64,000 nucleotides of DNA from Barnesiella sp. (GCA_045645425.1 JAZRIS010000004.1:103445-167444), one strand, 5' to 3'; shown: positions 1 through 64,000, counted from the first letter of the stretch. Translations and numbers: made by a program. Notes: generated from the sequence alone by a model not told the origin.

Positions 1-2535
1 TGCCAACTCATCCATATTTCCGGGGCGGTTGCCCATAGCGAGGCGATAATTGAGTCGCTCTTGTTTCTCATAGGCATCGAGTGTAATGGTATCGAGCATC
101 ATGCCCGAAACTTCGAGCTTGTGCACCTCGCCCATAAGATTAAACAGTGTGTCGTTGGAGGCTTCAAAATTGAGATTGGAAAGGCGGATACCTTTACTAT
201 TGAGATAACGTTGCAGAATATTATTTCCACCCATTTGAGCTGTAAATTCAAATGGGGGCAATCCTCTATGCAACTCCTCCATATCGAGGCGTTGTTTCTC
301 AAAAATCGTATCGACCAACTGCGTGAGTCGCTCAAAGCTGGGTTGCATATTTTTCAATCCCGTATCGGACGATAAGTTTACCTCCAAATCGCCCGTACGC
401 AAGTCTATATAGCTATATGTTATATCACTTGCAGCCAATAGCCCTATGGGGTTGGCATAGTAACGATACTCATCAATAGTAAAGATTAAGTCATCTACCG
501 AAATATCGGTTTGGATAATACTATCGACACTCGACAACACAAGGTCGGCCTTTATCTTGGCAGCCATATCAAACGGCTCTTGCGAAAAATGCAATGCCTG
601 TAAGTCTATAAGACCTATCTGAGCCGACAAGTTGGCGGTAACAAGTTGGGGCATCAATGCTCCTTGTGCATCTATGTTCAAATCCAACTCTTTGCCTCCA
701 CTCTGCGCTTGCAGCGACCACTGTTGATGGGCTATCTGGCCTGTTATCTCTATATCTCTATAAGGATAATGACGATACTCCAACGTGTCGAGATAAAGAT
801 GTGCATACATCGAGGTTTCGGGATTTTGAGGCACAAAATGTTCGCCTTTCAACTCGACATGTGCTGTCAGCGCACCAATGGTATCGTTGGGCATGAATAC
901 ATCCAATGGCAACGCATGCACTTGCGCTGTCATATCATATCGTTCTTCTTCAATATTATAGGTGGCATCCACATTGACATGACCACCCAAGCAATGCAAC
1001 AAAGCATCGGCAGCCAACTCACTGCCCGACAAATGCGCATGGATATTCATCTCTATCGGATGCTCCACAATGCGCCTGCTCATGATAGTATCAGTAAGGA
1101 AATTATCCAAGGCAAACCCACCTGCTGTGTTCATCGAGCAGGCAAGGGTGATATTGCGACGTTGCTCATCCAAGGGCCGACTTATTCGGGCATGACTGTC
1201 AAAGGTAAATACTCCCATCTGCGACAGATTGAACTTCTCTACAACCAAGTCGCGAGCCACACCATCTATATCTATATCGGCGGTAATGATTTCATTCACC
1301 GGCAGCAACGCTCCTCTGCGAGTAGAATGTATGTAGAATTGTGAGGCATCGGGATAAATGTATGCAATATCGCGACATGACAAATGAGCCTTACCCAACA
1401 GGCGCAAAGATGCCTCGGGATTGCGTTCAAGAAAACTCATATCAAACTTTACATCGGCCGACACATCACTGAAAGGTGTCTTCAACATAAAATCGGATAG
1501 CGACAACATTCCCTCATCCGACATCGCAAAGTGACATTGTGCTTGCGTAATATATAATCCCGACCGCTCATACATAGAGAGGGTATCGAGCGATAGATTG
1601 AGCTCGGCACCTTTGTTATACACATCACACAGGCTCACATCAATGCGATTGGCCTCGATATGGGCAAAATCCATACCCTGCGACGGAACTGCATCAGATG
1701 TAATATAGGCAACGCTATTCTCTTTGAGGCGCAGATGATGCAATCTCACCTCCCAAGGTAACGATGGGATTGTATCTTCTTGTACCTCAAGTTCCTCTTC
1801 ACCGGCATCATCCGATGGCAATGATACATAACGATAATCGCCTTGCTCAATCTCTATGGCTTGCACCTCTATTGTACGTCGAGGCAAGGAGATATGCCCC
1901 GCCAAAAGTTGTGCATGGCCTATGCCCACTTGCAATGTATCTATCATGCCGGGAAGTGAAGCATTGACATCAACCTGCGACATTTGCAGTTGTTCGAGTT
2001 CGACATCCCATGCCGGCATATCGCTTGTTTGTTGGGCAGTTGTATCGGGCACAGCACAATAGGTTACATCGACACGGCTGTCTTCAAAGAGTATCTTACC
2101 CACTTGCAGCTTATTATCAGTCAATCCTATCTTTCCATCCAACAAAGCCAAGCAACCTATGGCAGCATCAACATCAATGGTACTATCGGGCGATATATAG
2201 TCAAGCTCGGCATCATGCAGCGAAATATTGCGCACGGCAATTTTGCGAGCCAATATAGGCGCTATGGCAACATCGGCTTGCAACCTACCGGCAACAACCA
2301 TCGTATCGCAGTCGGAAGAGGCAACAACCACATCGTGCAATGCCACTCGCAATGGAAATTTCAGCGAGAAACGCTCAATAGATATAGTCATAGGAGTATG
2401 TTCTCCCACCCAGCGTTCGGCATAATTGATGACAGTATGCTGTATGGGAGGCAAATACACAACGAGAGGCAACAACACCACAAGTGCTATTATTACCACT
2501 ACCGTTACGAGTATTTTCTTCAATAAGCGCATCAT
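1..2535 (-). CDS. tamB: TamB-like translocation/assembly module protein (AsmA-like), N-terminal ~845 codons; the 3' end lies beyond window base 1
   Basis: Missing from the ORF track because there is no stop codon inside the window. Hand translation from the ATG at 2535 (tandem ATG at 2532) gives MMRLLKKILVTVVVIIALVVLLPLVVYLPPIQHTVINYAERWVGEHTPMTISIERFSLKF... This is a basic N-terminus, one TM helix, then beta-rich sequence. The same frame is still open and coding-like at bases 60-1 (ERLNYRLAMGNRPGNMDELA). The + strand ORFs here look like shadow ORFs. An Omp85 partner gene lies nearby. Confidence 0.7.
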   Translation of the reverse strand, partial: MMRLLKKILVTVVVIIALVVLLPLVVYLPPIQHTVINYAERWVGEHTPMTISIERFSLKFPLRVALHDVVVASSDCDTMVVAGRLQADVAIAPILARKIAVRNISLHDAELDYISPDSTIDVDAAIGCLALLDGKIGLTDNKLQVGKILFEDSRVDVTYCAVPDTTAQQTSDMPAWDVELEQLQMSQVDVNASLPGMIDTLQVGIGHAQLLAGHISLPRRTIEVQAIEIEQGDYRYVSLPSDDAGEEELEVQEDTIPSLPWEVRLHHLRLKENSVAYITSDAVPSQGMDFAHIEANRIDVSLCDVYNKGAELNLSLDTLSMYERSGLYITQAQCHFAMSDEGMLSLSDFMLKTPFSDVSADVKFDMSFLERNPEASLRLLGKAHLSCRDIAYIYPDASQFYIHSTRRGALLPVNEIITADIDIDGVARDLVVEKFNLSQMGVFTFDSHARISRPLDEQRRNITLACSMNTAGGFALDNFLTDTIMSRRIVEHPIEMNIHAHLSGSELAADALLHCLGGHVNVDATYNIEEERYDMTAQVHALPLDVFMPNDTIGALTAHVELKGEHFVPQNPETSMYAHLYLDTLEYRHYPYRDIEITGQIAHQQWSLQAQSGGKELDLNIDAQGALMPQLVTANLSAQIGLIDLQALHFSQEPFDMAAKIKADLVLSSVDSIIQTDISVDDLIFTIDEYRYYANPIGLLAASDITYSYIDLRTGDLEVNLSSDTGLKNMQPSFERLTQLVDTIFEKQRLDMEELHRGLPPFEFTAQMGGNNILQRYLNSKGIRLSNLNFEASNDTLFNLMGEVHKLEVSGMMLDTITLDAYEKQERLNYRLAMGNRPGNMDELA

Positions 2536-2650
2536 CTGTTTATAAGGTTCGTTTCAAGAACTTTAAGCCTCGCTTGTTGCGTGTTTGAAAAACATTCGGC
2601 TCCCGTTTTTGTTTGTTTTATAGTAAACCTATAAATGAGATTGTAAAAGT

Positions 2651-3112
2651 ATGAAAAAATTGTGGATTACAGCACTATTATCGGCATTGTTTATCAGTTA
2701 TACACTATTTGTTTATGCCGAGCGAAGAGAACGAGAGGCAAAAATCGAGGATTTGCCGCAGAATGTTCAAGTTTTTCTCTCCCAAAACTTCACAAGCGAA
2801 AGCGTTGTGAGTGTACGCATTGTCAAGTATGGTTTCTACAAGATTGGGCTCACCAATGGCTATGAAGCGCTCTTTGACCGAGAAGGCAAATGGCAGGAAA
2901 TAGACAATGACATGAAGAAGGCTCTACCTCAAACAATAACCGCTCTGTTGCCCCAGAGTACACAAAAATATCTGGGTGAGAAATATTCGCATCACACTAT
3001 ATATGCGATAGAGCAAAACCGGCGAGGCTATGAAGTGAAAGCCGAGGGCACGAAAACGATGAAAATATATTTCGACCCGCTAGGGAATTATATCAACGAG
3101 GAGGCAGATTAA
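2651..3112 (+). CDS. PepSY-like (putative beta-lactamase-inhibitor-like) secreted protein, two internal repeats
   Basis: Signal peptide MKKLWITALLSALFISYTLFVYA. Two repeats follow the pattern LPxxxxxFLxxxF...Y(K/E)(I/V)xLxNGxExxFDxxGxW (LPQNVQVFLSQNF...FDREGKWQEID and LPQSTQKYLGEKY...YFDPLGNYINEE). Confidence 0.6.
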   Translation: MKKLWITALLSALFISYTLFVYAERREREAKIEDLPQNVQVFLSQNFTSESVVSVRIVKYGFYKIGLTNGYEALFDREGKWQEIDNDMKKALPQTITALLPQSTQKYLGEKYSHHTIYAIEQNRRGYEVKAEGTKTMKIYFDPLGNYINEEAD

Positions 3113-3145
3113 ACACGCTGCCTCCTCGTTCAATATCGGTCGGTA

Positions 3146-3904
3146 TTAATAAGGAATGTGTATAGGCTCGGTACGAGGCGCAAAAACAATACGACTGCGA
3201 CACAGGGTATTGCCGGCATGGCATATCTCAAGAGTGTGGTCGTACTCACCTTTCTTTTCACGATATACATCAACGTCTATACCCGGTCGCGCCTCGTGCG
3301 CATAAGCTATTTCAAATCGGGTTATCAGGTTGTTGTCATACCACTCAAAGGGATATTGATTGAGCAGATACTCGACATAACGAGCGCTATTGACATGCCT
3401 GTTGAGGTCAATATCGCTATATTTTACAGTAAAAGAGTCTATCTTCTCGCCATTCTCAATACGCATGCGAGTGGGAGGATCGATAGGACAAGGACGCTCC
3501 AAGACAAGGTGGCGCAGCTCATTCAACTCCTCCATATTGGCGGTACGGCGCGCCTCAAGATCCAAAACCAACCAGATGGTGCGCACATATCCGCACACCT
3601 CACCTTTGCTGTCGAGCACAGCCATATTGCGTGTTGAAAAGCGTGTATTATAGTCCTCTATCCACGTTTCGAGCGTATAATTCTCGTTAATAGCCGGATA
3701 GCGTTTCATCTCGATAGAAAGTCTTGACAACACCCAAGCCGTGCGACTTGCTATCATCTTTTCGTACCCCACACCCCACAACTCGGCGTGCATCGAGGCT
3801 ACCTTGATGATGCGTCCTACTAAGAACGAGAGTGACATTTCTTGTTGTCCGTTACACTCTCCCGGGGTGAGTGTAAATGTTTTGGTAAATAGTTTGGGTT
3901 TCAT
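3146..3904 (-). CDS. acyl-[acyl-carrier-protein] thioesterase
   Basis: ORF 3146..3934. The translation has the double hot-dog pattern of FatA/B-like acyl-ACP thioesterases (YTLETWIEDYNTRFSTRNMAVLD..., DIDLNRHVNSARYVEYLL). The start is probably the internal Met (MKPKLFTKTF, ATG at 3904), but 3934 remains possible. Confidence 0.8.
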   Translation of the reverse strand: MKPKLFTKTFTLTPGECNGQQEMSLSFLVGRIIKVASMHAELWGVGYEKMIASRTAWVLSRLSIEMKRYPAINENYTLETWIEDYNTRFSTRNMAVLDSKGEVCGYVRTIWLVLDLEARRTANMEELNELRHLVLERPCPIDPPTRMRIENGEKIDSFTVKYSDIDLNRHVNSARYVEYLLNQYPFEWYDNNLITRFEIAYAHEARPGIDVDVYREKKGEYDHTLEICHAGNTLCRSRIVFAPRTEPIHIPY

Positions 3905-4198
3905 ATATGCCAATAAGTTGTATTTTGCAACCATTTATTTCGTTGCGAAGGTACAAAAAAATGTTTGTATAAATCGTTACATCCCACCAAATTTCGGCCT
4001 CTCCTACAATCGTACTCTCCCCAAGACATCCTTGTACGACACTTGCATGTGCTCACCGGCATTTTTCTATGGCTTGGGCACAACGCATATTAAGAATAAA
4101 GAGAAGACAAAAATGCGCCTCACAGGGTTTTTACAGCACTTTTTTACTTGATGAGTACTAAAAAATCTCAAAATGTGTCACGCTCATCTATTTTGTAT

Positions 4199-4206
4199 TA
4201 TCTTTG
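4199..4206 (+). promoter_or_regulatory. Bacteroidota sigma-A -7 box TATCTTTG upstream of the Omp85 gene
   Basis: Exact match to the TAnnTTTG consensus, 30 nt upstream of the ATG at 4236. Confidence 0.5.
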
Positions 4207-4235
4207 TATGTTTATAATATCTGTATAATTGGACA

Positions 4236-6560
4236 ATGAAACATCCTCGCACACACCTACATACCATTGTAAGTATCATTGCGATACTTATTGTGTGCGC
4301 ATTGTCGGCATGCAACCCCACCCGACACGTTCCCGATGGAGAGTACCTGCTCGACAAGGTAAAAATAGAAACAGATAGTAAATCGATACCCGCCGGAAGC
4401 CTCACTACCTATATCCAACAAAACCCCAACTATCGCATATTGGGATTTTTGCCTCTACAACTCACACTATACAATTTTTCGGGCAAAGATACCACCAATG
4501 CTGTCAATCGTTGGTTTCGCAAGATTGGCGATGCACCTGTTCTATACGACAAAGAGGCCATGGATGCCTCTTGCTACCAACTGACAAAAGCCATGTCGAA
4601 TATGGGGTACATCAATGCTCAAGTAACCGCCGACACTATCGTCAAAGACAAGCGCATGAGCATTACCTACAAGGTCAAGGCCAACGAGCCTTTCTACATA
4701 GACACCCTCATCTATGATATTCCGCAGGCCGACATAGACAGCATTGCCCATGCACAACCCTCGCTTATCAAGAAAGGCATGTTACTCGACCGTGCGCTAC
4801 TCAATCAAGAGCGTGACCGCATATCGGCTCTATTGCGCAATAACGGCTACTACACCTTTATCAAAGACTACTTCTCGTTCAATGCCGATACGATTGCCTC
4901 ATCGCGAGGCGTTGAATTGTCTATTGCATTGCATCCGATGCCTTCGGTTGAGGATATAAACAAACCCAAGTCGTACGACTACTACCACCGATACTACATC
5001 AACAAGGTATATGTCATAACCGACCCCAAGTTACACAACTTCAACATTGAGGAAATAGATGTAAATAACACACAGAACTACAAAGGCATAGACATCATTT
5101 ACGGAGAAAGCAACTATCTCACCCCTCGTGCCATTGCCGAGAACTGCTTTATCACTCCGGGGCATCTGTACACCACCGACGATGTCAATCGAACATACAC
5201 CTCATTCGGACGGCTTTCTTATCTGAAAAGTATCAATATCCGTTTTATTCAACACGAGGTGAGTGACGATAACAATCTGTTGGATTGCTACATACTATTG
5301 TCACCCGGACGTGCGCAAAACATCAGTGCCGAGCTTGAAGGAACCAATTCGGAAGGCGACTTGGGCGTAGCGGCACAGCTATCCTATCAACATCGCAATA
5401 TATTCAAAGGCTCCGAAACCTTAACAGCCGAGATACGAGGTGCTTATGAGAGTGTATCGGGTACGATAGAAGGCATTATCAACAATCACTATACCGAGTT
5501 GGGCGGTCGTATGAGCCTCAAAGTTCCCAAGTTTGTCTTCCCCTTCGTATCGGAAAACTTCAGCCGACGCATCTTGGCCACCACCGACTTCGACGTGTCT
5601 ATCAACTTCCAGCAACGCCCCGAATACACTCGCATCATAGCCGGTGCCGGTTGGCGCTATAATTGGTCGCGCGCTCGACATCGTCATCGCCTCGACTTGC
5701 TCGATATCAACTATGTATATCTGCCCCAATACATGGAGGGATTCCTCGAACAAATTGCCCCCTCCAATCCGCTCTTGCGATATAGCTACGAAGACCACTT
5801 TATCATGGGTATAGGCTACAACTACTATACAAGCAATATTGCCACCAATACTCCCATGCAAAAAGCGCCCTTACGCAATGCCTACTCCTTACGCTCTTCG
5901 ATAGAAACTGCCGGCAACCTACTCTATGGCATTTCCAACGCCATAGGCGCACCCAACGAAGATGGATATAAAATTTTTGGTATCAGATATGCTCAATATA
6001 TCAAAGCCAATATCGACTACAGCTATTTGCACAACTTCAACCAAAACCACTCGATAGCCTTCCATGCCGGATTGGGTATAGGTGTGCCCTATGGCAACTC
6101 TACGGTATTGCCATTTGAAAAACGCTTCTATGCCGGAGGTGCCAACAGTGTGCGCGGATGGTCGGTGCGTTCATTGGGACCCGGCAGCTACAACGGATAT
6201 AACAACTACAACAGCTTTATATATCAATGTGGCGACATTCGCCTTGACCTCAGCGTCGAGTATCGCGCCAAGTTATTTTGGAAATTCGAGTCGGCAATAT
6301 TTATCGATGCCGGTAATATATGGACAATAGATGAGTACGAGACACAGCCCGGAGGCGCATTCCATTTCGACACCTTCTACAAGCAAATAGCTCTTGCCTA
6401 TGGTCTTGGACTTCGCATGAATTTTGACTTTGTAGTCATCCGCGCCGACTTTGGTATGAAGGCTTACAATCCTGCCGATAATGCCGTAAAATGGGCTATA
6501 TTACAGCCCGACTTCAAGCGCGACTTCGCATGGCACATTACCATCGGATATCCATTCTGA
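4236..6560 (+). CDS. BamA/TamA-family outer-membrane protein (Omp85 / surface antigen D15)
   Basis: 774 aa. The N-terminal hydrophobic segment ends in the lipobox-like LSAC. POTRA-like repeats are followed by a C-terminal beta-barrel with alternating aromatic strands that ends ...WHITIGYPF (terminal Phe). The RFYAGGANSVRGW motif is typical of Omp85 barrels. Confidence 0.85.
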   Translation: MKHPRTHLHTIVSIIAILIVCALSACNPTRHVPDGEYLLDKVKIETDSKSIPAGSLTTYIQQNPNYRILGFLPLQLTLYNFSGKDTTNAVNRWFRKIGDAPVLYDKEAMDASCYQLTKAMSNMGYINAQVTADTIVKDKRMSITYKVKANEPFYIDTLIYDIPQADIDSIAHAQPSLIKKGMLLDRALLNQERDRISALLRNNGYYTFIKDYFSFNADTIASSRGVELSIALHPMPSVEDINKPKSYDYYHRYYINKVYVITDPKLHNFNIEEIDVNNTQNYKGIDIIYGESNYLTPRAIAENCFITPGHLYTTDDVNRTYTSFGRLSYLKSINIRFIQHEVSDDNNLLDCYILLSPGRAQNISAELEGTNSEGDLGVAAQLSYQHRNIFKGSETLTAEIRGAYESVSGTIEGIINNHYTELGGRMSLKVPKFVFPFVSENFSRRILATTDFDVSINFQQRPEYTRIIAGAGWRYNWSRARHRHRLDLLDINYVYLPQYMEGFLEQIAPSNPLLRYSYEDHFIMGIGYNYYTSNIATNTPMQKAPLRNAYSLRSSIETAGNLLYGISNAIGAPNEDGYKIFGIRYAQYIKANIDYSYLHNFNQNHSIAFHAGLGIGVPYGNSTVLPFEKRFYAGGANSVRGWSVRSLGPGSYNGYNNYNSFIYQCGDIRLDLSVEYRAKLFWKFESAIFIDAGNIWTIDEYETQPGGAFHFDTFYKQIALAYGLGLRMNFDFVVIRADFGMKAYNPADNAVKWAILQPDFKRDFAWHITIGYPF

Positions 6561-6722
6561 TGCGCTCCTATTGCATTTAAATCATCTGTATAGCACAATG
6601 GATGAGTGTGTCATTAATTGACACACGGCCATATTGTTCTCGGTATATAGGCCCGTTCATGCAGCATATATATACTCCTTTCGCGCATATTGCAACACCT
6701 TGTATTTTGTCAATCCTTACAG

Positions 6723-6773
6723 ACACACAGAGGGCGAGCCGGAATTTTACATTCCAACTCGCCCTCTGTGTGT
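6723..6773. terminator. 16-bp perfect GC-rich hairpin between convergent genes (bidirectional terminator candidate)
   Basis: ACACACAGAGGGCGAG (6723-6738) pairs perfectly with CTCGCCCTCTGTGTGT (6758-6773). The loop holds an inner GGAAT/ATTCC stem. It sits between the Omp85 stop (6560) and the stop of the 2226-aa gene (6795). Confidence 0.6.
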
Positions 6774-6794
6774 TTATTGAGCAACTGCCCTATA

Positions 6795-9700
6795 TCATCG
6801 TCCTACGACAACTTTGTGACTCTCACCACCAAGTTGTACAAAGTACACACCGTGAGGCAATAGGGTTGCATTTATCACATACTCTTGCTCGTTTATCATC
6901 CTACCTCTATGGATGACACGGCCGGCAGCATCTACAAGTGTCACTTGCTCGCCCACCTCAATGCCTCGTATGTATATACGACCATCAAGGATATAGATGT
7001 TCACACCATCGGCAAGTGTCGATGAGATAGATGAGAGAGCTTTTACTCGCACAAGATTAGAGCCTACCTCGCCACAACCCGAATATATGGCTTTGACCTG
7101 ATACTCATAGTAGTTGGCAGGGTGTTTCACGTCGTCAATGAAGAATGTTTCTTGCAAAGGAGTATCATTGAGCAACTCGCTATTGCAATATACATTATAA
7201 CCTTCAAAGGCATTACGCTCCGATGTTGATGATTGTGCCAAACGTACTCCCTTGATAGCCTCATCAACAGGATTTTTCATCGCTGCGAAAGGAGCAAGAG
7301 GCTCACGTTGAGTAGCTTTTGCGATACCCTTGTCGGCATAGGCTCGCAATCCTATCGTGATATTCCAGTTGCCATCTATATCATTGGCACTGAGCGTACT
7401 CCAATTTATACCATTGCTCGAATAGAGATCGCCTTTACCCACCTTGGCAGGGCCTTCATCATAACCCAATGGTACAGAAATCTCGTTGTGCTCGATATAT
7501 ACCACAACACGCAGGGTCTTGTTGATATTGATGAGCAGAGGATGATCCAACTCTACGGTATTGAAACTATATTGCTTCAAATTGGGAACATATTGTTGTG
7601 CAATAAGGTTATCGCCCTCATATACAAGGAGGAAGAGAGCATCTGGAATTTGATTGATATAGAACTCCACTTCCGAGAGTGACAATTTTTCATAGGGTCG
7701 CAACTCATCGCTATTCCATTGTACACCGGCAAAGAAAGCACCACCGCTGGGCATACCGGCAGCATCGTGAGCATTACCATTGTGCCAACGAAGATTGACC
7801 ACATCGCCCAAGGCCGGAGCACTCCAAGCAAGGCTGTATGAATTGTCAAACGGCTCAACAAAGAGTACACCGGGTTTCTGACAACCGTTGCTGTAATCAA
7901 CCTCTATACTTATGGGTGCAGTGTAGTCGCTGACACACGACGAGAGATAGTGCGCACGCACCTGATAGCTATATGTGCCGGGAACAAGGTTGCGGTCGGT
8001 GTAACTTACATCGGTAATAGGACGGTCGTTGAGTTGTACACCATCGCGCATGATGTCATATCCATAGGCCTCGCCTATAACATGCGTATCGAGCGATATA
8101 GCATCGATATATTGCATGGGAACAGCAGCTTCGTGTCGTATGGCTACATAATCAGTACCGGCAGGTATAGTAAACTGATACTGCTTCCACACCTCGGTAG
8201 TTGTGATAGCTTGCAAGGGTATGAAGTCCTCAATATTGTTACCCTCAACCGATGTGAGAATACGCAGAGTACCATTGCCCAAGTGATCGTCGTAATTGCG
8301 AGCAACAAACGACAATATCATATCTTGTTGCGGCTTATTTACAGGAATTATCATCCAAGCATTGTCACCCTTATCGGCTTGCAATGCTTTGGTGCCATGA
8401 TACGACACCTCATTGGTTACTTGCCACATATCGTTGTAGTTTACCCAATGGGTGTGAGTATAGGCACTGCCGGCAACTCCATCTTCAAAGCTTTGATACA
8501 TGGCAGCATCAACAGCAGTAGGATCAACAAATGAGATATTGACATTGTAGCCATAAGAACTTTGCACCACCTTCACATCAATGGGAGTATCGCAATTCTC
8601 TGCATCATATATATCGACATAAGCTTTATGCGAGCGTTGCGACACCGAGCCATCGATATAGACTGTTTCTATCTCATACTCATAGGTGCCCTCTTGGCTT
8701 TCGTTTTCGGTAAAGTAACGGAAAGGCACAGGCTCGCTGTTACGTTTCTCGCCATTGCGATACACATTGTAACCAGCCAATCCATTGATGCTACCCATAT
8801 CGAAGAAGATAAATCGGCAGTTGCTGTTTTCTTGCAATGCCACAGCCAAGAGAGTAAGCCCCTCTTGAGTCTTGACAATAGACATACCGCCAGCCTTGGC
8901 TCCTGTTTCGGGAGTAATCTCTACATAGTCGGCGATATTGATTGTACGAGTGAGCATTCCTGTGGCAAAGTCATAGCAACAAATGGTGTAGGGATGCTCA
9001 TAACCTTGCTCAAATGTATAGAGCACGCCATTGTGATATGCCGAGCCGGCTGCACCCTTCAGTGTAGGTCCATCACTCAGTTTGGCACCGCGCTTGCTCA
9101 CATAGATACTTGTTTCCCAATCGCCCACTTCAAATCCGCCGCGACCCTCATCAAGTTCGGGAATATAGGCCACATGGCGCGCTATCTCGGATATTGAGAA
9201 GGTATCGGCTATACATCTGTTTTCTATGTCTATCTGATAGATAGAGCTATTGGCATCAACTGCAAAGAAGTTCTCTCCATCATAAACAAGGTTACGAATA
9301 CCCGACATATTTCTGTTTATCAAGATACTCTCGATATACTCGCCATCAAGGGTGTACTTGCATATCGTACCGTTGGTATTGTGCAACGATGTATAGATAT
9401 ACTCGCCATCCGATGCAACGCCTATTTCTCCGGCAAGATTGCCCTTGAACATATTGACATACTCGGGATAACCCTCTTCGGCCGTGGCTTGTGCCTGACT
9501 CAAATCAATGGGGAACGAGCACTCATTCTCAAGCGGGAAGTCCCAACGCACATGTATTACACTATTCAACTCAGCTTGTGCAACGACATGGCGAGGAGGC
9601 ACGGCAGTACCAAGGCTTACAACCTCGGCAATAACAGCATCGGTCATATTCGACTCGCCACCATCGGCATATACCGACGATACTTGATAGTTGTAGATAC

Positions 9701-12700
9701 CCTCTTCGCGAAGTTGCTCCTTGTAGTTGAGTTGCTCAACAAGAGCTTCGTTGCACTTCTCGCCGTTGCGATATACATTGTAACCAACAGGACACTCTTC
9801 GGCAACAGACGACGGCGATAAGTTCATCGCCATATTGAAGTTACCCTCCATACCTATATGAGTGAGAGGATACCACGACTTGCCATCGGTCGAGATAATA
9901 TTACCTTTCTTACCACGCGACTCCATGGCATCCATACCTATGGGTCTTACTCCGGCATCATGAGCAACAAGCAGTGCTATACGATAGTTGCTACCCAGCT
10001 CTATCGTTGCATCTTTGGTAAGTTTGATAGTGTTATATTCGCCATATTTGATATCGCCGGTAGCAACATTCTGCGAAATGATGCGCTTGTTGTCTTGGTA
10101 TATTTGCAACGACATCGAGAGGAAACGCTCTTGGATAAATACATCCACCGACTCTATCTTCATGTTGCGATATTCTACAAGTTCGGTGTGATCCCATTCT
10201 ATGGCAGCCCAGAAATATCCGCCATCGGCCATACCCATCGAGGTCTGATTGATACCGCTATCCCAACGTATGGTTGTGCTATCTTGCAACAAGGCATCGG
10301 GTTGCAACCAATTCAGTTCCACATCACTATTATTAGAGATGTTGAGCGACAAGTTTTGGGGAGCATAATACGGAGCACCTATCTTGATATAAATATGTGA
10401 CTCATCCGATTGTATAGATTCCTTGTCACCATACACAGCCGTAACAGTATAGGTATAATCGCCTTGTACCAACTTCGTATCGGTATAAGTTGCCTCGGCT
10501 ATGAGCTCCTCGTTTATCTTCTCTCCATTGCGGTAGATGTTGTAGCCATCGGGGTGCTTGTCACCGGCAGTCCATGTAAGTAATGCCGACGAGTTACCCT
10601 CAGCCACAACTTTGAGTTTGGTAGGTCGAGGTGTTGCTGAAGCTGCCGATACGGTATAGGACAATGTCATATTCTCCACATCCAACTCGGGTACGGTAAA
10701 TACCTTGACCGGCAATGAATAGGTTTGACCCACCACACCGTTGCGAGCATCTATGTTTATTGTTATATCTTGTGTTTCACCGCTTTTGAGCGTACCTGCT
10801 TCGGGCTCAATAGAAAGCCAATCATTGGTTTTGGCCAACTCGTAGATAAAGATGCGAGAAGGCGATTGATGAAGCATACCCATGAGCGACAAAGTACCAT
10901 CGACATAATTGGTAGTAGCCTCGATACCACATATATAATGAGGAACATCAAGAGTACCTATTTGATATCCGGGCACATCGTCTATCGTGTGCGAAATAGG
11001 TGTCACGGCGCGGGTATTGAGATTATACTGTATAATTTGTAGTTGGTCTATCTCATTGGTACCCGAAACCACCTCATTACTAAACCACAAGTATGGGCCT
11101 CCGGGGGTTACATTGTCAAATGCCGAGCCAAATACACCTATATCATCGACATTGTTGATTGTGCGGAAAGCTACTGTTATATTACCCTCACGGTCGATGC
11201 GGCCAATAGAGTTGAAGCTACCTACCCAGAACTGGTCGTTACGGGGGTCATAGCTGCAGTGGGTCATCTTCAAGGCGGGGTCTTCTTTGACAACAATCTC
11301 CTTTACAAGACGCTTGTTGCGCAAGTCAAGACAGAACATAACATTGCTGTAATCGCTACCATAGAAATATGTACCATCAAAGGCAAAATCGTACATCATG
11401 TAGTACATACCGGGAATAGAGAACTCCTCTATAAAGTTACCATCTCGGTCATACTTAAAGAAACGACCCAGATAGAATGTAGATGTTGTATAGAAAAACT
11501 CGCCATCAAAAGCAATAGAGGTTTGCAAATCGCCCGATGCATCAAAAGCATTCTGTATAGTCCAAGCATTGCGATCCGAGCCCTTTCCGGCAGGCTCGTC
11601 GGTCATGATATTCCAATTTAAGTCACCATCACCTTGGTTGGTAAATGTAATGGTGCTTGTTGCTGTTGTTTCGGCCTCCAATGAGAGTTGCAACGAGGGG
11701 GTACTTATGTTGAGTTGCGGGCGTGTAATAGTGGCCACAAACTCATTTTGTGCATCCTCTTCAATGCGCCACACTCCACTATATGTGTTGTATCCGCGCA
11801 GCACGATACTTACGGTATATTCGCCCTTCTCTATTTGAGGCAACTCCACAATACCTCGCTCATCGGCAACAGCATCAATAACTGCTCCATGATTGGATGT
11901 AAGTGTTACGGGACAATGAGCAAGGGGTGTGCCTTGCGACACGATAGAGAGTTGTGCCGAAGTCCATTCGGGGCACCACACCTTCACATCATCGACATAC
12001 CAATAGTCGATATAATAGGCATCGGCACCAAAAGCACGATAACGAATACGGAAAATATCGTTGGTGAGATATTCTTTGATATTGTACTGCTTAACCGTCC
12101 AATCAAAAGTACCATTGTCATTGTCATAGGCATCTATACGCTGCCAAGTCTGCTCATTATCGCAAGAGATTTCCAATGCCAACGAGTCGCCTACTTCATT
12201 GTTATAATTGACATGACGGAGATTAAATCGCAAATAAGTATTTTCACGATCGACAGTACGCAACTCTTTGGATACAAGCGACTGAGAATAATCTTTGAGT
12301 GAAGAATAGACATATTGTGCCGCATAATCTACCAATCCATAGGGATGATACGAGCTACTCCACTTGGTAGGATTGCCTTGCTCGTCATCGGGAGTACTCC
12401 ATCTATCGGCTTCCAATCTATTGTTATCAAATCCATCTTCAAAGGGCAAGAGGCGTATATCGGGAACTTCAACAGTCAAGACTTCCTGTTGTTTCTTCTC
12501 GCTGCCATCACTATACACGGCACTTACCACATAATCATAAAATCCATATTCAGGAACATTATCGGTATAAGCGACATCGGTAATGAGTGACTCATTGACC
12601 TTCTGATTGTTGCGATAAAGATTAAATCCTTCGAGATATACTTGTGCGGGAGCTTGCGGACGCACACGATTGGTACCTACAAATACATCATCGATGAGTA

Positions 12701-13475
12701 ACATGAAAGCCTCAAACGACACACAGTTGATAGTAACATACTTGGCCTCGCGAGGAATATCAAACTTAAAGAGAGTCCATTCGGTAGGCACTTCTACATA
12801 TTCACCGTCATTGACATAGGTAAAGTTTGACGCCTGTTTGCCGGTTGTAGAGTAACCTACTTTGATGCGCTCCAAGCCATACGAGTCGGTATAACTCTTG
12901 GCACGGAAACTTACTTGGAAATTCTCCTCAAAATTCAATTCGGGAGAGATAAAGAAGTCGTTGTTACCACCATCGACAGTAAAGGCAACCAACATCTTGG
13001 TGCCCGAATAGGGCTGTATCGCAGGCCAGTCGGCTACCGAAGGTGTTGTAGTCGCAGGGTTCATAATGACGTAGGCCATCTTCTGACCCTGAGTAGGGAA
13101 GGATGCTGCGGTCCATGTATAGGTTTCTTCGTTATCCATATCGAGATAACTCCATCCGATATTACCGGGAGAATTGATGAGGAAGTCGGGGTGAGCCTCA
13201 AAGTCATCAAAGTAACCATTGGAAGCCTCGGGGTTATTCCAGCGGAGTGTTACATCCTTATTGTTTATATCCACCAGATGCAAGCCATAGGGAGCCCCAT
13301 CCTCGGCAGCAGCAAGACGCTGTGTTACAGCAGGAGCCAAGCACTCTTGTGTAGTGGCGACAAGAACATTTTCGAGCTTCGTCTTTTTCATCATTTCACT
13401 ATTGTCGGCATAGCTATATAGCAGACAGCCGGCAACAATCACAAAAACAGGAAGCAGATATTTAATGTGTTTCAT
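6795..13475 (-). CDS. giant (2226 aa) multi-domain secreted surface protein with a T9SS type-A C-terminal sorting domain; adhesin-like, with no catalytic motif seen
   Basis: N-terminal signal peptide MKHIKYLLPVFVIVAGCLLYSYA. There are six Fn3-like modules carrying the motif GYN(V/I)YRNGEK...Y(T/E)Y.V.(A/S)VY. There are three jelly-roll modules of the cleaved-adhesin / choice-of-anchor-J type (e.g. FEDGFDNN...W). Large internal duplications are present. The C-terminus ...GVYFVQLGGESHKVVVGR is typical of Por/T9SS CTDs. Confidence 0.85.
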   Translation of the reverse strand: MKHIKYLLPVFVIVAGCLLYSYADNSEMMKKTKLENVLVATTQECLAPAVTQRLAAAEDGAPYGLHLVDINNKDVTLRWNNPEASNGYFDDFEAHPDFLINSPGNIGWSYLDMDNEETYTWTAASFPTQGQKMAYVIMNPATTTPSVADWPAIQPYSGTKMLVAFTVDGGNNDFFISPELNFEENFQVSFRAKSYTDSYGLERIKVGYSTTGKQASNFTYVNDGEYVEVPTEWTLFKFDIPREAKYVTINCVSFEAFMLLIDDVFVGTNRVRPQAPAQVYLEGFNLYRNNQKVNESLITDVAYTDNVPEYGFYDYVVSAVYSDGSEKKQQEVLTVEVPDIRLLPFEDGFDNNRLEADRWSTPDDEQGNPTKWSSSYHPYGLVDYAAQYVYSSLKDYSQSLVSKELRTVDRENTYLRFNLRHVNYNNEVGDSLALEISCDNEQTWQRIDAYDNDNGTFDWTVKQYNIKEYLTNDIFRIRYRAFGADAYYIDYWYVDDVKVWCPEWTSAQLSIVSQGTPLAHCPVTLTSNHGAVIDAVADERGIVELPQIEKGEYTVSIVLRGYNTYSGVWRIEEDAQNEFVATITRPQLNISTPSLQLSLEAETTATSTITFTNQGDGDLNWNIMTDEPAGKGSDRNAWTIQNAFDASGDLQTSIAFDGEFFYTTSTFYLGRFFKYDRDGNFIEEFSIPGMYYMMYDFAFDGTYFYGSDYSNVMFCLDLRNKRLVKEIVVKEDPALKMTHCSYDPRNDQFWVGSFNSIGRIDREGNITVAFRTINNVDDIGVFGSAFDNVTPGGPYLWFSNEVVSGTNEIDQLQIIQYNLNTRAVTPISHTIDDVPGYQIGTLDVPHYICGIEATTNYVDGTLSLMGMLHQSPSRIFIYELAKTNDWLSIEPEAGTLKSGETQDITINIDARNGVVGQTYSLPVKVFTVPELDVENMTLSYTVSAASATPRPTKLKVVAEGNSSALLTWTAGDKHPDGYNIYRNGEKINEELIAEATYTDTKLVQGDYTYTVTAVYGDKESIQSDESHIYIKIGAPYYAPQNLSLNISNNSDVELNWLQPDALLQDSTTIRWDSGINQTSMGMADGGYFWAAIEWDHTELVEYRNMKIESVDVFIQERFLSMSLQIYQDNKRIISQNVATGDIKYGEYNTIKLTKDATIELGSNYRIALLVAHDAGVRPIGMDAMESRGKKGNIISTDGKSWYPLTHIGMEGNFNMAMNLSPSSVAEECPVGYNVYRNGEKCNEALVEQLNYKEQLREEGIYNYQVSSVYADGGESNMTDAVIAEVVSLGTAVPPRHVVAQAELNSVIHVRWDFPLENECSFPIDLSQAQATAEEGYPEYVNMFKGNLAGEIGVASDGEYIYTSLHNTNGTICKYTLDGEYIESILINRNMSGIRNLVYDGENFFAVDANSSIYQIDIENRCIADTFSISEIARHVAYIPELDEGRGGFEVGDWETSIYVSKRGAKLSDGPTLKGAAGSAYHNGVLYTFEQGYEHPYTICCYDFATGMLTRTINIADYVEITPETGAKAGGMSIVKTQEGLTLLAVALQENSNCRFIFFDMGSINGLAGYNVYRNGEKRNSEPVPFRYFTENESQEGTYEYEIETVYIDGSVSQRSHKAYVDIYDAENCDTPIDVKVVQSSYGYNVNISFVDPTAVDAAMYQSFEDGVAGSAYTHTHWVNYNDMWQVTNEVSYHGTKALQADKGDNAWMIIPVNKPQQDMILSFVARNYDDHLGNGTLRILTSVEGNNIEDFIPLQAITTTEVWKQYQFTIPAGTDYVAIRHEAAVPMQYIDAISLDTHVIGEAYGYDIMRDGVQLNDRPITDVSYTDRNLVPGTYSYQVRAHYLSSCVSDYTAPISIEVDYSNGCQKPGVLFVEPFDNSYSLAWSAPALGDVVNLRWHNGNAHDAAGMPSGGAFFAGVQWNSDELRPYEKLSLSEVEFYINQIPDALFLLVYEGDNLIAQQYVPNLKQYSFNTVELDHPLLININKTLRVVVYIEHNEISVPLGYDEGPAKVGKGDLYSSNGINWSTLSANDIDGNWNITIGLRAYADKGIAKATQREPLAPFAAMKNPVDEAIKGVRLAQSSTSERNAFEGYNVYCNSELLNDTPLQETFFIDDVKHPANYYEYQVKAIYSGCGEVGSNLVRVKALSSISSTLADGVNIYILDGRIYIRGIEVGEQVTLVDAAGRVIHRGRMINEQEYVINATLLPHGVYFVQLGGESHKVVVGR

Positions 13476-13493
13476 ATCGAGTTGTGTATTGTG

Positions 13494-16400
13494 TTATTTC
13501 ACTATAAGTTTTACTATTTGACTCTCATTGTCACGACTCATATTTACAATGAGAACACCTTTGTAACCATTTACATCGATGCTGTGAGTTACCCCACCAT
13601 CGAGTTGATTGTTGTAAACGACCATACCATCGGGAGTTGTACATTGTACTTGTGTAGCAGCCACAAGACCCGAGAGTATGATTTTGCCATTCTCGACATT
13701 GAGGCGTATATTGTCCTTCAAGCTATTCTCTACACTATTACTATAACTGTAGAAAGCAGGCTCTGAAGCATCAAAATAGAGAATACCATCACCGGCATAC
13801 ACTTGCACGGCGTAGGTCTTGCCGGTGGTAAACTCACCTTCGGATGTTTGATTGATAAGAATACTATTGTCATAAACAGCACCCGATGTGAGCAAGTTCC
13901 ACACATATCCATCATTGTAGGCTACCGTAAAATAGCGCACTTGCAAGTTGCGACCTCCATGACGACAGGTAAGACGCAGTTTTTGGTACACACGGCCGGT
14001 GAGATAGTCGCTCAACAAGACCTCGACACCTTCAGGGTCGTAATAATTGACATTGATGGCAGGGCCTATTTGCTCCCATATTTCACCATCTTCGGTTGCC
14101 TCTACTACCAACGTGCTTGAACCGGTAGGGCCCGAAGAGGTGAGAATAAATATAAGATCGGTAAATCCATCGGGGAATGCACGAGTTTCCAGCATACCAT
14201 CGCCTGTAAAATAGGCAGTACCGGTTGCCAAGCTCACCTTGCCCTCAACAACTTCCCAATCGGAAGGCGGGAAGAACATGGCTGTATTAAAGACAGTATC
14301 GGTAACTTCATAAAATTCGAGGTGATAGCGGGCGGCATTTTCCACAGGAGTCCACTCTACTTCGAGAGCGGTGTTGTCTTCTACCAATCCGAAACGTGTA
14401 AACTGCGGAGTTCCCAACTTGCTTGCCAAGTATATTTGCCACAACCACAGACTGCTTTGCAACTTCTCGGATGTACATACAAGAGCAATATATACCTCTT
14501 GTCCTGCATAGCTCGACAAATCTACCTCTTCAGGAACTTGGTATCCATGATTGTCGGCAAAGGAGAATTGCTTAACCAAGTGGAAATCTTCCAATTCGCG
14601 AGAGTGTGTAGAAACATACACATCAAGTTTTTCTACGGCAGCTTGCTCTACAATTCCTCTCACAAAATAGAGGTGACCATTCTCGGGCACAAGCATACGA
14701 GTAGATACTACCCAATCATCGGCATTGTTCCAATAGTCAAATTGATACAACAAGCCTTGTGTAGCATCGTCAAACACCCATGTAGTACCATCGCCGTTAT
14801 TATCTATAATTTTCCAACAATCGGGCTCTCCATCGGTCCACGACATAAAGTCGGCTATATAGGGAGCTTCGGCTACGGCACACTCGGTTCTCACCGGTAT
14901 GGCGGCACCATATACAACACTATTATCTTCAAGACGCATAAACGCACGCACATAGTAGAGCGCACCGGGGTTGAGGCCGGTAATAGTATAGCTTATGGCA
15001 CTATTGACAGGGATAACCGCTTGAGGCGATGTAGCCACATTGGGGTCTTGATGAGTATCCCAGCAGAAACCCATCTCGACAATAGGTGCATTGCTTTTTT
15101 CTATTGTGGCACAAGCCTCCAACGATGTATCGCGAATGTTGCGAGGCTTCTCGGTGCGAATAACGGGGAGGTCGGCGATACCACCTTTTACTTGGAAATA
15201 GATTATTCCATTCTCTTCACGAATATTGGTGATGGGAGTGCGAGTAGGCTCGCCCGCCCAGTTGATTGCATTGGGAGTAGAGTTATCGGTAAATTGTGTA
15301 TTGCCCGAACGACCGGGATAGGTATCGCCGTTGCGGGTATTACCATCATCTATACCATCGGCAGGCTTGATATACATGCAACGATGTTGGCTGTTGTTGT
15401 TGGGGCCGTTAAACGACCAATATTTTTCTACCATCTCATCGGTATAGTCATAGTGATATATGAGCAAGCCGTGAGCCGGTATATAGGCATCCCATCCCTC
15501 TTTTTGACGATTTTCAAGAACAAACCACTCATGACCTGTACCTTCGGCACGATGAGGTTGTGCATTGATATAGCAGGCCTCGTTCTCTGCCAACGATTTG
15601 AGGCTTATATCGGCGGCTTCGTTCAACTCTGTGGGCTCACACCAACCCATCTGTGAGCGTTCAAAAGCCATAAGATAGGGAGGCGTGCGACTCTCGTTGT
15701 TGTAGCTACCCGATGCAAACATAGAGTAGTCGCCGGGGTCAAGGCCGTAACCATCGAGATATTCGTCGGTATCGTACATATCTTTCAGTCCGAGAACGTG
15801 ACCAAATTCGTGTGCAAATGTACCTATACCATCCATTTTCTTGCCACTTGCTCCCACAAACTCGGCAGAGCAACCATAGGCATCTATAACAATACCGTCT
15901 ATTGTCAATGAGAACTCATCGAGAGTCCAACTATGAGGCCACATATCATCGCCATTGCCTGTACTTGCCTCGCTATATCCGGCATAGACAATATTGACAT
16001 TATCCATGTAACCATCGTTATCATTGTCAAAGATAGAGAAGTCCAAATCGGGATTTTGTTGTTTGGCAATATTACAAGCATCGACAATCATCGCACGAGG
16101 ATTGACATCCTCGCCGGTTTCCTCCGAATTGCCGGCATAATATACTTGCGGATAGTTGAGTGTATAGGGGCCCAATACGGTAAATTGAGGTACAAATTGA
16201 CCCATCGAGTTATCTCTATAATAGTCTTTGACACTACCTGTTCCACCATTTACGCTATAACCGGTTTCGTTGAGCCACGCATCAAAGTCATGATTGGTAA
16301 ATGTAAAGGGCACATCACTAAATCCTACCAATATAACAAGATATTGGCTCTCGGCAACGCCCTCTTTTGCAGCATATTGCTTGGTATTATTATGTTTGTG

Positions 16401-16793
16401 TGCCATGGGCGATGTCACTCGGGGCGACTTGCGAGTAATGGCACGTTCACGCACCATCTCGGCATGATATTTCTTGGCAGGAGCAAGAGCCGACAACAAC
16501 TTCACCTCTTGTGTATTGCGTTCCGTAACATTAGAAGCTACTTGCGGTGTGAGGCGACGACTCTCAAAGTCGTAGTACTTGAAGTAGCCATCGACATCTC
16601 TTCTTACAAGATAACCATCGAGAGTTGTGGTATAATGAAAATTCTCATCACCATGCATCCTTATGGTCAGTTGAGAACCATCGGGATGTGTAATTGTAAT
16701 CGGATTGGGGTTGGCCATGATAGCATATGCGACCGGCATAACACTTAATGATAGTATGACCCCAACAATAAATTTACGGAAGATAGTTTTCAT
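13494..16793 (-). CDS. M6-family (immune inhibitor A-like) zinc metalloprotease with Fn3 and choice-of-anchor-J-like domains and a T9SS C-terminal sorting domain
   Basis: Signal peptide MKTIFRKFIVGVILSLSVMPVAYA. HEFGH zinc motif in FAHEFGHVLGLKDMYD, with HEFGH encoded at 15798-15812 and verified by hand. MWPHSWTL and the N-terminal ITHPDGSQLTIRMHGDENFHY propeptide pattern are typical of M6 peptidases. The downstream GFCWDTHQDPN Fn3-like and CWKIIDNNGDGTTWVFD modules follow. CTD ...GVLIVNMSRDNESQIVKLIVK. Confidence 0.85.
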   Translation of the reverse strand: MKTIFRKFIVGVILSLSVMPVAYAIMANPNPITITHPDGSQLTIRMHGDENFHYTTTLDGYLVRRDVDGYFKYYDFESRRLTPQVASNVTERNTQEVKLLSALAPAKKYHAEMVRERAITRKSPRVTSPMAHKHNNTKQYAAKEGVAESQYLVILVGFSDVPFTFTNHDFDAWLNETGYSVNGGTGSVKDYYRDNSMGQFVPQFTVLGPYTLNYPQVYYAGNSEETGEDVNPRAMIVDACNIAKQQNPDLDFSIFDNDNDGYMDNVNIVYAGYSEASTGNGDDMWPHSWTLDEFSLTIDGIVIDAYGCSAEFVGASGKKMDGIGTFAHEFGHVLGLKDMYDTDEYLDGYGLDPGDYSMFASGSYNNESRTPPYLMAFERSQMGWCEPTELNEAADISLKSLAENEACYINAQPHRAEGTGHEWFVLENRQKEGWDAYIPAHGLLIYHYDYTDEMVEKYWSFNGPNNNSQHRCMYIKPADGIDDGNTRNGDTYPGRSGNTQFTDNSTPNAINWAGEPTRTPITNIREENGIIYFQVKGGIADLPVIRTEKPRNIRDTSLEACATIEKSNAPIVEMGFCWDTHQDPNVATSPQAVIPVNSAISYTITGLNPGALYYVRAFMRLEDNSVVYGAAIPVRTECAVAEAPYIADFMSWTDGEPDCWKIIDNNGDGTTWVFDDATQGLLYQFDYWNNADDWVVSTRMLVPENGHLYFVRGIVEQAAVEKLDVYVSTHSRELEDFHLVKQFSFADNHGYQVPEEVDLSSYAGQEVYIALVCTSEKLQSSLWLWQIYLASKLGTPQFTRFGLVEDNTALEVEWTPVENAARYHLEFYEVTDTVFNTAMFFPPSDWEVVEGKVSLATGTAYFTGDGMLETRAFPDGFTDLIFILTSSGPTGSSTLVVEATEDGEIWEQIGPAINVNYYDPEGVEVLLSDYLTGRVYQKLRLTCRHGGRNLQVRYFTVAYNDGYVWNLLTSGAVYDNSILINQTSEGEFTTGKTYAVQVYAGDGILYFDASEPAFYSYSNSVENSLKDNIRLNVENGKIILSGLVAATQVQCTTPDGMVVYNNQLDGGVTHSIDVNGYKGVLIVNMSRDNESQIVKLIVK

Positions 16794-16846
16794 GGATATG
16801 GATTAAGGAGAATATTTTTTTAGAAAAACATACGAACATAGATAAA

Positions 16847-16880
16847 GAGTGCGATACGAGATATTACTCGTATCGCACTC
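16847..16880 (-). terminator. 14-bp perfect hairpin between the 1063-aa gene and the M6 protease gene (terminator/attenuator candidate)
   Basis: GAGTGCGATACGAG (16847-16860) pairs with CTCGTATCGCACTC (16867-16880) around a 6-nt loop. It lies 12 nt downstream of the stop at 16892 on the minus strand. Confidence 0.5.
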
Positions 16881-16891
16881 ACAAACAACAA

Positions 16892-19800
16892 TTATCTGAT
16901 AGCGACTTTTGTTACATTATCGCCCACTTTTACAATGTACAAGCCTTGTTCGAGGGCAAATGTTACTTGGTCATATACAGCTTGTGCAGCAACAATCTTA
17001 CCGGCAACATCGCATATAACAACATCGGTGCGAGTATTGTTGGCTGTTACTACAATATTATTACCCATCACTTTCACTTGACTCTCTTGCTCGATATTGT
17101 CGAGTCCTGTATAGGTGCCACTTACTACAACAACAAATTCGTTGTAGGTTGCATCGAGTTTCAAGTAATAATAACCCGATGTGAGCACATTGTACACGAG
17201 AGAATATCCATTGCTATCGTAATCGTATGACGACATAGCCAAGTAGCTATCGGTATCGCAACCGTCATACATAGTCATACTGAAATAATTGCTCGATGAT
17301 ACCGACTTAATAGAGAACTCTCCGGGTTCGAGTTGGATACCATACCACACAGGATTGTTGCGACTTGCCACAATGGGAAGTGTAAGTTCTCCGGGAACAA
17401 TTTCGATAGGCAATGAGCAAGACTCTCCGGGTTGAAGTTCGGCAAGTTCTATTGTCAATTTCTTACCGGCTTGAGCTGTGAGTGTCAATACATTGATATA
17501 CAATACATCGCCGGCATTAACAACAAAGCTGCCTTTGAATACACTGCCTTCCGATGAGGTCTGTATGATTTCTGTACCATATTCATTACAGTCTGTCAAA
17601 ACTTTTACGCTCGAATAACGTGTCGAGTAGGTACTCTCGTCGTAGATAGACTCATAAGCAATATCGGAGCTGATGATAACCTTACCATCTTGCTCTACTT
17701 GATACATATACCAATACTTTCCGGCATACTCGGGCAAGTTTGTATCGCCTGCGGTTACCTCAATAGCATTCTCGCATGACTCACCTTCTTGATATTCTTC
17801 TTCGCTGAGGAAGAATGTGGTTTCGTATTCGATATTATTGAATTTGATGATGCAGGTTTCGCCTTCCATAAGCTCGCACTTGTTGATATTGGCAATTTTG
17901 GTAGCAGGATAAGTACCCGACCAATATTCACAACCGCGCAAGAATGTAACATCAATAGTTACATCGGTGTCGATAACCAACCATCCGGTTTGTGTAGCTG
18001 TATAGGTGTAGTACAACTCCGATGCTTCAGCCAATTCATTCTCGCCTTCAACAGCCTCAATAGCACTGTCACAAGTGGCACCGGCAGTTATCTCTTCGTA
18101 CGAAACAGTGAAGGGGAATGAGTTATATCCCTCGAAGCACGACCATTGTATAATGTAATTCATGCCACCCTCTACTTGAGCCTTGACATAGTTGCTTCCA
18201 CTTGCAAGAGCAGTATATGTGTTATACTCTTCGTATATTTTTACACCTGTTTCATAATTGGTAATATTGGCACCTTGTGCATCTACAATCAAGAAGCGAC
18301 TATCACCCTCGGGCACGGTCACTTTATAGTAATATGTACCATTATATACGGGGGTAACAACCTCAACATCGCTCTCTATCACAATAGGATCGTAGGTTGT
18401 ATCACCCGCTTTCTCGGGCTCACATGCTATTTCAAACTGCTCTTCTTGTGCAGTAGCTTCGGTTTTTTCGATATTGATAAGATATGTTTGATTGGCATAT
18501 ACAGAGGTACGCAATGCAAAATATCCGTCTATCGAGCTATTGGCACTGTATGAGGAACAGCTCGACCATACATAAATACTGCCACCGGCAAGACTGCATT
18601 CTGATGTTATTATCATAAATCCATCCATCGAAGGAGTGTATTTATACCAATACGAACCGGCCTCCTTGGGCAACATATTTACATCGGCTCCGTCAAAGGG
18701 CATATCGCACGAAAGTCCCTTAACAGGGTGTGTAAGCTTGGCCGAAACAAACATCGGGCCATAGGCTTGTACAAGGAATATATAGGTATTACCGGCCTTA
18801 ACCTCATGTTTACCCACATAAGAGCCATTGGCATATTCAACCGATACGACAGTGGTTGATGTTGCGTCACAACCTACTTGTGCGGTGCACGAAGAAACAC
18901 TGTTTGTAAAATATATTTCCAACAAGCCATCCTCGACACATGTATATGAGAGGTAGGTACCGGCAGTAGAGTAACCGTCACTGTGAACAGGAACAAAAGC
19001 CTCTTCTTCGCCTATCTCCACAGCATCATCACAGGTAGCACCGGCATTGGTGTCGGCATCGGTCAAGGTAATGTCAAACGATATATTTGTAATGTTATAG
19101 CCACCCACTTCCAATATTATTGTTTGTGCAGGCTTTACAGGATATGACATTGAAGAGTAATCACTTGCCATGATACCCGATATATAGGCACCATTGGCAT
19201 CCGTCATACTGCTACGTACATTCTCGTTTGAAGATGCAAATTTGAGCATCTTGCCTTGCTCTGCAGGTGCTGTATAGGTATAATACACAATATTTTGGCC
19301 ACTTGAGGCATTTTCAAAAGTATATTTATTGCGACCTTCTTGCAATTCGAGTGCTGTTTGGGGTGTTGCACCGGGCGAAGGATGAGTAACTACTGCCGAC
19401 ATAAGAATGGGAGAAGAACTCAACTCCATACTGAAGATATATGACTCACCGGCGGCAACCGACATTTGAGCAACATACAATCCGTCTTTATAAGTAGCTT
19501 GGATAATTGCAGGAGCGTTGTCATCGCAGTTGCGCATCACCTTTACCTCGTAAAGCTGGCCGACAATTCGCAACTCCAACACACCTTCTTCCTCACTTGT
19601 ATAAGTGGCAAAAGTGGGGTTGTAGCTATATGTTACCATATCATAATAAGTGGGGATAAAAGTATTCTCCTCACTCAACACTATGGCATCGGCACAAGTT
19701 GCACCGCCATCCACGTTTGCATCGTCGATAGATATTCCAAATGTGGCAGATGTACCGCTCCATGTAGAAATCTTGACATAGACAGTTTCACCGGGATTTA

Positions 19801-20083
19801 CCGGATAGGCCATTCCGTTATCCAAATATACACCATTGATGCGAGTAGAGCCATCGGTAGTTACCTCACACGACACAGAATAATCAACGCGCGTATAGGT
19901 TATCAACTTTCCCTGATTTTCGGGTGCTGTATAAGTATAATATACAACTACACCATTGGCACTTTCGTCGGTGTAAGTAAGATTGTCACCCTCTTCAAGA
20001 GGCAGGGCTGTTTCGATACTTGATTGGGAGTATCCACTCAAGAAGGCACATAATAGTGCAGTCAATAGCAAAACTCTTTTCAT
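16892..20083 (-). CDS. 1063-aa secreted protein built from tandem ~100-120 aa beta-sandwich-like modules, with a T9SS C-terminal sorting domain
   Basis: Signal peptide MKRVLLLTALLCAFLSGYSQ. Seven modules begin with G-x-(S/T)-C-x-x-(A/P)-(I/V)-like starts: GATCADAIVL, GATCDDAVEI, GLSCDMPFDG, AGDTTYDPIVI, GATCDSAIEA, GESCENAIEV, GESCSLPIEI. There are also two copies of a second module type. CTD ...EQGLYIVKVGDNVTKVAIR. Confidence 0.8.
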   Translation of the reverse strand: MKRVLLLTALLCAFLSGYSQSSIETALPLEEGDNLTYTDESANGVVVYYTYTAPENQGKLITYTRVDYSVSCEVTTDGSTRINGVYLDNGMAYPVNPGETVYVKISTWSGTSATFGISIDDANVDGGATCADAIVLSEENTFIPTYYDMVTYSYNPTFATYTSEEEGVLELRIVGQLYEVKVMRNCDDNAPAIIQATYKDGLYVAQMSVAAGESYIFSMELSSSPILMSAVVTHPSPGATPQTALELQEGRNKYTFENASSGQNIVYYTYTAPAEQGKMLKFASSNENVRSSMTDANGAYISGIMASDYSSMSYPVKPAQTIILEVGGYNITNISFDITLTDADTNAGATCDDAVEIGEEEAFVPVHSDGYSTAGTYLSYTCVEDGLLEIYFTNSVSSCTAQVGCDATSTTVVSVEYANGSYVGKHEVKAGNTYIFLVQAYGPMFVSAKLTHPVKGLSCDMPFDGADVNMLPKEAGSYWYKYTPSMDGFMIITSECSLAGGSIYVWSSCSSYSANSSIDGYFALRTSVYANQTYLINIEKTEATAQEEQFEIACEPEKAGDTTYDPIVIESDVEVVTPVYNGTYYYKVTVPEGDSRFLIVDAQGANITNYETGVKIYEEYNTYTALASGSNYVKAQVEGGMNYIIQWSCFEGYNSFPFTVSYEEITAGATCDSAIEAVEGENELAEASELYYTYTATQTGWLVIDTDVTIDVTFLRGCEYWSGTYPATKIANINKCELMEGETCIIKFNNIEYETTFFLSEEEYQEGESCENAIEVTAGDTNLPEYAGKYWYMYQVEQDGKVIISSDIAYESIYDESTYSTRYSSVKVLTDCNEYGTEIIQTSSEGSVFKGSFVVNAGDVLYINVLTLTAQAGKKLTIELAELQPGESCSLPIEIVPGELTLPIVASRNNPVWYGIQLEPGEFSIKSVSSSNYFSMTMYDGCDTDSYLAMSSYDYDSNGYSLVYNVLTSGYYYLKLDATYNEFVVVVSGTYTGLDNIEQESQVKVMGNNIVVTANNTRTDVVICDVAGKIVAAQAVYDQVTFALEQGLYIVKVGDNVTKVAIR

Positions 20084-20236
20084 AATGATACTGATTTATT
20101 ATTGGTTATTATTGTATTCTTCTACACAGGTTGCATCATTCGAGGTTTTAGCCTCTATTCACTTTGCAAGTTTACATATTATATATTTAAAAAGCAACAT
20201 GACATAGGGGATAAAAGGGGGATATGGATATAAAAT

Positions 20237-20267
20237 AATATGCGTTATAAGGCTTATAACGCATATT
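20237..20267 (-). terminator. hairpin downstream of the regulator gene
   Basis: AATATGCGTTATAAG and CTTATAACGCATATT form a near-perfect palindrome 34 nt past the stop at 20301. On the minus strand it is followed by T-rich sequence (TATTTTATATCC). Confidence 0.45.
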
Positions 20268-20300
20268 GTATAAAAAACACATCCCTTTTTGAGGAAAATT

Positions 20301-21920
20301 CTATGCAAGTGTGCTTAAATAGGAGAAGAGAGCTTTTGAATTTTCAAATCCCATTTTTCGAGCAAGCTGCTGACGTTTTTTCTTGCAATATTCGGGTGTT
20401 ATATTCAACAAAGATGCAATCTCTTTGGTGCTGAGATTGATATATATGAGCGATAGAAATCGTATTTCATTGGCATTGAGTTCGGGATGTTTCTCTCGCA
20501 AGGCCGCAATGAAAGCATCATTGCGTTGCTCGAAATAGGTAGAAAAATCTTGCCATGCCTCATTCTCGTCAATGGCTCGTTGCAGGCGAGTAATGGTGTG
20601 TTTGAGAAGCGTATCGTTGCTATCTCGCAGATATTGCGATTTGGACAACTCCCCAACGATATTAGTAACAATATCGTTGCGATTGGCCACAATCATGGCC
20701 TTGGTCATGAGTTCTTTGTCGCGCAACTCTATCTCGTGCTTGTAACGCTCCTCTTCGAGCAACGCTTGGGTGCGCTGTTCTTCGAGCTGTTTCTGCAAGA
20801 GTTGTTGCTGATGCTTCTCTCTCTCGATATTGAGATGCGATATTTCTTTCTCTTGTCGGTTTTTTACTATCTGGTTGATAAGAGCCCACGCCAATATAAT
20901 AGATGCCAATATACCCATTCCCAGCACAATATAACTTGCCTGTGCACGCAAACGATACTCTTCTATCTCATTTTCGCGACGCAAGAGCTCTATCTGCGTA
21001 TTGGCATTCTCAAAGTTTCGCTCGGCCTGTATGTTTCTTATCGAATCGGATACTTGCAAGACCGAGTCTTGATACAGATAAGCCATCCTATAACGCTGTG
21101 TGGTATAATATATATCGGCAAGAGTCTCGTAAAGTTTTTTGCGCTCTTCGATACTTATTGCATGCGATAGAGCTTGTCGGCTATATTTGATGGCTGCATT
21201 GTAGTCTTTTACATCCACCATTGTCTGCACAAGAACAATCAGAGCCGCCGCCTCCACAGCCTCTTGACTTGTGGACATGGCTTTATTGAGAACTTGCAAT
21301 GCCTTCTGATAGGCCTCTTCATATTTCCCATTCTTACACAAATAATTGGCTTTTATAATCTGTAGGTCGAGGCTCTCTTTGGGCGAATTGACAAACATTT
21401 TTTCGGCAATTTCTATATACTCTGCTGTTTGTTCATACTTATTGAGGCTCAATGATATATTGGCAATATTCATGGCACAACCGCCTATAAAGAGAGAGTC
21501 GCCACTATCCAAGGCCGACTTATAGGCCAGCATCGACTGTTCAAGTGCCTCCTCATACTTGCGATCGAGTATATACACACCCGCAATGTTATTTATAACG
21601 CTCATCTCAAAGCGTTTATCAAGCTTTTCGGCTGCAATCTGATAGGCCTTCGAGAGATTGTTGAGCGAGGTGGGATAGTCGGTCAATTCGGCATAATTGA
21701 TACCTATATTGGTATATATCCAAAATTGATATTCATAAGCATTCTTCTGCCTTGCTATCTCCTCGGCTTGCGACAAGAGCTCCAGAGAACTGAAGTAATC
21801 TTTCTCGTCGGATGCTTGTATGGCCGCACGCAACAAGCTGTCACACGACTCTATATTCTGTGCCGCAAGAATTGACGGGCACAGCAAAAGCACAATGTAT
21901 AGAATGACTCTTAATTTCAT
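20301..21920 (-). CDS. membrane-anchored one-component regulator: signal/anchor, TPR repeats, TM helix, coiled coil, LuxR-type HTH
   Basis: ORF 20301..21962. The likely start is the internal Met (MKLRVILYIVLLLCPSILAAQ, ATG at 21920), which avoids overlap with rnhB. TPR-like repeats span aa ~40-300. The TM segment is ASYIVLGMGILASIILAWALINQIV (aa 342-366 in ORF numbering), followed by a charged coiled coil. The C-terminal LNANEIRFLSLIYINLSTKEIASLLNITPEYCKKKRQQLARKMGF is a LuxR/GerE-like HTH. Confidence 0.75.
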   Translation of the reverse strand: MKLRVILYIVLLLCPSILAAQNIESCDSLLRAAIQASDEKDYFSSLELLSQAEEIARQKNAYEYQFWIYTNIGINYAELTDYPTSLNNLSKAYQIAAEKLDKRFEMSVINNIAGVYILDRKYEEALEQSMLAYKSALDSGDSLFIGGCAMNIANISLSLNKYEQTAEYIEIAEKMFVNSPKESLDLQIIKANYLCKNGKYEEAYQKALQVLNKAMSTSQEAVEAAALIVLVQTMVDVKDYNAAIKYSRQALSHAISIEERKKLYETLADIYYTTQRYRMAYLYQDSVLQVSDSIRNIQAERNFENANTQIELLRRENEIEEYRLRAQASYIVLGMGILASIILAWALINQIVKNRQEKEISHLNIEREKHQQQLLQKQLEEQRTQALLEEERYKHEIELRDKELMTKAMIVANRNDIVTNIVGELSKSQYLRDSNDTLLKHTITRLQRAIDENEAWQDFSTYFEQRNDAFIAALREKHPELNANEIRFLSLIYINLSTKEIASLLNITPEYCKKKRQQLARKMGFENSKALFSYLSTLA

Positions 21921-21954
21921 TATTGACAGCTTGAATACAACAGGGTTGTATGAG

Positions 21955-22554
21955 TTATTCAAAAAGCTTGAGTTGCGGATCGGTCAGGCGGAAAGATTGT
22001 CGATGAAATGGGGTGATGCCATATCGAACAATAGCATCGCGGTGTTGCTCGGTGGGATAGCCCTTGTTTTTATCCCATCCATATTGCGGATATTGCTCAT
22101 GGAGTTGCATCATATAGTCGTCGCGATAGGTCTTGGCCAAAACAGATGCTGCGGCAATAGAGAGAAATTTACCATCACCCTTTACCACACAGGTATGTGG
22201 TATATCCTTGTAGGGTTTAAACCTATTGCCATCTATAAGCAAATGCTGGGGAACAACCGATAACTGCTCTACGGCTCGTTGCATAGCCAATATCGACGCA
22301 TTGAGAATATTTATCTTATCTATCTCTTGAGGCGACACTGTGGCTACTGCCCACGCTATGGCCTCTTGTTCGATAATAGGCCGCAACATATAACGTTGCT
22401 TTTCGGTAAGCTGTTTTGAGTCGTTGAGCAACGGATGTCTATAATCTTGCGGCAGGATAACAGCGGCCGCAAATACTGCGCCCGACAAGCATCCGCGTCC
22501 GGCTTCATCACATCCGGCCTCTATACGGCCATTCTGCATACACGACAAGAGCAT
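21955..22554 (-). CDS. rnhB: ribonuclease HII
   Basis: 199 aa. Contains [22 protein letters not shown] (DEAGRG catalytic motif) and the ...[10 protein letters not shown]... pattern of RNase HII. Confidence 0.9.
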
Positions 22555-22737
22555 ATCTCACTCATTTTGGAACGGAACTCAAAAACTTTATTCCAACACA
22601 TTTGTTATAATGATGTATGAGAGATACAACCACATGCTCTCGTACCTCAAATAAAGTTGTTTGTTATTCCTAAGTTATAGTTTGCTATTTGTTTGATTTA
22701 AGAGATGATAGGGGTGCATCGTGAGATGTGCCCCTAT

Positions 22738-23814
22738 TTACATTGAACCATTGGCAACTCCCATATGCACAATTCCGCCCGTTGTAGGGTCAAATACAAC
22801 ATATGTAGGTTGCTTCTTGTGTACTAACAATGCAGGATCCAAGCCAAACACAACACCCAACTGCGCTACATCCAATACTTTTTTTACCAAGCTCTTGCCA
22901 TTGTATTGCAAGGTTATTTCCATCTTGCCCGGGATATTATATGCAATGGCACCTTTGGGTACTTTCTTTACAACGCCTTTGTTGTCGATAGGATACTCTC
23001 CTCTCTCCAAGACTTGAGCCGACAAATAAATGGGAACTCCACTCAAATCATTGACATCAACAAAACCGAGGTGTTGCGAAAAACGCATCACTACTCTATT
23101 ATCTACATTGTCCTGTGGTGTAAACTCTATACGATGAGCCGAATACTCTACCGAGGTCGTTCCGGTAAACATCGCGGTAAGAGCCGCCTCTTGTTGGTCG
23201 AGTTGCTCGATAATTATTCTCAACGACTCGCCATCGGCAGGCATGTTGTCGGCCTCGCCGGTGAGAATATCCATACGACTCTCGCGAATACGATATATTT
23301 GTTTGGCTACCATTTCGGCCATCTTGGCTACCGAGCCCGACATGAGAATATCTCCCGATAGAGCCTTTGAGTTATCCACCGTGTGAATAACATTGGGAGC
23401 AAGTGCAGGAAATGTATCGGCCACATACGCATCAGGAGTTGTATTGGCGGCAAGAATTGTAAACTCCTTGCTCACATATATATATGGTGTCTGTCCCGAC
23501 TTAAAAGTAAGCTGATAACGAGCCTCGGTATTGGCTACACCACGTGCAACAAGTGTTGCCCCTTCAAGTTTCCACACCTCGCTATCCTCGGTAATGACAT
23601 CTGTTATTCCCAGATATTTGCGGGCATACTGATAGTATTCGCCGGCCTTGCGAGTTGTCTTTGAAGCTACAAATTCTATCTCGGTAGTTGTTTTGGGCAG
23701 ATAGTAGTTGAGTGCATAGTCATTGAACTTTTCGGGCAACAACTGTACCATTTCCTGCGCCGAGGCAAGAAAAGCAAGTCCTAAGACAAGGGTTGTTAGA
23801 ATGCTTCGTTTCAT
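22738..23814 (-). CDS. secreted hypothetical protein (possibly DUF4831 family; recalled from memory, unverified)
   Basis: 358 aa. Signal peptide MKRSILTTLVLGLAFLASAQ. No catalytic motif recognised. The YALNYYLPKTTTEIEF...YYQYARKYLGI pattern resembles DUF4831 proteins of Bacteroidales. Confidence 0.5.
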   Translation of the reverse strand: MKRSILTTLVLGLAFLASAQEMVQLLPEKFNDYALNYYLPKTTTEIEFVASKTTRKAGEYYQYARKYLGITDVITEDSEVWKLEGATLVARGVANTEARYQLTFKSGQTPYIYVSKEFTILAANTTPDAYVADTFPALAPNVIHTVDNSKALSGDILMSGSVAKMAEMVAKQIYRIRESRMDILTGEADNMPADGESLRIIIEQLDQQEAALTAMFTGTTSVEYSAHRIEFTPQDNVDNRVVMRFSQHLGFVDVNDLSGVPIYLSAQVLERGEYPIDNKGVVKKVPKGAIAYNIPGKMEITLQYNGKSLVKKVLDVAQLGVVFGLDPALLVHKKQPTYVVFDPTTGGIVHMGVANGSM

Positions 23815-23849
23815 ATCAAAGGATGTTAGCTATCGGTGTGAATGTTGAT

Positions 23850-25379
23850 TTATTTGTCGTAATTGCGTATTTTTTTAAATGCCTTACCCACATTGGCAAC
23901 TATATCTTGCGCCGTGATATACTCCTCACAGTTCTCTGCCGAGGCTATGTCACCGGCTGTTCCATGTAGATGCACAGCCAAAACAGCAGCCTTGAGCGAG
24001 TCATATCCTTGTGCCAACAATGAGGTAATGATGCCCGTGAGCACATCGCCACTGCCGGCTGTAGCCATGCCGTTGTTACCACAATTATTGATATATACTT
24101 CTCCGCGAGGCGATACAATAGCCGTGTGCGCACCCTTGAGGACTATAATAATATTGTATCGACTTGCCATCGAAATAGCTTGCTGCAAGCGATGCGAGTC
24201 GCTATCTATAATACACTCAAAGAGTCGCTCAAACTCGCCCACATGCGGCGTAATGATAGAGCCGGCAGGCAAGAGGTCGAGAAGCTCGGGTTGGCGTGCA
24301 AGGATATGCAGCGCATCGGCATCAAAAACCACAGGTATTTTTATTCCATCCGACAACATCTTGAGCATGCAAGAGGTCTGCTTGGCTCCGTATCCCATAC
24401 CGGGACCTATACCCATAGCGGTGTATTTGGAGTTTATCGTTACATCGCTACATACCAAGTCTTCAGCATCAGGCTCATAAAGAGCCTCGGGAACGGTAGT
24501 CTGCATAATGACGTTGCCACAACGCGGGGCATGCACCGTTGCCAATCCCACACCACTGTGCATAGCAGCCTTGGTTGCCAACACGGTTGCACCCATCATA
24601 CCATAGCGTCCGCTTACAAGCAGTGCATGACCATATGTGCGCTTATCCGAGAATTTTTCGCGAGTGCGTATCAAAGAAGCCACATCGCTACTCTCTATGC
24701 AATAGAAGTGCGATAGCGCATCGGTGGTGGCATCGGGCTTCAATCCTATATCGAGCACCTGCCATTTGCCCACAAAAGGCTCATTCTCCTTAAAGAAAAA
24801 TGCCAATTTGGGATATTGAAAAGTGTAGGTAACATGCGCCCTGACAATATGGCGCATCTCGTTTTTCTGTGTCCAATCGGCCATCAATCCCGATGGTATA
24901 TCAATAGATACAACATAAGATTCCGAGTCATTGATATACTCAACAAGCGATGTAAAACCTCCCGACAAAGGTTTGTTAAGACCCGTACCAAAGAGGCCGT
25001 CGATAACCAACGTTTCGGCCGTTAGATGTGGCGGGCGGAAAGTCTTGACTACCTCATCAAGTTGTGCATTAGGGAACTCGGCTTTGAGCCTATCCAAGTT
25101 GGTCTGACAATCGGGGCTGAGTTGCGACGATGTGATAAAGACATATATTTGCGGATTATATCCCTCTATCATAAGCAGTCGTGCTATGGCCAGCGCATCG
25201 CCACCATTATTGCCCGGTCCTGCAAAGATGCAGATGTGTTTATTGCGCGGATAATTCGATATAATCTCATACACTATCGCCGAGGCGGCACGCTCCATCA
25301 AGTCCAATGACGAGATGCCTTCCTGTTCTATCGTATTTTGGTCGATTTTGCGCAAATCGGCTGCCGAAAATATCTTCAT
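23850..25379 (-). CDS. nnr: bifunctional NAD(P)H-hydrate repair enzyme (epimerase + ADP-dependent dehydratase)
   Basis: ORF 23850..25415. The YjeF-N part has IFAGPGNNGGDALAIARLL and the C-terminal kinase-like part has GMATAGSGDVLTGIITSLLAQG. The start is set at MKIFSAADLRKID (ATG at 25379) because a -7 box overlaps the longer ORF's start. Confidence 0.85.
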   Translation of the reverse strand: MKIFSAADLRKIDQNTIEQEGISSLDLMERAASAIVYEIISNYPRNKHICIFAGPGNNGGDALAIARLLMIEGYNPQIYVFITSSQLSPDCQTNLDRLKAEFPNAQLDEVVKTFRPPHLTAETLVIDGLFGTGLNKPLSGGFTSLVEYINDSESYVVSIDIPSGLMADWTQKNEMRHIVRAHVTYTFQYPKLAFFFKENEPFVGKWQVLDIGLKPDATTDALSHFYCIESSDVASLIRTREKFSDKRTYGHALLVSGRYGMMGATVLATKAAMHSGVGLATVHAPRCGNVIMQTTVPEALYEPDAEDLVCSDVTINSKYTAMGIGPGMGYGAKQTSCMLKMLSDGIKIPVVFDADALHILARQPELLDLLPAGSIITPHVGEFERLFECIIDSDSHRLQQAISMASRYNIIIVLKGAHTAIVSPRGEVYINNCGNNGMATAGSGDVLTGIITSLLAQGYDSLKAAVLAVHLHGTAGDIASAENCEEYITAQDIVANVGKAFKKIRNYDK

Positions 25380-25412
25380 AATACTCTTTTTTCTCCGTAA
25401 TACTCGAATATA

Positions 25413-25420
25413 CAAAGATA
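25413..25420 (-). promoter_or_regulatory. -7 box TATCTTTG (minus strand) for nnr
   Basis: The plus strand reads CAAAGATA, an exact TAnnTTTG on the minus strand, 34 nt upstream of the ATG at 25379. Confidence 0.45.
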
Positions 25421-25572
25421 ATGCTTAGCAAGCAAAAGACAAAGAGCCTATAACAATTTTATTTCTATCACATATATTTTACACACCTACACACATTGCC
25501 AAGCTCATAGCGACATTGAAAAATAGTACAAAAATATTCTCAAAAGGTGTTCGGTATTTTGTTTTTAAGTTG

Positions 25573-25580
25573 TACCTTTG
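25573..25580 (+). promoter_or_regulatory. -7 box TACCTTTG for hpt
   Basis: Exact TAnnTTTG, 26 nt upstream of the ATG at 25606. Confidence 0.5.
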
Positions 25581-25605
25581 TAAAAATTCATTACATTCAA
25601 TCGAT

Positions 25606-26148
25606 ATGGATACCATTAAACTGAAAGACCTGACATTCAAGCCCTATATCAAAAGCGACGAGATAGCTCGCGCCGTGAAGAATGTGGCTATGCGTATCAA
25701 TGCCGACCTTGCCGACAAAAATCCGTTATTTATATGCGTACTTAATGGAGCTTTTGTATTTGCTGCCGACCTCTTTCGTGAGATAAACATCCCCGGAGCA
25801 GAGATAACTTTTATTCGCATGAAATCGTATATAGGCACTCACAGCACCGGCGAAGTACAAATGGTATCGGGATTGAGTGAAGACATTTCGGGTCGTACCA
25901 TCGTCATTGTAGAGGACATTGTCGATACAGGCCATACACTCAAGCAACTCAAGTCACTTTTGCAAGAGTGCAATCCCGCCGAGATAAAGGTTGCCACCCT
26001 ACTCTTTAAGCCCGAGTCGCTCAAGTGCGATGTTACCATTGATTATGTGGCATTGGATATTCCCCCTGCATTCATCGTAGGATACGGACTCGACTACGAC
26101 GACTTGGGAAGAAACCTCAAAGATATATATACTATTGTACAAGAATAA
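25606..26148 (+). CDS. hpt: hypoxanthine phosphoribosyltransferase
   Basis: ORF 25516..26148. The start is reset to MDTIKLKDLTF because the promoter box lies inside the longer ORF. The PRPP-binding motif VIVEDIVDTGHTL is present. Confidence 0.9.
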   Translation: MDTIKLKDLTFKPYIKSDEIARAVKNVAMRINADLADKNPLFICVLNGAFVFAADLFREINIPGAEITFIRMKSYIGTHSTGEVQMVSGLSEDISGRTIVIVEDIVDTGHTLKQLKSLLQECNPAEIKVATLLFKPESLKCDVTIDYVALDIPPAFIVGYGLDYDDLGRNLKDIYTIVQE

Positions 26149-26170
26149 AATAAAAGAATAAGATAGACAC

Positions 26171-26743
26171 ATGAATATAGTAATTTTTGGAGCACCCGGC
26201 TCGGGCAAAGGAACACAAAGTGCTTTGCTTATTGAAGAATATGGCTACTATCATATCTCAACAGGCGACGTATTGCGAGCCGAGATAGCACAAGGCTCTG
26301 AGTTAGGCAAAATTGCCGAATCTTATATTTCTAAAGGTCAGCTCATCCCCGATGAGTTGATGATTGACATCTTGGACAGCGTATTGGCTGCCCACCCCGA
26401 AAGTGCCAAGGGTGTGGTTTTCGACGGATTTCCCCGCACTATACACCAAGCCGAAACATTGGACGTATTGTTGGCCAAGCGCAATGGCAAGGTCGATGTG
26501 GTAATAGGTCTTGAGGTTGAGGAGGAAGAATTGATAGAACGACTCATCAATCGTGGCAAAACGTCGGGTCGCAGCGATGACAACATGGAAACCATCAAGA
26601 AGCGCTTGGATGTATATAACAACCAAACCAACCCCTTGCGCGATCATTACCTCGAACAAGGCAAATATGTAGCCATACATGGCATGGGTAGCATCAACGA
26701 CATCTTCAACGAGATAAAGACTGCCATAAACTCATTGAAATAA
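26171..26743 (+). CDS. adk: adenylate kinase
   Basis: MNIVIFGAPGSGKGTQS P-loop, GDVLRAEI, and the short LID type (no Cys4 zinc knuckle). Confidence 0.95.
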   Translation: MNIVIFGAPGSGKGTQSALLIEEYGYYHISTGDVLRAEIAQGSELGKIAESYISKGQLIPDELMIDILDSVLAAHPESAKGVVFDGFPRTIHQAETLDVLLAKRNGKVDVVIGLEVEEEELIERLINRGKTSGRSDDNMETIKKRLDVYNNQTNPLRDHYLEQGKYVAIHGMGSINDIFNEIKTAINSLK

Positions 26744-26908
26744 CCCGCCGCTAAAACATAATACCATATAAGAAGGCTGTGTCGAAATGATAAATTCCGG
26801 CACAGCTTTTTCTTTTGGGTCGAGGAGCATACACACAAGTGTGCCAAGAAAGTAATCTTTCGACAAGACTACTCCTATAAGAAAAAGAGAAATTGAGGTG
26901 TAATAAAA

Positions 26909-27694
26909 CTACTGCTTGGAACTATCCGAGGCTTCGGATAGGGGTTGTCGAAGTGTTTCGAGAATATTTTTGTGCCGCTTGATATAGCGCAATGCCTCAT
27001 GCGCAGCCACCTGCTGAGCCTCTTTCTTGGTATAGCCCTTGCCGCTACCCATACATTGCCCGGCAACAAATATGCGGGCATGGAAAACCGGATTTTTGTG
27101 TTCATCGCTCGATATATCGTCAATATCAAAGCGATAGTCTATACGATGATGCTGACACCACTCTATCAATCGCGACTTGAAATTGACCTCTTGGCGAGAT
27201 AGCTGCTCGATATTGACATACCGGTTTATTATTCTCTCTTCAACTATTTTACGGCAAGAATCAAATCCTTGATCGAGATATATCGCACCCACAAGTGCTT
27301 CCAAGGCGTTGCCATAGGTGTGATTGTTGTGAGAGAACGATTGCGTTGTCACCTCCACTATCTTGTCCAATCCCATCTCCAAGGCCACATGATTGAGCGT
27401 GTCGCGTTGCACTATCTTTGAACGGGTCTTTGACAAGAAACCCTCGTCTTTATTGTCAAAAGCCTTGAATATTATATCGGACACTATTGCGCCAAGAATA
27501 GCATCGCCCAAGAACTCCAAGCGCTCATTATCGTGTTTCTGATGCGAGTCGCGCGTTGCCGAGCGATGACGGCACGCCTGCTTAAAGAGTTCTATATCAT
27601 TGGGACAAAATCCCAACATGTCATAAAAAACACGATAAGGCTCACGACGACGCAACGCCATGAGCCTTATACGTTTATAAATAGATTGAAACAC
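26909..27694 (-). CDS. rnc: ribonuclease III
   Basis: The NERLEFLGDAILG signature and a C-terminal dsRBD (GSGKGYTKKEAQQVAAHEAL). It sits directly downstream of fabF, as in acpP-fabF-rnc clusters. Confidence 0.92.
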   Translation of the reverse strand: MFQSIYKRIRLMALRRREPYRVFYDMLGFCPNDIELFKQACRHRSATRDSHQKHDNERLEFLGDAILGAIVSDIIFKAFDNKDEGFLSKTRSKIVQRDTLNHVALEMGLDKIVEVTTQSFSHNNHTYGNALEALVGAIYLDQGFDSCRKIVEERIINRYVNIEQLSRQEVNFKSRLIEWCQHHRIDYRFDIDDISSDEHKNPVFHARIFVAGQCMGSGKGYTKKEAQQVAAHEALRYIKRHKNILETLRQPLSEASDSSKQ

Positions 27695-27696
27695 GA

Positions 27697-28962
27697 CTAT
27701 TTCTCAAATTTTTTCAAGATAACGCAAGCATTGTGACCACCAAATCCAAACGTATTGGACATAACGGCACGTATTTCACGTTTTTGCGCCTTGTTGAATG
27801 TAAAATTAAGATTGTAGTCTATCTCAGGATCGTTATCTCCCTCTTCGTGGTTGATTGTGGGAGGAACTATACCTTCATTCATAGCCTTGATACACAACAC
27901 AGCCTCAAGCGCACCGGCTGCACCCAGAAGGTGACCTGTCATTGACTTGGTAGAGCTGATATTGAGTTTATAAGCATGCTCGCCAAAGACCTCTTTTATA
28001 GCTTTCACTTCCGATATATCACCGACAGGTGTCGATGTACCGTGTGTGTTTATATAATCAATATCTTCGGGTTGCATCTCGGCATCTTCGAGAGCATTGC
28101 GCATAACGAGCTTTGCACCCAAGCCCTCGGGGTGAGTAGCTGTGAGGTGATAAGCATCGGCAGCAAGGCCTCCGCCTGCAATCTCGGCATATATTTTAGC
28201 ACCACGAGCAATAGCATGTTCCATCTCTTCGAGAATAAGACAGCTACCACCCTCACCCATCACAAAACCATCGCGCGAGCCACTAAAGGGACGCGATGCT
28301 GTTTGGGGTGCATCATTGCGTGTAGAGAGCGCATGCATCGAGTTGAAACCTCCTACACCGGCAGCATAGATAGCTGCTTCGGCACCTCCCGATATGATTA
28401 CATCGGCTTTACCCAAGCGAATGTAATTGTAGGCATCTATCAGAGAGTGATTGGAGGATGCACATGCCGATACGGTACCAAAGTTGGGACCATGAAATCC
28501 ATACAACATAGAAATCTGTCCTGCTGCTATGTCGGCAATCATCTTGGGGATGAAGAAAGGACTATAGCGAGGACCTCTTTCGGGATGCAAGGCATAGTTG
28601 GTAACCTCTTGCTCAAAAGTTCCCAATCCACCTATACCTGCCGCATAGATAACTCCGGCACGCTCACGATTGATTTTCTCTACATCGATACCCGAGTCAT
28701 TCATAGCCTCTTTTACGGCTGCGATGGCATATTGTGCAAAAAGATCGAGCTTACGAGCATCCTTGACATTGTCAAAGTAGTTGAGCGGATCGAAATTTTT
28801 TACCTCGCACGCAAATTGAGTCTTGAACTCGGTGGCATCAAAATGTGTAATAGGTCCGGCTCCACTTACTCCATTGACAGCAGCGTTCCAAGTTTCCTCG
28901 ACACTATTGCCCAATGGCGTAATTGAACCCAGACCTGTTACTACAACTCTTTTGAGCTCCAT
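27697..28962 (-). CDS. fabF: beta-ketoacyl-ACP synthase II
   Basis: 421 aa. Active-site context GTVSACASSNHSL, then HGTSTPVGD and NTFGFGGHNA motifs (Cys-His-His triad). Confidence 0.95.
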   Translation of the reverse strand: MELKRVVVTGLGSITPLGNSVEETWNAAVNGVSGAGPITHFDATEFKTQFACEVKNFDPLNYFDNVKDARKLDLFAQYAIAAVKEAMNDSGIDVEKINRERAGVIYAAGIGGLGTFEQEVTNYALHPERGPRYSPFFIPKMIADIAAGQISMLYGFHGPNFGTVSACASSNHSLIDAYNYIRLGKADVIISGGAEAAIYAAGVGGFNSMHALSTRNDAPQTASRPFSGSRDGFVMGEGGSCLILEEMEHAIARGAKIYAEIAGGGLAADAYHLTATHPEGLGAKLVMRNALEDAEMQPEDIDYINTHGTSTPVGDISEVKAIKEVFGEHAYKLNISSTKSMTGHLLGAAGALEAVLCIKAMNEGIVPPTINHEEGDNDPEIDYNLNFTFNKAQKREIRAVMSNTFGFGGHNACVILKKFEK

Positions 28963-28965
28963 AAA

Positions 28966-29208
28966 TTATTTAGAGGCAAGAGCTTGTTCGATGTGCTCGA
29001 TAGCTTCGCCTACAGTTGTAATTTTTTCTGCTTCCTCATCGGGAATTTTGATATCGAATGTATTTTCGAAATCCATGATCATTTCAACTGTATCGAGTGA
29101 ATCAGCACCCAAATCGTTGGCAAAGCTTGCTTCGTTAGTAACAGCAGACTCGGGACGACCCAAACGTTCTGCGATGATTGATCTTACTTTTACTGCAACT
29201 TCAGACAT
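28966..29208 (-). CDS. acpP: acyl carrier protein
   Basis: 80 aa with the [10 protein letters not shown] phosphopantetheine attachment motif. Confidence 0.95.
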
Positions 29209-29407
29209 AGTTTTTTATTTTTTAATGATTTAATAAAAAGTTTCTTTCAAAATGCTCTGCAAAGAAAAGGTTTTTTGCCGAATTATGCCCTATTTTATGC
29301 CAAGAAAATGCCCAATAATGCACAAAGAAATCTGCCATGTGCACGTTTTTGCAACTTTTCGGTCTGTTTTCTCTACTTCAACAACCTCTTTGCAAGCACA
29401 AGCCGGC

Positions 29408-30142
29408 TTATTTTACCTCTTCGGCACGAGGCTCATTATAGTTGAGAATGGTGATATTTTCTTGTGTGGGCTTTTCAATAACCACAACAGGCTTGTTGCC
29501 GAAAACATACTCTTGCGAGATATTTTGGCCATCGTTATCTACATAGCTCACCACATATACCGAGGCAACAACCTCTTGGGGGTTGCGTTCCGCAAAGGGA
29601 TACATCATGGGATGTGTGGCTGCATATCCGTCAAGAGTAAGCGCCACGAATTGCTCATATTCGGCCTGCAACGCCTCGGCATCGCGAGTAAATGAATAGC
29701 TGCGACTGCGGTCGAACTTGAGATACTCTTCGTGTGTCGAAGGCAATTTTTGAGCCGCCTTCAAGTAGCCCTCTATTTTGTTTTTATACTTGATATTATT
29801 GCCATACTGACGCTTGGCGGCCTCATACTTCTTCATGTAGTCTTCGTGACGTAGTATATTGGCTCGCTCATCCTTCTCGCAGTCTTCGAGTTTCTTCTCC
29901 CATGCGAGCTTCTTCTCTTCAACCATTTGTTGATACTCCTGCGCCAAGAGATAAGTTGTATAGGCAATACTGTCGGCCACGGTAATATCTTGTGCATGCT
30001 CAATGGTTATATTTTCTTTATCGGCAACATTTACGCCTTCATACTCAACAAAGGCATCGATATAATCTTGCTCTGTGGGACCACCGGCACATGATACAAG
30101 GAGCGACACCGCAGCAAGAACGACTAATAGTTGATTTTTCAT
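29408..30142 (-). CDS. hypothetical lipoprotein
   Basis: Lipobox in MKNQLLVVLAAVSLLVSCAGG. The rest is charged and helical (many E/K/Y). No recognisable family. Confidence 0.6.
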   Translation of the reverse strand: MKNQLLVVLAAVSLLVSCAGGPTEQDYIDAFVEYEGVNVADKENITIEHAQDITVADSIAYTTYLLAQEYQQMVEEKKLAWEKKLEDCEKDERANILRHEDYMKKYEAAKRQYGNNIKYKNKIEGYLKAAQKLPSTHEEYLKFDRSRSYSFTRDAEALQAEYEQFVALTLDGYAATHPMMYPFAERNPQEVVASVYVVSYVDNDGQNISQEYVFGNKPVVVIEKPTQENITILNYNEPRAEEVK

Positions 30143-30248
30143 AATTCTTTCTATTTGGAATAATTTGTTATGCTATTCTTTTTTTGTGAACGAAAGTGCA
30201 AATCTACTGTTTTTATTTGAAAGAATTAATAAAATGGCAAAAAATTTG

Positions 30249-30256
30249 TAGTTTTG
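30249..30256 (+). promoter_or_regulatory. -7 box TAGTTTTG for the HAD-aroB pair
   Basis: Exact TAnnTTTG. It overlaps the first ATG of the tracked ORF (30258), which favours the ATG at 30279. Confidence 0.45.
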
Positions 30257-30278
30257 CATGCAACAGCAACTACCGAAT

Positions 30279-31025
30279 ATGACAAGCATAAAAGATGCCA
30301 TAAAACGATATCTGGAGCACCACAAGCGCCACTCAATGCAATGCCGTGCAGCACTCATAGACATGGACGGTGTATTGTACGACTCCATGCCCAACCATGC
30401 CGAGGCATGGTATCGCACCCTTGCCCCATTGGGCATTGATTGCACGAGAGAAGACTTTTTCTTGCTCGAAGGCAGCACCCGACGACGCACCATCAATACG
30501 TTTTTCAACAAGACATACGGACATGATGCCCCCGAAGAGCTATCTCGCGCCTTGTATGACGAAAAGGTGCGACAATTCAGACAACTCAAAGAGGCCTCCC
30601 GCATGCCTCATGCCGACAAAATGATTGCATCACTGTTGGCTCACAACGTGCGCACTGTACTTGTCACAGGATCGAGCCAAGGTACTTTGCTCGAACTACT
30701 TGACAACGACTACCCCAAGGCATTCAATATGCCCTACCGCATTACAGGCGAAGATGTGCAACACGGCAAACCCTCGCCCGAGCCCTACTTGATGGGATTG
30801 CAACGTGCAGGTGTCAATGCCCATGAAGCTATTGTAATAGAGAATGCACCATTGGGAGTAGAAGCCGGCGTTGCGGCCGGAATATTTACGATAGCGGTCA
30901 ATACAGGCCCCATAAAGGCCGACACCCTCTATGATGCCGGTGCCGATATAGTATTTGACTCGATGCCCCACTTTGCCGCCCACATCGACCAACTCATCGA
31001 AACCATCAATACCTTGGAGATATGA
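30279..31025 (+). CDS. HAD-superfamily hydrolase (beta-phosphoglucomutase-like subfamily IA)
   Basis: Motif I ALIDMDGVLYDS, motif II LVTGS, and the late K...ENAPLGVEAGVAAG motif. Confidence 0.8.
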   Translation: MTSIKDAIKRYLEHHKRHSMQCRAALIDMDGVLYDSMPNHAEAWYRTLAPLGIDCTREDFFLLEGSTRRRTINTFFNKTYGHDAPEELSRALYDEKVRQFRQLKEASRMPHADKMIASLLAHNVRTVLVTGSSQGTLLELLDNDYPKAFNMPYRITGEDVQHGKPSPEPYLMGLQRAGVNAHEAIVIENAPLGVEAGVAAGIFTIAVNTGPIKADTLYDAGADIVFDSMPHFAAHIDQLIETINTLEI

Positions 31026-32077
31026 AACAAGAGATTATCTATACCAACCATATCAATGAGGCTATTGACGAGATATTCCAAAGCAAGCCCTACGACCATT
31101 GCTTTGCACTATGCGACAGCAATACACACCGGCAAGTGCTTCCTCGCATAGCATCACACCACATCGACCAAGAGAGAATAATTGTCATCCCGGCAGGCGA
31201 AGAACACAAAAACATCGACACATTGACTGCCGTATGGAACGAATTGAGCCAAAAGGGAGCTACACGACACTCGCTCCTTATAAACATAGGCGGAGGAATG
31301 GTAACCGACCTTGGAGGGATGGCAGCAGCTACCTTCAAGCGTGGCATAGACTTTTGTAACATACCCACCACATTGTTGGGTGCAGTAGATGCCGCCATAG
31401 GAGGAAAAACAGGCATAAACTTTGGAGGACTGAAAAATGAGATTGGCGCTTTTGCTCATGCCCGACAAGTAATCATATCGACCCTGTTTTTTGATACACT
31501 GCCACACAAAGAGTTGCTATCGGGCTATGCCGAAATGCTGAAACACGGCTTGATAGATAGCGAAAGGCACTACTACGAACTTATCGAAACCGATATAACA
31601 GCCATAGAACCGGACAACCTACTCTCGCTACTGCAACATTCTATCGGGATAAAACAAGCCATTACACATCAAGACCCGCTTGAAAAAGGAATACGCCGAG
31701 TTCTCAACTTGGGTCACACCATTGGTCATGCCATCGAAGAGCACTCACACCTGCACGGGCACCCTGTACCACATGGCTATGCCATAGCATGGGGGTTGGT
31801 GTGCGAGCTCATCATTGCACATCGTGCAATATCCTTTCCCTCTACTATTTTGTACGACTTGGCTCACTATATAGAAAAGCACTACGGATCATACCCCATC
31901 ACTTGCGACGACTACGACGAGTTGATTACATTCATGTTGCACGACAAAAAGAACAAAGGCAAGAATATCAATTTCTCTCTACTGAAAAAAATAGGAGAAT
32001 ACAGCATCGACAATTACATAAGTCGCGATGAAATAGAAATTGCACTCGATTTTTATAGAGATTTATTCCATCTGTAA
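31022..32077 (+). CDS. aroB: 3-dehydroquinate synthase
   Basis: NIGGGMVTDLGGMAAATFKRGIDFCNIPTTLLGAVDAAIGGKTGINF and LNLGHTIGHAIE motifs. The ATGA start overlaps the upstream stop. Confidence 0.9.
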   Translation: MKQEIIYTNHINEAIDEIFQSKPYDHCFALCDSNTHRQVLPRIASHHIDQERIIVIPAGEEHKNIDTLTAVWNELSQKGATRHSLLINIGGGMVTDLGGMAAATFKRGIDFCNIPTTLLGAVDAAIGGKTGINFGGLKNEIGAFAHARQVIISTLFFDTLPHKELLSGYAEMLKHGLIDSERHYYELIETDITAIEPDNLLSLLQHSIGIKQAITHQDPLEKGIRRVLNLGHTIGHAIEEHSHLHGHPVPHGYAIAWGLVCELIIAHRAISFPSTILYDLAHYIEKHYGSYPITCDDYDELITFMLHDKKNKGKNINFSLLKKIGEYSIDNYISRDEIEIALDFYRDLFHL

Positions 32078-32154
32078 ATGAGCAACTTATAAATTATTTA
32101 TAAAATAAATTGAAAAAAACTTGCCAAAACATTTGCAGGTAATAAAAAAATCGT

Positions 32155-32162
32155 TACCTTTG
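32155..32162 (+). promoter_or_regulatory. -7 box TACCTTTG for tRNA-Pro
   Basis: Part of TTACCTTTGCATC, ending 16 nt before the tRNA 5' end. The same 13-mer precedes tRNA-Arg on the other strand. Confidence 0.6.
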
Positions 32163-32177
32163 CATCACCTTTTCAGA

Positions 32178-32252
32178 CGGGGTGTAGCTCAGCCCGGTTA
32201 GAGTACACGTCTGGGGGGCGTGTTGTCGCTGGTTCGAATCCAGTCACCCCGA
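32178..32252 (+). tRNA. tRNA-Pro (anticodon GGG)
   Basis: Hand-folded cloverleaf of 75 nt. Acceptor CGGGGTG/CACCCCG, D arm GCTC..GAGT, anticodon stem CACGT/GCGTG with loop CTGGGGG, T arm GCTGG-TTCGAAT-CCAGT, discriminator A. CCA is not encoded. Confidence 0.9.
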
Positions 32253-32267
32253 CCGAGCAAAAGTAAG

Positions 32268-32303
32268 AAATTGTGTCAAATTATTTTGACACAATTTTTT
32301 TTT
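32268..32303 (+). terminator. intrinsic terminator after tRNA-Pro
   Basis: AAATTGTGTCAAA / TTTGACACAATTT 13-bp stem with loop TTAT, followed by a T-run. Confidence 0.8.
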
Positions 32304-32325
32304 GCATATACCCACCCACATGCGC

Positions 32326-32392
32326 GCAAAGGCTGCAAGTTCGGGTTAATTGTAAAATGATAGGATGAAAATGAGGTCAAAGGCTGCAAGTT
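32326..32392. repeat. 16-nt perfect direct repeat CAAAGGCTGCAAGTTC, two copies 51 nt apart
   Basis: Copies at 32326-32341 and 32377-32392, in the spacer between the two convergent tRNA terminators. Confidence 0.8.
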
Positions 32393-32473
32393 CTATAAAC
32401 AATCATAGTAAAAGGTGGGCGAAGAAAAGAAACACGTTTAAGTTTTCCTCCTAATCGTATTCATATTGTACAA

Positions 32474-32512
32474 ATAAAAAACAGCGTTGTAATCATGGAT
32501 TACAACGCTGTT
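32474..32512 (-). terminator. intrinsic terminator after tRNA-Arg
   Basis: AACAGCGTTGTAATC / GATTACAACGCTGTT 15-bp stem with loop ATG. On the minus strand it is followed by TTTTTTATTTG. Confidence 0.8.
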
Positions 32513-32517
32513 GCTTG

Positions 32518-32591
32518 TGATTGAGCAGGGATTCGAACCCTGGACCCACAGCTTAGAAGGCTGTTGCTCTATCCAGCTGAGCTACTCAACC
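32518..32591 (-). tRNA. tRNA-Arg (anticodon TCT)
   Basis: The reverse complement folds as a 74-nt cloverleaf. Acceptor GGTTGAG/CTCAATC, D arm GCTC-AGCTGGATA-GAGC, anticodon stem ACAGC/GCTGT with loop CTTCTAA, T arm CAGGG-TTCGAAT-CCCTG, discriminator A. Confidence 0.9.
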
Positions 32592-32607
32592 GACCTATAA
32601 AGCGATG

Positions 32608-32615
32608 CAAAGGTA
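32608..32615 (-). promoter_or_regulatory. -7 box TACCTTTG (minus strand) for tRNA-Arg
   Basis: The minus strand reads TTACCTTTGCATC, ending 17 nt before the tRNA 5' end. Confidence 0.6.
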
Positions 32616-32914
32616 AGCATTATAATTGAAATATAAAAACGAAGACTTGAAAATTATAATAACATCGGGCATAAATCATATATTTTGTACCATTGGGCAG
32701 CATCGCACAGGCTTGCCCAATAGCATCATATCATATAGGCATCATGCGGCTTATGACAAGCCGTGTGGCGTGGAAGAAGAAGAAGCGAACAAAGTGCCTC
32801 ACTGCGCAATAACAAAAGCACAGAGGCTTGCAAATCATACAACAGAGAAGCAATCGCGAGAAGTGGTCTATACGATAGGCTTCATAGTATATACAGGCAC
32901 GTACAAACCGCCGG

Positions 32915-32961
32915 CACGAACAAAACAAAAAGCCCCGTATTCGTGAAGAATACAGGGCTTT
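32915..32961 (-). terminator. intrinsic terminator at the end of the ribosomal super-operon (after rplQ)
   Basis: Stem 32929-32942 / 32948-32961 (AAGCCCCGTATTC / GAATACAGGGCTT, one mismatch). On the minus strand it is followed by TTTTTGTTTTGTT. Confidence 0.7.
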
Positions 32962-32979
32962 TCGATATTGTCAATAATC

Positions 32980-33450
32980 TTATTCTGCAGCGGGAGCTTC
33001 TGTGGCAGGAGCTTCGGGAGTAGCAGTTGTAGATTTTTTTGAACGACGTGTGCGAGTAGTTTTTTTCTCGGCTTTCTCTTTGAGCATGTTTTCGTTGTAG
33101 TCCACAAGCTCAATGAGGCAAGTTTTGGCATTATCACCAAGACGGTTACCGGTCTTGAGGATACGAGTGTAACCTCCGGGACGGTCGCCAACCTTAGCAG
33201 CTACTTCTTTAAACAACTCTGTTACAGCATACTTGTTTTGAAGGTAGCTGAAAACTACACGGCGAGAAGCAGTAGTGTCTTCTTTAGCTTTTGTAATGAG
33301 GGGTTCAACGTACACTCTCAAGGCTTTGGCTTTTGCCAAAGTTGTGAAGATTCTTTTGTGGAGAATCAACGATGATGCCATGTTTGACAAAAGGGCATCG
33401 CGGTGAGCTTTGGTACGACCCAAGTGATTGAATTTTTTATTGTGTCTCAT
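32980..33450 (-). CDS. rplQ: 50S ribosomal protein L17 (bL17) with an Ala/Pro/Thr/Glu-rich C-terminal tail
   Basis: [45 protein letters not shown]... It is the last gene after rpoA. Confidence 0.95.
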
Positions 33451-33454
33451 CGTT

Positions 33455-34447
33455 TTACTCTTTATCTAATTTATACTTAGAGGTATCCATTCCGAAAGAG
33501 AGGTTGAGGCTTGCCAACATCTCGTCGAGCTCGGTAAGTGATTTTTTACCGAAGTTACGGAATTTGAGGAGGTCGGTTTTATTGAATACAACCAACTCAC
33601 CCAATGTTTCTACGTCGGCCGACTTCAAGCAGTTAAGCGCGCGCACCGAAAGACCCATATCGACGAGCTTCTTTTGCAAGAGCTGACGTGTACGGAGTAC
33701 TTCCTCATCAAATTCCTCACCTCCATCAGCATCGGAAGTTTCGAGCGTGATCTTCTCATCAGAGAAGAGCATAAAGTGGTGAATGAGGATTTTAGCGGCT
33801 TCTTTGAGGGCCTCTTTGGGATGGATTGAACCGTCGGTTGTAATTTCTAAAGTAAGTTTCTCATAGTCGGTCTTTTGCTCTACACGGAAGTCTTCGCGAG
33901 TGTATTTAACGTTGCGAATAGGTGTAAAGATAGAGTCGATAGCTATAACATCGATGGCATCGTTGGGAGTGCGGTTCTCGTCAGCGGGGACATAACCACG
34001 ACCCTTGTTGATGGTAAGTTCGATATTGAAACTTGCATTAGTATCGAGATGGCAAATTACCAATTCGGGGTTAAGGACTTCAAAACCGGTGAGCGACTTG
34101 CTTATATCGCCGGCCTTGAATACATCTGTACCCGACACGCTGATAGAGACTTTTTCGTTCTCGATTTCTTCGACAATTTGTTTAAATCTCACCTTTTTGA
34201 GGTTGAGAATGATGTTTGTAACATCTTCGATTACTCCGGGTATTGAGGAGAACTCGTGTTTAACACCATCGATACGAATCGAGGTAATGGCAAAGCCTTC
34301 GAGCGAGTTAAGGAGGATACGACGTAGTGCGTTACCGATAGTAACTGCATAGCCGGGCTCCAAAGGACGGAACTCAAACTTACCAAAGAAGTTGTCCGCC
34401 TCCAGCATCAATACTTTGTCAGGTTTTTGAAATGCTAAAATTGCCAT
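33455..34447 (-). CDS. rpoA: DNA-directed RNA polymerase subunit alpha
   Basis: 330 aa. Contains [34 protein letters not shown] and the C-terminal [13 protein letters not shown] motif. Confidence 0.97.
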
Positions 34448-34458
34448 TTGACTACTTA

Positions 34459-35064
34459 TTATTTAGAATACAACTCAACAATCGCTTGTTCCTTAATGTT
34501 CTCGGGGATATCGGCACGCTCGGGGAGGTGCAAGAGTTTACCGCTCTTAGAAGCTTCGTCCCACTCAATCCAAGGATATTTGCTGTGGTTGAAACCTGCC
34601 AATGAATCGGCAATAACCTCAAGAGATTTAGATTTTTCGCGAACACCGATAACTTCGCCGGGTTTCACTGAGTAAGAGGCGATGTTTACAACTTTGCCAT
34701 TCACAACGATGTGACGGTGGAGCACTAATTGACGAGCAGCAGCACGAGTGGGAGCAATACCCAAGCGATATACTACGTTGTCGAGACGTGCCTCAAGAAG
34801 TTGAAGGAGTACCTCACCGGTGATACCTTTCTTACGAGATGCTCTCTCGAAGAGATTGCGGAATTGTTTTTCAAGCACACCATAGGTGTATTTGGCTTTT
34901 TGTTTCTCACGAAGCTGAATACCATACTCTGATGTTTTACGACGCTTGTTTACGCCGTGCTGACCGGGAGGATAGTTCTTCTTAGAGAGGACTTTGTCGG
35001 GGCCATAGATAGCTTCGCCAAATTTGCGAGCGATTTTGGATTTAGGTCCGGTATATCTTGCCAT
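34459..35064 (-). CDS. rpsD: 30S ribosomal protein S4 (uS4)
   Basis: [21 protein letters not shown]... Confidence 0.97.
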
Positions 35065-35189
35065 TTCTAAAAGTTTTAAATTTTAAATTTTGTCTCGAAC
35101 CGGGAAGAGTGCAGCCGCGATTGCAGAGAGGAGATTAGTGCAATCTATTCACTATTCGGGATTCTGTTACTAAATACTGAGTTGTTTTA
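35065..35189 (-). promoter_or_regulatory. 125-nt rpsK-rpsD intercistronic spacer; possible S4 autoregulatory leader
   Basis: This spacer is unusually long for this operon, where most junctions are 0-30 nt. It contains local hairpins, e.g. AGATT-GCACT-AATCT on the minus strand. The assignment is inferred only. Confidence 0.3.
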
Positions 35190-35579
35190 TTATACTCTTC
35201 TTCTTTTGGGAGGACGACAACCATTGTGGGGAAGCGGAGTAACGTCGATGATCTCTGTTACTTCGATACCTGCACCGTGAATTGTACGGATGGCCGACTC
35301 ACGACCATTACCGGGTCCTTTTACATAGGCTTTAACTTTGCGAAGACCGAGGTCGAAAGCAACTTTTGCACAATCTTGTGCTGCCATTTGAGCAGCATAA
35401 GGAGTGTTTTTCTTAGAACCACGGAAGCCCATTTTACCTGCCGAAGACCAAGAGATTACTTGACCTTCACCGTTGGCAAGCGATACGATAATGTTGTTGA
35501 ACGAAGAGTGGATATGTGCTTGTCCTACTGCATCGACTTTAACATTCCTCTTCTTTGTTGCGACTGTTTTTTTTGCCAT
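35190..35579 (-). CDS. rpsK: 30S ribosomal protein S11 (uS11)
   Basis: ...[46 protein letters not shown]... Confidence 0.97.
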
Positions 35580-35588
35580 AGTTACTTA

Positions 35589-35969
35589 TTATTTAGTAGC
35601 TTTTTTCTTGTTAGCAACTGTTTTCTTCTTACCCTTACGTGTACGGGCATTGTTTTTGGTGCTTTGACCACGTACGGGCAAGCCGATACGGTGACGGATA
35701 CCGCGATAGCAACCGATATCCATGAGTCGTTTGATATTGAGTTGTACTTCGGTGCGGAGATCACCTTCTACTTTGTACTCTGCGCCAATAATCTCACGAA
35801 TCTTAGCAGCCTCGGCATCTGTCCAATCTTTTACCTTGGTTGCTTTGTTTACGCCGGCCTTTTCCAAAATGGTCTTGGCTGCGCTGCGACCTATACCATA
35901 GATATAGGTCAAGGCTATTTCGCCTTGCTTGTTTTGCGGCAAGTCTACACCAACAATTCTTACTGCCAT
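35589..35969 (-). CDS. rpsM: 30S ribosomal protein S13 (uS13)
   Basis: [40 protein letters not shown]... Confidence 0.97.
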
Positions 35970-36007
35970 ATTATATTACTTTTTTTGATTTTGCAAAAAT
36001 AATAAAA

Positions 36008-36124
36008 TTATCCCTGACGTTGTTTATATTTGGGATTTTTCTTGTTAATTACATATAAGCGACCTTTGCGACGTACGATTTTGCTGTCGGCTGTGCGCTT
36101 TTTGATGGATGCTCTTACTTTCAT
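36008..36124 (-). CDS. rpmJ: 50S ribosomal protein L36 (bL36), Cys-less (C-minus) form
   Basis: Below the ORF-track length cutoff. Hand translation gives [38 protein letters not shown], 38 aa, between infA and rpsM. Confidence 0.92.
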
Positions 36125-36139
36125 GTCGTTATGTATTTT

Positions 36140-36358
36140 TTATTTATATCTAAAAGCAATTCTTCCTTTGGTGAGATCGTAGGGTGACATTTCTACTCTT
36201 ACTTTGTCACCGGGCAATATACGAATGTAGTGCATGCGCATCTTTCCCGATATGTGAGCCGTAATTTCGTGTCCGTTCTCAAGTTCCACTCGGAACATGG
36301 CGTTTGACAACGCCTCTACGATGATACCATCTTGTTCTATTGCTGCTTGTTTTGCCAT
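36140..36358 (-). CDS. infA: translation initiation factor IF-1
   Basis: The tracked ORF 36140..36508 is over-extended into map. The true 72-aa product starts [72 protein letters not shown]. Confidence 0.95.
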
Positions 36359-36372
36359 ATTATTAACGTTGT

Positions 36373-37158
36373 TTAAATACGATTTTCTCCTAAAACCTCC
36401 TCGATATAATCGAATGTTGATAATATTTCGGCGGGGCCGTCTTGTGTTATTGCTACTGTGTGTTCGTAGTGTGCCGATGGCTTGCGGTCGCGTGTGCGGG
36501 CTGTCCATCCATCACTCTCTACAACCACATTGCGCGAGCCGAGATTAATCATAGGCTCTATGGCTATACACATTCCCTTCTTGAGAAGTGGGCCACATCC
36601 TCTGCGTCCATAGTTGGGCACCTCGGGGTCTTCGTGCAACTTGCGGCCTATTCCGTGTCCGATAAATTCTCTTACTACTGAATAACCGCGAGCTTCGCAA
36701 TATGTTTGTACGGCGTTCGAAATATCTCCTATGCGGTTGCCTGCAATGGCCTTTTCGATACCTTGGTATAGCGACTCCTTGGTTGTGCGCAGGAGTGACA
36801 TTACCTCAGGGGCTACTTGGCCTACGGCAAATGTATAGGCAGAGTCACCGTTATATCCTTGAACAATAGCGCCACAATCGACAGAAACTATATCTCCATC
36901 GCGAAGCACATAGCTCGAAGGAAATCCATGAACAATGTTTTCATTGACCGATATGCACAGGGTGAAGGGAAAACCTCCATATCCTTTGAAACCGGGAATG
37001 CCTCCGTTGTCACGGATAAATTGTTCGGCTATCTGGTCAAGACGCAAGGTGGTAATTCCCGGGGCTATCCACCGGGCTATCTCGCCCAGTGTCTTGCCCA
37101 CGAGTCTATTACTTTCTCGCATCAAGGCTATCTCATCGTCGGTCTTAAGATATATCAT
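36373..37158 (-). CDS. map: type I methionine aminopeptidase
   Basis: 261 aa. Metal-ligand contexts [35 protein letters not shown] and YEHTVAIT. Confidence 0.95.
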
Positions 37159-37171
37159 CTTTAACGATTAA

Positions 37172-38491
37172 TTAATAACCTGCGCGACCTTTAATTTTGC
37201 CCGACTTCATAAGACCATCGTAATGGTGCATCATGAGGTGGCTCTCTATTTGTTGAAGTGTATCGAGTACTACACCCACCAAGATGAGCAATGATGTTCC
37301 ACCAAAGAATTGAGAGAACTCGGCGCTCACACCTGCTGCTTGAGCAAATGCAGGAAGGATAGCAACAATTGCGAGGAAGAATGATCCGGGCAATGTGATA
37401 CGCGACATAATAGAGTCAAGGTATTCGGCTGTTTTCTTACCGGGTTTTACACCGGGAATAAAGCCGTTGTTCTGCTTCATGTTTTCAGCCATTTGAGTGG
37501 GTTGCACTGTGATAGCTGTATAAAAGTAGGTAAAGGCAATAATCAACAGCGCAAAAATGGCGTTGTACCAGAAACCTGTCATCGACATGAATGAACGGAA
37601 GAATGTTGAGCTTGCAGCCTCGGCATTGAAACCTACAATGGTAATAGGAATAAACATGATGGCTTGTGCAAAGATGATAGGCATTACACCTGCAGTATTA
37701 ACCTTGAGGGGTATATACTGTCTTGCACCACCATATTGTTTGTTACCTACGATACGCTTGGCATATTGTACGGGTACTTTGCGTACGCCTTGTACAAGCA
37801 AGATGGCCAATGCGATAACCAAGAGAAGGAATACAATCTCTACCAAGAAGATAACCAATCCTCCTTGTTGTGAAGTGAAGCGGTTGGTAAACTCTTGGGC
37901 AAGAGCCAAGGGAAGACGTGCGATGATACCGATGAGGATGATGAACGAGATACCGTTGCCAATACCACGATCGGTGATGCGCTCGCCAAGCCACATGATA
38001 AACATACTACCAGCAGCCAATACGATTGTAGAAACTACCAAGAAAGCCCATCCGTCGGGGAAGGCAGCACCCATTTGTACTCGGAGGTTTACAAGGTATG
38101 CGGGACCTTGCAACATAAGGATGAGCACAGTGAGATAGCGTGTATATTGGTTGAGTTTCATGCGGCCGCTCTCGCCTTCACGTTGCATTTTTTGGAACGA
38201 GGGCAAGACCATGCCGAGCAACTGTATCACAATCGAAGCGGTGATGTAGGGCATGATACCTAATGCAAAAATTGAAGCATTAGAGAAGGCACCACCCGAG
38301 AACATGTCGAGGAGTTGCATCAAGCCACCGCTTGTTTGTGAACGCAATGCGTCGAGCTGCATGGGATCGACACCGGGAAGGACCACGAATGATCCTACCC
38401 GATATACGAGTACCAATAGGATAGTCGAGATAATTCGCTTGCGCAAATCTTCGATTTTCCAGATGTTTTGTATTGTTTTAATAGCTCCCAT
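37172..38491 (-). CDS. secY: preprotein translocase subunit SecY
   Basis: 439 aa, ten hydrophobic segments, ...LGIMPYITASIVIQLL... Confidence 0.97.
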   Translation of the reverse strand: MGAIKTIQNIWKIEDLRKRIISTILLVLVYRVGSFVVLPGVDPMQLDALRSQTSGGLMQLLDMFSGGAFSNASIFALGIMPYITASIVIQLLGMVLPSFQKMQREGESGRMKLNQYTRYLTVLILMLQGPAYLVNLRVQMGAAFPDGWAFLVVSTIVLAAGSMFIMWLGERITDRGIGNGISFIILIGIIARLPLALAQEFTNRFTSQQGGLVIFLVEIVFLLLVIALAILLVQGVRKVPVQYAKRIVGNKQYGGARQYIPLKVNTAGVMPIIFAQAIMFIPITIVGFNAEAASSTFFRSFMSMTGFWYNAIFALLIIAFTYFYTAITVQPTQMAENMKQNNGFIPGVKPGKKTAEYLDSIMSRITLPGSFFLAIVAILPAFAQAAGVSAEFSQFFGGTSLLILVGVVLDTLQQIESHLMMHHYDGLMKSGKIKGRAGY

Positions 38492-38496
38492 TTTAA

Positions 38497-38943
38497 TTAG
38501 AGTTTAACTGCTGTTCCACCAGCGGCAACAATAGCAGCCTCGGCAGTCTTAGAGAAAGCGTGAGCTGTTACTGTGAGGGCTACTGAAATAGCTCCGTTAG
38601 CAAGAATTTTAATGCGTTGTTTTGATGAGGCAAGACCAGCATCAACAAGAGCTTGTACATCGATAGCTTGCAAGTTGCGGCTTTCGGCAAGAGCTTGCAA
38701 AGTGTCGAGGTTGATAGCCTTGTACTCAACACGATTGATATTCTTGAAACCAAATTTGGGAACACGGCGTTGCAAGGGCATTTGACCACCCTCGAAGCCT
38801 ATTTTGCTTTTGTAACCCGAGCGTTGCTTGGCACCTTTGTGACCACGGGTAGAAGTACCACCCATGCCCGAACCGGGACCACGACCGATGCGTTTGCGAG
38901 AGAAGGTTGAACCTTCGGCGGGTTTTAAGTTACTCAAATCCAT
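38497..38943 (-). CDS. rplO: 50S ribosomal protein L15 (uL15)
   Basis: [43 protein letters not shown]... Confidence 0.97.
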
Positions 38944-38976
38944 ATTAGTGATGATTTAAAAGTTCGGTGGATAAAA

Positions 38977-39153
38977 TTAGTCAATAATAGCAACCAAGTG
39001 TTTCACTTTGGCAACCATACCAAGGATGGCGGGAGTTGCTTGGTGTTCAACAACACGACCCATGCGAGTCAAGCCGAGAGCATCGAGTGTACGGCATTGA
39101 TTTGCGGGGCATTTGATTCTACTTTTTACTTGTTTAATTTTGATAGTTTCCAT
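38977..39153 (-). CDS. rpmD: 50S ribosomal protein L30 (uL30)
   Basis: METIKIKQVKSRIKCPANQCRTLDALGLTRMGRVVEHQATPAILGMVAKVKHLVAIID. The tracked ORF starts 5 codons earlier (39168), so the start is ambiguous. Confidence 0.9.
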   Translation of the reverse strand: METIKIKQVKSRIKCPANQCRTLDALGLTRMGRVVEHQATPAILGMVAKVKHLVAIID

Positions 39154-39167
39154 TGTGTACTCCTCCA

Positions 39168-39686
39168 TTAGCCTTTAAAGACTGTTTCCATAGATACTCC
39201 GCGGTTTTGAGCAACCATAGAGGCATCTCTCAACTCGGCCAAAGCAGCGATAGTAGCTTTTACCAAGTTGTGGGGGTTAGACGAACCTTTTGATTTAGCA
39301 AGCACGTCGGTAACACCAACGCTTTCCAATACGGCACGCATAGCACCACCGGCTTTTACTCCGGTACCGTGAGATGCGGGCTTGATATATACTCGCGCAC
39401 CACCAAATTTGGCGTATTGATCGTGGGGAATTGTACCTTTGTGTACAGGAACTTTGATGAGGTTTTTCTTGGCTGCTTCTACACCTTTGGCAATAGCAGC
39501 AGTTACTTCGCCGGCTTTACCGAGACCCCAACCCACAATACCGTTTTCGTTACCTACAACTACGATGGCCGCAAATGTAAATGTACGTCCACCTTTTGTT
39601 ACTTTGGTAACACGGTTGATAGCGACCAAACGGTCTTTGAGTTCGAGGTCGCTAGTTGATTTTACTCTGTTGTTTTTTACTGCCAT
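39168..39686 (-). CDS. rpsE: 30S ribosomal protein S5 (uS5)
   Basis: ...[34 protein letters not shown]... Confidence 0.97.
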
Positions 39687-39691
39687 AATGT

Positions 39692-40033
39692 TTAAAATTT
39701 AAGTCCACCGTTACGGGCGGCATCAGCCAATTCTTTAATTCTTCCGTGATAGAGGTAACCGTTACGGTCGAAAACGACAGTTGTGATACCTGCTTCTTGT
39801 GCTTTCTTGGCAATTTCGGCACCTACTTGTGCAGCTTGCTCTTTCTTGTTGCCACCTTCAATGTTGCGAGAAGATGCAGCAGCGAGAGTTTTACCGGCGA
39901 GGTCGTCGATGAGTTGCACATATATTTGCTTATTGCTGCGGAAAACAGTCATACGGGGACGTTGGGCAGTACCCGAGATTCTACCGCGAATACGCGTTTT
40001 TATCTTCAGTCTTCTTTCTATTTTCGTTGTCAT
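39692..40033 (-). CDS. rplR: 50S ribosomal protein L18 (uL18)
   Basis: ...[20 protein letters not shown]...[28 protein letters not shown]. Confidence 0.97.
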
Positions 40034-40054
40034 GATAATACCGTTTTACATGTT

Positions 40055-40612
40055 TTACTTAGCACCTGCCGACTTACCAGACTTACGACGAACGATTTCA
40101 CCGGCAAAGCGGATACCTTTACCTTTGTAGGGCTCGGGCTTACGCAAAGAGCGAATCTTGGCGCATACTTGGCCAAGGAGTTGTTTGTCGTATGACTCCA
40201 AAGTAATCATGGGGTTTTTATTTCTCTCTGTTTTGGCTTCAACCTTAATCTCGGCGGGGAGTTTAATAACGATAGTGTGAGAGAAACCGAGTGAAAGCTC
40301 AAGTACTTGACCGTTGCTTTGTGCGCGGTAACCAACACCTACCAACTCCATTTCTTTCTTGTAACCTTCCGAAACACCGACAACCATGTTGTTGATGAGT
40401 GCACGATACAAGCCATGTAAAGAGCGGTTTTCTTTTTCATCATCGGCACGCATTACTTCAACGTGACCGTCTTCAACTTTAACAGTGATAGAAGGCGCTA
40501 CTGCTTGTTTGAGTTCACCTTTGGGACCCTTAACAGTAACAACGTTTTCGCTATCAACAGCAATAGTTACTCCGGCGGGGAGAGCTATGGGCAATTTTCC
40601 TATTCTACTCAT
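40055..40612 (-). CDS. rplF: 50S ribosomal protein L6 (uL6)
   Basis: MSRIGKLPIALPAGVTIAVDSENVVTVKGPKGEL... Confidence 0.97.
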   Translation of the reverse strand: MSRIGKLPIALPAGVTIAVDSENVVTVKGPKGELKQAVAPSITVKVEDGHVEVMRADDEKENRSLHGLYRALINNMVVGVSEGYKKEMELVGVGYRAQSNGQVLELSLGFSHTIVIKLPAEIKVEAKTERNKNPMITLESYDKQLLGQVCAKIRSLRKPEPYKGKGIRFAGEIVRRKSGKSAGAK

Positions 40613-40630
40613 AATTTTTCCTCCTGAAGA

Positions 40631-41026
40631 TTAATAGATGTAACACAATACTTCGCCACCTATTTTCAACTCGCGGGCTTCCTTGTCGGTCATAACGCCC
40701 TTAGAAGTAGAGAGGATAGCTATACCCAAACCATTCAATACACGAGGCATATCTTTGTAGCCTGTGTAACGACGCAAACCAGGTGTAGAAACGCGCTCAA
40801 GTTTCTTGATAGCGTTTACCTTGTTTACCGGATCATACTTCAAGGCAATTTTGATAGTGCCTTGTACGCCTTCTTCTACAATCTTGTAGTTCAAGATGTA
40901 ACCTTTTTCAAAAAGGATTTTGGTGATTTCCTTCTTCAAGTTAGAAGCGGGCACCTCAACGACTCTGTGTTGAGCCTTGATGGCGTTTCTCACTCGGGTG
41001 AGGTAATCTGCAATAGGATCTGTCAT
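40631..41026 (-). CDS. rpsH: 30S ribosomal protein S8 (uS8)
   Basis: MTDPIADYLTRVRNAIKAQHRVVEVPASNLKKEI... Confidence 0.97.
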   Translation of the reverse strand: MTDPIADYLTRVRNAIKAQHRVVEVPASNLKKEITKILFEKGYILNYKIVEEGVQGTIKIALKYDPVNKVNAIKKLERVSTPGLRRYTGYKDMPRVLNGLGIAILSTSKGVMTDKEARELKIGGEVLCYIY

Positions 41027-41091
41027 AATTGTTTTGTTTTAAATTGATCTGGACACCCAGACAATATTTAACACTAAAAATAAAAGTTTTC

Positions 41092-41391
41092 TTACCAGCT
41101 GGCTTTCTTTACGCCCGGGATAAGTCCTGCCGATGCCATTTCGCGGAATTGGATACGCGAGATACCAAATTGGCGGATGTAACCTTTGGGACGACCGGTG
41201 AGTTGGCAACGGTTGTGCAAACGTACCGATGAAGCGTTTTTAGGCAAATTCTGAAGTGCGCGGTTGGCTTCGTATGCTACATCATAGTCATCGCTTTTGG
41301 CGAGTTTTTTCAACTCTGCTTTGCGAGCTGCGTATTTAGCAACGAGCTTTTGTCTTTTCACCTCGCGGGCTTTCATTGATTCTTTAGCCAT
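41092..41391 (-). CDS. rpsN: 30S ribosomal protein S14 (uS14), long non-zinc form
   Basis: 99 aa, ...[43 protein letters not shown]. No CxxC pairs. Confidence 0.95.
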
Positions 41392-41394
41392 ATC

Positions 41395-41952
41395 TTAGTC
41401 GTTTTTTGCGTTCTTAAAAGGAAGACCAAATTCTTTGAGCAAAGCATAACCTTCGGCATCAGTTTGGGCTGAAGTTACAAAGGTAATATTCATTCCGAGA
41501 ATTTTGGTAATTCCATCGAGATTAATTTCAGGGAAAATTATTTGCTCTTGGATACCGAGTGTATAATTTCCACGTCCATCGAGCTTGCCTTCGATACCTT
41601 TGAAGTCGCGGATACGGGGAAGAGCGACACGGATAAGACGCTCGAGGAACTCGTACATACGTTCACGACGAAGTGTTACCATTACACCGATGGGCATTTT
41701 CTTACGCAACTTGAAGTTTGAAATATCTTTGCGCGAGAGTGTTGCAACGGCTTTTTGACCTGTAATGGCTGTCAATTCGTTGATGGCTGTCTCGATAATT
41801 TTCTTATCGGCAGTAGCTTGACCCAAACCTTGATTGATAACAATCTTCTTGAGTACGGGTACTTGCATTACCGAAGTATAGTTAAACTCTTTTTGAAGAG
41901 CAGGTACTATTCTTTCGAGATAGTCTTTCTTAAGATTTGCTGTATTTGTCAT
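41395..41952 (-). CDS. rplE: 50S ribosomal protein L5 (uL5)
   Basis: ...[23 protein letters not shown]...[17 protein letters not shown]... Confidence 0.97.
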
Positions 41953-42272
41953 TACTTAATCTCCTCACCAGATTTTTTAGAATAACGTACTGTCACGCCT
42001 GCTTCATTTGTGCGACGACCTATACGAGTAGGCTTACCGGTTTTGGGGTCTACTACGTTGAGGTTCGAGATATGAAGAGGAGCTTCTTTTTTCACTAATC
42101 CTCCTTGAGGATTTTTTGCATTAGGTTTGGTGCTTTTAGTCACCATGTTTACACCCTCTACGATAGCGCGTTGTTCTTTGACAAATACGCGCAATACACG
42201 ACCGGTCTTGCCTTTAGATTCGCCGGCGTTTACATATACGGTGTCACCTTTTTTGATGTGTAACTTGCTCAT
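41952..42272 (-). CDS. rplX: 50S ribosomal protein L24 (uL24)
   Basis: [29 protein letters not shown]... Confidence 0.97.
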
Positions 42273-42292
42273 TCTTTTCGTTTATTAGTCGA

Positions 42293-42661
42293 TTAAAGGA
42301 CTTCGGGAGCCAAAGATACGATTTTCATCATGTTAGCAGCACGCAATTCTCTCGCCACCGGTCCGAAAATGCGGCTACCTCTTAGCTCGCCGGCGTTATT
42401 TAACAGCACACATGCATTGTCGTCAAAACGGATGTATGAACCGTCGGCACGACGTACTTCTTTCTTTGTACGTACGATAACGGCTTTCGATACAGTACCT
42501 TTCTTCATATCACTTGAAGGTATCACGCTCTTAACGGTTACGACGATGATGTCGCCTACCGAAGCGTAACGACGACCTGTACCACCTAATACGCGGATGC
42601 AAAGAGCCTCTTTGGCTCCGCTGTTATCGGCTACTGTAAGTCTCGATTCTTGTTGTATCAT
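42293..42661 (-). CDS. rplN: 50S ribosomal protein L14 (uL14)
   Basis: [27 protein letters not shown]... Confidence 0.97.
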
Positions 42662-42663
42662 AA

Positions 42664-42921
42664 TTACTTAGCTCTTTCGATGATTTGTACTAATCTCCAT
42701 CTTTTAGTTTTGCTCAGCGGACGAGTTTCCATCAAACGTACTGTATCGCCGATGTTGCATTCGTTTTTCTCGTCATGGGCGTGGTATTTTTTCGTTTTAT
42801 TTACGAATTTACCATAAATCGGGTGTTTCTCTTTCCACTTAACGGTTACGACGATTGTCTTATCCATTTTGTTGCTCGAAACAACGCCGACTCTTTCTTT
42901 TCTTAGATTTCTCTTTTCCAT
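42664..42921 (-). CDS. rpsQ: 30S ribosomal protein S17 (uS17)
   Basis: ...[34 protein letters not shown]... Confidence 0.97.
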
Positions 42922-42927
42922 GTCGGT

Positions 42928-43125
42928 TTATTTGTTGTTGAGTTCGCGACTACGAAGCTCGGTTTTCATACGAGCAATCATTTTGCGGTCTTGTGTGATC
43001 TTGGCAGGGTTGTCGAGGGGTGACACGCTGTGGTTGATCTCCAATTGATTGAGGGCCACTACTGCTGCCTCAAGACGCTCGTTGAGCTCTTTTGTGCTCA
43101 GCTCTTTGATTTCTGCTTTATTCAT
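42928..43125 (-). CDS. rpmC: 50S ribosomal protein L29 (uL29)
   Basis: MNKAEIKELSTKELNERLEAAVVALNQLEINH... Confidence 0.95.
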   Translation of the reverse strand: MNKAEIKELSTKELNERLEAAVVALNQLEINHSVSPLDNPAKITQDRKMIARMKTELRSRELNNK

Positions 43126-43128
43126 ATC

Positions 43129-43560
43129 TTAGACATTTTGGCTCTCATCGTAATCACGACGAACGATAAACTTGGTTACTACGGGGAGTTTTTGAGCTGC
43201 AAGACGCAATGCCTCTTTGGCTACTTCATAGGGTACACCTTCAACCTCAATGAGGATACGACCGGGAGTAACGGGTGCCACAAAACCTTCGGGCGAACCT
43301 TTACCTTTACCCATACGCACTTCGGCGGGTTTCTTGGTAATCGGTTTATCGGGGAAGATACGAATCCATATCTGTCCTTGACGTTGCATGTAGCGGGTAA
43401 CGGCAATACGAGCAGCCTCGATTTGACGACCGGTAATCCACTTTGCTTGCAAGGTCTTTATGCCAAATGAACCGAAGGCCAACTGGTTACCTCTTTGGGC
43501 ATTGCCTTTCATGCGTCCTTTCTGTTGTCTTCTGAATTTTGTTTTCTTCGGTTGTAACAT
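43129..43560 (-). CDS. rplP: 50S ribosomal protein L16 (uL16)
   Basis: [33 protein letters not shown]... Confidence 0.97.
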
Positions 43561-43580
43561 GGTTTACTTTTTCAATGCGT

Positions 43581-44300
43581 TTAACGATTATTTTTGGGTT
43601 TACGGAAGCCTTTTTTGGGGCCGTTACCGGCACCGCGAGACTCCTTGGCATTGGTAGTGAATGAGGGAGCAAGGTCGCGCTTGCCATATACCTCACCACG
43701 GCAAATCCATACTTTTACACCAATGATACCCACTTTGGTCAATGCTTCAACAAGAGCATAGTCAATATCGGCACGGAGAGTGTGAAGGGGAGTACGACCC
43801 TCTTTGAACATCTCTGAACGAGCCATTTCAGCGCCATTAAGACGACCTGAAATTTGGATTTTGATACCTTCGGCACCCATGCGCATTGTCGAAGCGATAG
43901 CCATCTTCACAGCACGACGATAGGCAATCTTGCCTTCGATTTGACGAGCTACTTGGTTAGCTACGATAACAGCATCGAGTTCGGGGCGTTTTACCTCATA
44001 GATATTGATTTGTACCTCTTTGTCGGTAATTTTCTTCAACTCTTCTTTGAGCTTATCTACCTCTTGGCCGCCTTTACCAATGATCAGACCGGGGCGAGCC
44101 GTACACACCGTAATGGTAGTGAGCTTGAGAGTGCGCTCGATGATGATACGCGACACGCTGGCTTTGGCAAGACGGGCATTGAGATACTTACGTATTTTGC
44201 TGTCTTCCAGCAGACGTTCGCTGTAGTGACCATACCAGTTAGAGTCCCAACCACGTATGATACCCAAACGGTTACTTATCGGATTAATTTTCTGTCCCAT
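43581..44300 (-). CDS. rpsC: 30S ribosomal protein S3 (uS3)
   Basis: [23 protein letters not shown]... KH domain plus a basic C-terminal tail. Confidence 0.97.
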
Positions 44301-44308
44301 CGAGCAAT

Positions 44309-44716
44309 TTAATTTTGATCGTTTTTAGTAATTGTATCTACAAACAAGGTTACATGGTTTGAACGTTTGCGTATTCTGTAACCTCTTCCTTGAGGAGCAG
44401 GACGAAGGCGTTTGAGCATAGCTGCACTATCTACAAAGATTTTTGAGATGTAGAGCTCGCCGCTTTCGGCCTTGCGCTCGTTTTTCTGTTCCCAGTTGGC
44501 AATGGCCGAACGGAGCAGTTTTTCGAGTCTTTGAGAAGCCTCTTTGTTAGAGAACTTGAGTACACCCAAAGCCTTGAACACTTCCATTCCTCTTACCATA
44601 TCGGCAGCCAAACGCATTTTGCGAGGCGAGGTGGGCACGTTGTTCAGCTTTGCGAAGTACTGGGTTTTCAGGGCTTCTTTTCTATTATCGGCTGATATTT
44701 TTTTTCTTACACCCAT
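44309..44716 (-). CDS. rplV: 50S ribosomal protein L22 (uL22)
   Basis: ...[32 protein letters not shown]... Confidence 0.97.
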
Positions 44717-44762
44717 TTCTTAATGTTTTTTTGTATTATAAATATATGTATTCCCTTAGGCC

Positions 44763-45032
44763 TTATTTTTTCTTGTTACCACTGTGACCACGGAAGTTAC
44801 GAGTGAGGGCAAACTCGCCCAACTTGTGACCTACCATGTTTTCTGTAACATAAACGGGAATAAACTTGTTACCATTGTGAACGGCGAAAGTATGACCTAC
44901 GAAGTCGGGAGAAATCATAGATGCGCGTGACCATGTTTTGATAACGGCTTTTTTACCGCTTTCATTCATAGCAGCGACTTTCTTGTCGAGCTTCACACTG
45001 ATAAATGGGCCTTTTTTCAATGAACGACTCAT
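44763..45032 (-). CDS. rpsS: 30S ribosomal protein S19 (uS19)
   Basis: [19 protein letters not shown]...[33 protein letters not shown]. Confidence 0.97.
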
Positions 45033-45052
45033 GTTCTTTTCAGTTTTTCAGA

Positions 45053-45877
45053 TTACTTTTTCCTTCTTTCAATGATATACTTCGAAGATTGTTTCTTCGG
45101 TGCGCGAGTCTTCAAGCCCTTAGCATAAAGACCCTTGCGTGAACGAGGATGACCTCCCGATGCACGACCTTCACCACCACCCATGGGGTGATCAACAGGG
45201 TTCATAACAACACCACGGTTGCGGGGACGACGACCCAACCAACGTGAGCGACCGGCTTTACCTGATTGCTCAAGGGCGTGGTCTGAGTTACCTACACTAC
45301 CGATAGTGGCCTTGCAAGTAGCCAAGATTTTGCGTGTTTCACCTGAAGGCAACTTGATAATTGCATAGTTACCTTCCTTCGAAGTAAGCTGGGCGAAAGT
45401 ACCGGCCGAGCGTACCATGAAGGCACCTTGTCCGGGGCGAAGCTCAATGTTGTGGATTACAGTACCTACGGGTATGTCTTTCAAGGGAAGACAGTTACCA
45501 ATCTCGGGTGCTGCATTTGAACCACTCATTACAGTCATGCCAACTTCCAAACCGTTGGGTGCAATAATATAACGTTTCTCACCATCGACATAGAAAAGCA
45601 ATGCGATACGAGCCGAACGATTGGGATCGTATTCGATTGTTTTTACTACTGCGGGTACACCGTCTTTCTCTCTCTTAAAGTCGATAAATCTGTAGCGTTG
45701 TTTGTGACCGCCACCGATATAACGCATTGTAAGGTGGCCTTCATTGTTGCGGCCACCGGTTTTTCTCTTACCAACAATAAGAGACTTCTCAGGTGCACTA
45801 GCAGTGATTTTATCAAATGCACCTATAACTTTGTGTCTCTGCCCCGGTGTAGTGGGCTTTAGTTTACGTACTGCCAT
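45053..45877 (-). CDS. rplB: 50S ribosomal protein L2 (uL2)
   Basis: [17 protein letters not shown]...[21 protein letters not shown]. Confidence 0.97.
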
Positions 45878-45883
45878 TATTTA

Positions 45884-46174
45884 TTAAATATTGCTGAAAA
45901 AATCTATTGTTTCACCATCTTTTACTGTTACCAACGCCTTTTTGTAAGTAGCGGTACGGCCTTCGATGATGCCAGACTTTGTATAGCGGCTCTTGTTCTT
46001 GCCGGCTACAATCATAGTGTTTACAGCCACAACTTTAACGCCGTAGAGTTTCTCTACTGCGTCTTTAATCTCAGCTTTGGTAGCTTTAGGATCGACACGG
46101 AAGCCGAAGCGGTTATACTTCTCGCTTATTTGTGTCATCTTTTCAGTTACTATAGGTTTTATAATGATTCCCAT
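45884..46174 (-). CDS. rplW: 50S ribosomal protein L23 (uL23)
   Basis: [48 protein letters not shown]. Confidence 0.95.
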
Positions 46175-46193
46175 CGTTTTTGCCTCCTATACA

Positions 46194-46814
46194 TTAAAAT
46201 TGATTGATAGCTGCCAAGGCACTCTCAGTAAGCACAAGCGCTTTATTATCAAGCACTTTGTAAGTATTGAGGTCCGAGAGAGTTATCACTCTTGCATTTG
46301 TCAAATTTCTGGCCGACAAATATACGTTTTTATTTTGTTCTGACAAAACCAAAACGAGCTTTTTATCAGCTACTTGCAAATTTTTTGCCAAAGCAACGAA
46401 GTCTTTGGTCTTGGGAGCCTCAAACGAGAAGTCCTCAACTACTACGATGGCGTTCTCTTGAGCCTTGTAAGTAAGGGCCGATTTGCGAGCCAAAGCTTTT
46501 ACTTTCTTGTTGAGTTTGAAGCGGTAATCGCGGGGTTTGGGACCGAATACACGGCCACCACCTACCAATACGGGCGAGTTGATATCACCGATACGGGCAC
46601 CACCGGTACCTTTTTGTTTGTGAAGCTTGCGAGTACTACCCGATACTTCGCTTCTCTCTTTTGACTTGTGAGTACCTTGACGTTGGTTGGCAAGATATTG
46701 CTTTACGTCCAAGTAAATAGCGTGGTCGTTGGGCTCAACACCGAATACGGCATCGTTCAAAGCCACCTTCTTACCGGTGTCTTGACCTTGGATGTTATAT
46801 ACGCTCAGTTCCAT
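46194..46814 (-). CDS. rplD: 50S ribosomal protein L4 (uL4)
   Basis: ...[33 protein letters not shown]... Confidence 0.97.
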
Positions 46815-47425
46815 TACTTTTCAATTATTACGATTGAACCTTTACAACCGGGAACCGAACCTTTGATAACGAGGAGGTTGTGCTCCGGCATAACATTTAA
46901 CACTTGAAGGTTTTGCACTGTTACGCGTTGGTTACCCATTTGACCGGCCATGCGTGTACCTTTGAATACGCGTGCGGGGTATGAACATGCACCGATAGAA
47001 CCGGGTGCACGAAGGCGGTTGTGCTGACCGTGTGTAGTTTGACCTACACCACCAAAACCGTGACGTTTTACAACACCTTGGAAACCTTTACCCTTAGAGG
47101 TACCTACTACTGTTACAAAAGCTGCGTCGGCGAATAGATCTACACCAATTTCGTCACCAAGCTTGTACTCAGCATCAAATTTGAACTCGGCCAAGTGTCT
47201 CTTGGGTGCTACTCCGGCTTTCTTAAAGTGACCGATTTGGGGCTTGTTAGTGTGTTTCTCTTTTTTGTCCATGAAACCTACTTGAACAGCCTCATAACCG
47301 TCAGTCTCAACAGTCTTTACTTGAGTAACTACGCAAGGACCAACTTCGATAACTGTGCAGGGTACATTCTTACCCTCACTGAAAACGGATGTCATTCCGA
47401 TTTTCTTTCCTAATAATCCTGGCAT
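46814..47425 (-). CDS. rplC: 50S ribosomal protein L3 (uL3)
   Basis: [37 protein letters not shown]... Confidence 0.97.
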
Positions 47426-47450
47426 TTCTTTTCTTTGTTAATAATGATGA

Positions 47451-47756
47451 TTACACTTTAATTTCTACATGTACGCCGCTGGGCAATTCCAACTTCATCA
47501 AAGCATCTACTGTTTGAGTTGTTGAACCGTAGATGTCGATAAGGCGTTTGTACGAACACAATTCAAACTGCTCTCTCGATTTTTTGTTTACGAATGTAGA
47601 GCGGTTTACTGTGAAGATACGTTTGTGAGTGGGTAGGGGCACGGGGCCTTTCCAAGAAGCACCTGTAGCCTTCACAGCGTCCACGATCTTTTTGGATGAC
47701 TTATCAACCAAGTTGTGATCGTAAGATTTCAGTTTAATTCTGATTTTTTGTTCCAT
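47451..47756 (-). CDS. rpsJ: 30S ribosomal protein S10 (uS10)
   Basis: [33 protein letters not shown]... Confidence 0.97.
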
Positions 47757-47779
47757 TTTATTTTATATGCTACTATTTT

Positions 47780-49903
47780 TTACAATAAATCGGCGCGACC
47801 GTTTACTTCGGCCAACACTGTCTTGGCTATTGATGTGCTTACCTCGTCGTAGTGTGAGAACGACATAGTAGATGTTGCACGACCCGATGTGATGGTACGC
47901 AATGCTGTTACATAACCAAACATCTCTGCGAGAGGTGTTTTAGCTTTCACAATGCGAGCACCCGAACGGCTCGACTCCATACCCTCTACTTGACCACGAC
48001 GTTTGTTAAGGTCTGAGATTACATCACCCATGCTTTCTTCGGGAGTAACAACCTCAACTTTCATGATGGGCTCAAGCAATACGGGACGTGCCTTGGCACA
48101 TGCCTCTTTGAAGGCTTGGATAGCACAAAGCTCAAATGAGAGTTGGTCTGAATCGACGGGGTGATATTGTCCATCAAGCACAGTCACCTTGAGTGAATCC
48201 AAGGGGAAGCCGGCCAATACACCGCTCTTCATTGCTGAAGTGAAACCTTTTTGGATAGCAGGGATAAACTCTTTGGGAATGTTACCACCCTTAACCTCAT
48301 CAACAAATTGAAGACCACCTTCAAAGCCGGGATCGGCAGGCTCGATACGTACTACGATAACCGCAAACTTACCGCGACCACCCGATTGTTTCTTGAATGC
48401 CTCACGATGCTCAACAGATGTTGTGATAGCCTCTTTGTAAGTAACTTGAGGACGACCTTGGTTACACTCTACCTTAAACTCGCGACGCAAGCGGTCGATA
48501 ATAATATCCAAGTGAAGCTCACCCATACCGCTGATAACTGTTTGACCTGTTTCCTCGTTAGTTTGTACGCGGAATGTGGGGTCTTCCTCAGCGAGTTTTT
48601 GAAGACCAACACCGAGTTTGTCAAGGTCTTTTTGAGTCTTGGGCTCAACAGCGATACCGATAACGGGCTCGGGGAAGTCCATAGCCTCAAGAATGATGGG
48701 AGCATCTTCGGCACAAAGAGTATCACCGGTGCGAATATCTTTGAAACCTACTCCGGCACCGATATCACCACAACCGATTACATCTTTGGGATTTTGTTTG
48801 TTTGAGTGCATTTGGAAAAGACGCGATACACGCTCTTTCTTGCCCGAACGAGCATTGAGAATGTATGTACCGGCTACCATCTCACCCGAATATACGCGGA
48901 AGAAGCAAAGACGACCTACATAGGGGTCGGTTGCAATCTTGAACGCCAATGCACACATAGGCTCTGTTGAGAGAGGCTGACGTGTAACTACTGCCTCGGG
49001 ATCATCAATGGGGTGACCCTCAACAGCGGGAGTATCGGCGGGGCTGGGGAGGTATGCACATACCGAGTTAAGAAGTGTTTGAACACCTTTGTTTTTGAAC
49101 GACGAGCCACATACCATAGGAACGATAGACATCGAGAGAGTACCCTTGCGGATAGCTGCACGAATTTCTTCCTCGGTAATAGTAGCGGGATCATCAAAGT
49201 ATTTTTCCATGAGAGCCTCATCGCACTCTGCGATAGCTTCCAACATTTTCTCGCGCCACTCCTCGGCCTCATCTTTCAACGAAGCGGGTATTTCAGTCAC
49301 TTCAAAGTCTGCACCCATAGTTTCGTCGTTCCATACGATAGCCTTCATAGCTACAAGGTCAATTACGCCCTTGAAAGTCTCTTCAGCACCGATAGGAATT
49401 TGAATAGGACAGGGATTTGCACCGAGAACCTCTTTGAGCTGACGAACAACCTCAAAGAAGTTGGCACCCGAACGGTCCATTTTGTTTACATAACCGATAC
49501 GGGGTACGTTATACTTATCAGCTTGACGCCATACAGTTTCCGATTGGGGCTCAACACCACCTACGGCACAGAAAGCAGCAACGGCACCATCAAGCACACG
49601 CAATGAACGCTCTACCTCAACAGTAAAGTCAACGTGTCCCGGGGTGTCAATCAAGTTGATTTTATATTTCTCATCACGATAGTTCCAGAATGTGGTTGTA
49701 GCAGCAGATTGGATAGTAATACCACGCTCTTGCTCTTGTTCCATCCAGTCCATGGTAGCTGCACCATCGTGCACCTCACCAATCTTGTGAGTAAGACCTG
49801 TATAGAAAAGAATACGTTCAGAAGTTGTGGTTTTACCGGCATCAATGTGCGCCATAATACCAATATTTCTGGTATATTTCAATTGTGCATCAGAACTAGC
49901 CAT
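47780..49903 (-). CDS. fusA: elongation factor G
   Basis: 707 aa. G1 motif [20 protein letters not shown], also DTPGHVDF and NKMD. Confidence 0.97.
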
Positions 49904-49930
49904 TTTCTTTATTCTTTATTACATTAATAA

Positions 49931-50407
49931 TTAGAAACGGAAGTGAGCGAATGCACGGTTAGCCTCGGCCATCTTGTGCATATCCTCTTTACGCTTGAAT
50001 GCACCACCTTGCTCGTTGAAGGCATCAACAATCTCAGCAGCCAACTTGTCGGCCATTGTTTTGCCACCTCTTTTACGAGAGTAGTTAATAAGGTTTTTCA
50101 TTGAAATCGACTCTTTGCGGTCGGGACGGATATCGGTAGGTACTTGGAATGTTGCACCACCAATACGACGTGATTTTACCTCCACTTGGGGAGTTACATT
50201 TTCGAGGGCTTTCTTCCAGATTTCGAGAGCAGACTTTTCCTCGTTAGGCATTTTTGATTTCACAATTTCCAATGCACCATAGAAGATGGTATAGGCAGTA
50301 TTTTTCTTGCCATCATACATCAAGTGGTTTACGAACTTCGTAACCCTTACATCACTGAAAACGGGATCAGGTAATACAACCCGTTTTTTAGGTTTTGCTT
50401 TTCTCAT
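49931..50407 (-). CDS. rpsG: 30S ribosomal protein S7 (uS7)
   Basis: [39 protein letters not shown]... Confidence 0.97.
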
Positions 50408-50569
50408 TTCTTTTTTAAAATCTTGTTCTTTTTTTGGTTGCTTATTACATCTTCAACAAGAGCCTCTGCTCTTATTTACTCAACCCAATCAGCCTATCCA
50501 AAAAACGCGAACCTGCGTTTAACACTAATTTAACTGAGTTTCTTTACTGTCTTTTTGACGGCGGGTCAA

Positions 50570-50974
50570 TTACTTCTTACCCTTTGTCGCAGTAGCAGCA
50601 CCTGCTTTAGGTCTTTTGGCTCCGTATTTCGAGCGACGTTGCAAACGACCATTAACACCACTTGTGTCAAGAGTACCACGTACAATGTGATAACGTACAC
50701 CGGGGAGGTCTTTTACACGACCGCCACGAACAAGTACAATCGAGTGCTCTTGCAAGTTGTGACCCTCTCCGGGGATATAAGAGTTTACCTCTTTACCGTT
50801 TGTCAAGCGCACACGAGCTACTTTACGCATAGCCGAGTTAGGTTTTTTGGGAGTAGTAGTGTACACACGCACACATACGCCACGACGTTGAGGACATGAG
50901 TCCAACGCGGGTGACTTACTCTTGTCTTCCAAAACAACCCTTCCTTTTCTTACTAATTGCTGAATTGTAGGCAT
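50570..50974 (-). CDS. rpsL: 30S ribosomal protein S12 (uS12)
   Basis: [57 protein letters not shown]... Confidence 0.97.
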
Positions 50975-51116
50975 TTTAGAACTTTTTTAATACTTAATTT
51001 TGTTATAAATTATATTTTCTCGTTTACAATATTATTTCGCTCAAAACACACCTTTACTCTCACACAATCAATCGATTAACCGAGAATATTGGCTCATTTA
51101 GGGCGAAAAAGCGAGG

Positions 51117-51124
51117 CAAAGATA
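51117..51124 (-). promoter_or_regulatory. -7 box TATCTTTG (minus strand) upstream of rpsL
   Basis: The plus strand reads CAAAGATA, an exact TAnnTTTG on the minus strand ~143 nt upstream of the rpsL ATG. This implies a long 5' UTR. Confidence 0.4.
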
Positions 51125-51237
51125 CAAACTAATTCGTTTAAAACCAAACATTTTAGCTATAAAATTGCGATTGAGTGATTTTTGCACATTTATCAAGCGG
51201 CTTAGCACAATACCGCCGACTACCCTTCTCTACTCTT

Positions 51238-52887
51238 CTATTCATCACCGAGTTGGCATTGCAATGATAGGCATTTCCACAACAAAGCCATATCGACCGG
51301 CTTGTTGTTACAAAAATTATTGCTCATGCGCCTAAGTTGCTTGACATCAAACAGCTCGCGCACCTCTCCCATCGACAATGCTTCTATATTATATGCTATC
51401 CACTCTTTGAGGCTTTGACTCATCCATTGTGGGTATAGAGGCTCTTTTTCTACCGGCTCTATTGGTTTGCGACTTGGTGGCATATAATGGGCAACAAACT
51501 CTTTTCTATTCTGCCGGCTCACCAATGGCAAGGCAAACGAGAGTGCTACCAAATGCCCACCCAGAAAGGGCAGACGCACACTCACTCCGGCTTCGGCCGA
51601 CGAGCGGTCATAGACCCGGAGTATATGAGGAAGGCGTTCTTGCGACAGCTCACAATATCTGTTCCTATCCTCTTCGTTTACAAAATCACTACCATACGCA
51701 GGCTTGGCGGCATAGAGTGCAACAAGGGGCGAGAAAAGTTTGTGCGGATAGAGATAGCTACAATTTCGCCCACTGTTATCCCACACATCTTGCCACATAA
51801 CATCCAGCCCCACCCCACTGCACACTACCTTCATCCCTTGGCGTCGTGCATGGCGAAAGAGCCGGGTGCGCACTATCGTTTCACATCCGTCAAAGGGCTC
51901 TTCTGCCCAGCTCTTCATTCGTTGCAATTCCTCTACTACATGCGATGGCGCGACCCATATTGGCAACACGTCACTCTGCTCAACTATCTCCTCTGATGTG
52001 TCGGCAAAGGTGCGCATTTTACCACTCTGATGTCCATGCTGCGCTATGTTATGCAATATCTGCAACTCGGCTCTACGGCCTATGCGAAAACCACACACCG
52101 ACACATCGCTCATACACCGGCTCACACAGGTGCGCAATTCTTGCTCAAGCATGGTGCGCAATGCCGTTTCGTCGTGCAACAATACCAACCGCTCGATTTC
52201 CTCTTTGATATCATACCAACTGCTCTCACTCAACGAATAGCCATTGTATCGCATAAGACTACCGGCCGGCAACTGCGATACACTTTCCCAAAATGTACTA
52301 TACGAAGGTCCGTAGGTGCCATATAGCATATATGCAGCCCAGCGTTCTACCGAAATTCGCCTGTTGAGTCCGGCCGAAAAAAGTGACTTGATTTCCGAGC
52401 CGAAATATAGATTGCCTCTGCATGTGGTATAGTAAAACGGCTTTACACCATACCTGTCGCGCGCCATCAACAACACATCCGCACGACGGTCATACAATGC
52501 TATTGCAAAGACTCCGTTGATGCGTGCAAAGCACCCCTCTCCCCATCGGCGATAGGCCTTGGAGAGCACTTCCACAGAGCTGTCGGTAACAAACGTATAG
52601 TGGGCTTGCAATTCTTCACGCAACTCTGCATAGTTATAGATGTCGCCATCTACTGCCACTACCACTTGCTCTTCTTCATCCACATATGGCTGCCGCACGT
52701 CTTCTTCTGTTTCGCTCACCATCCGGCCACAATGCGCCATACCTATGCGTGACTCTACAAATGACGATACCCAAAATCCGCTACCACAATCACCCCTGTG
52801 TCGCAAACTGCGCAACATATCGGCCAAGCGATACTCTAGCTCATACACATCTCCTACGATGCCCACTATTCCACTCATACCACACAC
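51238..52887 (-). CDS. asparagine synthase (AsnB)-family paralogue with a degenerate PP-loop; function unknown
   Basis: The N-terminal class-II glutamine amidotransferase fold begins MCGMSG (Cys2 retained) and includes ...DRYGVKPFYY. The C-terminal synthetase-like domain aligns by eye to AsnB (VVCSGVGLD, RVYDRSSAEAGVSVRLPFL). The SGGxDS ATP-pyrophosphatase loop reads IGRRAE instead. Confidence 0.7.
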   Translation of the reverse strand: MCGMSGIVGIVGDVYELEYRLADMLRSLRHRGDCGSGFWVSSFVESRIGMAHCGRMVSETEEDVRQPYVDEEEQVVVAVDGDIYNYAELREELQAHYTFVTDSSVEVLSKAYRRWGEGCFARINGVFAIALYDRRADVLLMARDRYGVKPFYYTTCRGNLYFGSEIKSLFSAGLNRRISVERWAAYMLYGTYGPSYSTFWESVSQLPAGSLMRYNGYSLSESSWYDIKEEIERLVLLHDETALRTMLEQELRTCVSRCMSDVSVCGFRIGRRAELQILHNIAQHGHQSGKMRTFADTSEEIVEQSDVLPIWVAPSHVVEELQRMKSWAEEPFDGCETIVRTRLFRHARRQGMKVVCSGVGLDVMWQDVWDNSGRNCSYLYPHKLFSPLVALYAAKPAYGSDFVNEEDRNRYCELSQERLPHILRVYDRSSAEAGVSVRLPFLGGHLVALSFALPLVSRQNRKEFVAHYMPPSRKPIEPVEKEPLYPQWMSQSLKEWIAYNIEALSMGEVRELFDVKQLRRMSNNFCNNKPVDMALLWKCLSLQCQLGDE

Positions 52888-53090
52888 ACTTTGAGGAGCT
52901 TGTATTATTTATATCAAAAACATTTACAGAAAAACAGACACAAAAGCAGGTGTTTTACCCTACTTTTCACTACCTTTACAGCCATCTTATGCGACAATAA
53001 AAAGAACAAGCTCGCATAAAAATGGTTTAACTCCGATGTATGTGTACGAGCCAAGACCTCTCACATGCCTCTCAACAACACGCTGCTATT

Positions 53091-54254
53091 ATGAACTATA
53101 TCCTTTTTGACACGGCTCAAGAACATGGCAATCTGTTGCCTATAACTTTTACCCGCCCCATTGCCGATATTCGCGTGGGCATCGACACTTTGCGTTCTAA
53201 ATGGGAGGCGTTGCTCCCGGGCAACTATTCTTACCTGACCGAGAGCTACCTCTCTGAGAAATACCCCACACATCTTGCCGACGACAATATTTTCATTGCC
53301 GGACACCTGCTTGCCACACCGGCTTTAGCGGCTCAAATTGCAACTTTGGTGCAAGGCGAAGCGATTGCCGACGACAACGAAATATGGGCATATAGAGGTG
53401 CCGAGTTTATCCCCGCATCTACTCAACCGGCTCGCATGGTGGCTCCTTGCGAAGAGCCCGATGCCATCCGCTTTGCCTACGACATTTTTGCCAAAAACGG
53501 CAAGGAACTGCTTGCCGACTTTACCCGCATCACCAAGGGACGCACATCGGCTCCGCTTAGCGACACTTGCACACTCATAGGCGATGCCTCTCTGCTGTTT
53601 ATCGAGGAGGGAGCGGTTGTAGAGTGCGCTACACTCAACACCAAGAATGGCCCCATATACATCGGCAAGGATGCCGAAATCATGGAAACTTGTGCCGTGC
53701 GTGGCCCATTGGCTTTATGCGAACACGCAGTTCTCAATATGGGCACCAAAGTTTATGGCCCTACCACCTTGGGTCCCTATTGCAAATGTGGCGGAGAACT
53801 CAACAATGTTGTTTTCATAGGCTACTCCAACAAGGCTCATGATGGATTTTTGGGCAATGCCGTGATTGGCGAATGGTGCAATTTGGGTGCCGACACCGTT
53901 GCTTCCAATCTCAAAAACACCTATGCCGAGGTGCGCCTGTGGAACTACCCATCGGCATCGTTCCGCAAGACAGGTTTGCAATTCTGCGGCCCCATCATGG
54001 GCGACCACAGCAAGGCCGGTATCAACACCATGTTCAACACGGCTACCGTTGTGGGTGTAGGTTGCAATATATATGGAGCGGGATTTCCTCGCACCTTCAT
54101 CCCCTCCTTCAGCGAAGGTGGCGCACAAGGCATGACCGAAGTCGGTCTTACTCGCTTCTTCGACATTGCCGAGCGAGTAATGGCTCGCCGTCACAAAACA
54201 CTCTCGCAAGCCGACCGCAACCTTTATACCTACTTGTTTGAACACAAAAATTAA
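53091..54254 (+). CDS. GlmU-like putative sugar nucleotidyltransferase / left-handed beta-helix (hexapeptide repeat) protein
   Basis: ORF 53040..54254. The start is set at MNYILFDTAQEHGNLLPITFTRPIADIRVG. The C-terminal half has hexapeptide-repeat periodicity (IGKDAEI, VLNMGTKV, VIGEWCNLGADTV, IMGDHSKAGINTMF). Confidence 0.7.
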   Translation: MNYILFDTAQEHGNLLPITFTRPIADIRVGIDTLRSKWEALLPGNYSYLTESYLSEKYPTHLADDNIFIAGHLLATPALAAQIATLVQGEAIADDNEIWAYRGAEFIPASTQPARMVAPCEEPDAIRFAYDIFAKNGKELLADFTRITKGRTSAPLSDTCTLIGDASLLFIEEGAVVECATLNTKNGPIYIGKDAEIMETCAVRGPLALCEHAVLNMGTKVYGPTTLGPYCKCGGELNNVVFIGYSNKAHDGFLGNAVIGEWCNLGADTVASNLKNTYAEVRLWNYPSASFRKTGLQFCGPIMGDHSKAGINTMFNTATVVGVGCNIYGAGFPRTFIPSFSEGGAQGMTEVGLTRFFDIAERVMARRHKTLSQADRNLYTYLFEHKN

Positions 54255-54277
54255 ACCAATAACACATCCCTAAACAC

Positions 54278-54314
54278 AGAGAGGTCGCACCCATCAAAAC
54301 GGTGCGACCTCTCT
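54278..54314 (+). terminator. 14-bp perfect hairpin 24 nt after the GlmU-like stop
   Basis: AGAGAGGTCGCACC (54278-54291) pairs with GGTGCGACCTCTCT (54301-54314) around a 9-nt loop. There is no U-tract. Confidence 0.5.
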
Positions 54315-54339
54315 TGCTTAACTCGCAGGGGCAGAAAAG

Positions 54340-54720
54340 ATTACCTTGTAGCATGTACCTCGTGGTGTTGAGGTAACCATATCCTCCTCTGTGTTTTGCC
54401 GTGGCAAAATATAGGGGAGGTGGCTGTCAAGCCGGAGGGGTTGAAAGAAATATCGGGGTTGAAAAATCTCGACTGAAAGTCGTGTCGCAATGCCCCTTGA
54501 GGGTATGCGAATGAGTAGCCCCGTACAAGACGGAGCGTGAGCGACAGCGCAGTGCGGGGTGTCCGTCGCCTCTACCTTCCACCCGCCACCGCACACAGCG
54601 TGCGGTGGCGGGTAATATAATATTGAAATCTTATCCCCGCACTTCGCCACTATCGTGGCTTGTACGGGGCTACTGTATCTCGTCGCTACCGCTCCTCGAC
54701 CCGTGTTTCACACGTTTTTA
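54340..54720. other. ~380-nt GC-rich, densely self-complementary non-coding element (unidentified structured RNA or DNA switch)
   Basis: A perfect 16-bp inverted repeat (54514-54529 / 54659-54674) encloses a 9-bp helix (54551-54559 / 54635-54643) and a 14-bp hairpin (54581-54594 / 54600-54613). The upstream half has tandem GGGGTTGAAA motifs and small hairpins. A possible small terminator (CGTGT-TTC-ACACG + TTTTT) sits at 54702-54719. No convincing ORF. Confidence 0.4.
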
Positions 54721-54899
54721 ACGCCAAGGGAGAGGTGGAGAAAGAAAATATGTTAAAATTCACAAACGACATCGCCAAGATTAATAGATTTGTTGTTATT
54801 TTGCACCAAATTTGGAGTAAAAGTACACCTATCCAACCGATAGGTGTGTAAACAATAACGACAAGCTATTGTTGAGGAATTATCGCCCACAAGTTATAT

Positions 54900-55787
54900 A
54901 TGACAACAACCCGCATTGACAGTTGCCCGATATGTAATGGCAAGCACCTTATACACAAGTTATCGCCCACCGATAGCGTGAGTAAGAGGCAATATGACAT
55001 ACTGCAATGTGCCGATTGCGGATTGCACATTACTCAACATGCCCCTCGCATGCAGGAAATGAGCGATTTTTATCCCGATAGCGAGTCGGATTGCTACAAG
55101 CCCGCACAAGGAACTTGCGATAAATGGTACGAACTCTTGCTGAACAGATGGTATAAAAAACAGGCAAAAACAGTGTGCGAAGAGGCCGAGCGATATAGTG
55201 GAGTATTGCTTGAGATGGGATGCAAGGAGGGATACTTTGCCCACACCATTCGCAGCAACGGATGGATAGCTCATGCGGTAGAGCATGATGCCACAGCTCG
55301 CGAGTATGGCAACAAGCGTTTTATGTTGCAGATTGAAGACGGCCGACAGTTTTTCAACATCAAGCCACGGTCGTACAATGTAGCAGTAGCATGGGACACG
55401 CTGGGCGAGGCCACCGACATGCACCGCACCATAGAAAAGTTGTCGCAACTCATTGTCAGTGACGGAACACTCATCATAGCCTTTCACAACGCCATGTGCG
55501 ACGATGCCACACACTACGGCGCATCGTGGAGCGGATGGAATGTGCCACGCAAACGCTGGCATCTTACCCCTCAATCGTTTGAGCAACTCATAGCCCGGTA
55601 CGACCTTGAGATAACCAATCGCCGACATGCCACACAGCGAGCCATCATCACCGCCTTGACAAGCGAATGGCAACAGAACGGAAAGAAAGGAGTTGTGATG
55701 CCGACATTGCGCAGCTGGGCAAGAGCTATGAAAAATAAAACAAATGACACATATTATATATACACACTCAAACACAAGCAACAATGA
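54900..55787 (+). CDS. class I SAM-dependent methyltransferase with an N-terminal Cys4 zinc ribbon
   Basis: CPICNGKH...CADCGL zinc ribbon. Motif I-like VLLEMGCKEGYF. 295 aa. Confidence 0.7.
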   Translation: MTTTRIDSCPICNGKHLIHKLSPTDSVSKRQYDILQCADCGLHITQHAPRMQEMSDFYPDSESDCYKPAQGTCDKWYELLLNRWYKKQAKTVCEEAERYSGVLLEMGCKEGYFAHTIRSNGWIAHAVEHDATAREYGNKRFMLQIEDGRQFFNIKPRSYNVAVAWDTLGEATDMHRTIEKLSQLIVSDGTLIIAFHNAMCDDATHYGASWSGWNVPRKRWHLTPQSFEQLIARYDLEITNRRHATQRAIITALTSEWQQNGKKGVVMPTLRSWARAMKNKTNDTYYIYTLKHKQQ

Positions 55788-56662
55788 GTATGCCTAAAAA
55801 GAAGAAAAGATTTACCTTTATAGAAGCACGCATCACCTCGACGTTGAGTGTGTCGTTAGTATTGTTTATACTCGGCATCATGGCTATGCTGGGCATATTG
55901 GCCAACAATCTATCGGTATATGTGCGCGAAAACATCGGTTTCTCTATCGTACTGAAAGAGACAGCAACCGAGAGCAATGTGGCACAGTTGCAAGCCGTAC
56001 TTGCCAATGCCGAGTATGTCAAAGCCGCACAATACATATCGAAAGAGGAGGCCTTGCAAGAGGTCATTCTCGAACTTGGCGAAAACCCCGAAGAGATAAT
56101 AGGCGTAAACCCCATGCAAGCCTCTATCGAGGTGCGCCTCAAAGCCGACTATGCCCACCCCGACAGTATTGTCGATATAAACAGCAGCTTGAGCAAGTAT
56201 AAATATGTAGAGGATATATACTTCCAAAAAGACCTCATCAAGTCGGTCAATGACAACATGCGCACGATTGGATTTATACTCTTTGCCTTGGCAATGGTAT
56301 TGATGATAATATCGTATGTACTCATCAGCAACACCATCCGACTCACAGCCTATAGCCGGCGCTTTATCATATACACCATGAAATTGGTGGGAGCCACACC
56401 GGGATTTATACGCCGACCATTTATACTCTCAAACATCCTATGCGGTGTCATTGCCGCCGTCATAGCCATTATACTGCTCACAGCCTGTATGTCGTATGTG
56501 GTGAGCGAGTTTGACAACTTCTACGCCTTGCTCAGCACCCGCATGATGCTCATTGTGTATGGCATTGTCTTGCTATTGGGCATACTGCTCACCGCCATCT
56601 CGTCGTTCTTTGCCGTCAATCGCTACATAGGCATGAAGCGTGATGACCTATATTATGTATAA
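55784..56662 (+). CDS. ftsX: cell-division protein FtsX-like permease
   Basis: 292 aa. Cytoplasmic N-terminus, TM1, a periplasmic alpha/beta domain, then three C-terminal TM helices. The ATGA start overlaps the upstream stop. Confidence 0.8.
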   Translation: MSMPKKKKRFTFIEARITSTLSVSLVLFILGIMAMLGILANNLSVYVRENIGFSIVLKETATESNVAQLQAVLANAEYVKAAQYISKEEALQEVILELGENPEEIIGVNPMQASIEVRLKADYAHPDSIVDINSSLSKYKYVEDIYFQKDLIKSVNDNMRTIGFILFALAMVLMIISYVLISNTIRLTAYSRRFIIYTMKLVGATPGFIRRPFILSNILCGVIAAVIAIILLTACMSYVVSEFDNFYALLSTRMMLIVYGIVLLLGILLTAISSFFAVNRYIGMKRDDLYYV

Positions 56663-56684
56663 ACAATAAACTGCAAAATAAAAT

Positions 56685-56954
56685 ATGGAGAAGAAAAATA
56701 TCACAACAACCGAAGAGGTTGTAGAGAAAAGCACTCCCAAGGAGTATGCATTGGGAAAGAAAAACTATCTGTTTATAGCCCTGTCATTTATACTCATCGT
56801 TGTAGGATTTGTATTAATGATGGGTAGTGGCTCGACCGATGAGGCCTATAATCCCGACATTTTCAGTACACGTCGCATCGTTATCGCACCCACCATTACA
56901 TTTATAGGATTTGTGTGCATGATTGTAGCCATACTACTCAAACCCAAACAATAA
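56685..56954 (+). CDS. small two-TM membrane protein (DUF3098-like, commonly found next to ftsX in Bacteroidota)
   Basis: 89 aa with two hydrophobic helices (YLFIALSFILIVVGFVLMM and IAPTITFIGFVCMIVAILL). Confidence 0.6.
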   Translation: MEKKNITTTEEVVEKSTPKEYALGKKNYLFIALSFILIVVGFVLMMGSGSTDEAYNPDIFSTRRIVIAPTITFIGFVCMIVAILLKPKQ

Positions 56955-56977
56955 CAACATAAAAAAATTCATAACAC

Positions 56978-57778
56978 ATGAGTTGGATAGAAGCACTTAT
57001 ATTGGGACTTGTGCAAGGCCTCACCGAATATCTACCTGTGAGCAGCAGTGGCCACTTGACAATAGGTTCGGCACTATTTGGTATAGAAGGAGAAGAAAAC
57101 TTGGCCTTCACCATTACCGTACACGTTGCAACCGTATTCAGCACCCTCTTCATCTTATGGAAAGAGGTAAGTTGGTTGTTTAAAGGATTCTTCAAATTCC
57201 AGATGAATGACGAAACACGCTACATGTTCAACATCATCATATCTATGATACCGGTGGGCATAGTAGGCGTTTTCTTCAAAGATCAAGTAGAAGCCATATT
57301 TGGCTCGGGACTCACCATTGTAGGTTGCATGCTATTGCTCACTGCAGCATTGTTGGCATTTGCCTACTACGCCAAGCCCCGCCAAAAAGAAAAAATATCG
57401 CTCCTCGACGCCTTCATTATCGGCTTGGCACAAGCATGTGCCGTGATGCCGGGTTTGTCGCGCTCGGGCAGCACCATAGCCACCGGATTGTTGTTGGGCA
57501 ACAAGAAGGAGAACTTGGCACAATTCTCATTCCTCATGGTCATTCCCCCCATCTTGGGCGAGGCCCTGCTCGACATCATCAAGATGCTCAATGGAGAAAA
57601 CATTGTCGGTGACATACCCATGACATCGCTCATTGTAGGCTTCCTTGCCGCATTTGTATCGGGTAGTCTTGCCTGCAAATGGATGATAAACATTGTAAAG
57701 AAAGGCAAACTCATATACTTTGCCATCTATTGCGTAGTGGCAGCCCTGTTCTGCCTAATATATGCACATTACGCATAA
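56978..57778 (+). CDS. uppP: undecaprenyl-diphosphate phosphatase
   Basis: [27 protein letters not shown] and [10 protein letters not shown] motifs. Confidence 0.93.
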
Positions 57779-57794
57779 AAACACCCTTGAGCCT

Positions 57795-58526
57795 ATGAAC
57801 TTTACCGAAGGTGAAATATTTTATATAAACAAGCCCTTGCGTTGGACATCGTTCGATGCCGTGAAACGCATAAGGATAGGTATCCTACGACGCTTGCAAC
57901 GCAAGAAAATCAAGGTAGGTCATGCCGGTACTCTCGACCCGCTAGCCACCGGAGTAATGATTGTGTGCACAGGAAAGGCCACCAAGCAGATAGACTATCT
58001 GCAAGCTCAAACCAAAGAGTATATAGCAACCCTGCAAATGGGAGCCACCACACCATCGTACGACTTGGAAACAGAGATAGATGCCACCTATCCGCACGAA
58101 CACATCACACGCGAGCTCATAGAAAATACGCTCCCCCAATTTACCGGCCACATACAACAGGTGCCTCCGGCATACTCGGCATGCAAGGTAAACGGTACAC
58201 GCGCATACAAAATGGCACGCAAAGGCAAAGAGGTAGAGCTCAAAGCCAAGGAACTCGTCATAGACGAGATAGAGCTACTCGACTACACAGCACCCGTAGC
58301 CCGAATAAGAGTTGTGTGCAGCAAAGGCACCTACATACGAGCCTTGGCACGCGACATTGGTCAGGCCCTCGGTAGCGGTGCGCATCTGATAGCCTTGGAA
58401 CGCACCAGAGTGGGCAACGTGCGCTTGGAAGACTGCCTCAACATCGACGCCATCGATGCCCTGCTGCAAGTAGCCGTTGTGGAAGACGAAGATGCCATTA
58501 TAGAAGAAAATAATAACATAAGATAA
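57795..58526 (+). CDS. truB: tRNA pseudouridine(55) synthase
   Basis: ORF 57762..58526. The likely start is [23 protein letters not shown]. The catalytic Asp context is [12 protein letters not shown]. Confidence 0.92.
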
Positions 58527-58537
58527 AGATACACGAA

Positions 58538-59587
58538 ATGAAACTTTCGCAATTCAAGTTTAAGCTACCGGAGGAGCAAATAGCACTCCATCCGGCCAAA
58601 AACCGTGACGAATCACGCTTGATGGTTATCAACCGCAAAACCGGGGAGATAGAACATCATATCTTTAAAGAAATCATCAACTACTATGACGATAAAGACC
58701 TCTTTGTCTTTAACGACACACGCGTATTTCCGGCACGACTTATAGGAAACAAAGAGAAAACAGGAGCCAAAATAGAAGTATTCCTACTGCGAGAACTCAA
58801 CGAAGAAAATCGTCTGTGGGACGTATTGGTAGAACCTGCTCGCAAAATACGCATCGGCAACAAACTCTACTTTGGCGAAGACGACTCGATGGTAGCCGAG
58901 GTTATCGACAACACAACCTCGCGTGGTCGCACATTGCGTTTCCTTTATGATGGTCCACACGACGAGTTTAAGCAAGCACTATATCAACTCGGCGAGACAC
59001 CCCTACCCATGTACATCAGACGCGAAGTAGAGCCCGAAGATGCCGAACGTTACCAATGTATATTTGCACGCAACGAGGGAGCCGTGGTAACTCCCGCCGC
59101 AGGCTTGCACTTCAGCCGCGAGCTCTTCAAGCGCATGGAAATCAAAGGCATTGAGAGCGGGTTTGTCACCCTGCACTCGGGCTTGGGCAACTTCCGCGAA
59201 ATAGACGTTGAAGACCTCACCAAGCACAAGATGGACTCGGAACAACTCATTGTCACACCCGAATTGGTTACACAACTCAACACCACCAAAGACGAGGGTC
59301 ACAAAGTATGTGCCATAGGAACATCGGTATTGCGCGCCCTCGAAACAGCCGTCAGCACCAACGGTCACATCAAATCGTACAACGGATGGACCAATAAATT
59401 TATATTCCCTCCCTACGACTTTACCGTTGCCAACAGTCTTGTATCCAATTTCCACATGCCCTACTCTACCATGCTCATGATGGTAGCCGCATTTGGAGGT
59501 TACGAAATTATTTTCGAGGCATACAACACAGCCATCAAAGAGGGTTACCGATTTGGAGCATACGGCGATGCCATGCTCATCATTTGA
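58538..59587 (+). CDS. queA: S-adenosylmethionine:tRNA ribosyltransferase-isomerase
   Basis: [30 protein letters not shown]... and ...[11 protein letters not shown]..., 349 aa. Confidence 0.93.
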
Positions 59588-59781
59588 CAATAAGCGACAG
59601 ACTCATACAACACAACAAGGGGCAGCCTGACACAGACTGTCCCTTGCGTTATTGTCACATCAGGCATACGAGTATCACAACACAACCTCACGCATCATTC
59701 ATCACACCAGAGAAGTTGCAAATACTTAACACATTAACATAATTTACAGCCTATTTAACCATCAATTAGCATGGCAAGCTA

Positions 59782-59789
59782 TATCTTTG
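59782..59789 (+). promoter_or_regulatory. -7 box TATCTTTG for the Zn-peptidase gene
   Basis: Exact TAnnTTTG, 26 nt upstream of the ATG at 59815. Confidence 0.5.
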
Positions 59790-59814
59790 CCGATGAATTA
59801 AAAACTACACATAT

Positions 59815-60492
59815 ATGATATATATTATTTTTATCGCATTTGCTATCCTCAGCTATATCGTACAACACATGCTGAAGAGTCGCTTTGAGAAGTATTCGCA
59901 AGTACCCATGCCATACGGACTCACCGGCAAAGATATTGCCGAACGTATGCTTCGTGAAAATGGCATTACACATGTCACCGTCACACATACACCCGGCACA
60001 CTCACCGACCACTACAACCCTCAAACACATACTATCAACTTGAGTGATGCTGTATATAACAGTTGCAGTATAGCCGCAGCAGCAGTAGCGGCACACGAGA
60101 CAGGACATGCCCTACAACATGCCACCAGCTATGCACCGTTGAACATGCGCTCCTCGCTGGTGCCGGTGGTAAGTTTTGCATCTAATTGGATGCAATGGGT
60201 GTTGCTCATAGGTATCTTCACAATCGAGAGCTTCCCCCAAATTATGCTTGCCGGTATTATTCTCTTTGGTATAACAACACTTTTCAGCTTCATCACCCTA
60301 CCCGTAGAGATAAATGCCAGCCAACGCGCACTTGCATGGCTCAATACCGCCGGAGTTACCAATACACAGACACACCCCATGGCAAAGGATGCTCTTAAAT
60401 GGGCCGCCTACACCTATGTGGTAGCAGCCCTCAGCTCTTTGGCTACATTAGTATATTATATACTTATGTTCATGGGTCGCAGCGACGATTGA
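59815..60492 (+). CDS. membrane zinc metallopeptidase (YugP/Zn_peptidase_2-like)
   Basis: HETGHALQH (HExxH) lies between an N-terminal TM helix and C-terminal TM helices. 225 aa. Confidence 0.8.
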   Translation: MIYIIFIAFAILSYIVQHMLKSRFEKYSQVPMPYGLTGKDIAERMLRENGITHVTVTHTPGTLTDHYNPQTHTINLSDAVYNSCSIAAAAVAAHETGHALQHATSYAPLNMRSSLVPVVSFASNWMQWVLLIGIFTIESFPQIMLAGIILFGITTLFSFITLPVEINASQRALAWLNTAGVTNTQTHPMAKDALKWAAYTYVVAALSSLATLVYYILMFMGRSDD

Positions 60493-60606
60493 TGCCTCTT
60501 GTTTTCAATATATATCAAACCTGCCGACAGGCAGGTTTGATGTTTTATACACAAAAGAGCTAAACATAATAGGTGCAACAATATTGATAATACACTCTAA
60601 TTGTAT

Positions 60607-60614
60607 TATCTTTG
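60607..60614 (+). promoter_or_regulatory. -7 box TATCTTTG for hisS
   Basis: Exact TAnnTTTG. It overlaps the TTG start of the tracked ORF (60612), which favours the ATG at 60645. Confidence 0.5.
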
Positions 60615-60644
60615 CGTTGCAAAATTTCATTAATTCACAACGAT

Positions 60645-62009
60645 ATGGCACAAAAACCCTCTATACCCAAAGGTACACGCGACTTCTCTCCCGAAGAGAT
60701 GGCCAAGCGCAACTATATTTTCAATACAATCCGTGAAGTATATGCCCTATATGGCTTCAGCCAAATAGAAACCCCCGCAATGGAAACCCTGCAAACATTG
60801 ATGGGCAAATATGGCGAAGAAGGAGATAAACTTCTTTTCAAAGTGCTCAATTCGGGCGACTTCCTTTCGGGCATAGACGACAACGAACTATGCGAGCGCA
60901 ACACCAACCGATTGGCCGCCCGCTTGTGCGAGAAAGGCTTGCGCTATGACCTCACCGTTCCCTTTGCACGCTATGTGGTGATGCACCGCAACGAACTCAC
61001 ATTCCCCTTTAAACGCTACCAGATACAACCCGTATGGCGTGCCGACCGACCCCAAAAAGGACGTTATCGCGAGTTCTATCAATGCGATGGCGATATTATC
61101 GGCTCCGACTCATTGCTCAACGAGGTAGAGTTGCTACACATCATCGACGACGTATTCACCCGACTCAACATCAGAGTAGCCATCAAACTCAACAACCGCA
61201 AGATACTTACCGGTATCGCCGAGATAATAGGTGCTCCCGAGAAGATAATAGATATAACTGTCGCTATCGACAAACTCGACAAAATAGGTCTTGACAAAGT
61301 AAACGAAGAGTTGCGCGACAAGGGCTTGAGCGAAGAGGCTATTGCACAACTGCAACCCATCATCCTGCTCGAAGGCAGCAATGAAAGCAAGTTGAACACC
61401 CTTCGCCAATCATTGGCACAATCGGAGGTAGGCTTGAAAGGTATCGACGAACTCGAATTTATACTTGGCAAGCTCACCAACCAACCGCTCAAGGCTCAAC
61501 TCGATATAGACCTCACATTGGCTCGCGGCCTCAACTACTACACAGGAGCTATTCTTGAGGTGAAGGCACTCGATGTGCAGATAGGCAGTATCACGGGAGG
61601 TGGTCGCTACGACAACCTCACAGGCGTATTCGGAATGCCTAACGTATCGGGTGTAGGTATGTCGTTTGGTGCCGACCGCATTTATGACGTATTGAGCCAA
61701 CTCGATCTCTTCCCCACAACATCAATACAAGCAACACAAGTGATGTTTGTCAATTTTGGCGATAAAGAGAGCGATGTATGTATGCAACACGCCACACTCC
61801 TCCGCTCACATGGTATTCGCACCGAGGTTTTCCCCGAAGCCGCCAAGATGAAGAAACAAATGGGATATGCCGACACACACCATATACCCTACGTTGCACT
61901 TGTAGGAGAGAGCGAAATGGAAGCCAACAAAATAGCACTGAAAAACATGATAACCGGTGAGCAACAACTCGTGACACCACAAGAAGCCATCGACATCATT
62001 AAACAGTAA
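60645..62009 (+). CDS. hisS: histidine--tRNA ligase
   Basis: [19 protein letters not shown]..., [25 protein letters not shown] (class II motif 2) and GGGRYDNL. Confidence 0.93.
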
Positions 62010-62029
62010 CAGATAATTCTCCACAATAA

Positions 62030-62060
62030 AAATCACCCTCCTGCAAGGGTGATTTTGTTA
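62030..62060 (+). terminator. intrinsic terminator after hisS
   Basis: AAATCACCCT / AGGGTGATTT stem with loop CCTGCA, followed by TTTTGTT. Confidence 0.75.
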
Positions 62061-62078
62061 TACAATAATAGTAAATTT

Positions 62079-64000
62079 ATGAGCAACTACTTTGAAAAAG
62101 GTCTTACCGACGAGCAGGTCATAGCCAATCGCGAACAATATGGCCGCAATGAGCTAACACCCCCTGCCAAGACTCCTTTATGGAAACTTTTTTTAGAAAA
62201 ATTTCATGACCCCATTATTCGCATTCTGCTCATTGCATGGGTGCTGTCGATAGGTGTTGCGGTATATCAAATCACAAGCGGCATTGAAGGATTGGATGCA
62301 CTTCTTGAGCCGACCGGTATTTTGATTGCCATTCTGCTTGCTACCGGCATCGGATTTGCATTTGAGGTAAGCGCCAATCGCAAGTTTGACATTCTCAATC
62401 AAATCGGTGACGAGAGCCTTGTCAAAGTTGTACGCAACGGCAAGATTGCCGAGATACCCAAGAAAGAAGTTGTCGTAGGTGATATAGTTATTATTACCAC
62501 AGGCGACGAAATACCCGCCGACGGAACACTGATAGAATCTATCTCGCTACAAGTCAATGAGTCGAGCCTCACAGGAGAGCCCGTAGCCAACAAATATGCC
62601 GATCGCGAAAAGAACGACCCCCGCGCCACATATCCCACCTATGTCGTGCTCAATGGCAGTACTGTAATGGAAGGGCATGGTGTCATGGAAGTAACACAAG
62701 TAGGCGACGCCACCGAATATGGAAAAGTGTATAAGGGAGCGCAAATAGAGAATGATATACAGACACCGCTCAACATACAATTAGACAAGTTGGCCAAACT
62801 TATTACCAAAATAAGTTACACAATAGCGGCACTTATACTCATCATACGTTGCATCTCATTCTTCACCGGCAACCACCCCACCGACTGGATTGGCATCGGA
62901 CAATATTTCCTCAATACAATCATGATTGCCGTTACCATCATCGTGGTAGCCGTACCCGAAGGACTACCCATGAGCGTAACTTTAAGTCTTGCCTTGAGTA
63001 TGAAGCGAATGTTGGCGGCCAATAATCTCGTGCGCAAGATGCACGCTTGCGAAACAATGGGCGCCACCTCGGTTATATGCACCGACAAAACAGGCACACT
63101 CACTCAAAATCAGATGCAGGTAGAAACTACCCATTTCTTTGCCCTCGACAAGCAAGAGTTGGGCAATGACGCAACAATCGACACCCTCATCAGCGAGAGC
63201 ATTGCGCTCAACACGACAGCTAACCTCAACACCGAGAGCAATGGCCACACAACCGTAATTGGCAATCCCACCGAAGGTGCTCTGCTCCTATGGCTCGCCA
63301 AGCAAGATATACATTACGGCACTCTGCGACACACCATACCGGTTGCCGAGCAACTCACCTTCTCGACCGAGCGCAAATATATGGGCACTGTCATCATGTC
63401 GCCCACGCTCAAAAAACGCATGCTATATGTGAAAGGTGCACCCGAAATAGTATTGAAAAAATGCAATACAATACACACCACACAAGGCATAGTATCCATA
63501 GAGCCTCTCATCAGTAATATCGAGAAAGAATTGCTCGACTACCAAGGCAGAGCTCTTCGCACACTCGCTCTTGCATACGCCGAAGTGGACGAAAACAGTT
63601 GCTTTGACAACGGAGTACTCGCACCTCACATCAAACTCACCCTGCTGGGCATAACAGCCATTGCCGACCCCGTGCGCTCGGATGTACCTCAGGCCATACA
63701 ATCGTGCATAGGTGCAGGCATCGACATAAAAATCATTACCGGCGACACACAAGCCACCGCTCGCGAAATAGGTCGCCAAATAGGATTGTGGCAACCTCAA
63801 GACAGCGACGACAACATCACGACCGGCGATAAGGTAGCAGCCATGAGCGATGAGGAATTGACACAGCGAGTACAGCAGTTGAAAATCATTGCACGAGCAC
63901 GCCCGCTCGACAAAGAACGACTCGTCAAGGCTCTGCAACGCAACGGCGAGGTAGTAGCCGTAACAGGCGACGGTACCAACGATGCACCGGCTCTCAATGC
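62079..64000 (+). CDS. calcium-translocating P-type ATPase (PMCA/SERCA-like), N-terminal ~640 codons; continues beyond the window end
   Basis: Missing from the ORF track because there is no stop in the window. Hand translation from the ATG at 62079 gives MSNYFEKGLTDEQVIANREQYGRNELTPPAKTPLWKLFLEKFHDPIIRILLIAW. In-frame ICTDKTGTLT is present, with the phosphorylated Asp codon at 63084-63086. VTGDGTNDAPAL lies at 63961-63996. Confidence 0.88.
   Translation, partial: MSNYFEKGLTDEQVIANREQYGRNELTPPAKTPLWKLFLEKFHDPIIRILLIAWVLSIGVAVYQITSGIEGLDALLEPTGILIAILLATGIGFAFEVSANRKFDILNQIGDESLVKVVRNGKIAEIPKKEVVVGDIVIITTGDEIPADGTLIESISLQVNESSLTGEPVANKYADREKNDPRATYPTYVVLNGSTVMEGHGVMEVTQVGDATEYGKVYKGAQIENDIQTPLNIQLDKLAKLITKISYTIAALILIIRCISFFTGNHPTDWIGIGQYFLNTIMIAVTIIVVAVPEGLPMSVTLSLALSMKRMLAANNLVRKMHACETMGATSVICTDKTGTLTQNQMQVETTHFFALDKQELGNDATIDTLISESIALNTTANLNTESNGHTTVIGNPTEGALLLWLAKQDIHYGTLRHTIPVAEQLTFSTERKYMGTVIMSPTLKKRMLYVKGAPEIVLKKCNTIHTTQGIVSIEPLISNIEKELLDYQGRALRTLALAYAEVDENSCFDNGVLAPHIKLTLLGITAIADPVRSDVPQAIQSCIGAGIDIKIITGDTQATAREIGRQIGLWQPQDSDDNITTGDKVAAMSDEELTQRVQQLKIIARARPLDKERLVKALQRNGEVVAVTGDGTNDAPALN

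What the first reader, a model, noticed from the sequence alone, without database searches (positions are those of the whole stretch)
6795..21920. Regulator plus three giant T9SS cargo genes arranged as one co-directional 15-kb block
On the minus strand, a TPR/TM/LuxR-HTH regulator (21920->20301) is followed by genes of 1063, 1099 and 2226 aa. Each has an N-terminal signal peptide and a C-terminal ~70-80 aa beta-sandwich tail of the T9SS type-A sorting class (...LYIVKVGDNVTKVAIR, ...LIVNMSRDNESQIVKLIVK, ...VYFVQLGGESHKVVVGR). Only the middle gene has a catalytic motif (M6 HEFGH). The flanking two are built of binding-type modules. The last two genes are 18 nt apart, so they are likely co-translated or co-transcribed, whereas a 14-bp hairpin separates gene 1 from gene 2. 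This looks like a dedicated surface protease-plus-adhesin module with its own sensor, and I cannot name a characterised equivalent. The M6 family includes InhA-type enzymes that degrade host defence proteins, so a host- or matrix-targeting role is a reasonable hypothesis.
Basis: partly seen in the sequence, partly recalled or inferred. Interest (0 to 1): 0.6.

Follow-up and report, generated by a model that had tools for sequence, protein, structure and literature searches.

The report
T9SS protease-adhesin operon with dedicated regulator
Three giant secreted surface proteins (a zinc protease flanked by two binding proteins) form a gene block conserved in dozens of gut Prevotella-type bacteria. 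In this genome the block sits behind a membrane-spanning sensor-regulator whose probable DNA binding site I could identify by comparison with relatives.

Summary
In detail: four co-directional minus-strand genes, the 18-nt gap, the 14-bp hairpin, signal peptides, and HEFGH only in the middle gene.

**CTD tails.** The three C-terminal tails are homologous type-A T9SS CTDs. They pass the curated cut-off only when scanned alone (G1, G3). G2's tail never passes; its support is profile-profile comparison and hits by its orthologues.

**The cargo trio.** G1-G2-G3 keep the same order and strand in about 70 Prevotella/Segatella-lineage species. A strong hairpin follows G1 in 79% of loci. The G2-G3 gap has a median of 19 nt. 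Only 3 of 47 G1-G2 gaps contain a promoter -7 box. The most likely reading is one operon with an internal attenuating hairpin.

**The regulator.** It accompanies the trio only in the window's sub-lineage. Its family is consistently next to T9SS cargo: 8 of 8 informative distant homologues.

**New result.** A tandem repeat, ATCCCC-N5-ATCCCC, lies 32-33 nt upstream of the G1 -7 box.
- It occurs in 11 of 11 regulator-bearing loci and 0 of 36 regulator-less loci.
- A distant regulator clade has TGTCAC repeats instead, and its HTH recognition helix differs accordingly.
- Two predictions made from the helix sequence were both met.

No characterised equivalent turned up in the literature searches. 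The protease substrate and the sensed signal remain unknown.

The parts
20301..21920 (-). REG: membrane-spanning one-component regulator. Signal/anchor segment 1-24, periplasmic TPR domain about 25-328, TM helix 329-352, cytoplasmic coiled-coil-like linker, C-terminal LuxR-type HTH about 480-535.
   Evidence: ORF and translation. TPR_12 scores 44.7 bits and GerE 16.6 bits, below cut-off. 20 of 34 family members hit GerE. Hydropathy profile. Weak similarity to the FimS periplasmic region and to the BT3442 family. The TPR profile resembles Rap/NprR receptors.
20281..20288 (-). Inverted extra half-site AAAGGGAT (reverse complement of ATCCCTTT), 65 nt upstream of the tandem repeat.
   Evidence: Found at the same -65/-66 offset in the window, L001, L003, L006, L007 and both cassettes of L071.
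20237..20267 (-). Terminator-like hairpin after REG (14 pairs, 3-nt loop, ATTTTAT tail).
   Evidence: sequence.
20207..20223 (-). Candidate REG operator: tandem direct repeat ATCCCC-CTTTT-ATCCCC, half-sites 11 bp apart.
   Evidence: It is the only match in the 64-kb window within 3 mismatches. It is present upstream of the cargo gene in every class-A REG locus and in no REG-less locus: 11 of 11 against 0 of 36, Fisher p = 6e-11. It is also found upstream of LRR-type cargo in L079 and L105.
20167..20174 (-). -7-like promoter box TAAACTTG (Bacteroidota consensus TAnnTTTG), 32 nt downstream of the repeat and about 85 nt upstream of the G1 ATG.
   Evidence: A box lies at a fixed 32-33 nt offset in essentially all class-A loci. 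A TAnnTTTG box is present within 250 nt upstream of G1 in 36 of 47 loci. That this element is the promoter -7 box rests on established knowledge of Bacteroides promoters.
16892..20083 (-). G1: 1063-aa secreted protein. Signal peptide, about nine CUB/collagen-binding-domain-like beta-sandwich modules (residues 24-238 duplicated as 242-456), CTD about 1000-1063 (coordinates 16895-17086).
   Evidence: AlphaFold2 model with pLDDT 84.2. Foldseek matches cubilin CUB, ColG s3a-s3b, neuropilin and HA70. Orthologues hit GBD_T9SS_assoc and DUF6383. The tail alone scores 25.8 on TIGR04183. The family profile hits gingipain CTD structures. NCBI names an orthologue 'T9SS type A sorting domain-containing protein'.
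16847..16880 (-). 14-bp perfect hairpin after G1, read as a partial terminator or attenuator.
   Evidence: A strong hairpin follows the G1 stop in 79% of 48 orthologous loci, with median -22 kcal/mol against -9.6 for shuffled sequence.
13494..16793 (-). G2: 1099-aa M6 (InhA-type) zinc metalloprotease. Signal peptide, N-terminal region, catalytic domain residues 153-447 (HEFGH at 15798-15812), fn3-like, choice-of-anchor J/MAM-like and further beta-sandwich domains, divergent CTD 1030-1099 (13497-13706).
   Evidence: TIGR03296 scores 199 bits and choice_anch_J 44.5. Peptidase_M6 hit. The family profile hits InhA 4yu5 at E 4e-17. H328, E329, H332, G335 and D338 are invariant. Model pLDDT 78.5. 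CTD evidence.
6795..13475 (-). G3: 2226-aa mosaic adhesin-like protein. Signal peptide, 3 choice-of-anchor J domains, about 6 fn3/RGI-lyase-type domains, 2 lectin-like domains, a CarboxypepD_reg-like domain, 2 copies of an unassigned domain of about 230 aa, CTD about 2150-2226 (6798-7028).
   Evidence: The tail alone scores 25.5 on TIGR04183.
6726..6770 (-). Terminator-like hairpin after G3 (13-bp GC-rich stem CACAGAGGGCGAG/CTCGCCCTCTGTG).
   Evidence: Sequence. A strong hairpin follows G3 in 85% of 65 loci.

Best explanation
**The cargo operon.** G1-G2-G3 is a conserved operon for three proteins exported by Sec and then by the type IX secretion system. The proteins probably work together on the cell surface.
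- G1 is a string of about nine beta-sandwich binding modules.
- G2 is a catalytically intact M6 (InhA/PrtV-type) zinc protease with its own binding domains.
- G3 is a 2226-aa mosaic adhesin-like protein.

**Transcription (inferred).** Transcription starts at one promoter upstream of G1. The conserved hairpin after G1 lets only part of the transcripts continue, so G1 would be made in excess. G2 and G3, 18 nt apart, are expressed together.

**The regulator.** In this lineage the promoter is controlled by REG, a one-component regulator that spans the inner membrane. Its periplasmic TPR domain would sense a signal, perhaps a peptide or protein. Its cytoplasmic LuxR-type HTH would bind the tandem ATCCCC-N5-ATCCCC repeat, which lies at roughly -61 to -45, plus an inverted half-site 65 nt further upstream. 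Binding would activate transcription.

**Shown versus inferred.**
- Shown: gene content, domain families, synteny, the hairpin pattern, and the motif's co-occurrence, spacing and covariation with the recognition helix.
- Inferred: DNA binding by REG, activation rather than repression, attenuation at the hairpin, formation of a surface complex, the protease substrate and the sensed signal.
For: **Trio synteny.** The trio has the same order and strand in about 70 of 78 genome loci; truncated M6 relatives (L075-L077) lack G1 and G3.

**CTDs.**

**Active M6 protease.**

**Operon structure.**
- A -7 box lies upstream of G1 in 36 of 47 loci, but in only 3 of 47 G1-G2 gaps.
- A strong hairpin follows G1 in 79% of loci.
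- The G2-G3 gap has a median of 19 nt and is at most 30 nt in 40 of 61 loci.

**REG topology and HTH.**

**REG family next to T9SS cargo.** 8 of 8 informative distant homologues are adjacent to T9SS cargo. The cargo types include LRR, sortilin/BNR and adhesin-like proteins, one with a type-B CTD.

**The motif.**
- It is the only match in the window within 3 mismatches.
- It occurs in 11 of 11 REG-bearing loci and 0 of 36 REG-less loci.
- It sits at a fixed 32-33 nt from the -7 box, and the inverted half-site sits at -65.
- It follows REG to a different cargo type (L079, L105) and to divergently oriented loci (L039, L080), always on the cargo strand.

**Covariation with the recognition helix.** Clade B regulators carry the helix ExCRKRKERI and have TGTCAC-type repeats at 11 or 22 bp spacing. 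Clade A regulators carry EYCKKKxQQ and have ATCCCC repeats. Two predictions made from the helix sequence (P0287 as class A, P0290 as class B) were both met.
Against: - The window's own GerE score (16.6) and all whole-protein CTD scores are below the curated cut-offs. The G2 tail fails even when scanned alone.
- Most species carry the trio without REG, so REG is not required for the trio's function.
- The loci are phylogenetically related, so the Fisher p-value overstates independence.
- The hairpin has a T-rich tail and could be a full terminator.
- L071 carries a second promoter cassette in front of G2. This fits G2-G3 needing their own input at least there.
- The window's -7 box is imperfect (TAAACTTG).
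- No T9SS machinery genes lie in the window.
- There are no expression, binding or secretion data.
Confidence: 0.6

Rival explanations
1. REG controls only G1. The hairpin is a full terminator, and G2-G3 form a separate transcription unit under different control.
For: The hairpin is scored terminator-like, with 14 pairs and a T-rich tail. It is conserved in position in 79% of loci. L071 has a complete second REG-type cassette in the G1-G2 gap.
Against: Only 3 of 47 G1-G2 gaps contain a TAnnTTTG box, against 36 of 47 upstream of G1. Most gaps are only 70-100 nt and are largely filled by the hairpin. Many of the hairpins lack a U-tract.
Confidence: 0.25
2. The regulator is merely a neighbour. 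The ATCCCC repeat is bound by another factor, or is an alternative-sigma promoter element, and REG is a TPR scaffold or anti-sigma-like protein rather than a DNA-binding regulator.
For: The window GerE hit is below cut-off. Five of 34 family members also hit sigma-70 region 4 models. BT_3442-type TPR proteins have been discussed as interaction partners (PMC2954219). The trio exists without REG in most species.
Against: The motif occurs only where REG is present. It follows REG to unrelated cargo genes and to inverted arrangements. The half-site sequence covaries with the HTH recognition helix, and two blind predictions were met. A standard -7 box lies at a fixed distance downstream, so the repeat is not itself the core promoter. 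REG has no sigma region 2.
Confidence: 0.12
3. The three proteins are independent T9SS cargo that are co-located but have no joint function. The block is a conserved 'cargo island' rather than a protease-adhesin machine.
For: There is no evidence of physical interaction. T9SS cargo genes often cluster. P. intermedia has many separate fn3/choice-of-anchor J putative adhesins (PMC11969387).
Against: Order, strand and tight G2-G3 spacing are kept across M6 identities from 43% to 81%, while the flanking genes change completely. M6 relatives that lack the C-terminal accessory half also lack G1 and G3 (L075-L077).
Confidence: 0.2
4. The C-terminal tails (DUF6383-like) are not T9SS signals, and the proteins are exported or anchored by another route.
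For: Whole-protein scores are below cut-off and the G2 tail fails. T9SS genes are not visible in the window.
Against: The G1 and G3 tails pass TIGR04183 when scanned alone. The three tails are mutually homologous. The G1 family profile matches solved gingipain CTDs. An orthologue is named a T9SS type A sorting protein by NCBI. The tails sit at the C-terminus, signal peptides are present, and the models show a beta-sandwich.
Confidence: 0.07

Closest known systems
Porphyromonas gingivalis gingipain-adhesin surface complexes (RgpA/Kgp/HagA)
   Same: T9SS-exported protease plus large adhesin modules of the cleaved-adhesin/choice-of-anchor J type. CTD-dependent sorting. The G1 family profile matches gingipain CTD structures.
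   Different: The protease here is an M6 metalloprotease, not a C25 cysteine protease. Protease and adhesins are three separate genes rather than polyproteins. No complex has been shown.
Immune inhibitor A (InhA, Bacillus) and PrtV (Vibrio cholerae), MEROPS family M6
   Same: The catalytic domain passes TIGR03296. The HEFGHxxGxxD zinc motif is present. The family profile hits InhA structure 4yu5 at E 4e-17.
   Different: G2 has about 650 extra residues of fn3, MAM/choice-of-anchor J-like and other beta-sandwich domains plus a T9SS CTD. Its substrates are unknown. It is not the NCBIfam 'T9SS-dependent M6-like inactivated metalloprotease' (27.6 bits against a cut-off of 600).
Membrane-bound one-component regulators (ToxR/TcpP/CadC type) and MalT/LAL-type TPR+LuxR regulators
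   Same: A single polypeptide joins a sensor domain to a DNA-binding domain, and in the ToxR type it spans the membrane. As in MalT/LAL, a TPR-like sensor precedes a C-terminal LuxR-type HTH; distant REG relatives hit TPR_MalT. Tandem direct-repeat operators lie next to the core promoter.
   Different: The topology is reversed relative to ToxR: the sensor is N-terminal and periplasmic, and the HTH is C-terminal and cytoplasmic. Unlike MalT, a TM helix separates the sensor from the HTH and there is no ATPase domain. The family is systematically paired with T9SS cargo genes.
BT3442 family (Bacteroides thetaiotaomicron) and the periplasmic TPR sensor of FimS (P. gingivalis)
   Same: Weak homology over residues 170-534 (E 8e-13) and 28-260 (E 6e-7). 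BT_3442 likewise heads a cluster of surface or secreted proteins (PMC2954219).
   Different: Scores are far below the equivalog cut-offs (48 against 940; 28 against 600). FimS is a histidine kinase. BT_3442 is uncharacterised.
PorX/PorY/SigP regulation of the T9SS
   Same: Regulatory input into type IX secretion in Bacteroidota.
   Different: PorXY-SigP controls genes for the secretion machinery (established knowledge). REG is a local, cargo-specific regulator of a different architecture.
ColG collagen-binding domains, CUB domains and Pfam GBD_T9SS_assoc
   Same: The G1 modules are jelly-roll beta-sandwiches in tandem. Foldseek matches ColG s3a-s3b at E 4e-6 and cubilin CUB at E 2e-7. Orthologues hit GBD_T9SS_assoc.
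   Different: TM-scores are low (0.2-0.35 per target). The ligand is unknown. The window protein itself scores only 16 bits on GBD_T9SS_assoc.

Membership tests
T9SS type A CTD cargo (TIGR04183 / PF18962) | C-terminal domain scores above the curated cut-off of the CTD model | tested here: inconclusive
   Whole-protein scans: G1 18.7 and G3 19.2 against a cut-off of 23; G2 no hit. Tails scanned alone: G1 25.8 and G3 25.5 pass; G2 15.5 fails. The G2 tail is homologous to the other two by hhalign at 98% and 91.5% probability. Orthologue tails hit DUF6383 in 13 of 35 cases and TIGR04183 in 6 of 35.
T9SS type A CTD cargo (TIGR04183 / PF18962) | N-terminal Sec signal peptide, with the CTD at the extreme C-terminus | tested here: met
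   Hydrophobic N-termini are present in all three proteins and their orthologues, and G1 orthologues show the typical A-Q cleavage context. The tail matches end at the last residues.
T9SS type A CTD cargo (TIGR04183 / PF18962) | Beta-sandwich CTD fold | tested here: met
   The AlphaFold2 models show seven-strand C-terminal units at G1 1003-1062 and G2 1030-1098, with block pLDDT of about 63-88. The G1 family profile matches solved gingipain CTDs 7pq4, 5ag9 and 5hfs at E 0.002-0.02. G3 was not modelled.
T9SS type A CTD cargo (TIGR04183 / PF18962) | The genome encodes T9SS machinery, and secretion depends on it | not testable with these tools
   No por/spr genes lie in the 64-kb window. Presence of a T9SS in Prevotella/Segatella is established knowledge but was not verified for this genome.
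MEROPS M6 / TIGR03296 metalloprotease | Catalytic domain above the curated cut-off | tested here: met
   TIGR03296 scores 199 bits against 110.8. PF05547 scores 52.5 against 22.
MEROPS M6 / TIGR03296 metalloprotease | HEXXHXXGXXD zinc-binding and catalytic motif intact | tested here: met
   HEFGHVLGLKD is at residues 328-338. H328, E329, H332, G335 and D338 are invariant in 48 homologues.
MEROPS M6 / TIGR03296 metalloprotease | Proteolytic activity | not testable with these tools
   Requires enzyme assays.
T9SS-dependent M6-like inactivated metalloprotease (NF052323) | Equivalog score of at least 600 | tested here: not met
   27.6 bits. In addition, the active site here is intact.
LuxR/GerE-type HTH transcription regulators (PF00196) | C-terminal HTH above the gathering score | tested here: inconclusive
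   The window protein scores 16.6 bits against 23.5. 20 of 34 family members hit GerE at E no higher than 0.01, best 3e-5.
LuxR/GerE-type HTH transcription regulators (PF00196) | Binds a specific operator near the regulated promoter | tested here: inconclusive
   A candidate operator was identified by co-occurrence, fixed spacing and helix/half-site covariation. Binding itself was not tested.
BT3442 family (NF053779) | Equivalog score of at least 940 | tested here: not met
   48 bits. REG is a related but distinct family.
Choice-of-anchor J domain (NF038128) | Domain score of at least 30 | tested here: met
   G3 scores 86.9 bits over 3 stretches. G2 scores 44.5 bits.

The most novel reading that the evidence does not exclude
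REG would represent a previously undescribed family of inner-membrane-spanning one-component activators dedicated to individual T9SS cargo genes or operons. The architecture is a periplasmic TPR sensor, one TM helix and a cytoplasmic LuxR-type HTH.

The family would have a readable operator code: tandem 6-bp half-sites phased 11 bp apart at about -61 to -45. ATCCCC pairs with recognition helix EYCKKKxQQ, and TGTCAC pairs with ExCRKRKERI.

Because the sensor resembles peptide-binding TPR receptors (Rap/NprR, FimS), it may sense periplasmic or surface-derived peptides. Candidates include products of the G2 protease or unsecreted cargo, which would give feed-forward or secretion-coupled control of surface proteolysis.
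Probability: 0.4. Interest if true: 0.75.

Novelty: new variant of a known kind. Interest (0 to 1): 0.6.

Why it matters
Prevotella and Segatella are dominant gut bacteria, yet the biology of their surface proteins is almost unexplored.

- **The trio.** A three-gene protease-plus-binding-protein operon conserved in about 70 species is a strong candidate for a core surface function, such as harvesting proteins or glycoproteins, interacting with host matrix or mucus, or degrading defence peptides.
- **The regulator.** How individual T9SS cargo genes are regulated is largely unknown beyond the PorXY-SigP control of the machinery. A cargo-linked transmembrane regulator family with a predicted operator and a specificity code gives a directly testable entry point: EMSA, reporter fusions and helix swaps.
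- **Genome-wide use.** The operator also offers a way to predict regulons from sequence.

Tried and rejected
1. **Exact look-up of G2 in the contig index.** Nothing was on record. The context was obtained through homologues instead.
2. **Self-BLAST of whole proteins.** It returned only the identity hit. A fragment-against-whole comparison replaced it.
3. **Sigma-70 promoter scan.** It gave 46 sites against 40.1 expected, which is not informative. No exact TAnnTTTG lies in the window's REG-G1 or G1-G2 gaps. The -7-like box was recognised only by its conserved offset in the relatives.
4. **Metagenome scan for the exact 19-mer AYATCCCCTTTTTATCCCC.** It returned 18 loci, none with a REG homologue (one ORF weakly matched the tail profile). 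I judged them chance matches, so this gives no information on the regulon.
5. **A possible lipobox (VAGC) in the G3 signal peptide.** Rejected, because the Cys is not conserved in orthologues.
6. **Foldseek of the whole multi-domain models.** It gave only fold-class matches with low TM-scores, such as CUB, CBD, MAM, fn3 and reelin repeats. No specific function can be drawn from them.
7. **Sub-fragment Pfam scans.**
   - The two unassigned G3 domains of about 230 aa stayed unassigned, apart from a weak OLF hit at E 0.013 on the second copy.
   - G2 residues 790-1020 gave no hit.
   - The G1 fragments gave only sub-threshold hits.
8. **Literature searches.** Searches for M6 plus T9SS plus Prevotella, for BT3442, and for TPR/LuxR regulators of T9SS cargo found no characterised equivalent.
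9. **Four-gene synteny as a general rule.** Rejected.

Full report
**1. The observation**

The four minus-strand ORFs are exactly as described:
- REG, 20301-21920, 539 aa. The ATG start is supported by orthologues of 539-544 aa. An upstream TTG at 21962 would overlap rnhB.
- G1, 16892-20083, 1063 aa.
- G2, 13494-16793, 1099 aa.
- G3, 6795-13475, 2226 aa.

The intergenic gaps are 217, 98 and 18 nt. The 14-bp perfect hairpin after G1 (16880-16847) is real and has a T-rich tail. A second hairpin follows REG (20267-20237), and a third follows G3 (6726-6770). HExxH occurs only in G2.

The block is embedded in housekeeping genes. rnhB, a DUF4831 gene and an NAD(P)HX repair gene lie upstream. tamL converges downstream. 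Further along are the ribosomal/secY/rpoA cluster and fusA. There is no compositional anomaly.

**2. The cargo proteins**

*G2.* It passes the M6 model TIGR03296 (199 bits against a cut-off of 110.8). It carries HEFGHVLGLKD, and all catalytic and zinc-binding residues are invariant in 48 homologues. Its family profile hits the InhA structure 4yu5 at E 4e-17. It also contains a choice-of-anchor J domain, and its model matches fn3- and reelin/MAM-like sandwiches.

*G1.* It has no Pfam hit above threshold. Its AlphaFold2 model (pLDDT 84) is a chain of about nine beta-sandwich modules plus a C-terminal seven-strand unit. Foldseek matches tandem CUB domains, the ColG collagen-binding pair s3a-s3b, neuropilin and botulinum HA70, all with low TM-scores. 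Orthologues hit Pfam GBD_T9SS_assoc and DUF6383. Residues 24-238 are duplicated as 242-456. This explains why the window protein is about 215 aa longer than most orthologues, which are about 845 aa.

*G3.* It is a mosaic:
- three choice-of-anchor J domains;
- about six fn3/RGI-lyase-type domains;
- two lectin-like domains;
- a CarboxypepD_reg-like domain;
- two copies of an unassigned domain of about 230 aa.

**3. The CTD tails**

This is the weakest part of the original observation if taken literally.
- In whole-protein scans none of the tails reaches a curated cut-off.
- Scanned alone, the G1 and G3 tails pass TIGR04183 (25.8 and 25.5 against 23), and G1 passes DUF6383. G2 does not pass (15.5).
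- Profile-profile comparison of orthologue tails shows that the three are homologous: G2 against G3 98.1% (E 1e-13), G1 against G3 97.9%, G2 against G1 91.5%.
- 13 of 35 G2-orthologue tails hit DUF6383 and 6 of 35 hit TIGR04183.
- The G1 family profile finds the solved gingipain CTDs.
- NCBI names a G1 orthologue a T9SS type A sorting protein.

Given these results, the signal peptides and the modelled folds, I accept all three as T9SS cargo. T9SS machinery could not be checked in this genome.

**4. Synteny**

A scan of one genome per species with an M6 alignment gave 78 loci. tblastn with the window proteins shows G1-G2-G3 in the same order and orientation in essentially every locus long enough to tell, about 70 in all. 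These cover Segatella copri, Prevotella spp., Xylanibacter rarus, Marseilla massiliensis, an Alloprevotella-labelled MAG and many ruminant, chicken and human MAGs. M6 identity ranges from 43% to 81%.

The closest relatives are 'Bacteroidaceae bacterium' MAGs from ruminant recta, at about 80% identity.

M6 relatives that lack the accessory half (L075-L077) lack G1 and G3. Upstream neighbours vary freely: SecDF, an amino-acid kinase, SusC/D on the other strand, and a C10 peptidase. The trio is therefore a self-contained conserved module.

**5. Transcript architecture across loci**

- A strong hairpin lies within 70 nt of the G1 stop in 79% of 48 loci, with median -22 kcal/mol against -9.6 for shuffled sequence. 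The hairpin sequences are unrelated between lineages.
- The G2-G3 gap has a median of 19 nt and is at most 30 nt in 40 of 61 loci, usually without a hairpin.
- 85% of loci have a hairpin after G3.
- A consensus Bacteroidota -7 box (TAnnTTTG) lies within 250 nt upstream of G1 in 36 of 47 loci, but in only 3 of 47 G1-G2 gaps.

The simplest reading is one promoter before G1 and an internal attenuating or stabilising hairpin that sets G1 above G2 and G3. This is inference. The rival reading, in which the hairpin is a full terminator, is kept at about 0.25.

**6. The regulator**

REG has an N-terminal signal/anchor segment (1-24), a TPR region, one TM helix (329-352), a charged coiled-coil-like linker and a C-terminal LuxR-type HTH. 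The window's GerE score is sub-threshold, but 20 of 34 family members hit GerE. The TPR part resembles the periplasmic region of FimS, the BT3442 family and Rap/NprR-type receptors.

The family is small, about 55 full-length relatives, and carries no functional annotation.

REG flanks the trio in 12 of the 78 genome loci: 11 directly upstream and co-directional, and 1 divergent. Two further REG-anchored loci, L080 and L106, also carry it next to G1. The four-gene block is therefore lineage-specific.

Ten distant REG homologues (28-42% identity) were looked up:
- Seven sit directly upstream of a gene that encodes a T9SS CTD protein of some other kind: LRR, sortilin/BNR, MAM/cleaved-adhesin, or a type-B CTD adhesin.
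- One is divergent from a G1-M6-G3 trio.
- Two are on contigs too short to show the downstream gene's C-terminus. These are L105, where the gene starts as an LRR protein, and L107.

That makes 8 of 8 informative cases.

**7. The candidate operator (new)**

Aligning the REG-G1 gaps revealed ATCCCC-N5-ATCCCC (window 20223-20207) in every REG-bearing locus, although the rest of the gap cannot be aligned.
- It is the only match in the 64-kb window within 3 mismatches.
- Across the 78 M6-anchored loci (1.5 Mb), the strict pattern occurs 12 times, all upstream of the cargo gene in REG-bearing loci. That is 11 of 11 against 0 of 36 REG-less loci, Fisher p = 6e-11. The loci are related, so this p-value is optimistic.
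- It stays on the cargo strand when REG is inverted (L039, L080).
- It accompanies REG to LRR-type cargo (L079, L105).
- It is duplicated, together with its upstream inverted half-site, in front of G2 in L071.
- A -7 box follows at a fixed 32-33 nt, and an inverted half-site AAAGGGAT lies at -65/-66 in seven cassettes.

With the Bacteroides promoter geometry (-7 and -33 elements, established knowledge), the repeat sits at about -61 to -45. That is the position of an activator site.

**8. Covariation of helix and half-site**

The distant clade (L081-L085, L104, L107) has TGTCAC/TGTCG direct repeats at 11 or 22 bp spacing instead. Its HTH recognition helix reads ExCRKRKERI rather than EYCKKK(K/R)QQ.

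I predicted the motif class for two regulators not yet examined. P0287 was predicted class A and P0290 class B. Both predictions were met, and the gene downstream of P0287 is a G1 orthologue.

This covariation is the main reason to assign the repeat to REG rather than to another factor.

**9. Mechanism proposed**

REG is a ToxR-like protein in principle but with reversed topology. It would sense a periplasmic signal through its TPR domain and activate the G1 promoter from the tandem repeat. The three T9SS cargo proteins are then exported and, by analogy with gingipain-adhesin complexes, may cooperate at the surface, with G1 and G3 binding a substrate and G2 cleaving it. The substrate, the signal, the sign of regulation and any complex formation are all unproven.

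**10. Comparison, novelty and scores**

Each part belongs to a known kind: T9SS cargo, an M6 protease, choice-of-anchor J/fn3 adhesin-like proteins (also noted in P. intermedia, PMC11969387), and a membrane-bound one-component regulator. M6 peptidases in gut Bacteroidales have been noted before (PMC4936053).

As far as the searches show, three things appear new:
- the conserved three-gene operon;
- the systematic pairing of this regulator family with T9SS cargo;
- the operator and its specificity code.

I rate this a new variant of a known kind, with interest 0.6.

Noticed in passing
L071:9628-10000 (G1-G2 gap): A complete second copy of the REG-type promoter cassette is inserted between G1 and G2 in this relative. 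It contains AAAAGGGATGTG, then the ATCCCCTTTTTATCCCC repeat with its start 65 nt downstream, then TAATATTG 33 nt after the repeat. The cassette therefore behaves as a portable unit.
   Followed up: partly
L052:4950-7445, and similarly L064, L065, L068: In some Prevotella-type genomes a C10 cysteine peptidase with a Spi-type inhibitor propeptide lies directly upstream of G1 on the same strand, preceded by a 698-aa ORF with no family hit (scanned in L052 only; same-sized ORFs in the others). This may be an extended protease operon.
   Followed up: no
L001:3123-4835, and similarly L003, L006, L007, L072: A 570-aa ORF with no Pfam hit lies between rnhB and REG in the closest relatives. It is absent from the window, where rnhB abuts REG, as in L071.
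   Followed up: no
window 18716-20014 (G1 residues 24-456): There is a tandem duplication of a two-module unit (24-238 is similar to 242-456, 29-35% identity). The window protein and a few others (L001, L003, P0124-P0127) are about 1060 aa, most orthologues are about 845 aa, and L011 and L073 have 1383 aa. The binding protein evolves by gain and loss of modules.
   Followed up: partly
window 10806-11588 and 8781-9488 (G3 residues about 630-890 and 1330-1565): These are two copies of an unassigned domain of about 230 aa (24-27% identity to each other). The only lead is a weak olfactomedin-like hit at E 0.013, which might indicate a beta-propeller.
   Followed up: partly
L038, L067, L078 (record titles): Prevotella-type trio loci sit in bins labelled Akkermansia muciniphila, Oscillospiraceae and Acutalibacteraceae. 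'Barnesiella' and 'Alistipes' labels also occur. These are probably mis-binned or mislabelled contigs in public MAGs.
   Followed up: no
L074:20245-21471 (-): A second, partial REG paralogue lies downstream of G3 on the opposite strand in this distant locus. It is cut off by the end of the locus.
   Followed up: no
window, whole: TAnnTTTG occurs 76 times against 48.8 +/- 6.6 expected. This fits Bacteroidota-type promoters and supports using this box as the promoter marker.
   Followed up: partly
window 4236-6560 (+): The gene converging on G3 is a TamL-type translocation and assembly module lipoprotein (808 bits). It is an outer-membrane biogenesis factor lying next to an operon for giant surface proteins. 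tblastn did not detect it in the 10-kb flanks of any related locus, so the adjacency is probably coincidental.
   Followed up: partly
window 16794-16804: The sequence AATCCATATCC lies immediately before the G2 ATG. It resembles ATCCATATCCCC, which precedes and overlaps the first operator half-site upstream of G1. Its significance is unknown.
   Followed up: no
B. thetaiotaomicron BT_3442 (literature, PMC2954219): The related BT3442 family protein heads a ten-gene cluster of MACPF and other surface lipoproteins. This hints that TPR-TM-HTH proteins may generally head surface-protein clusters in Bacteroidales.
   Followed up: no
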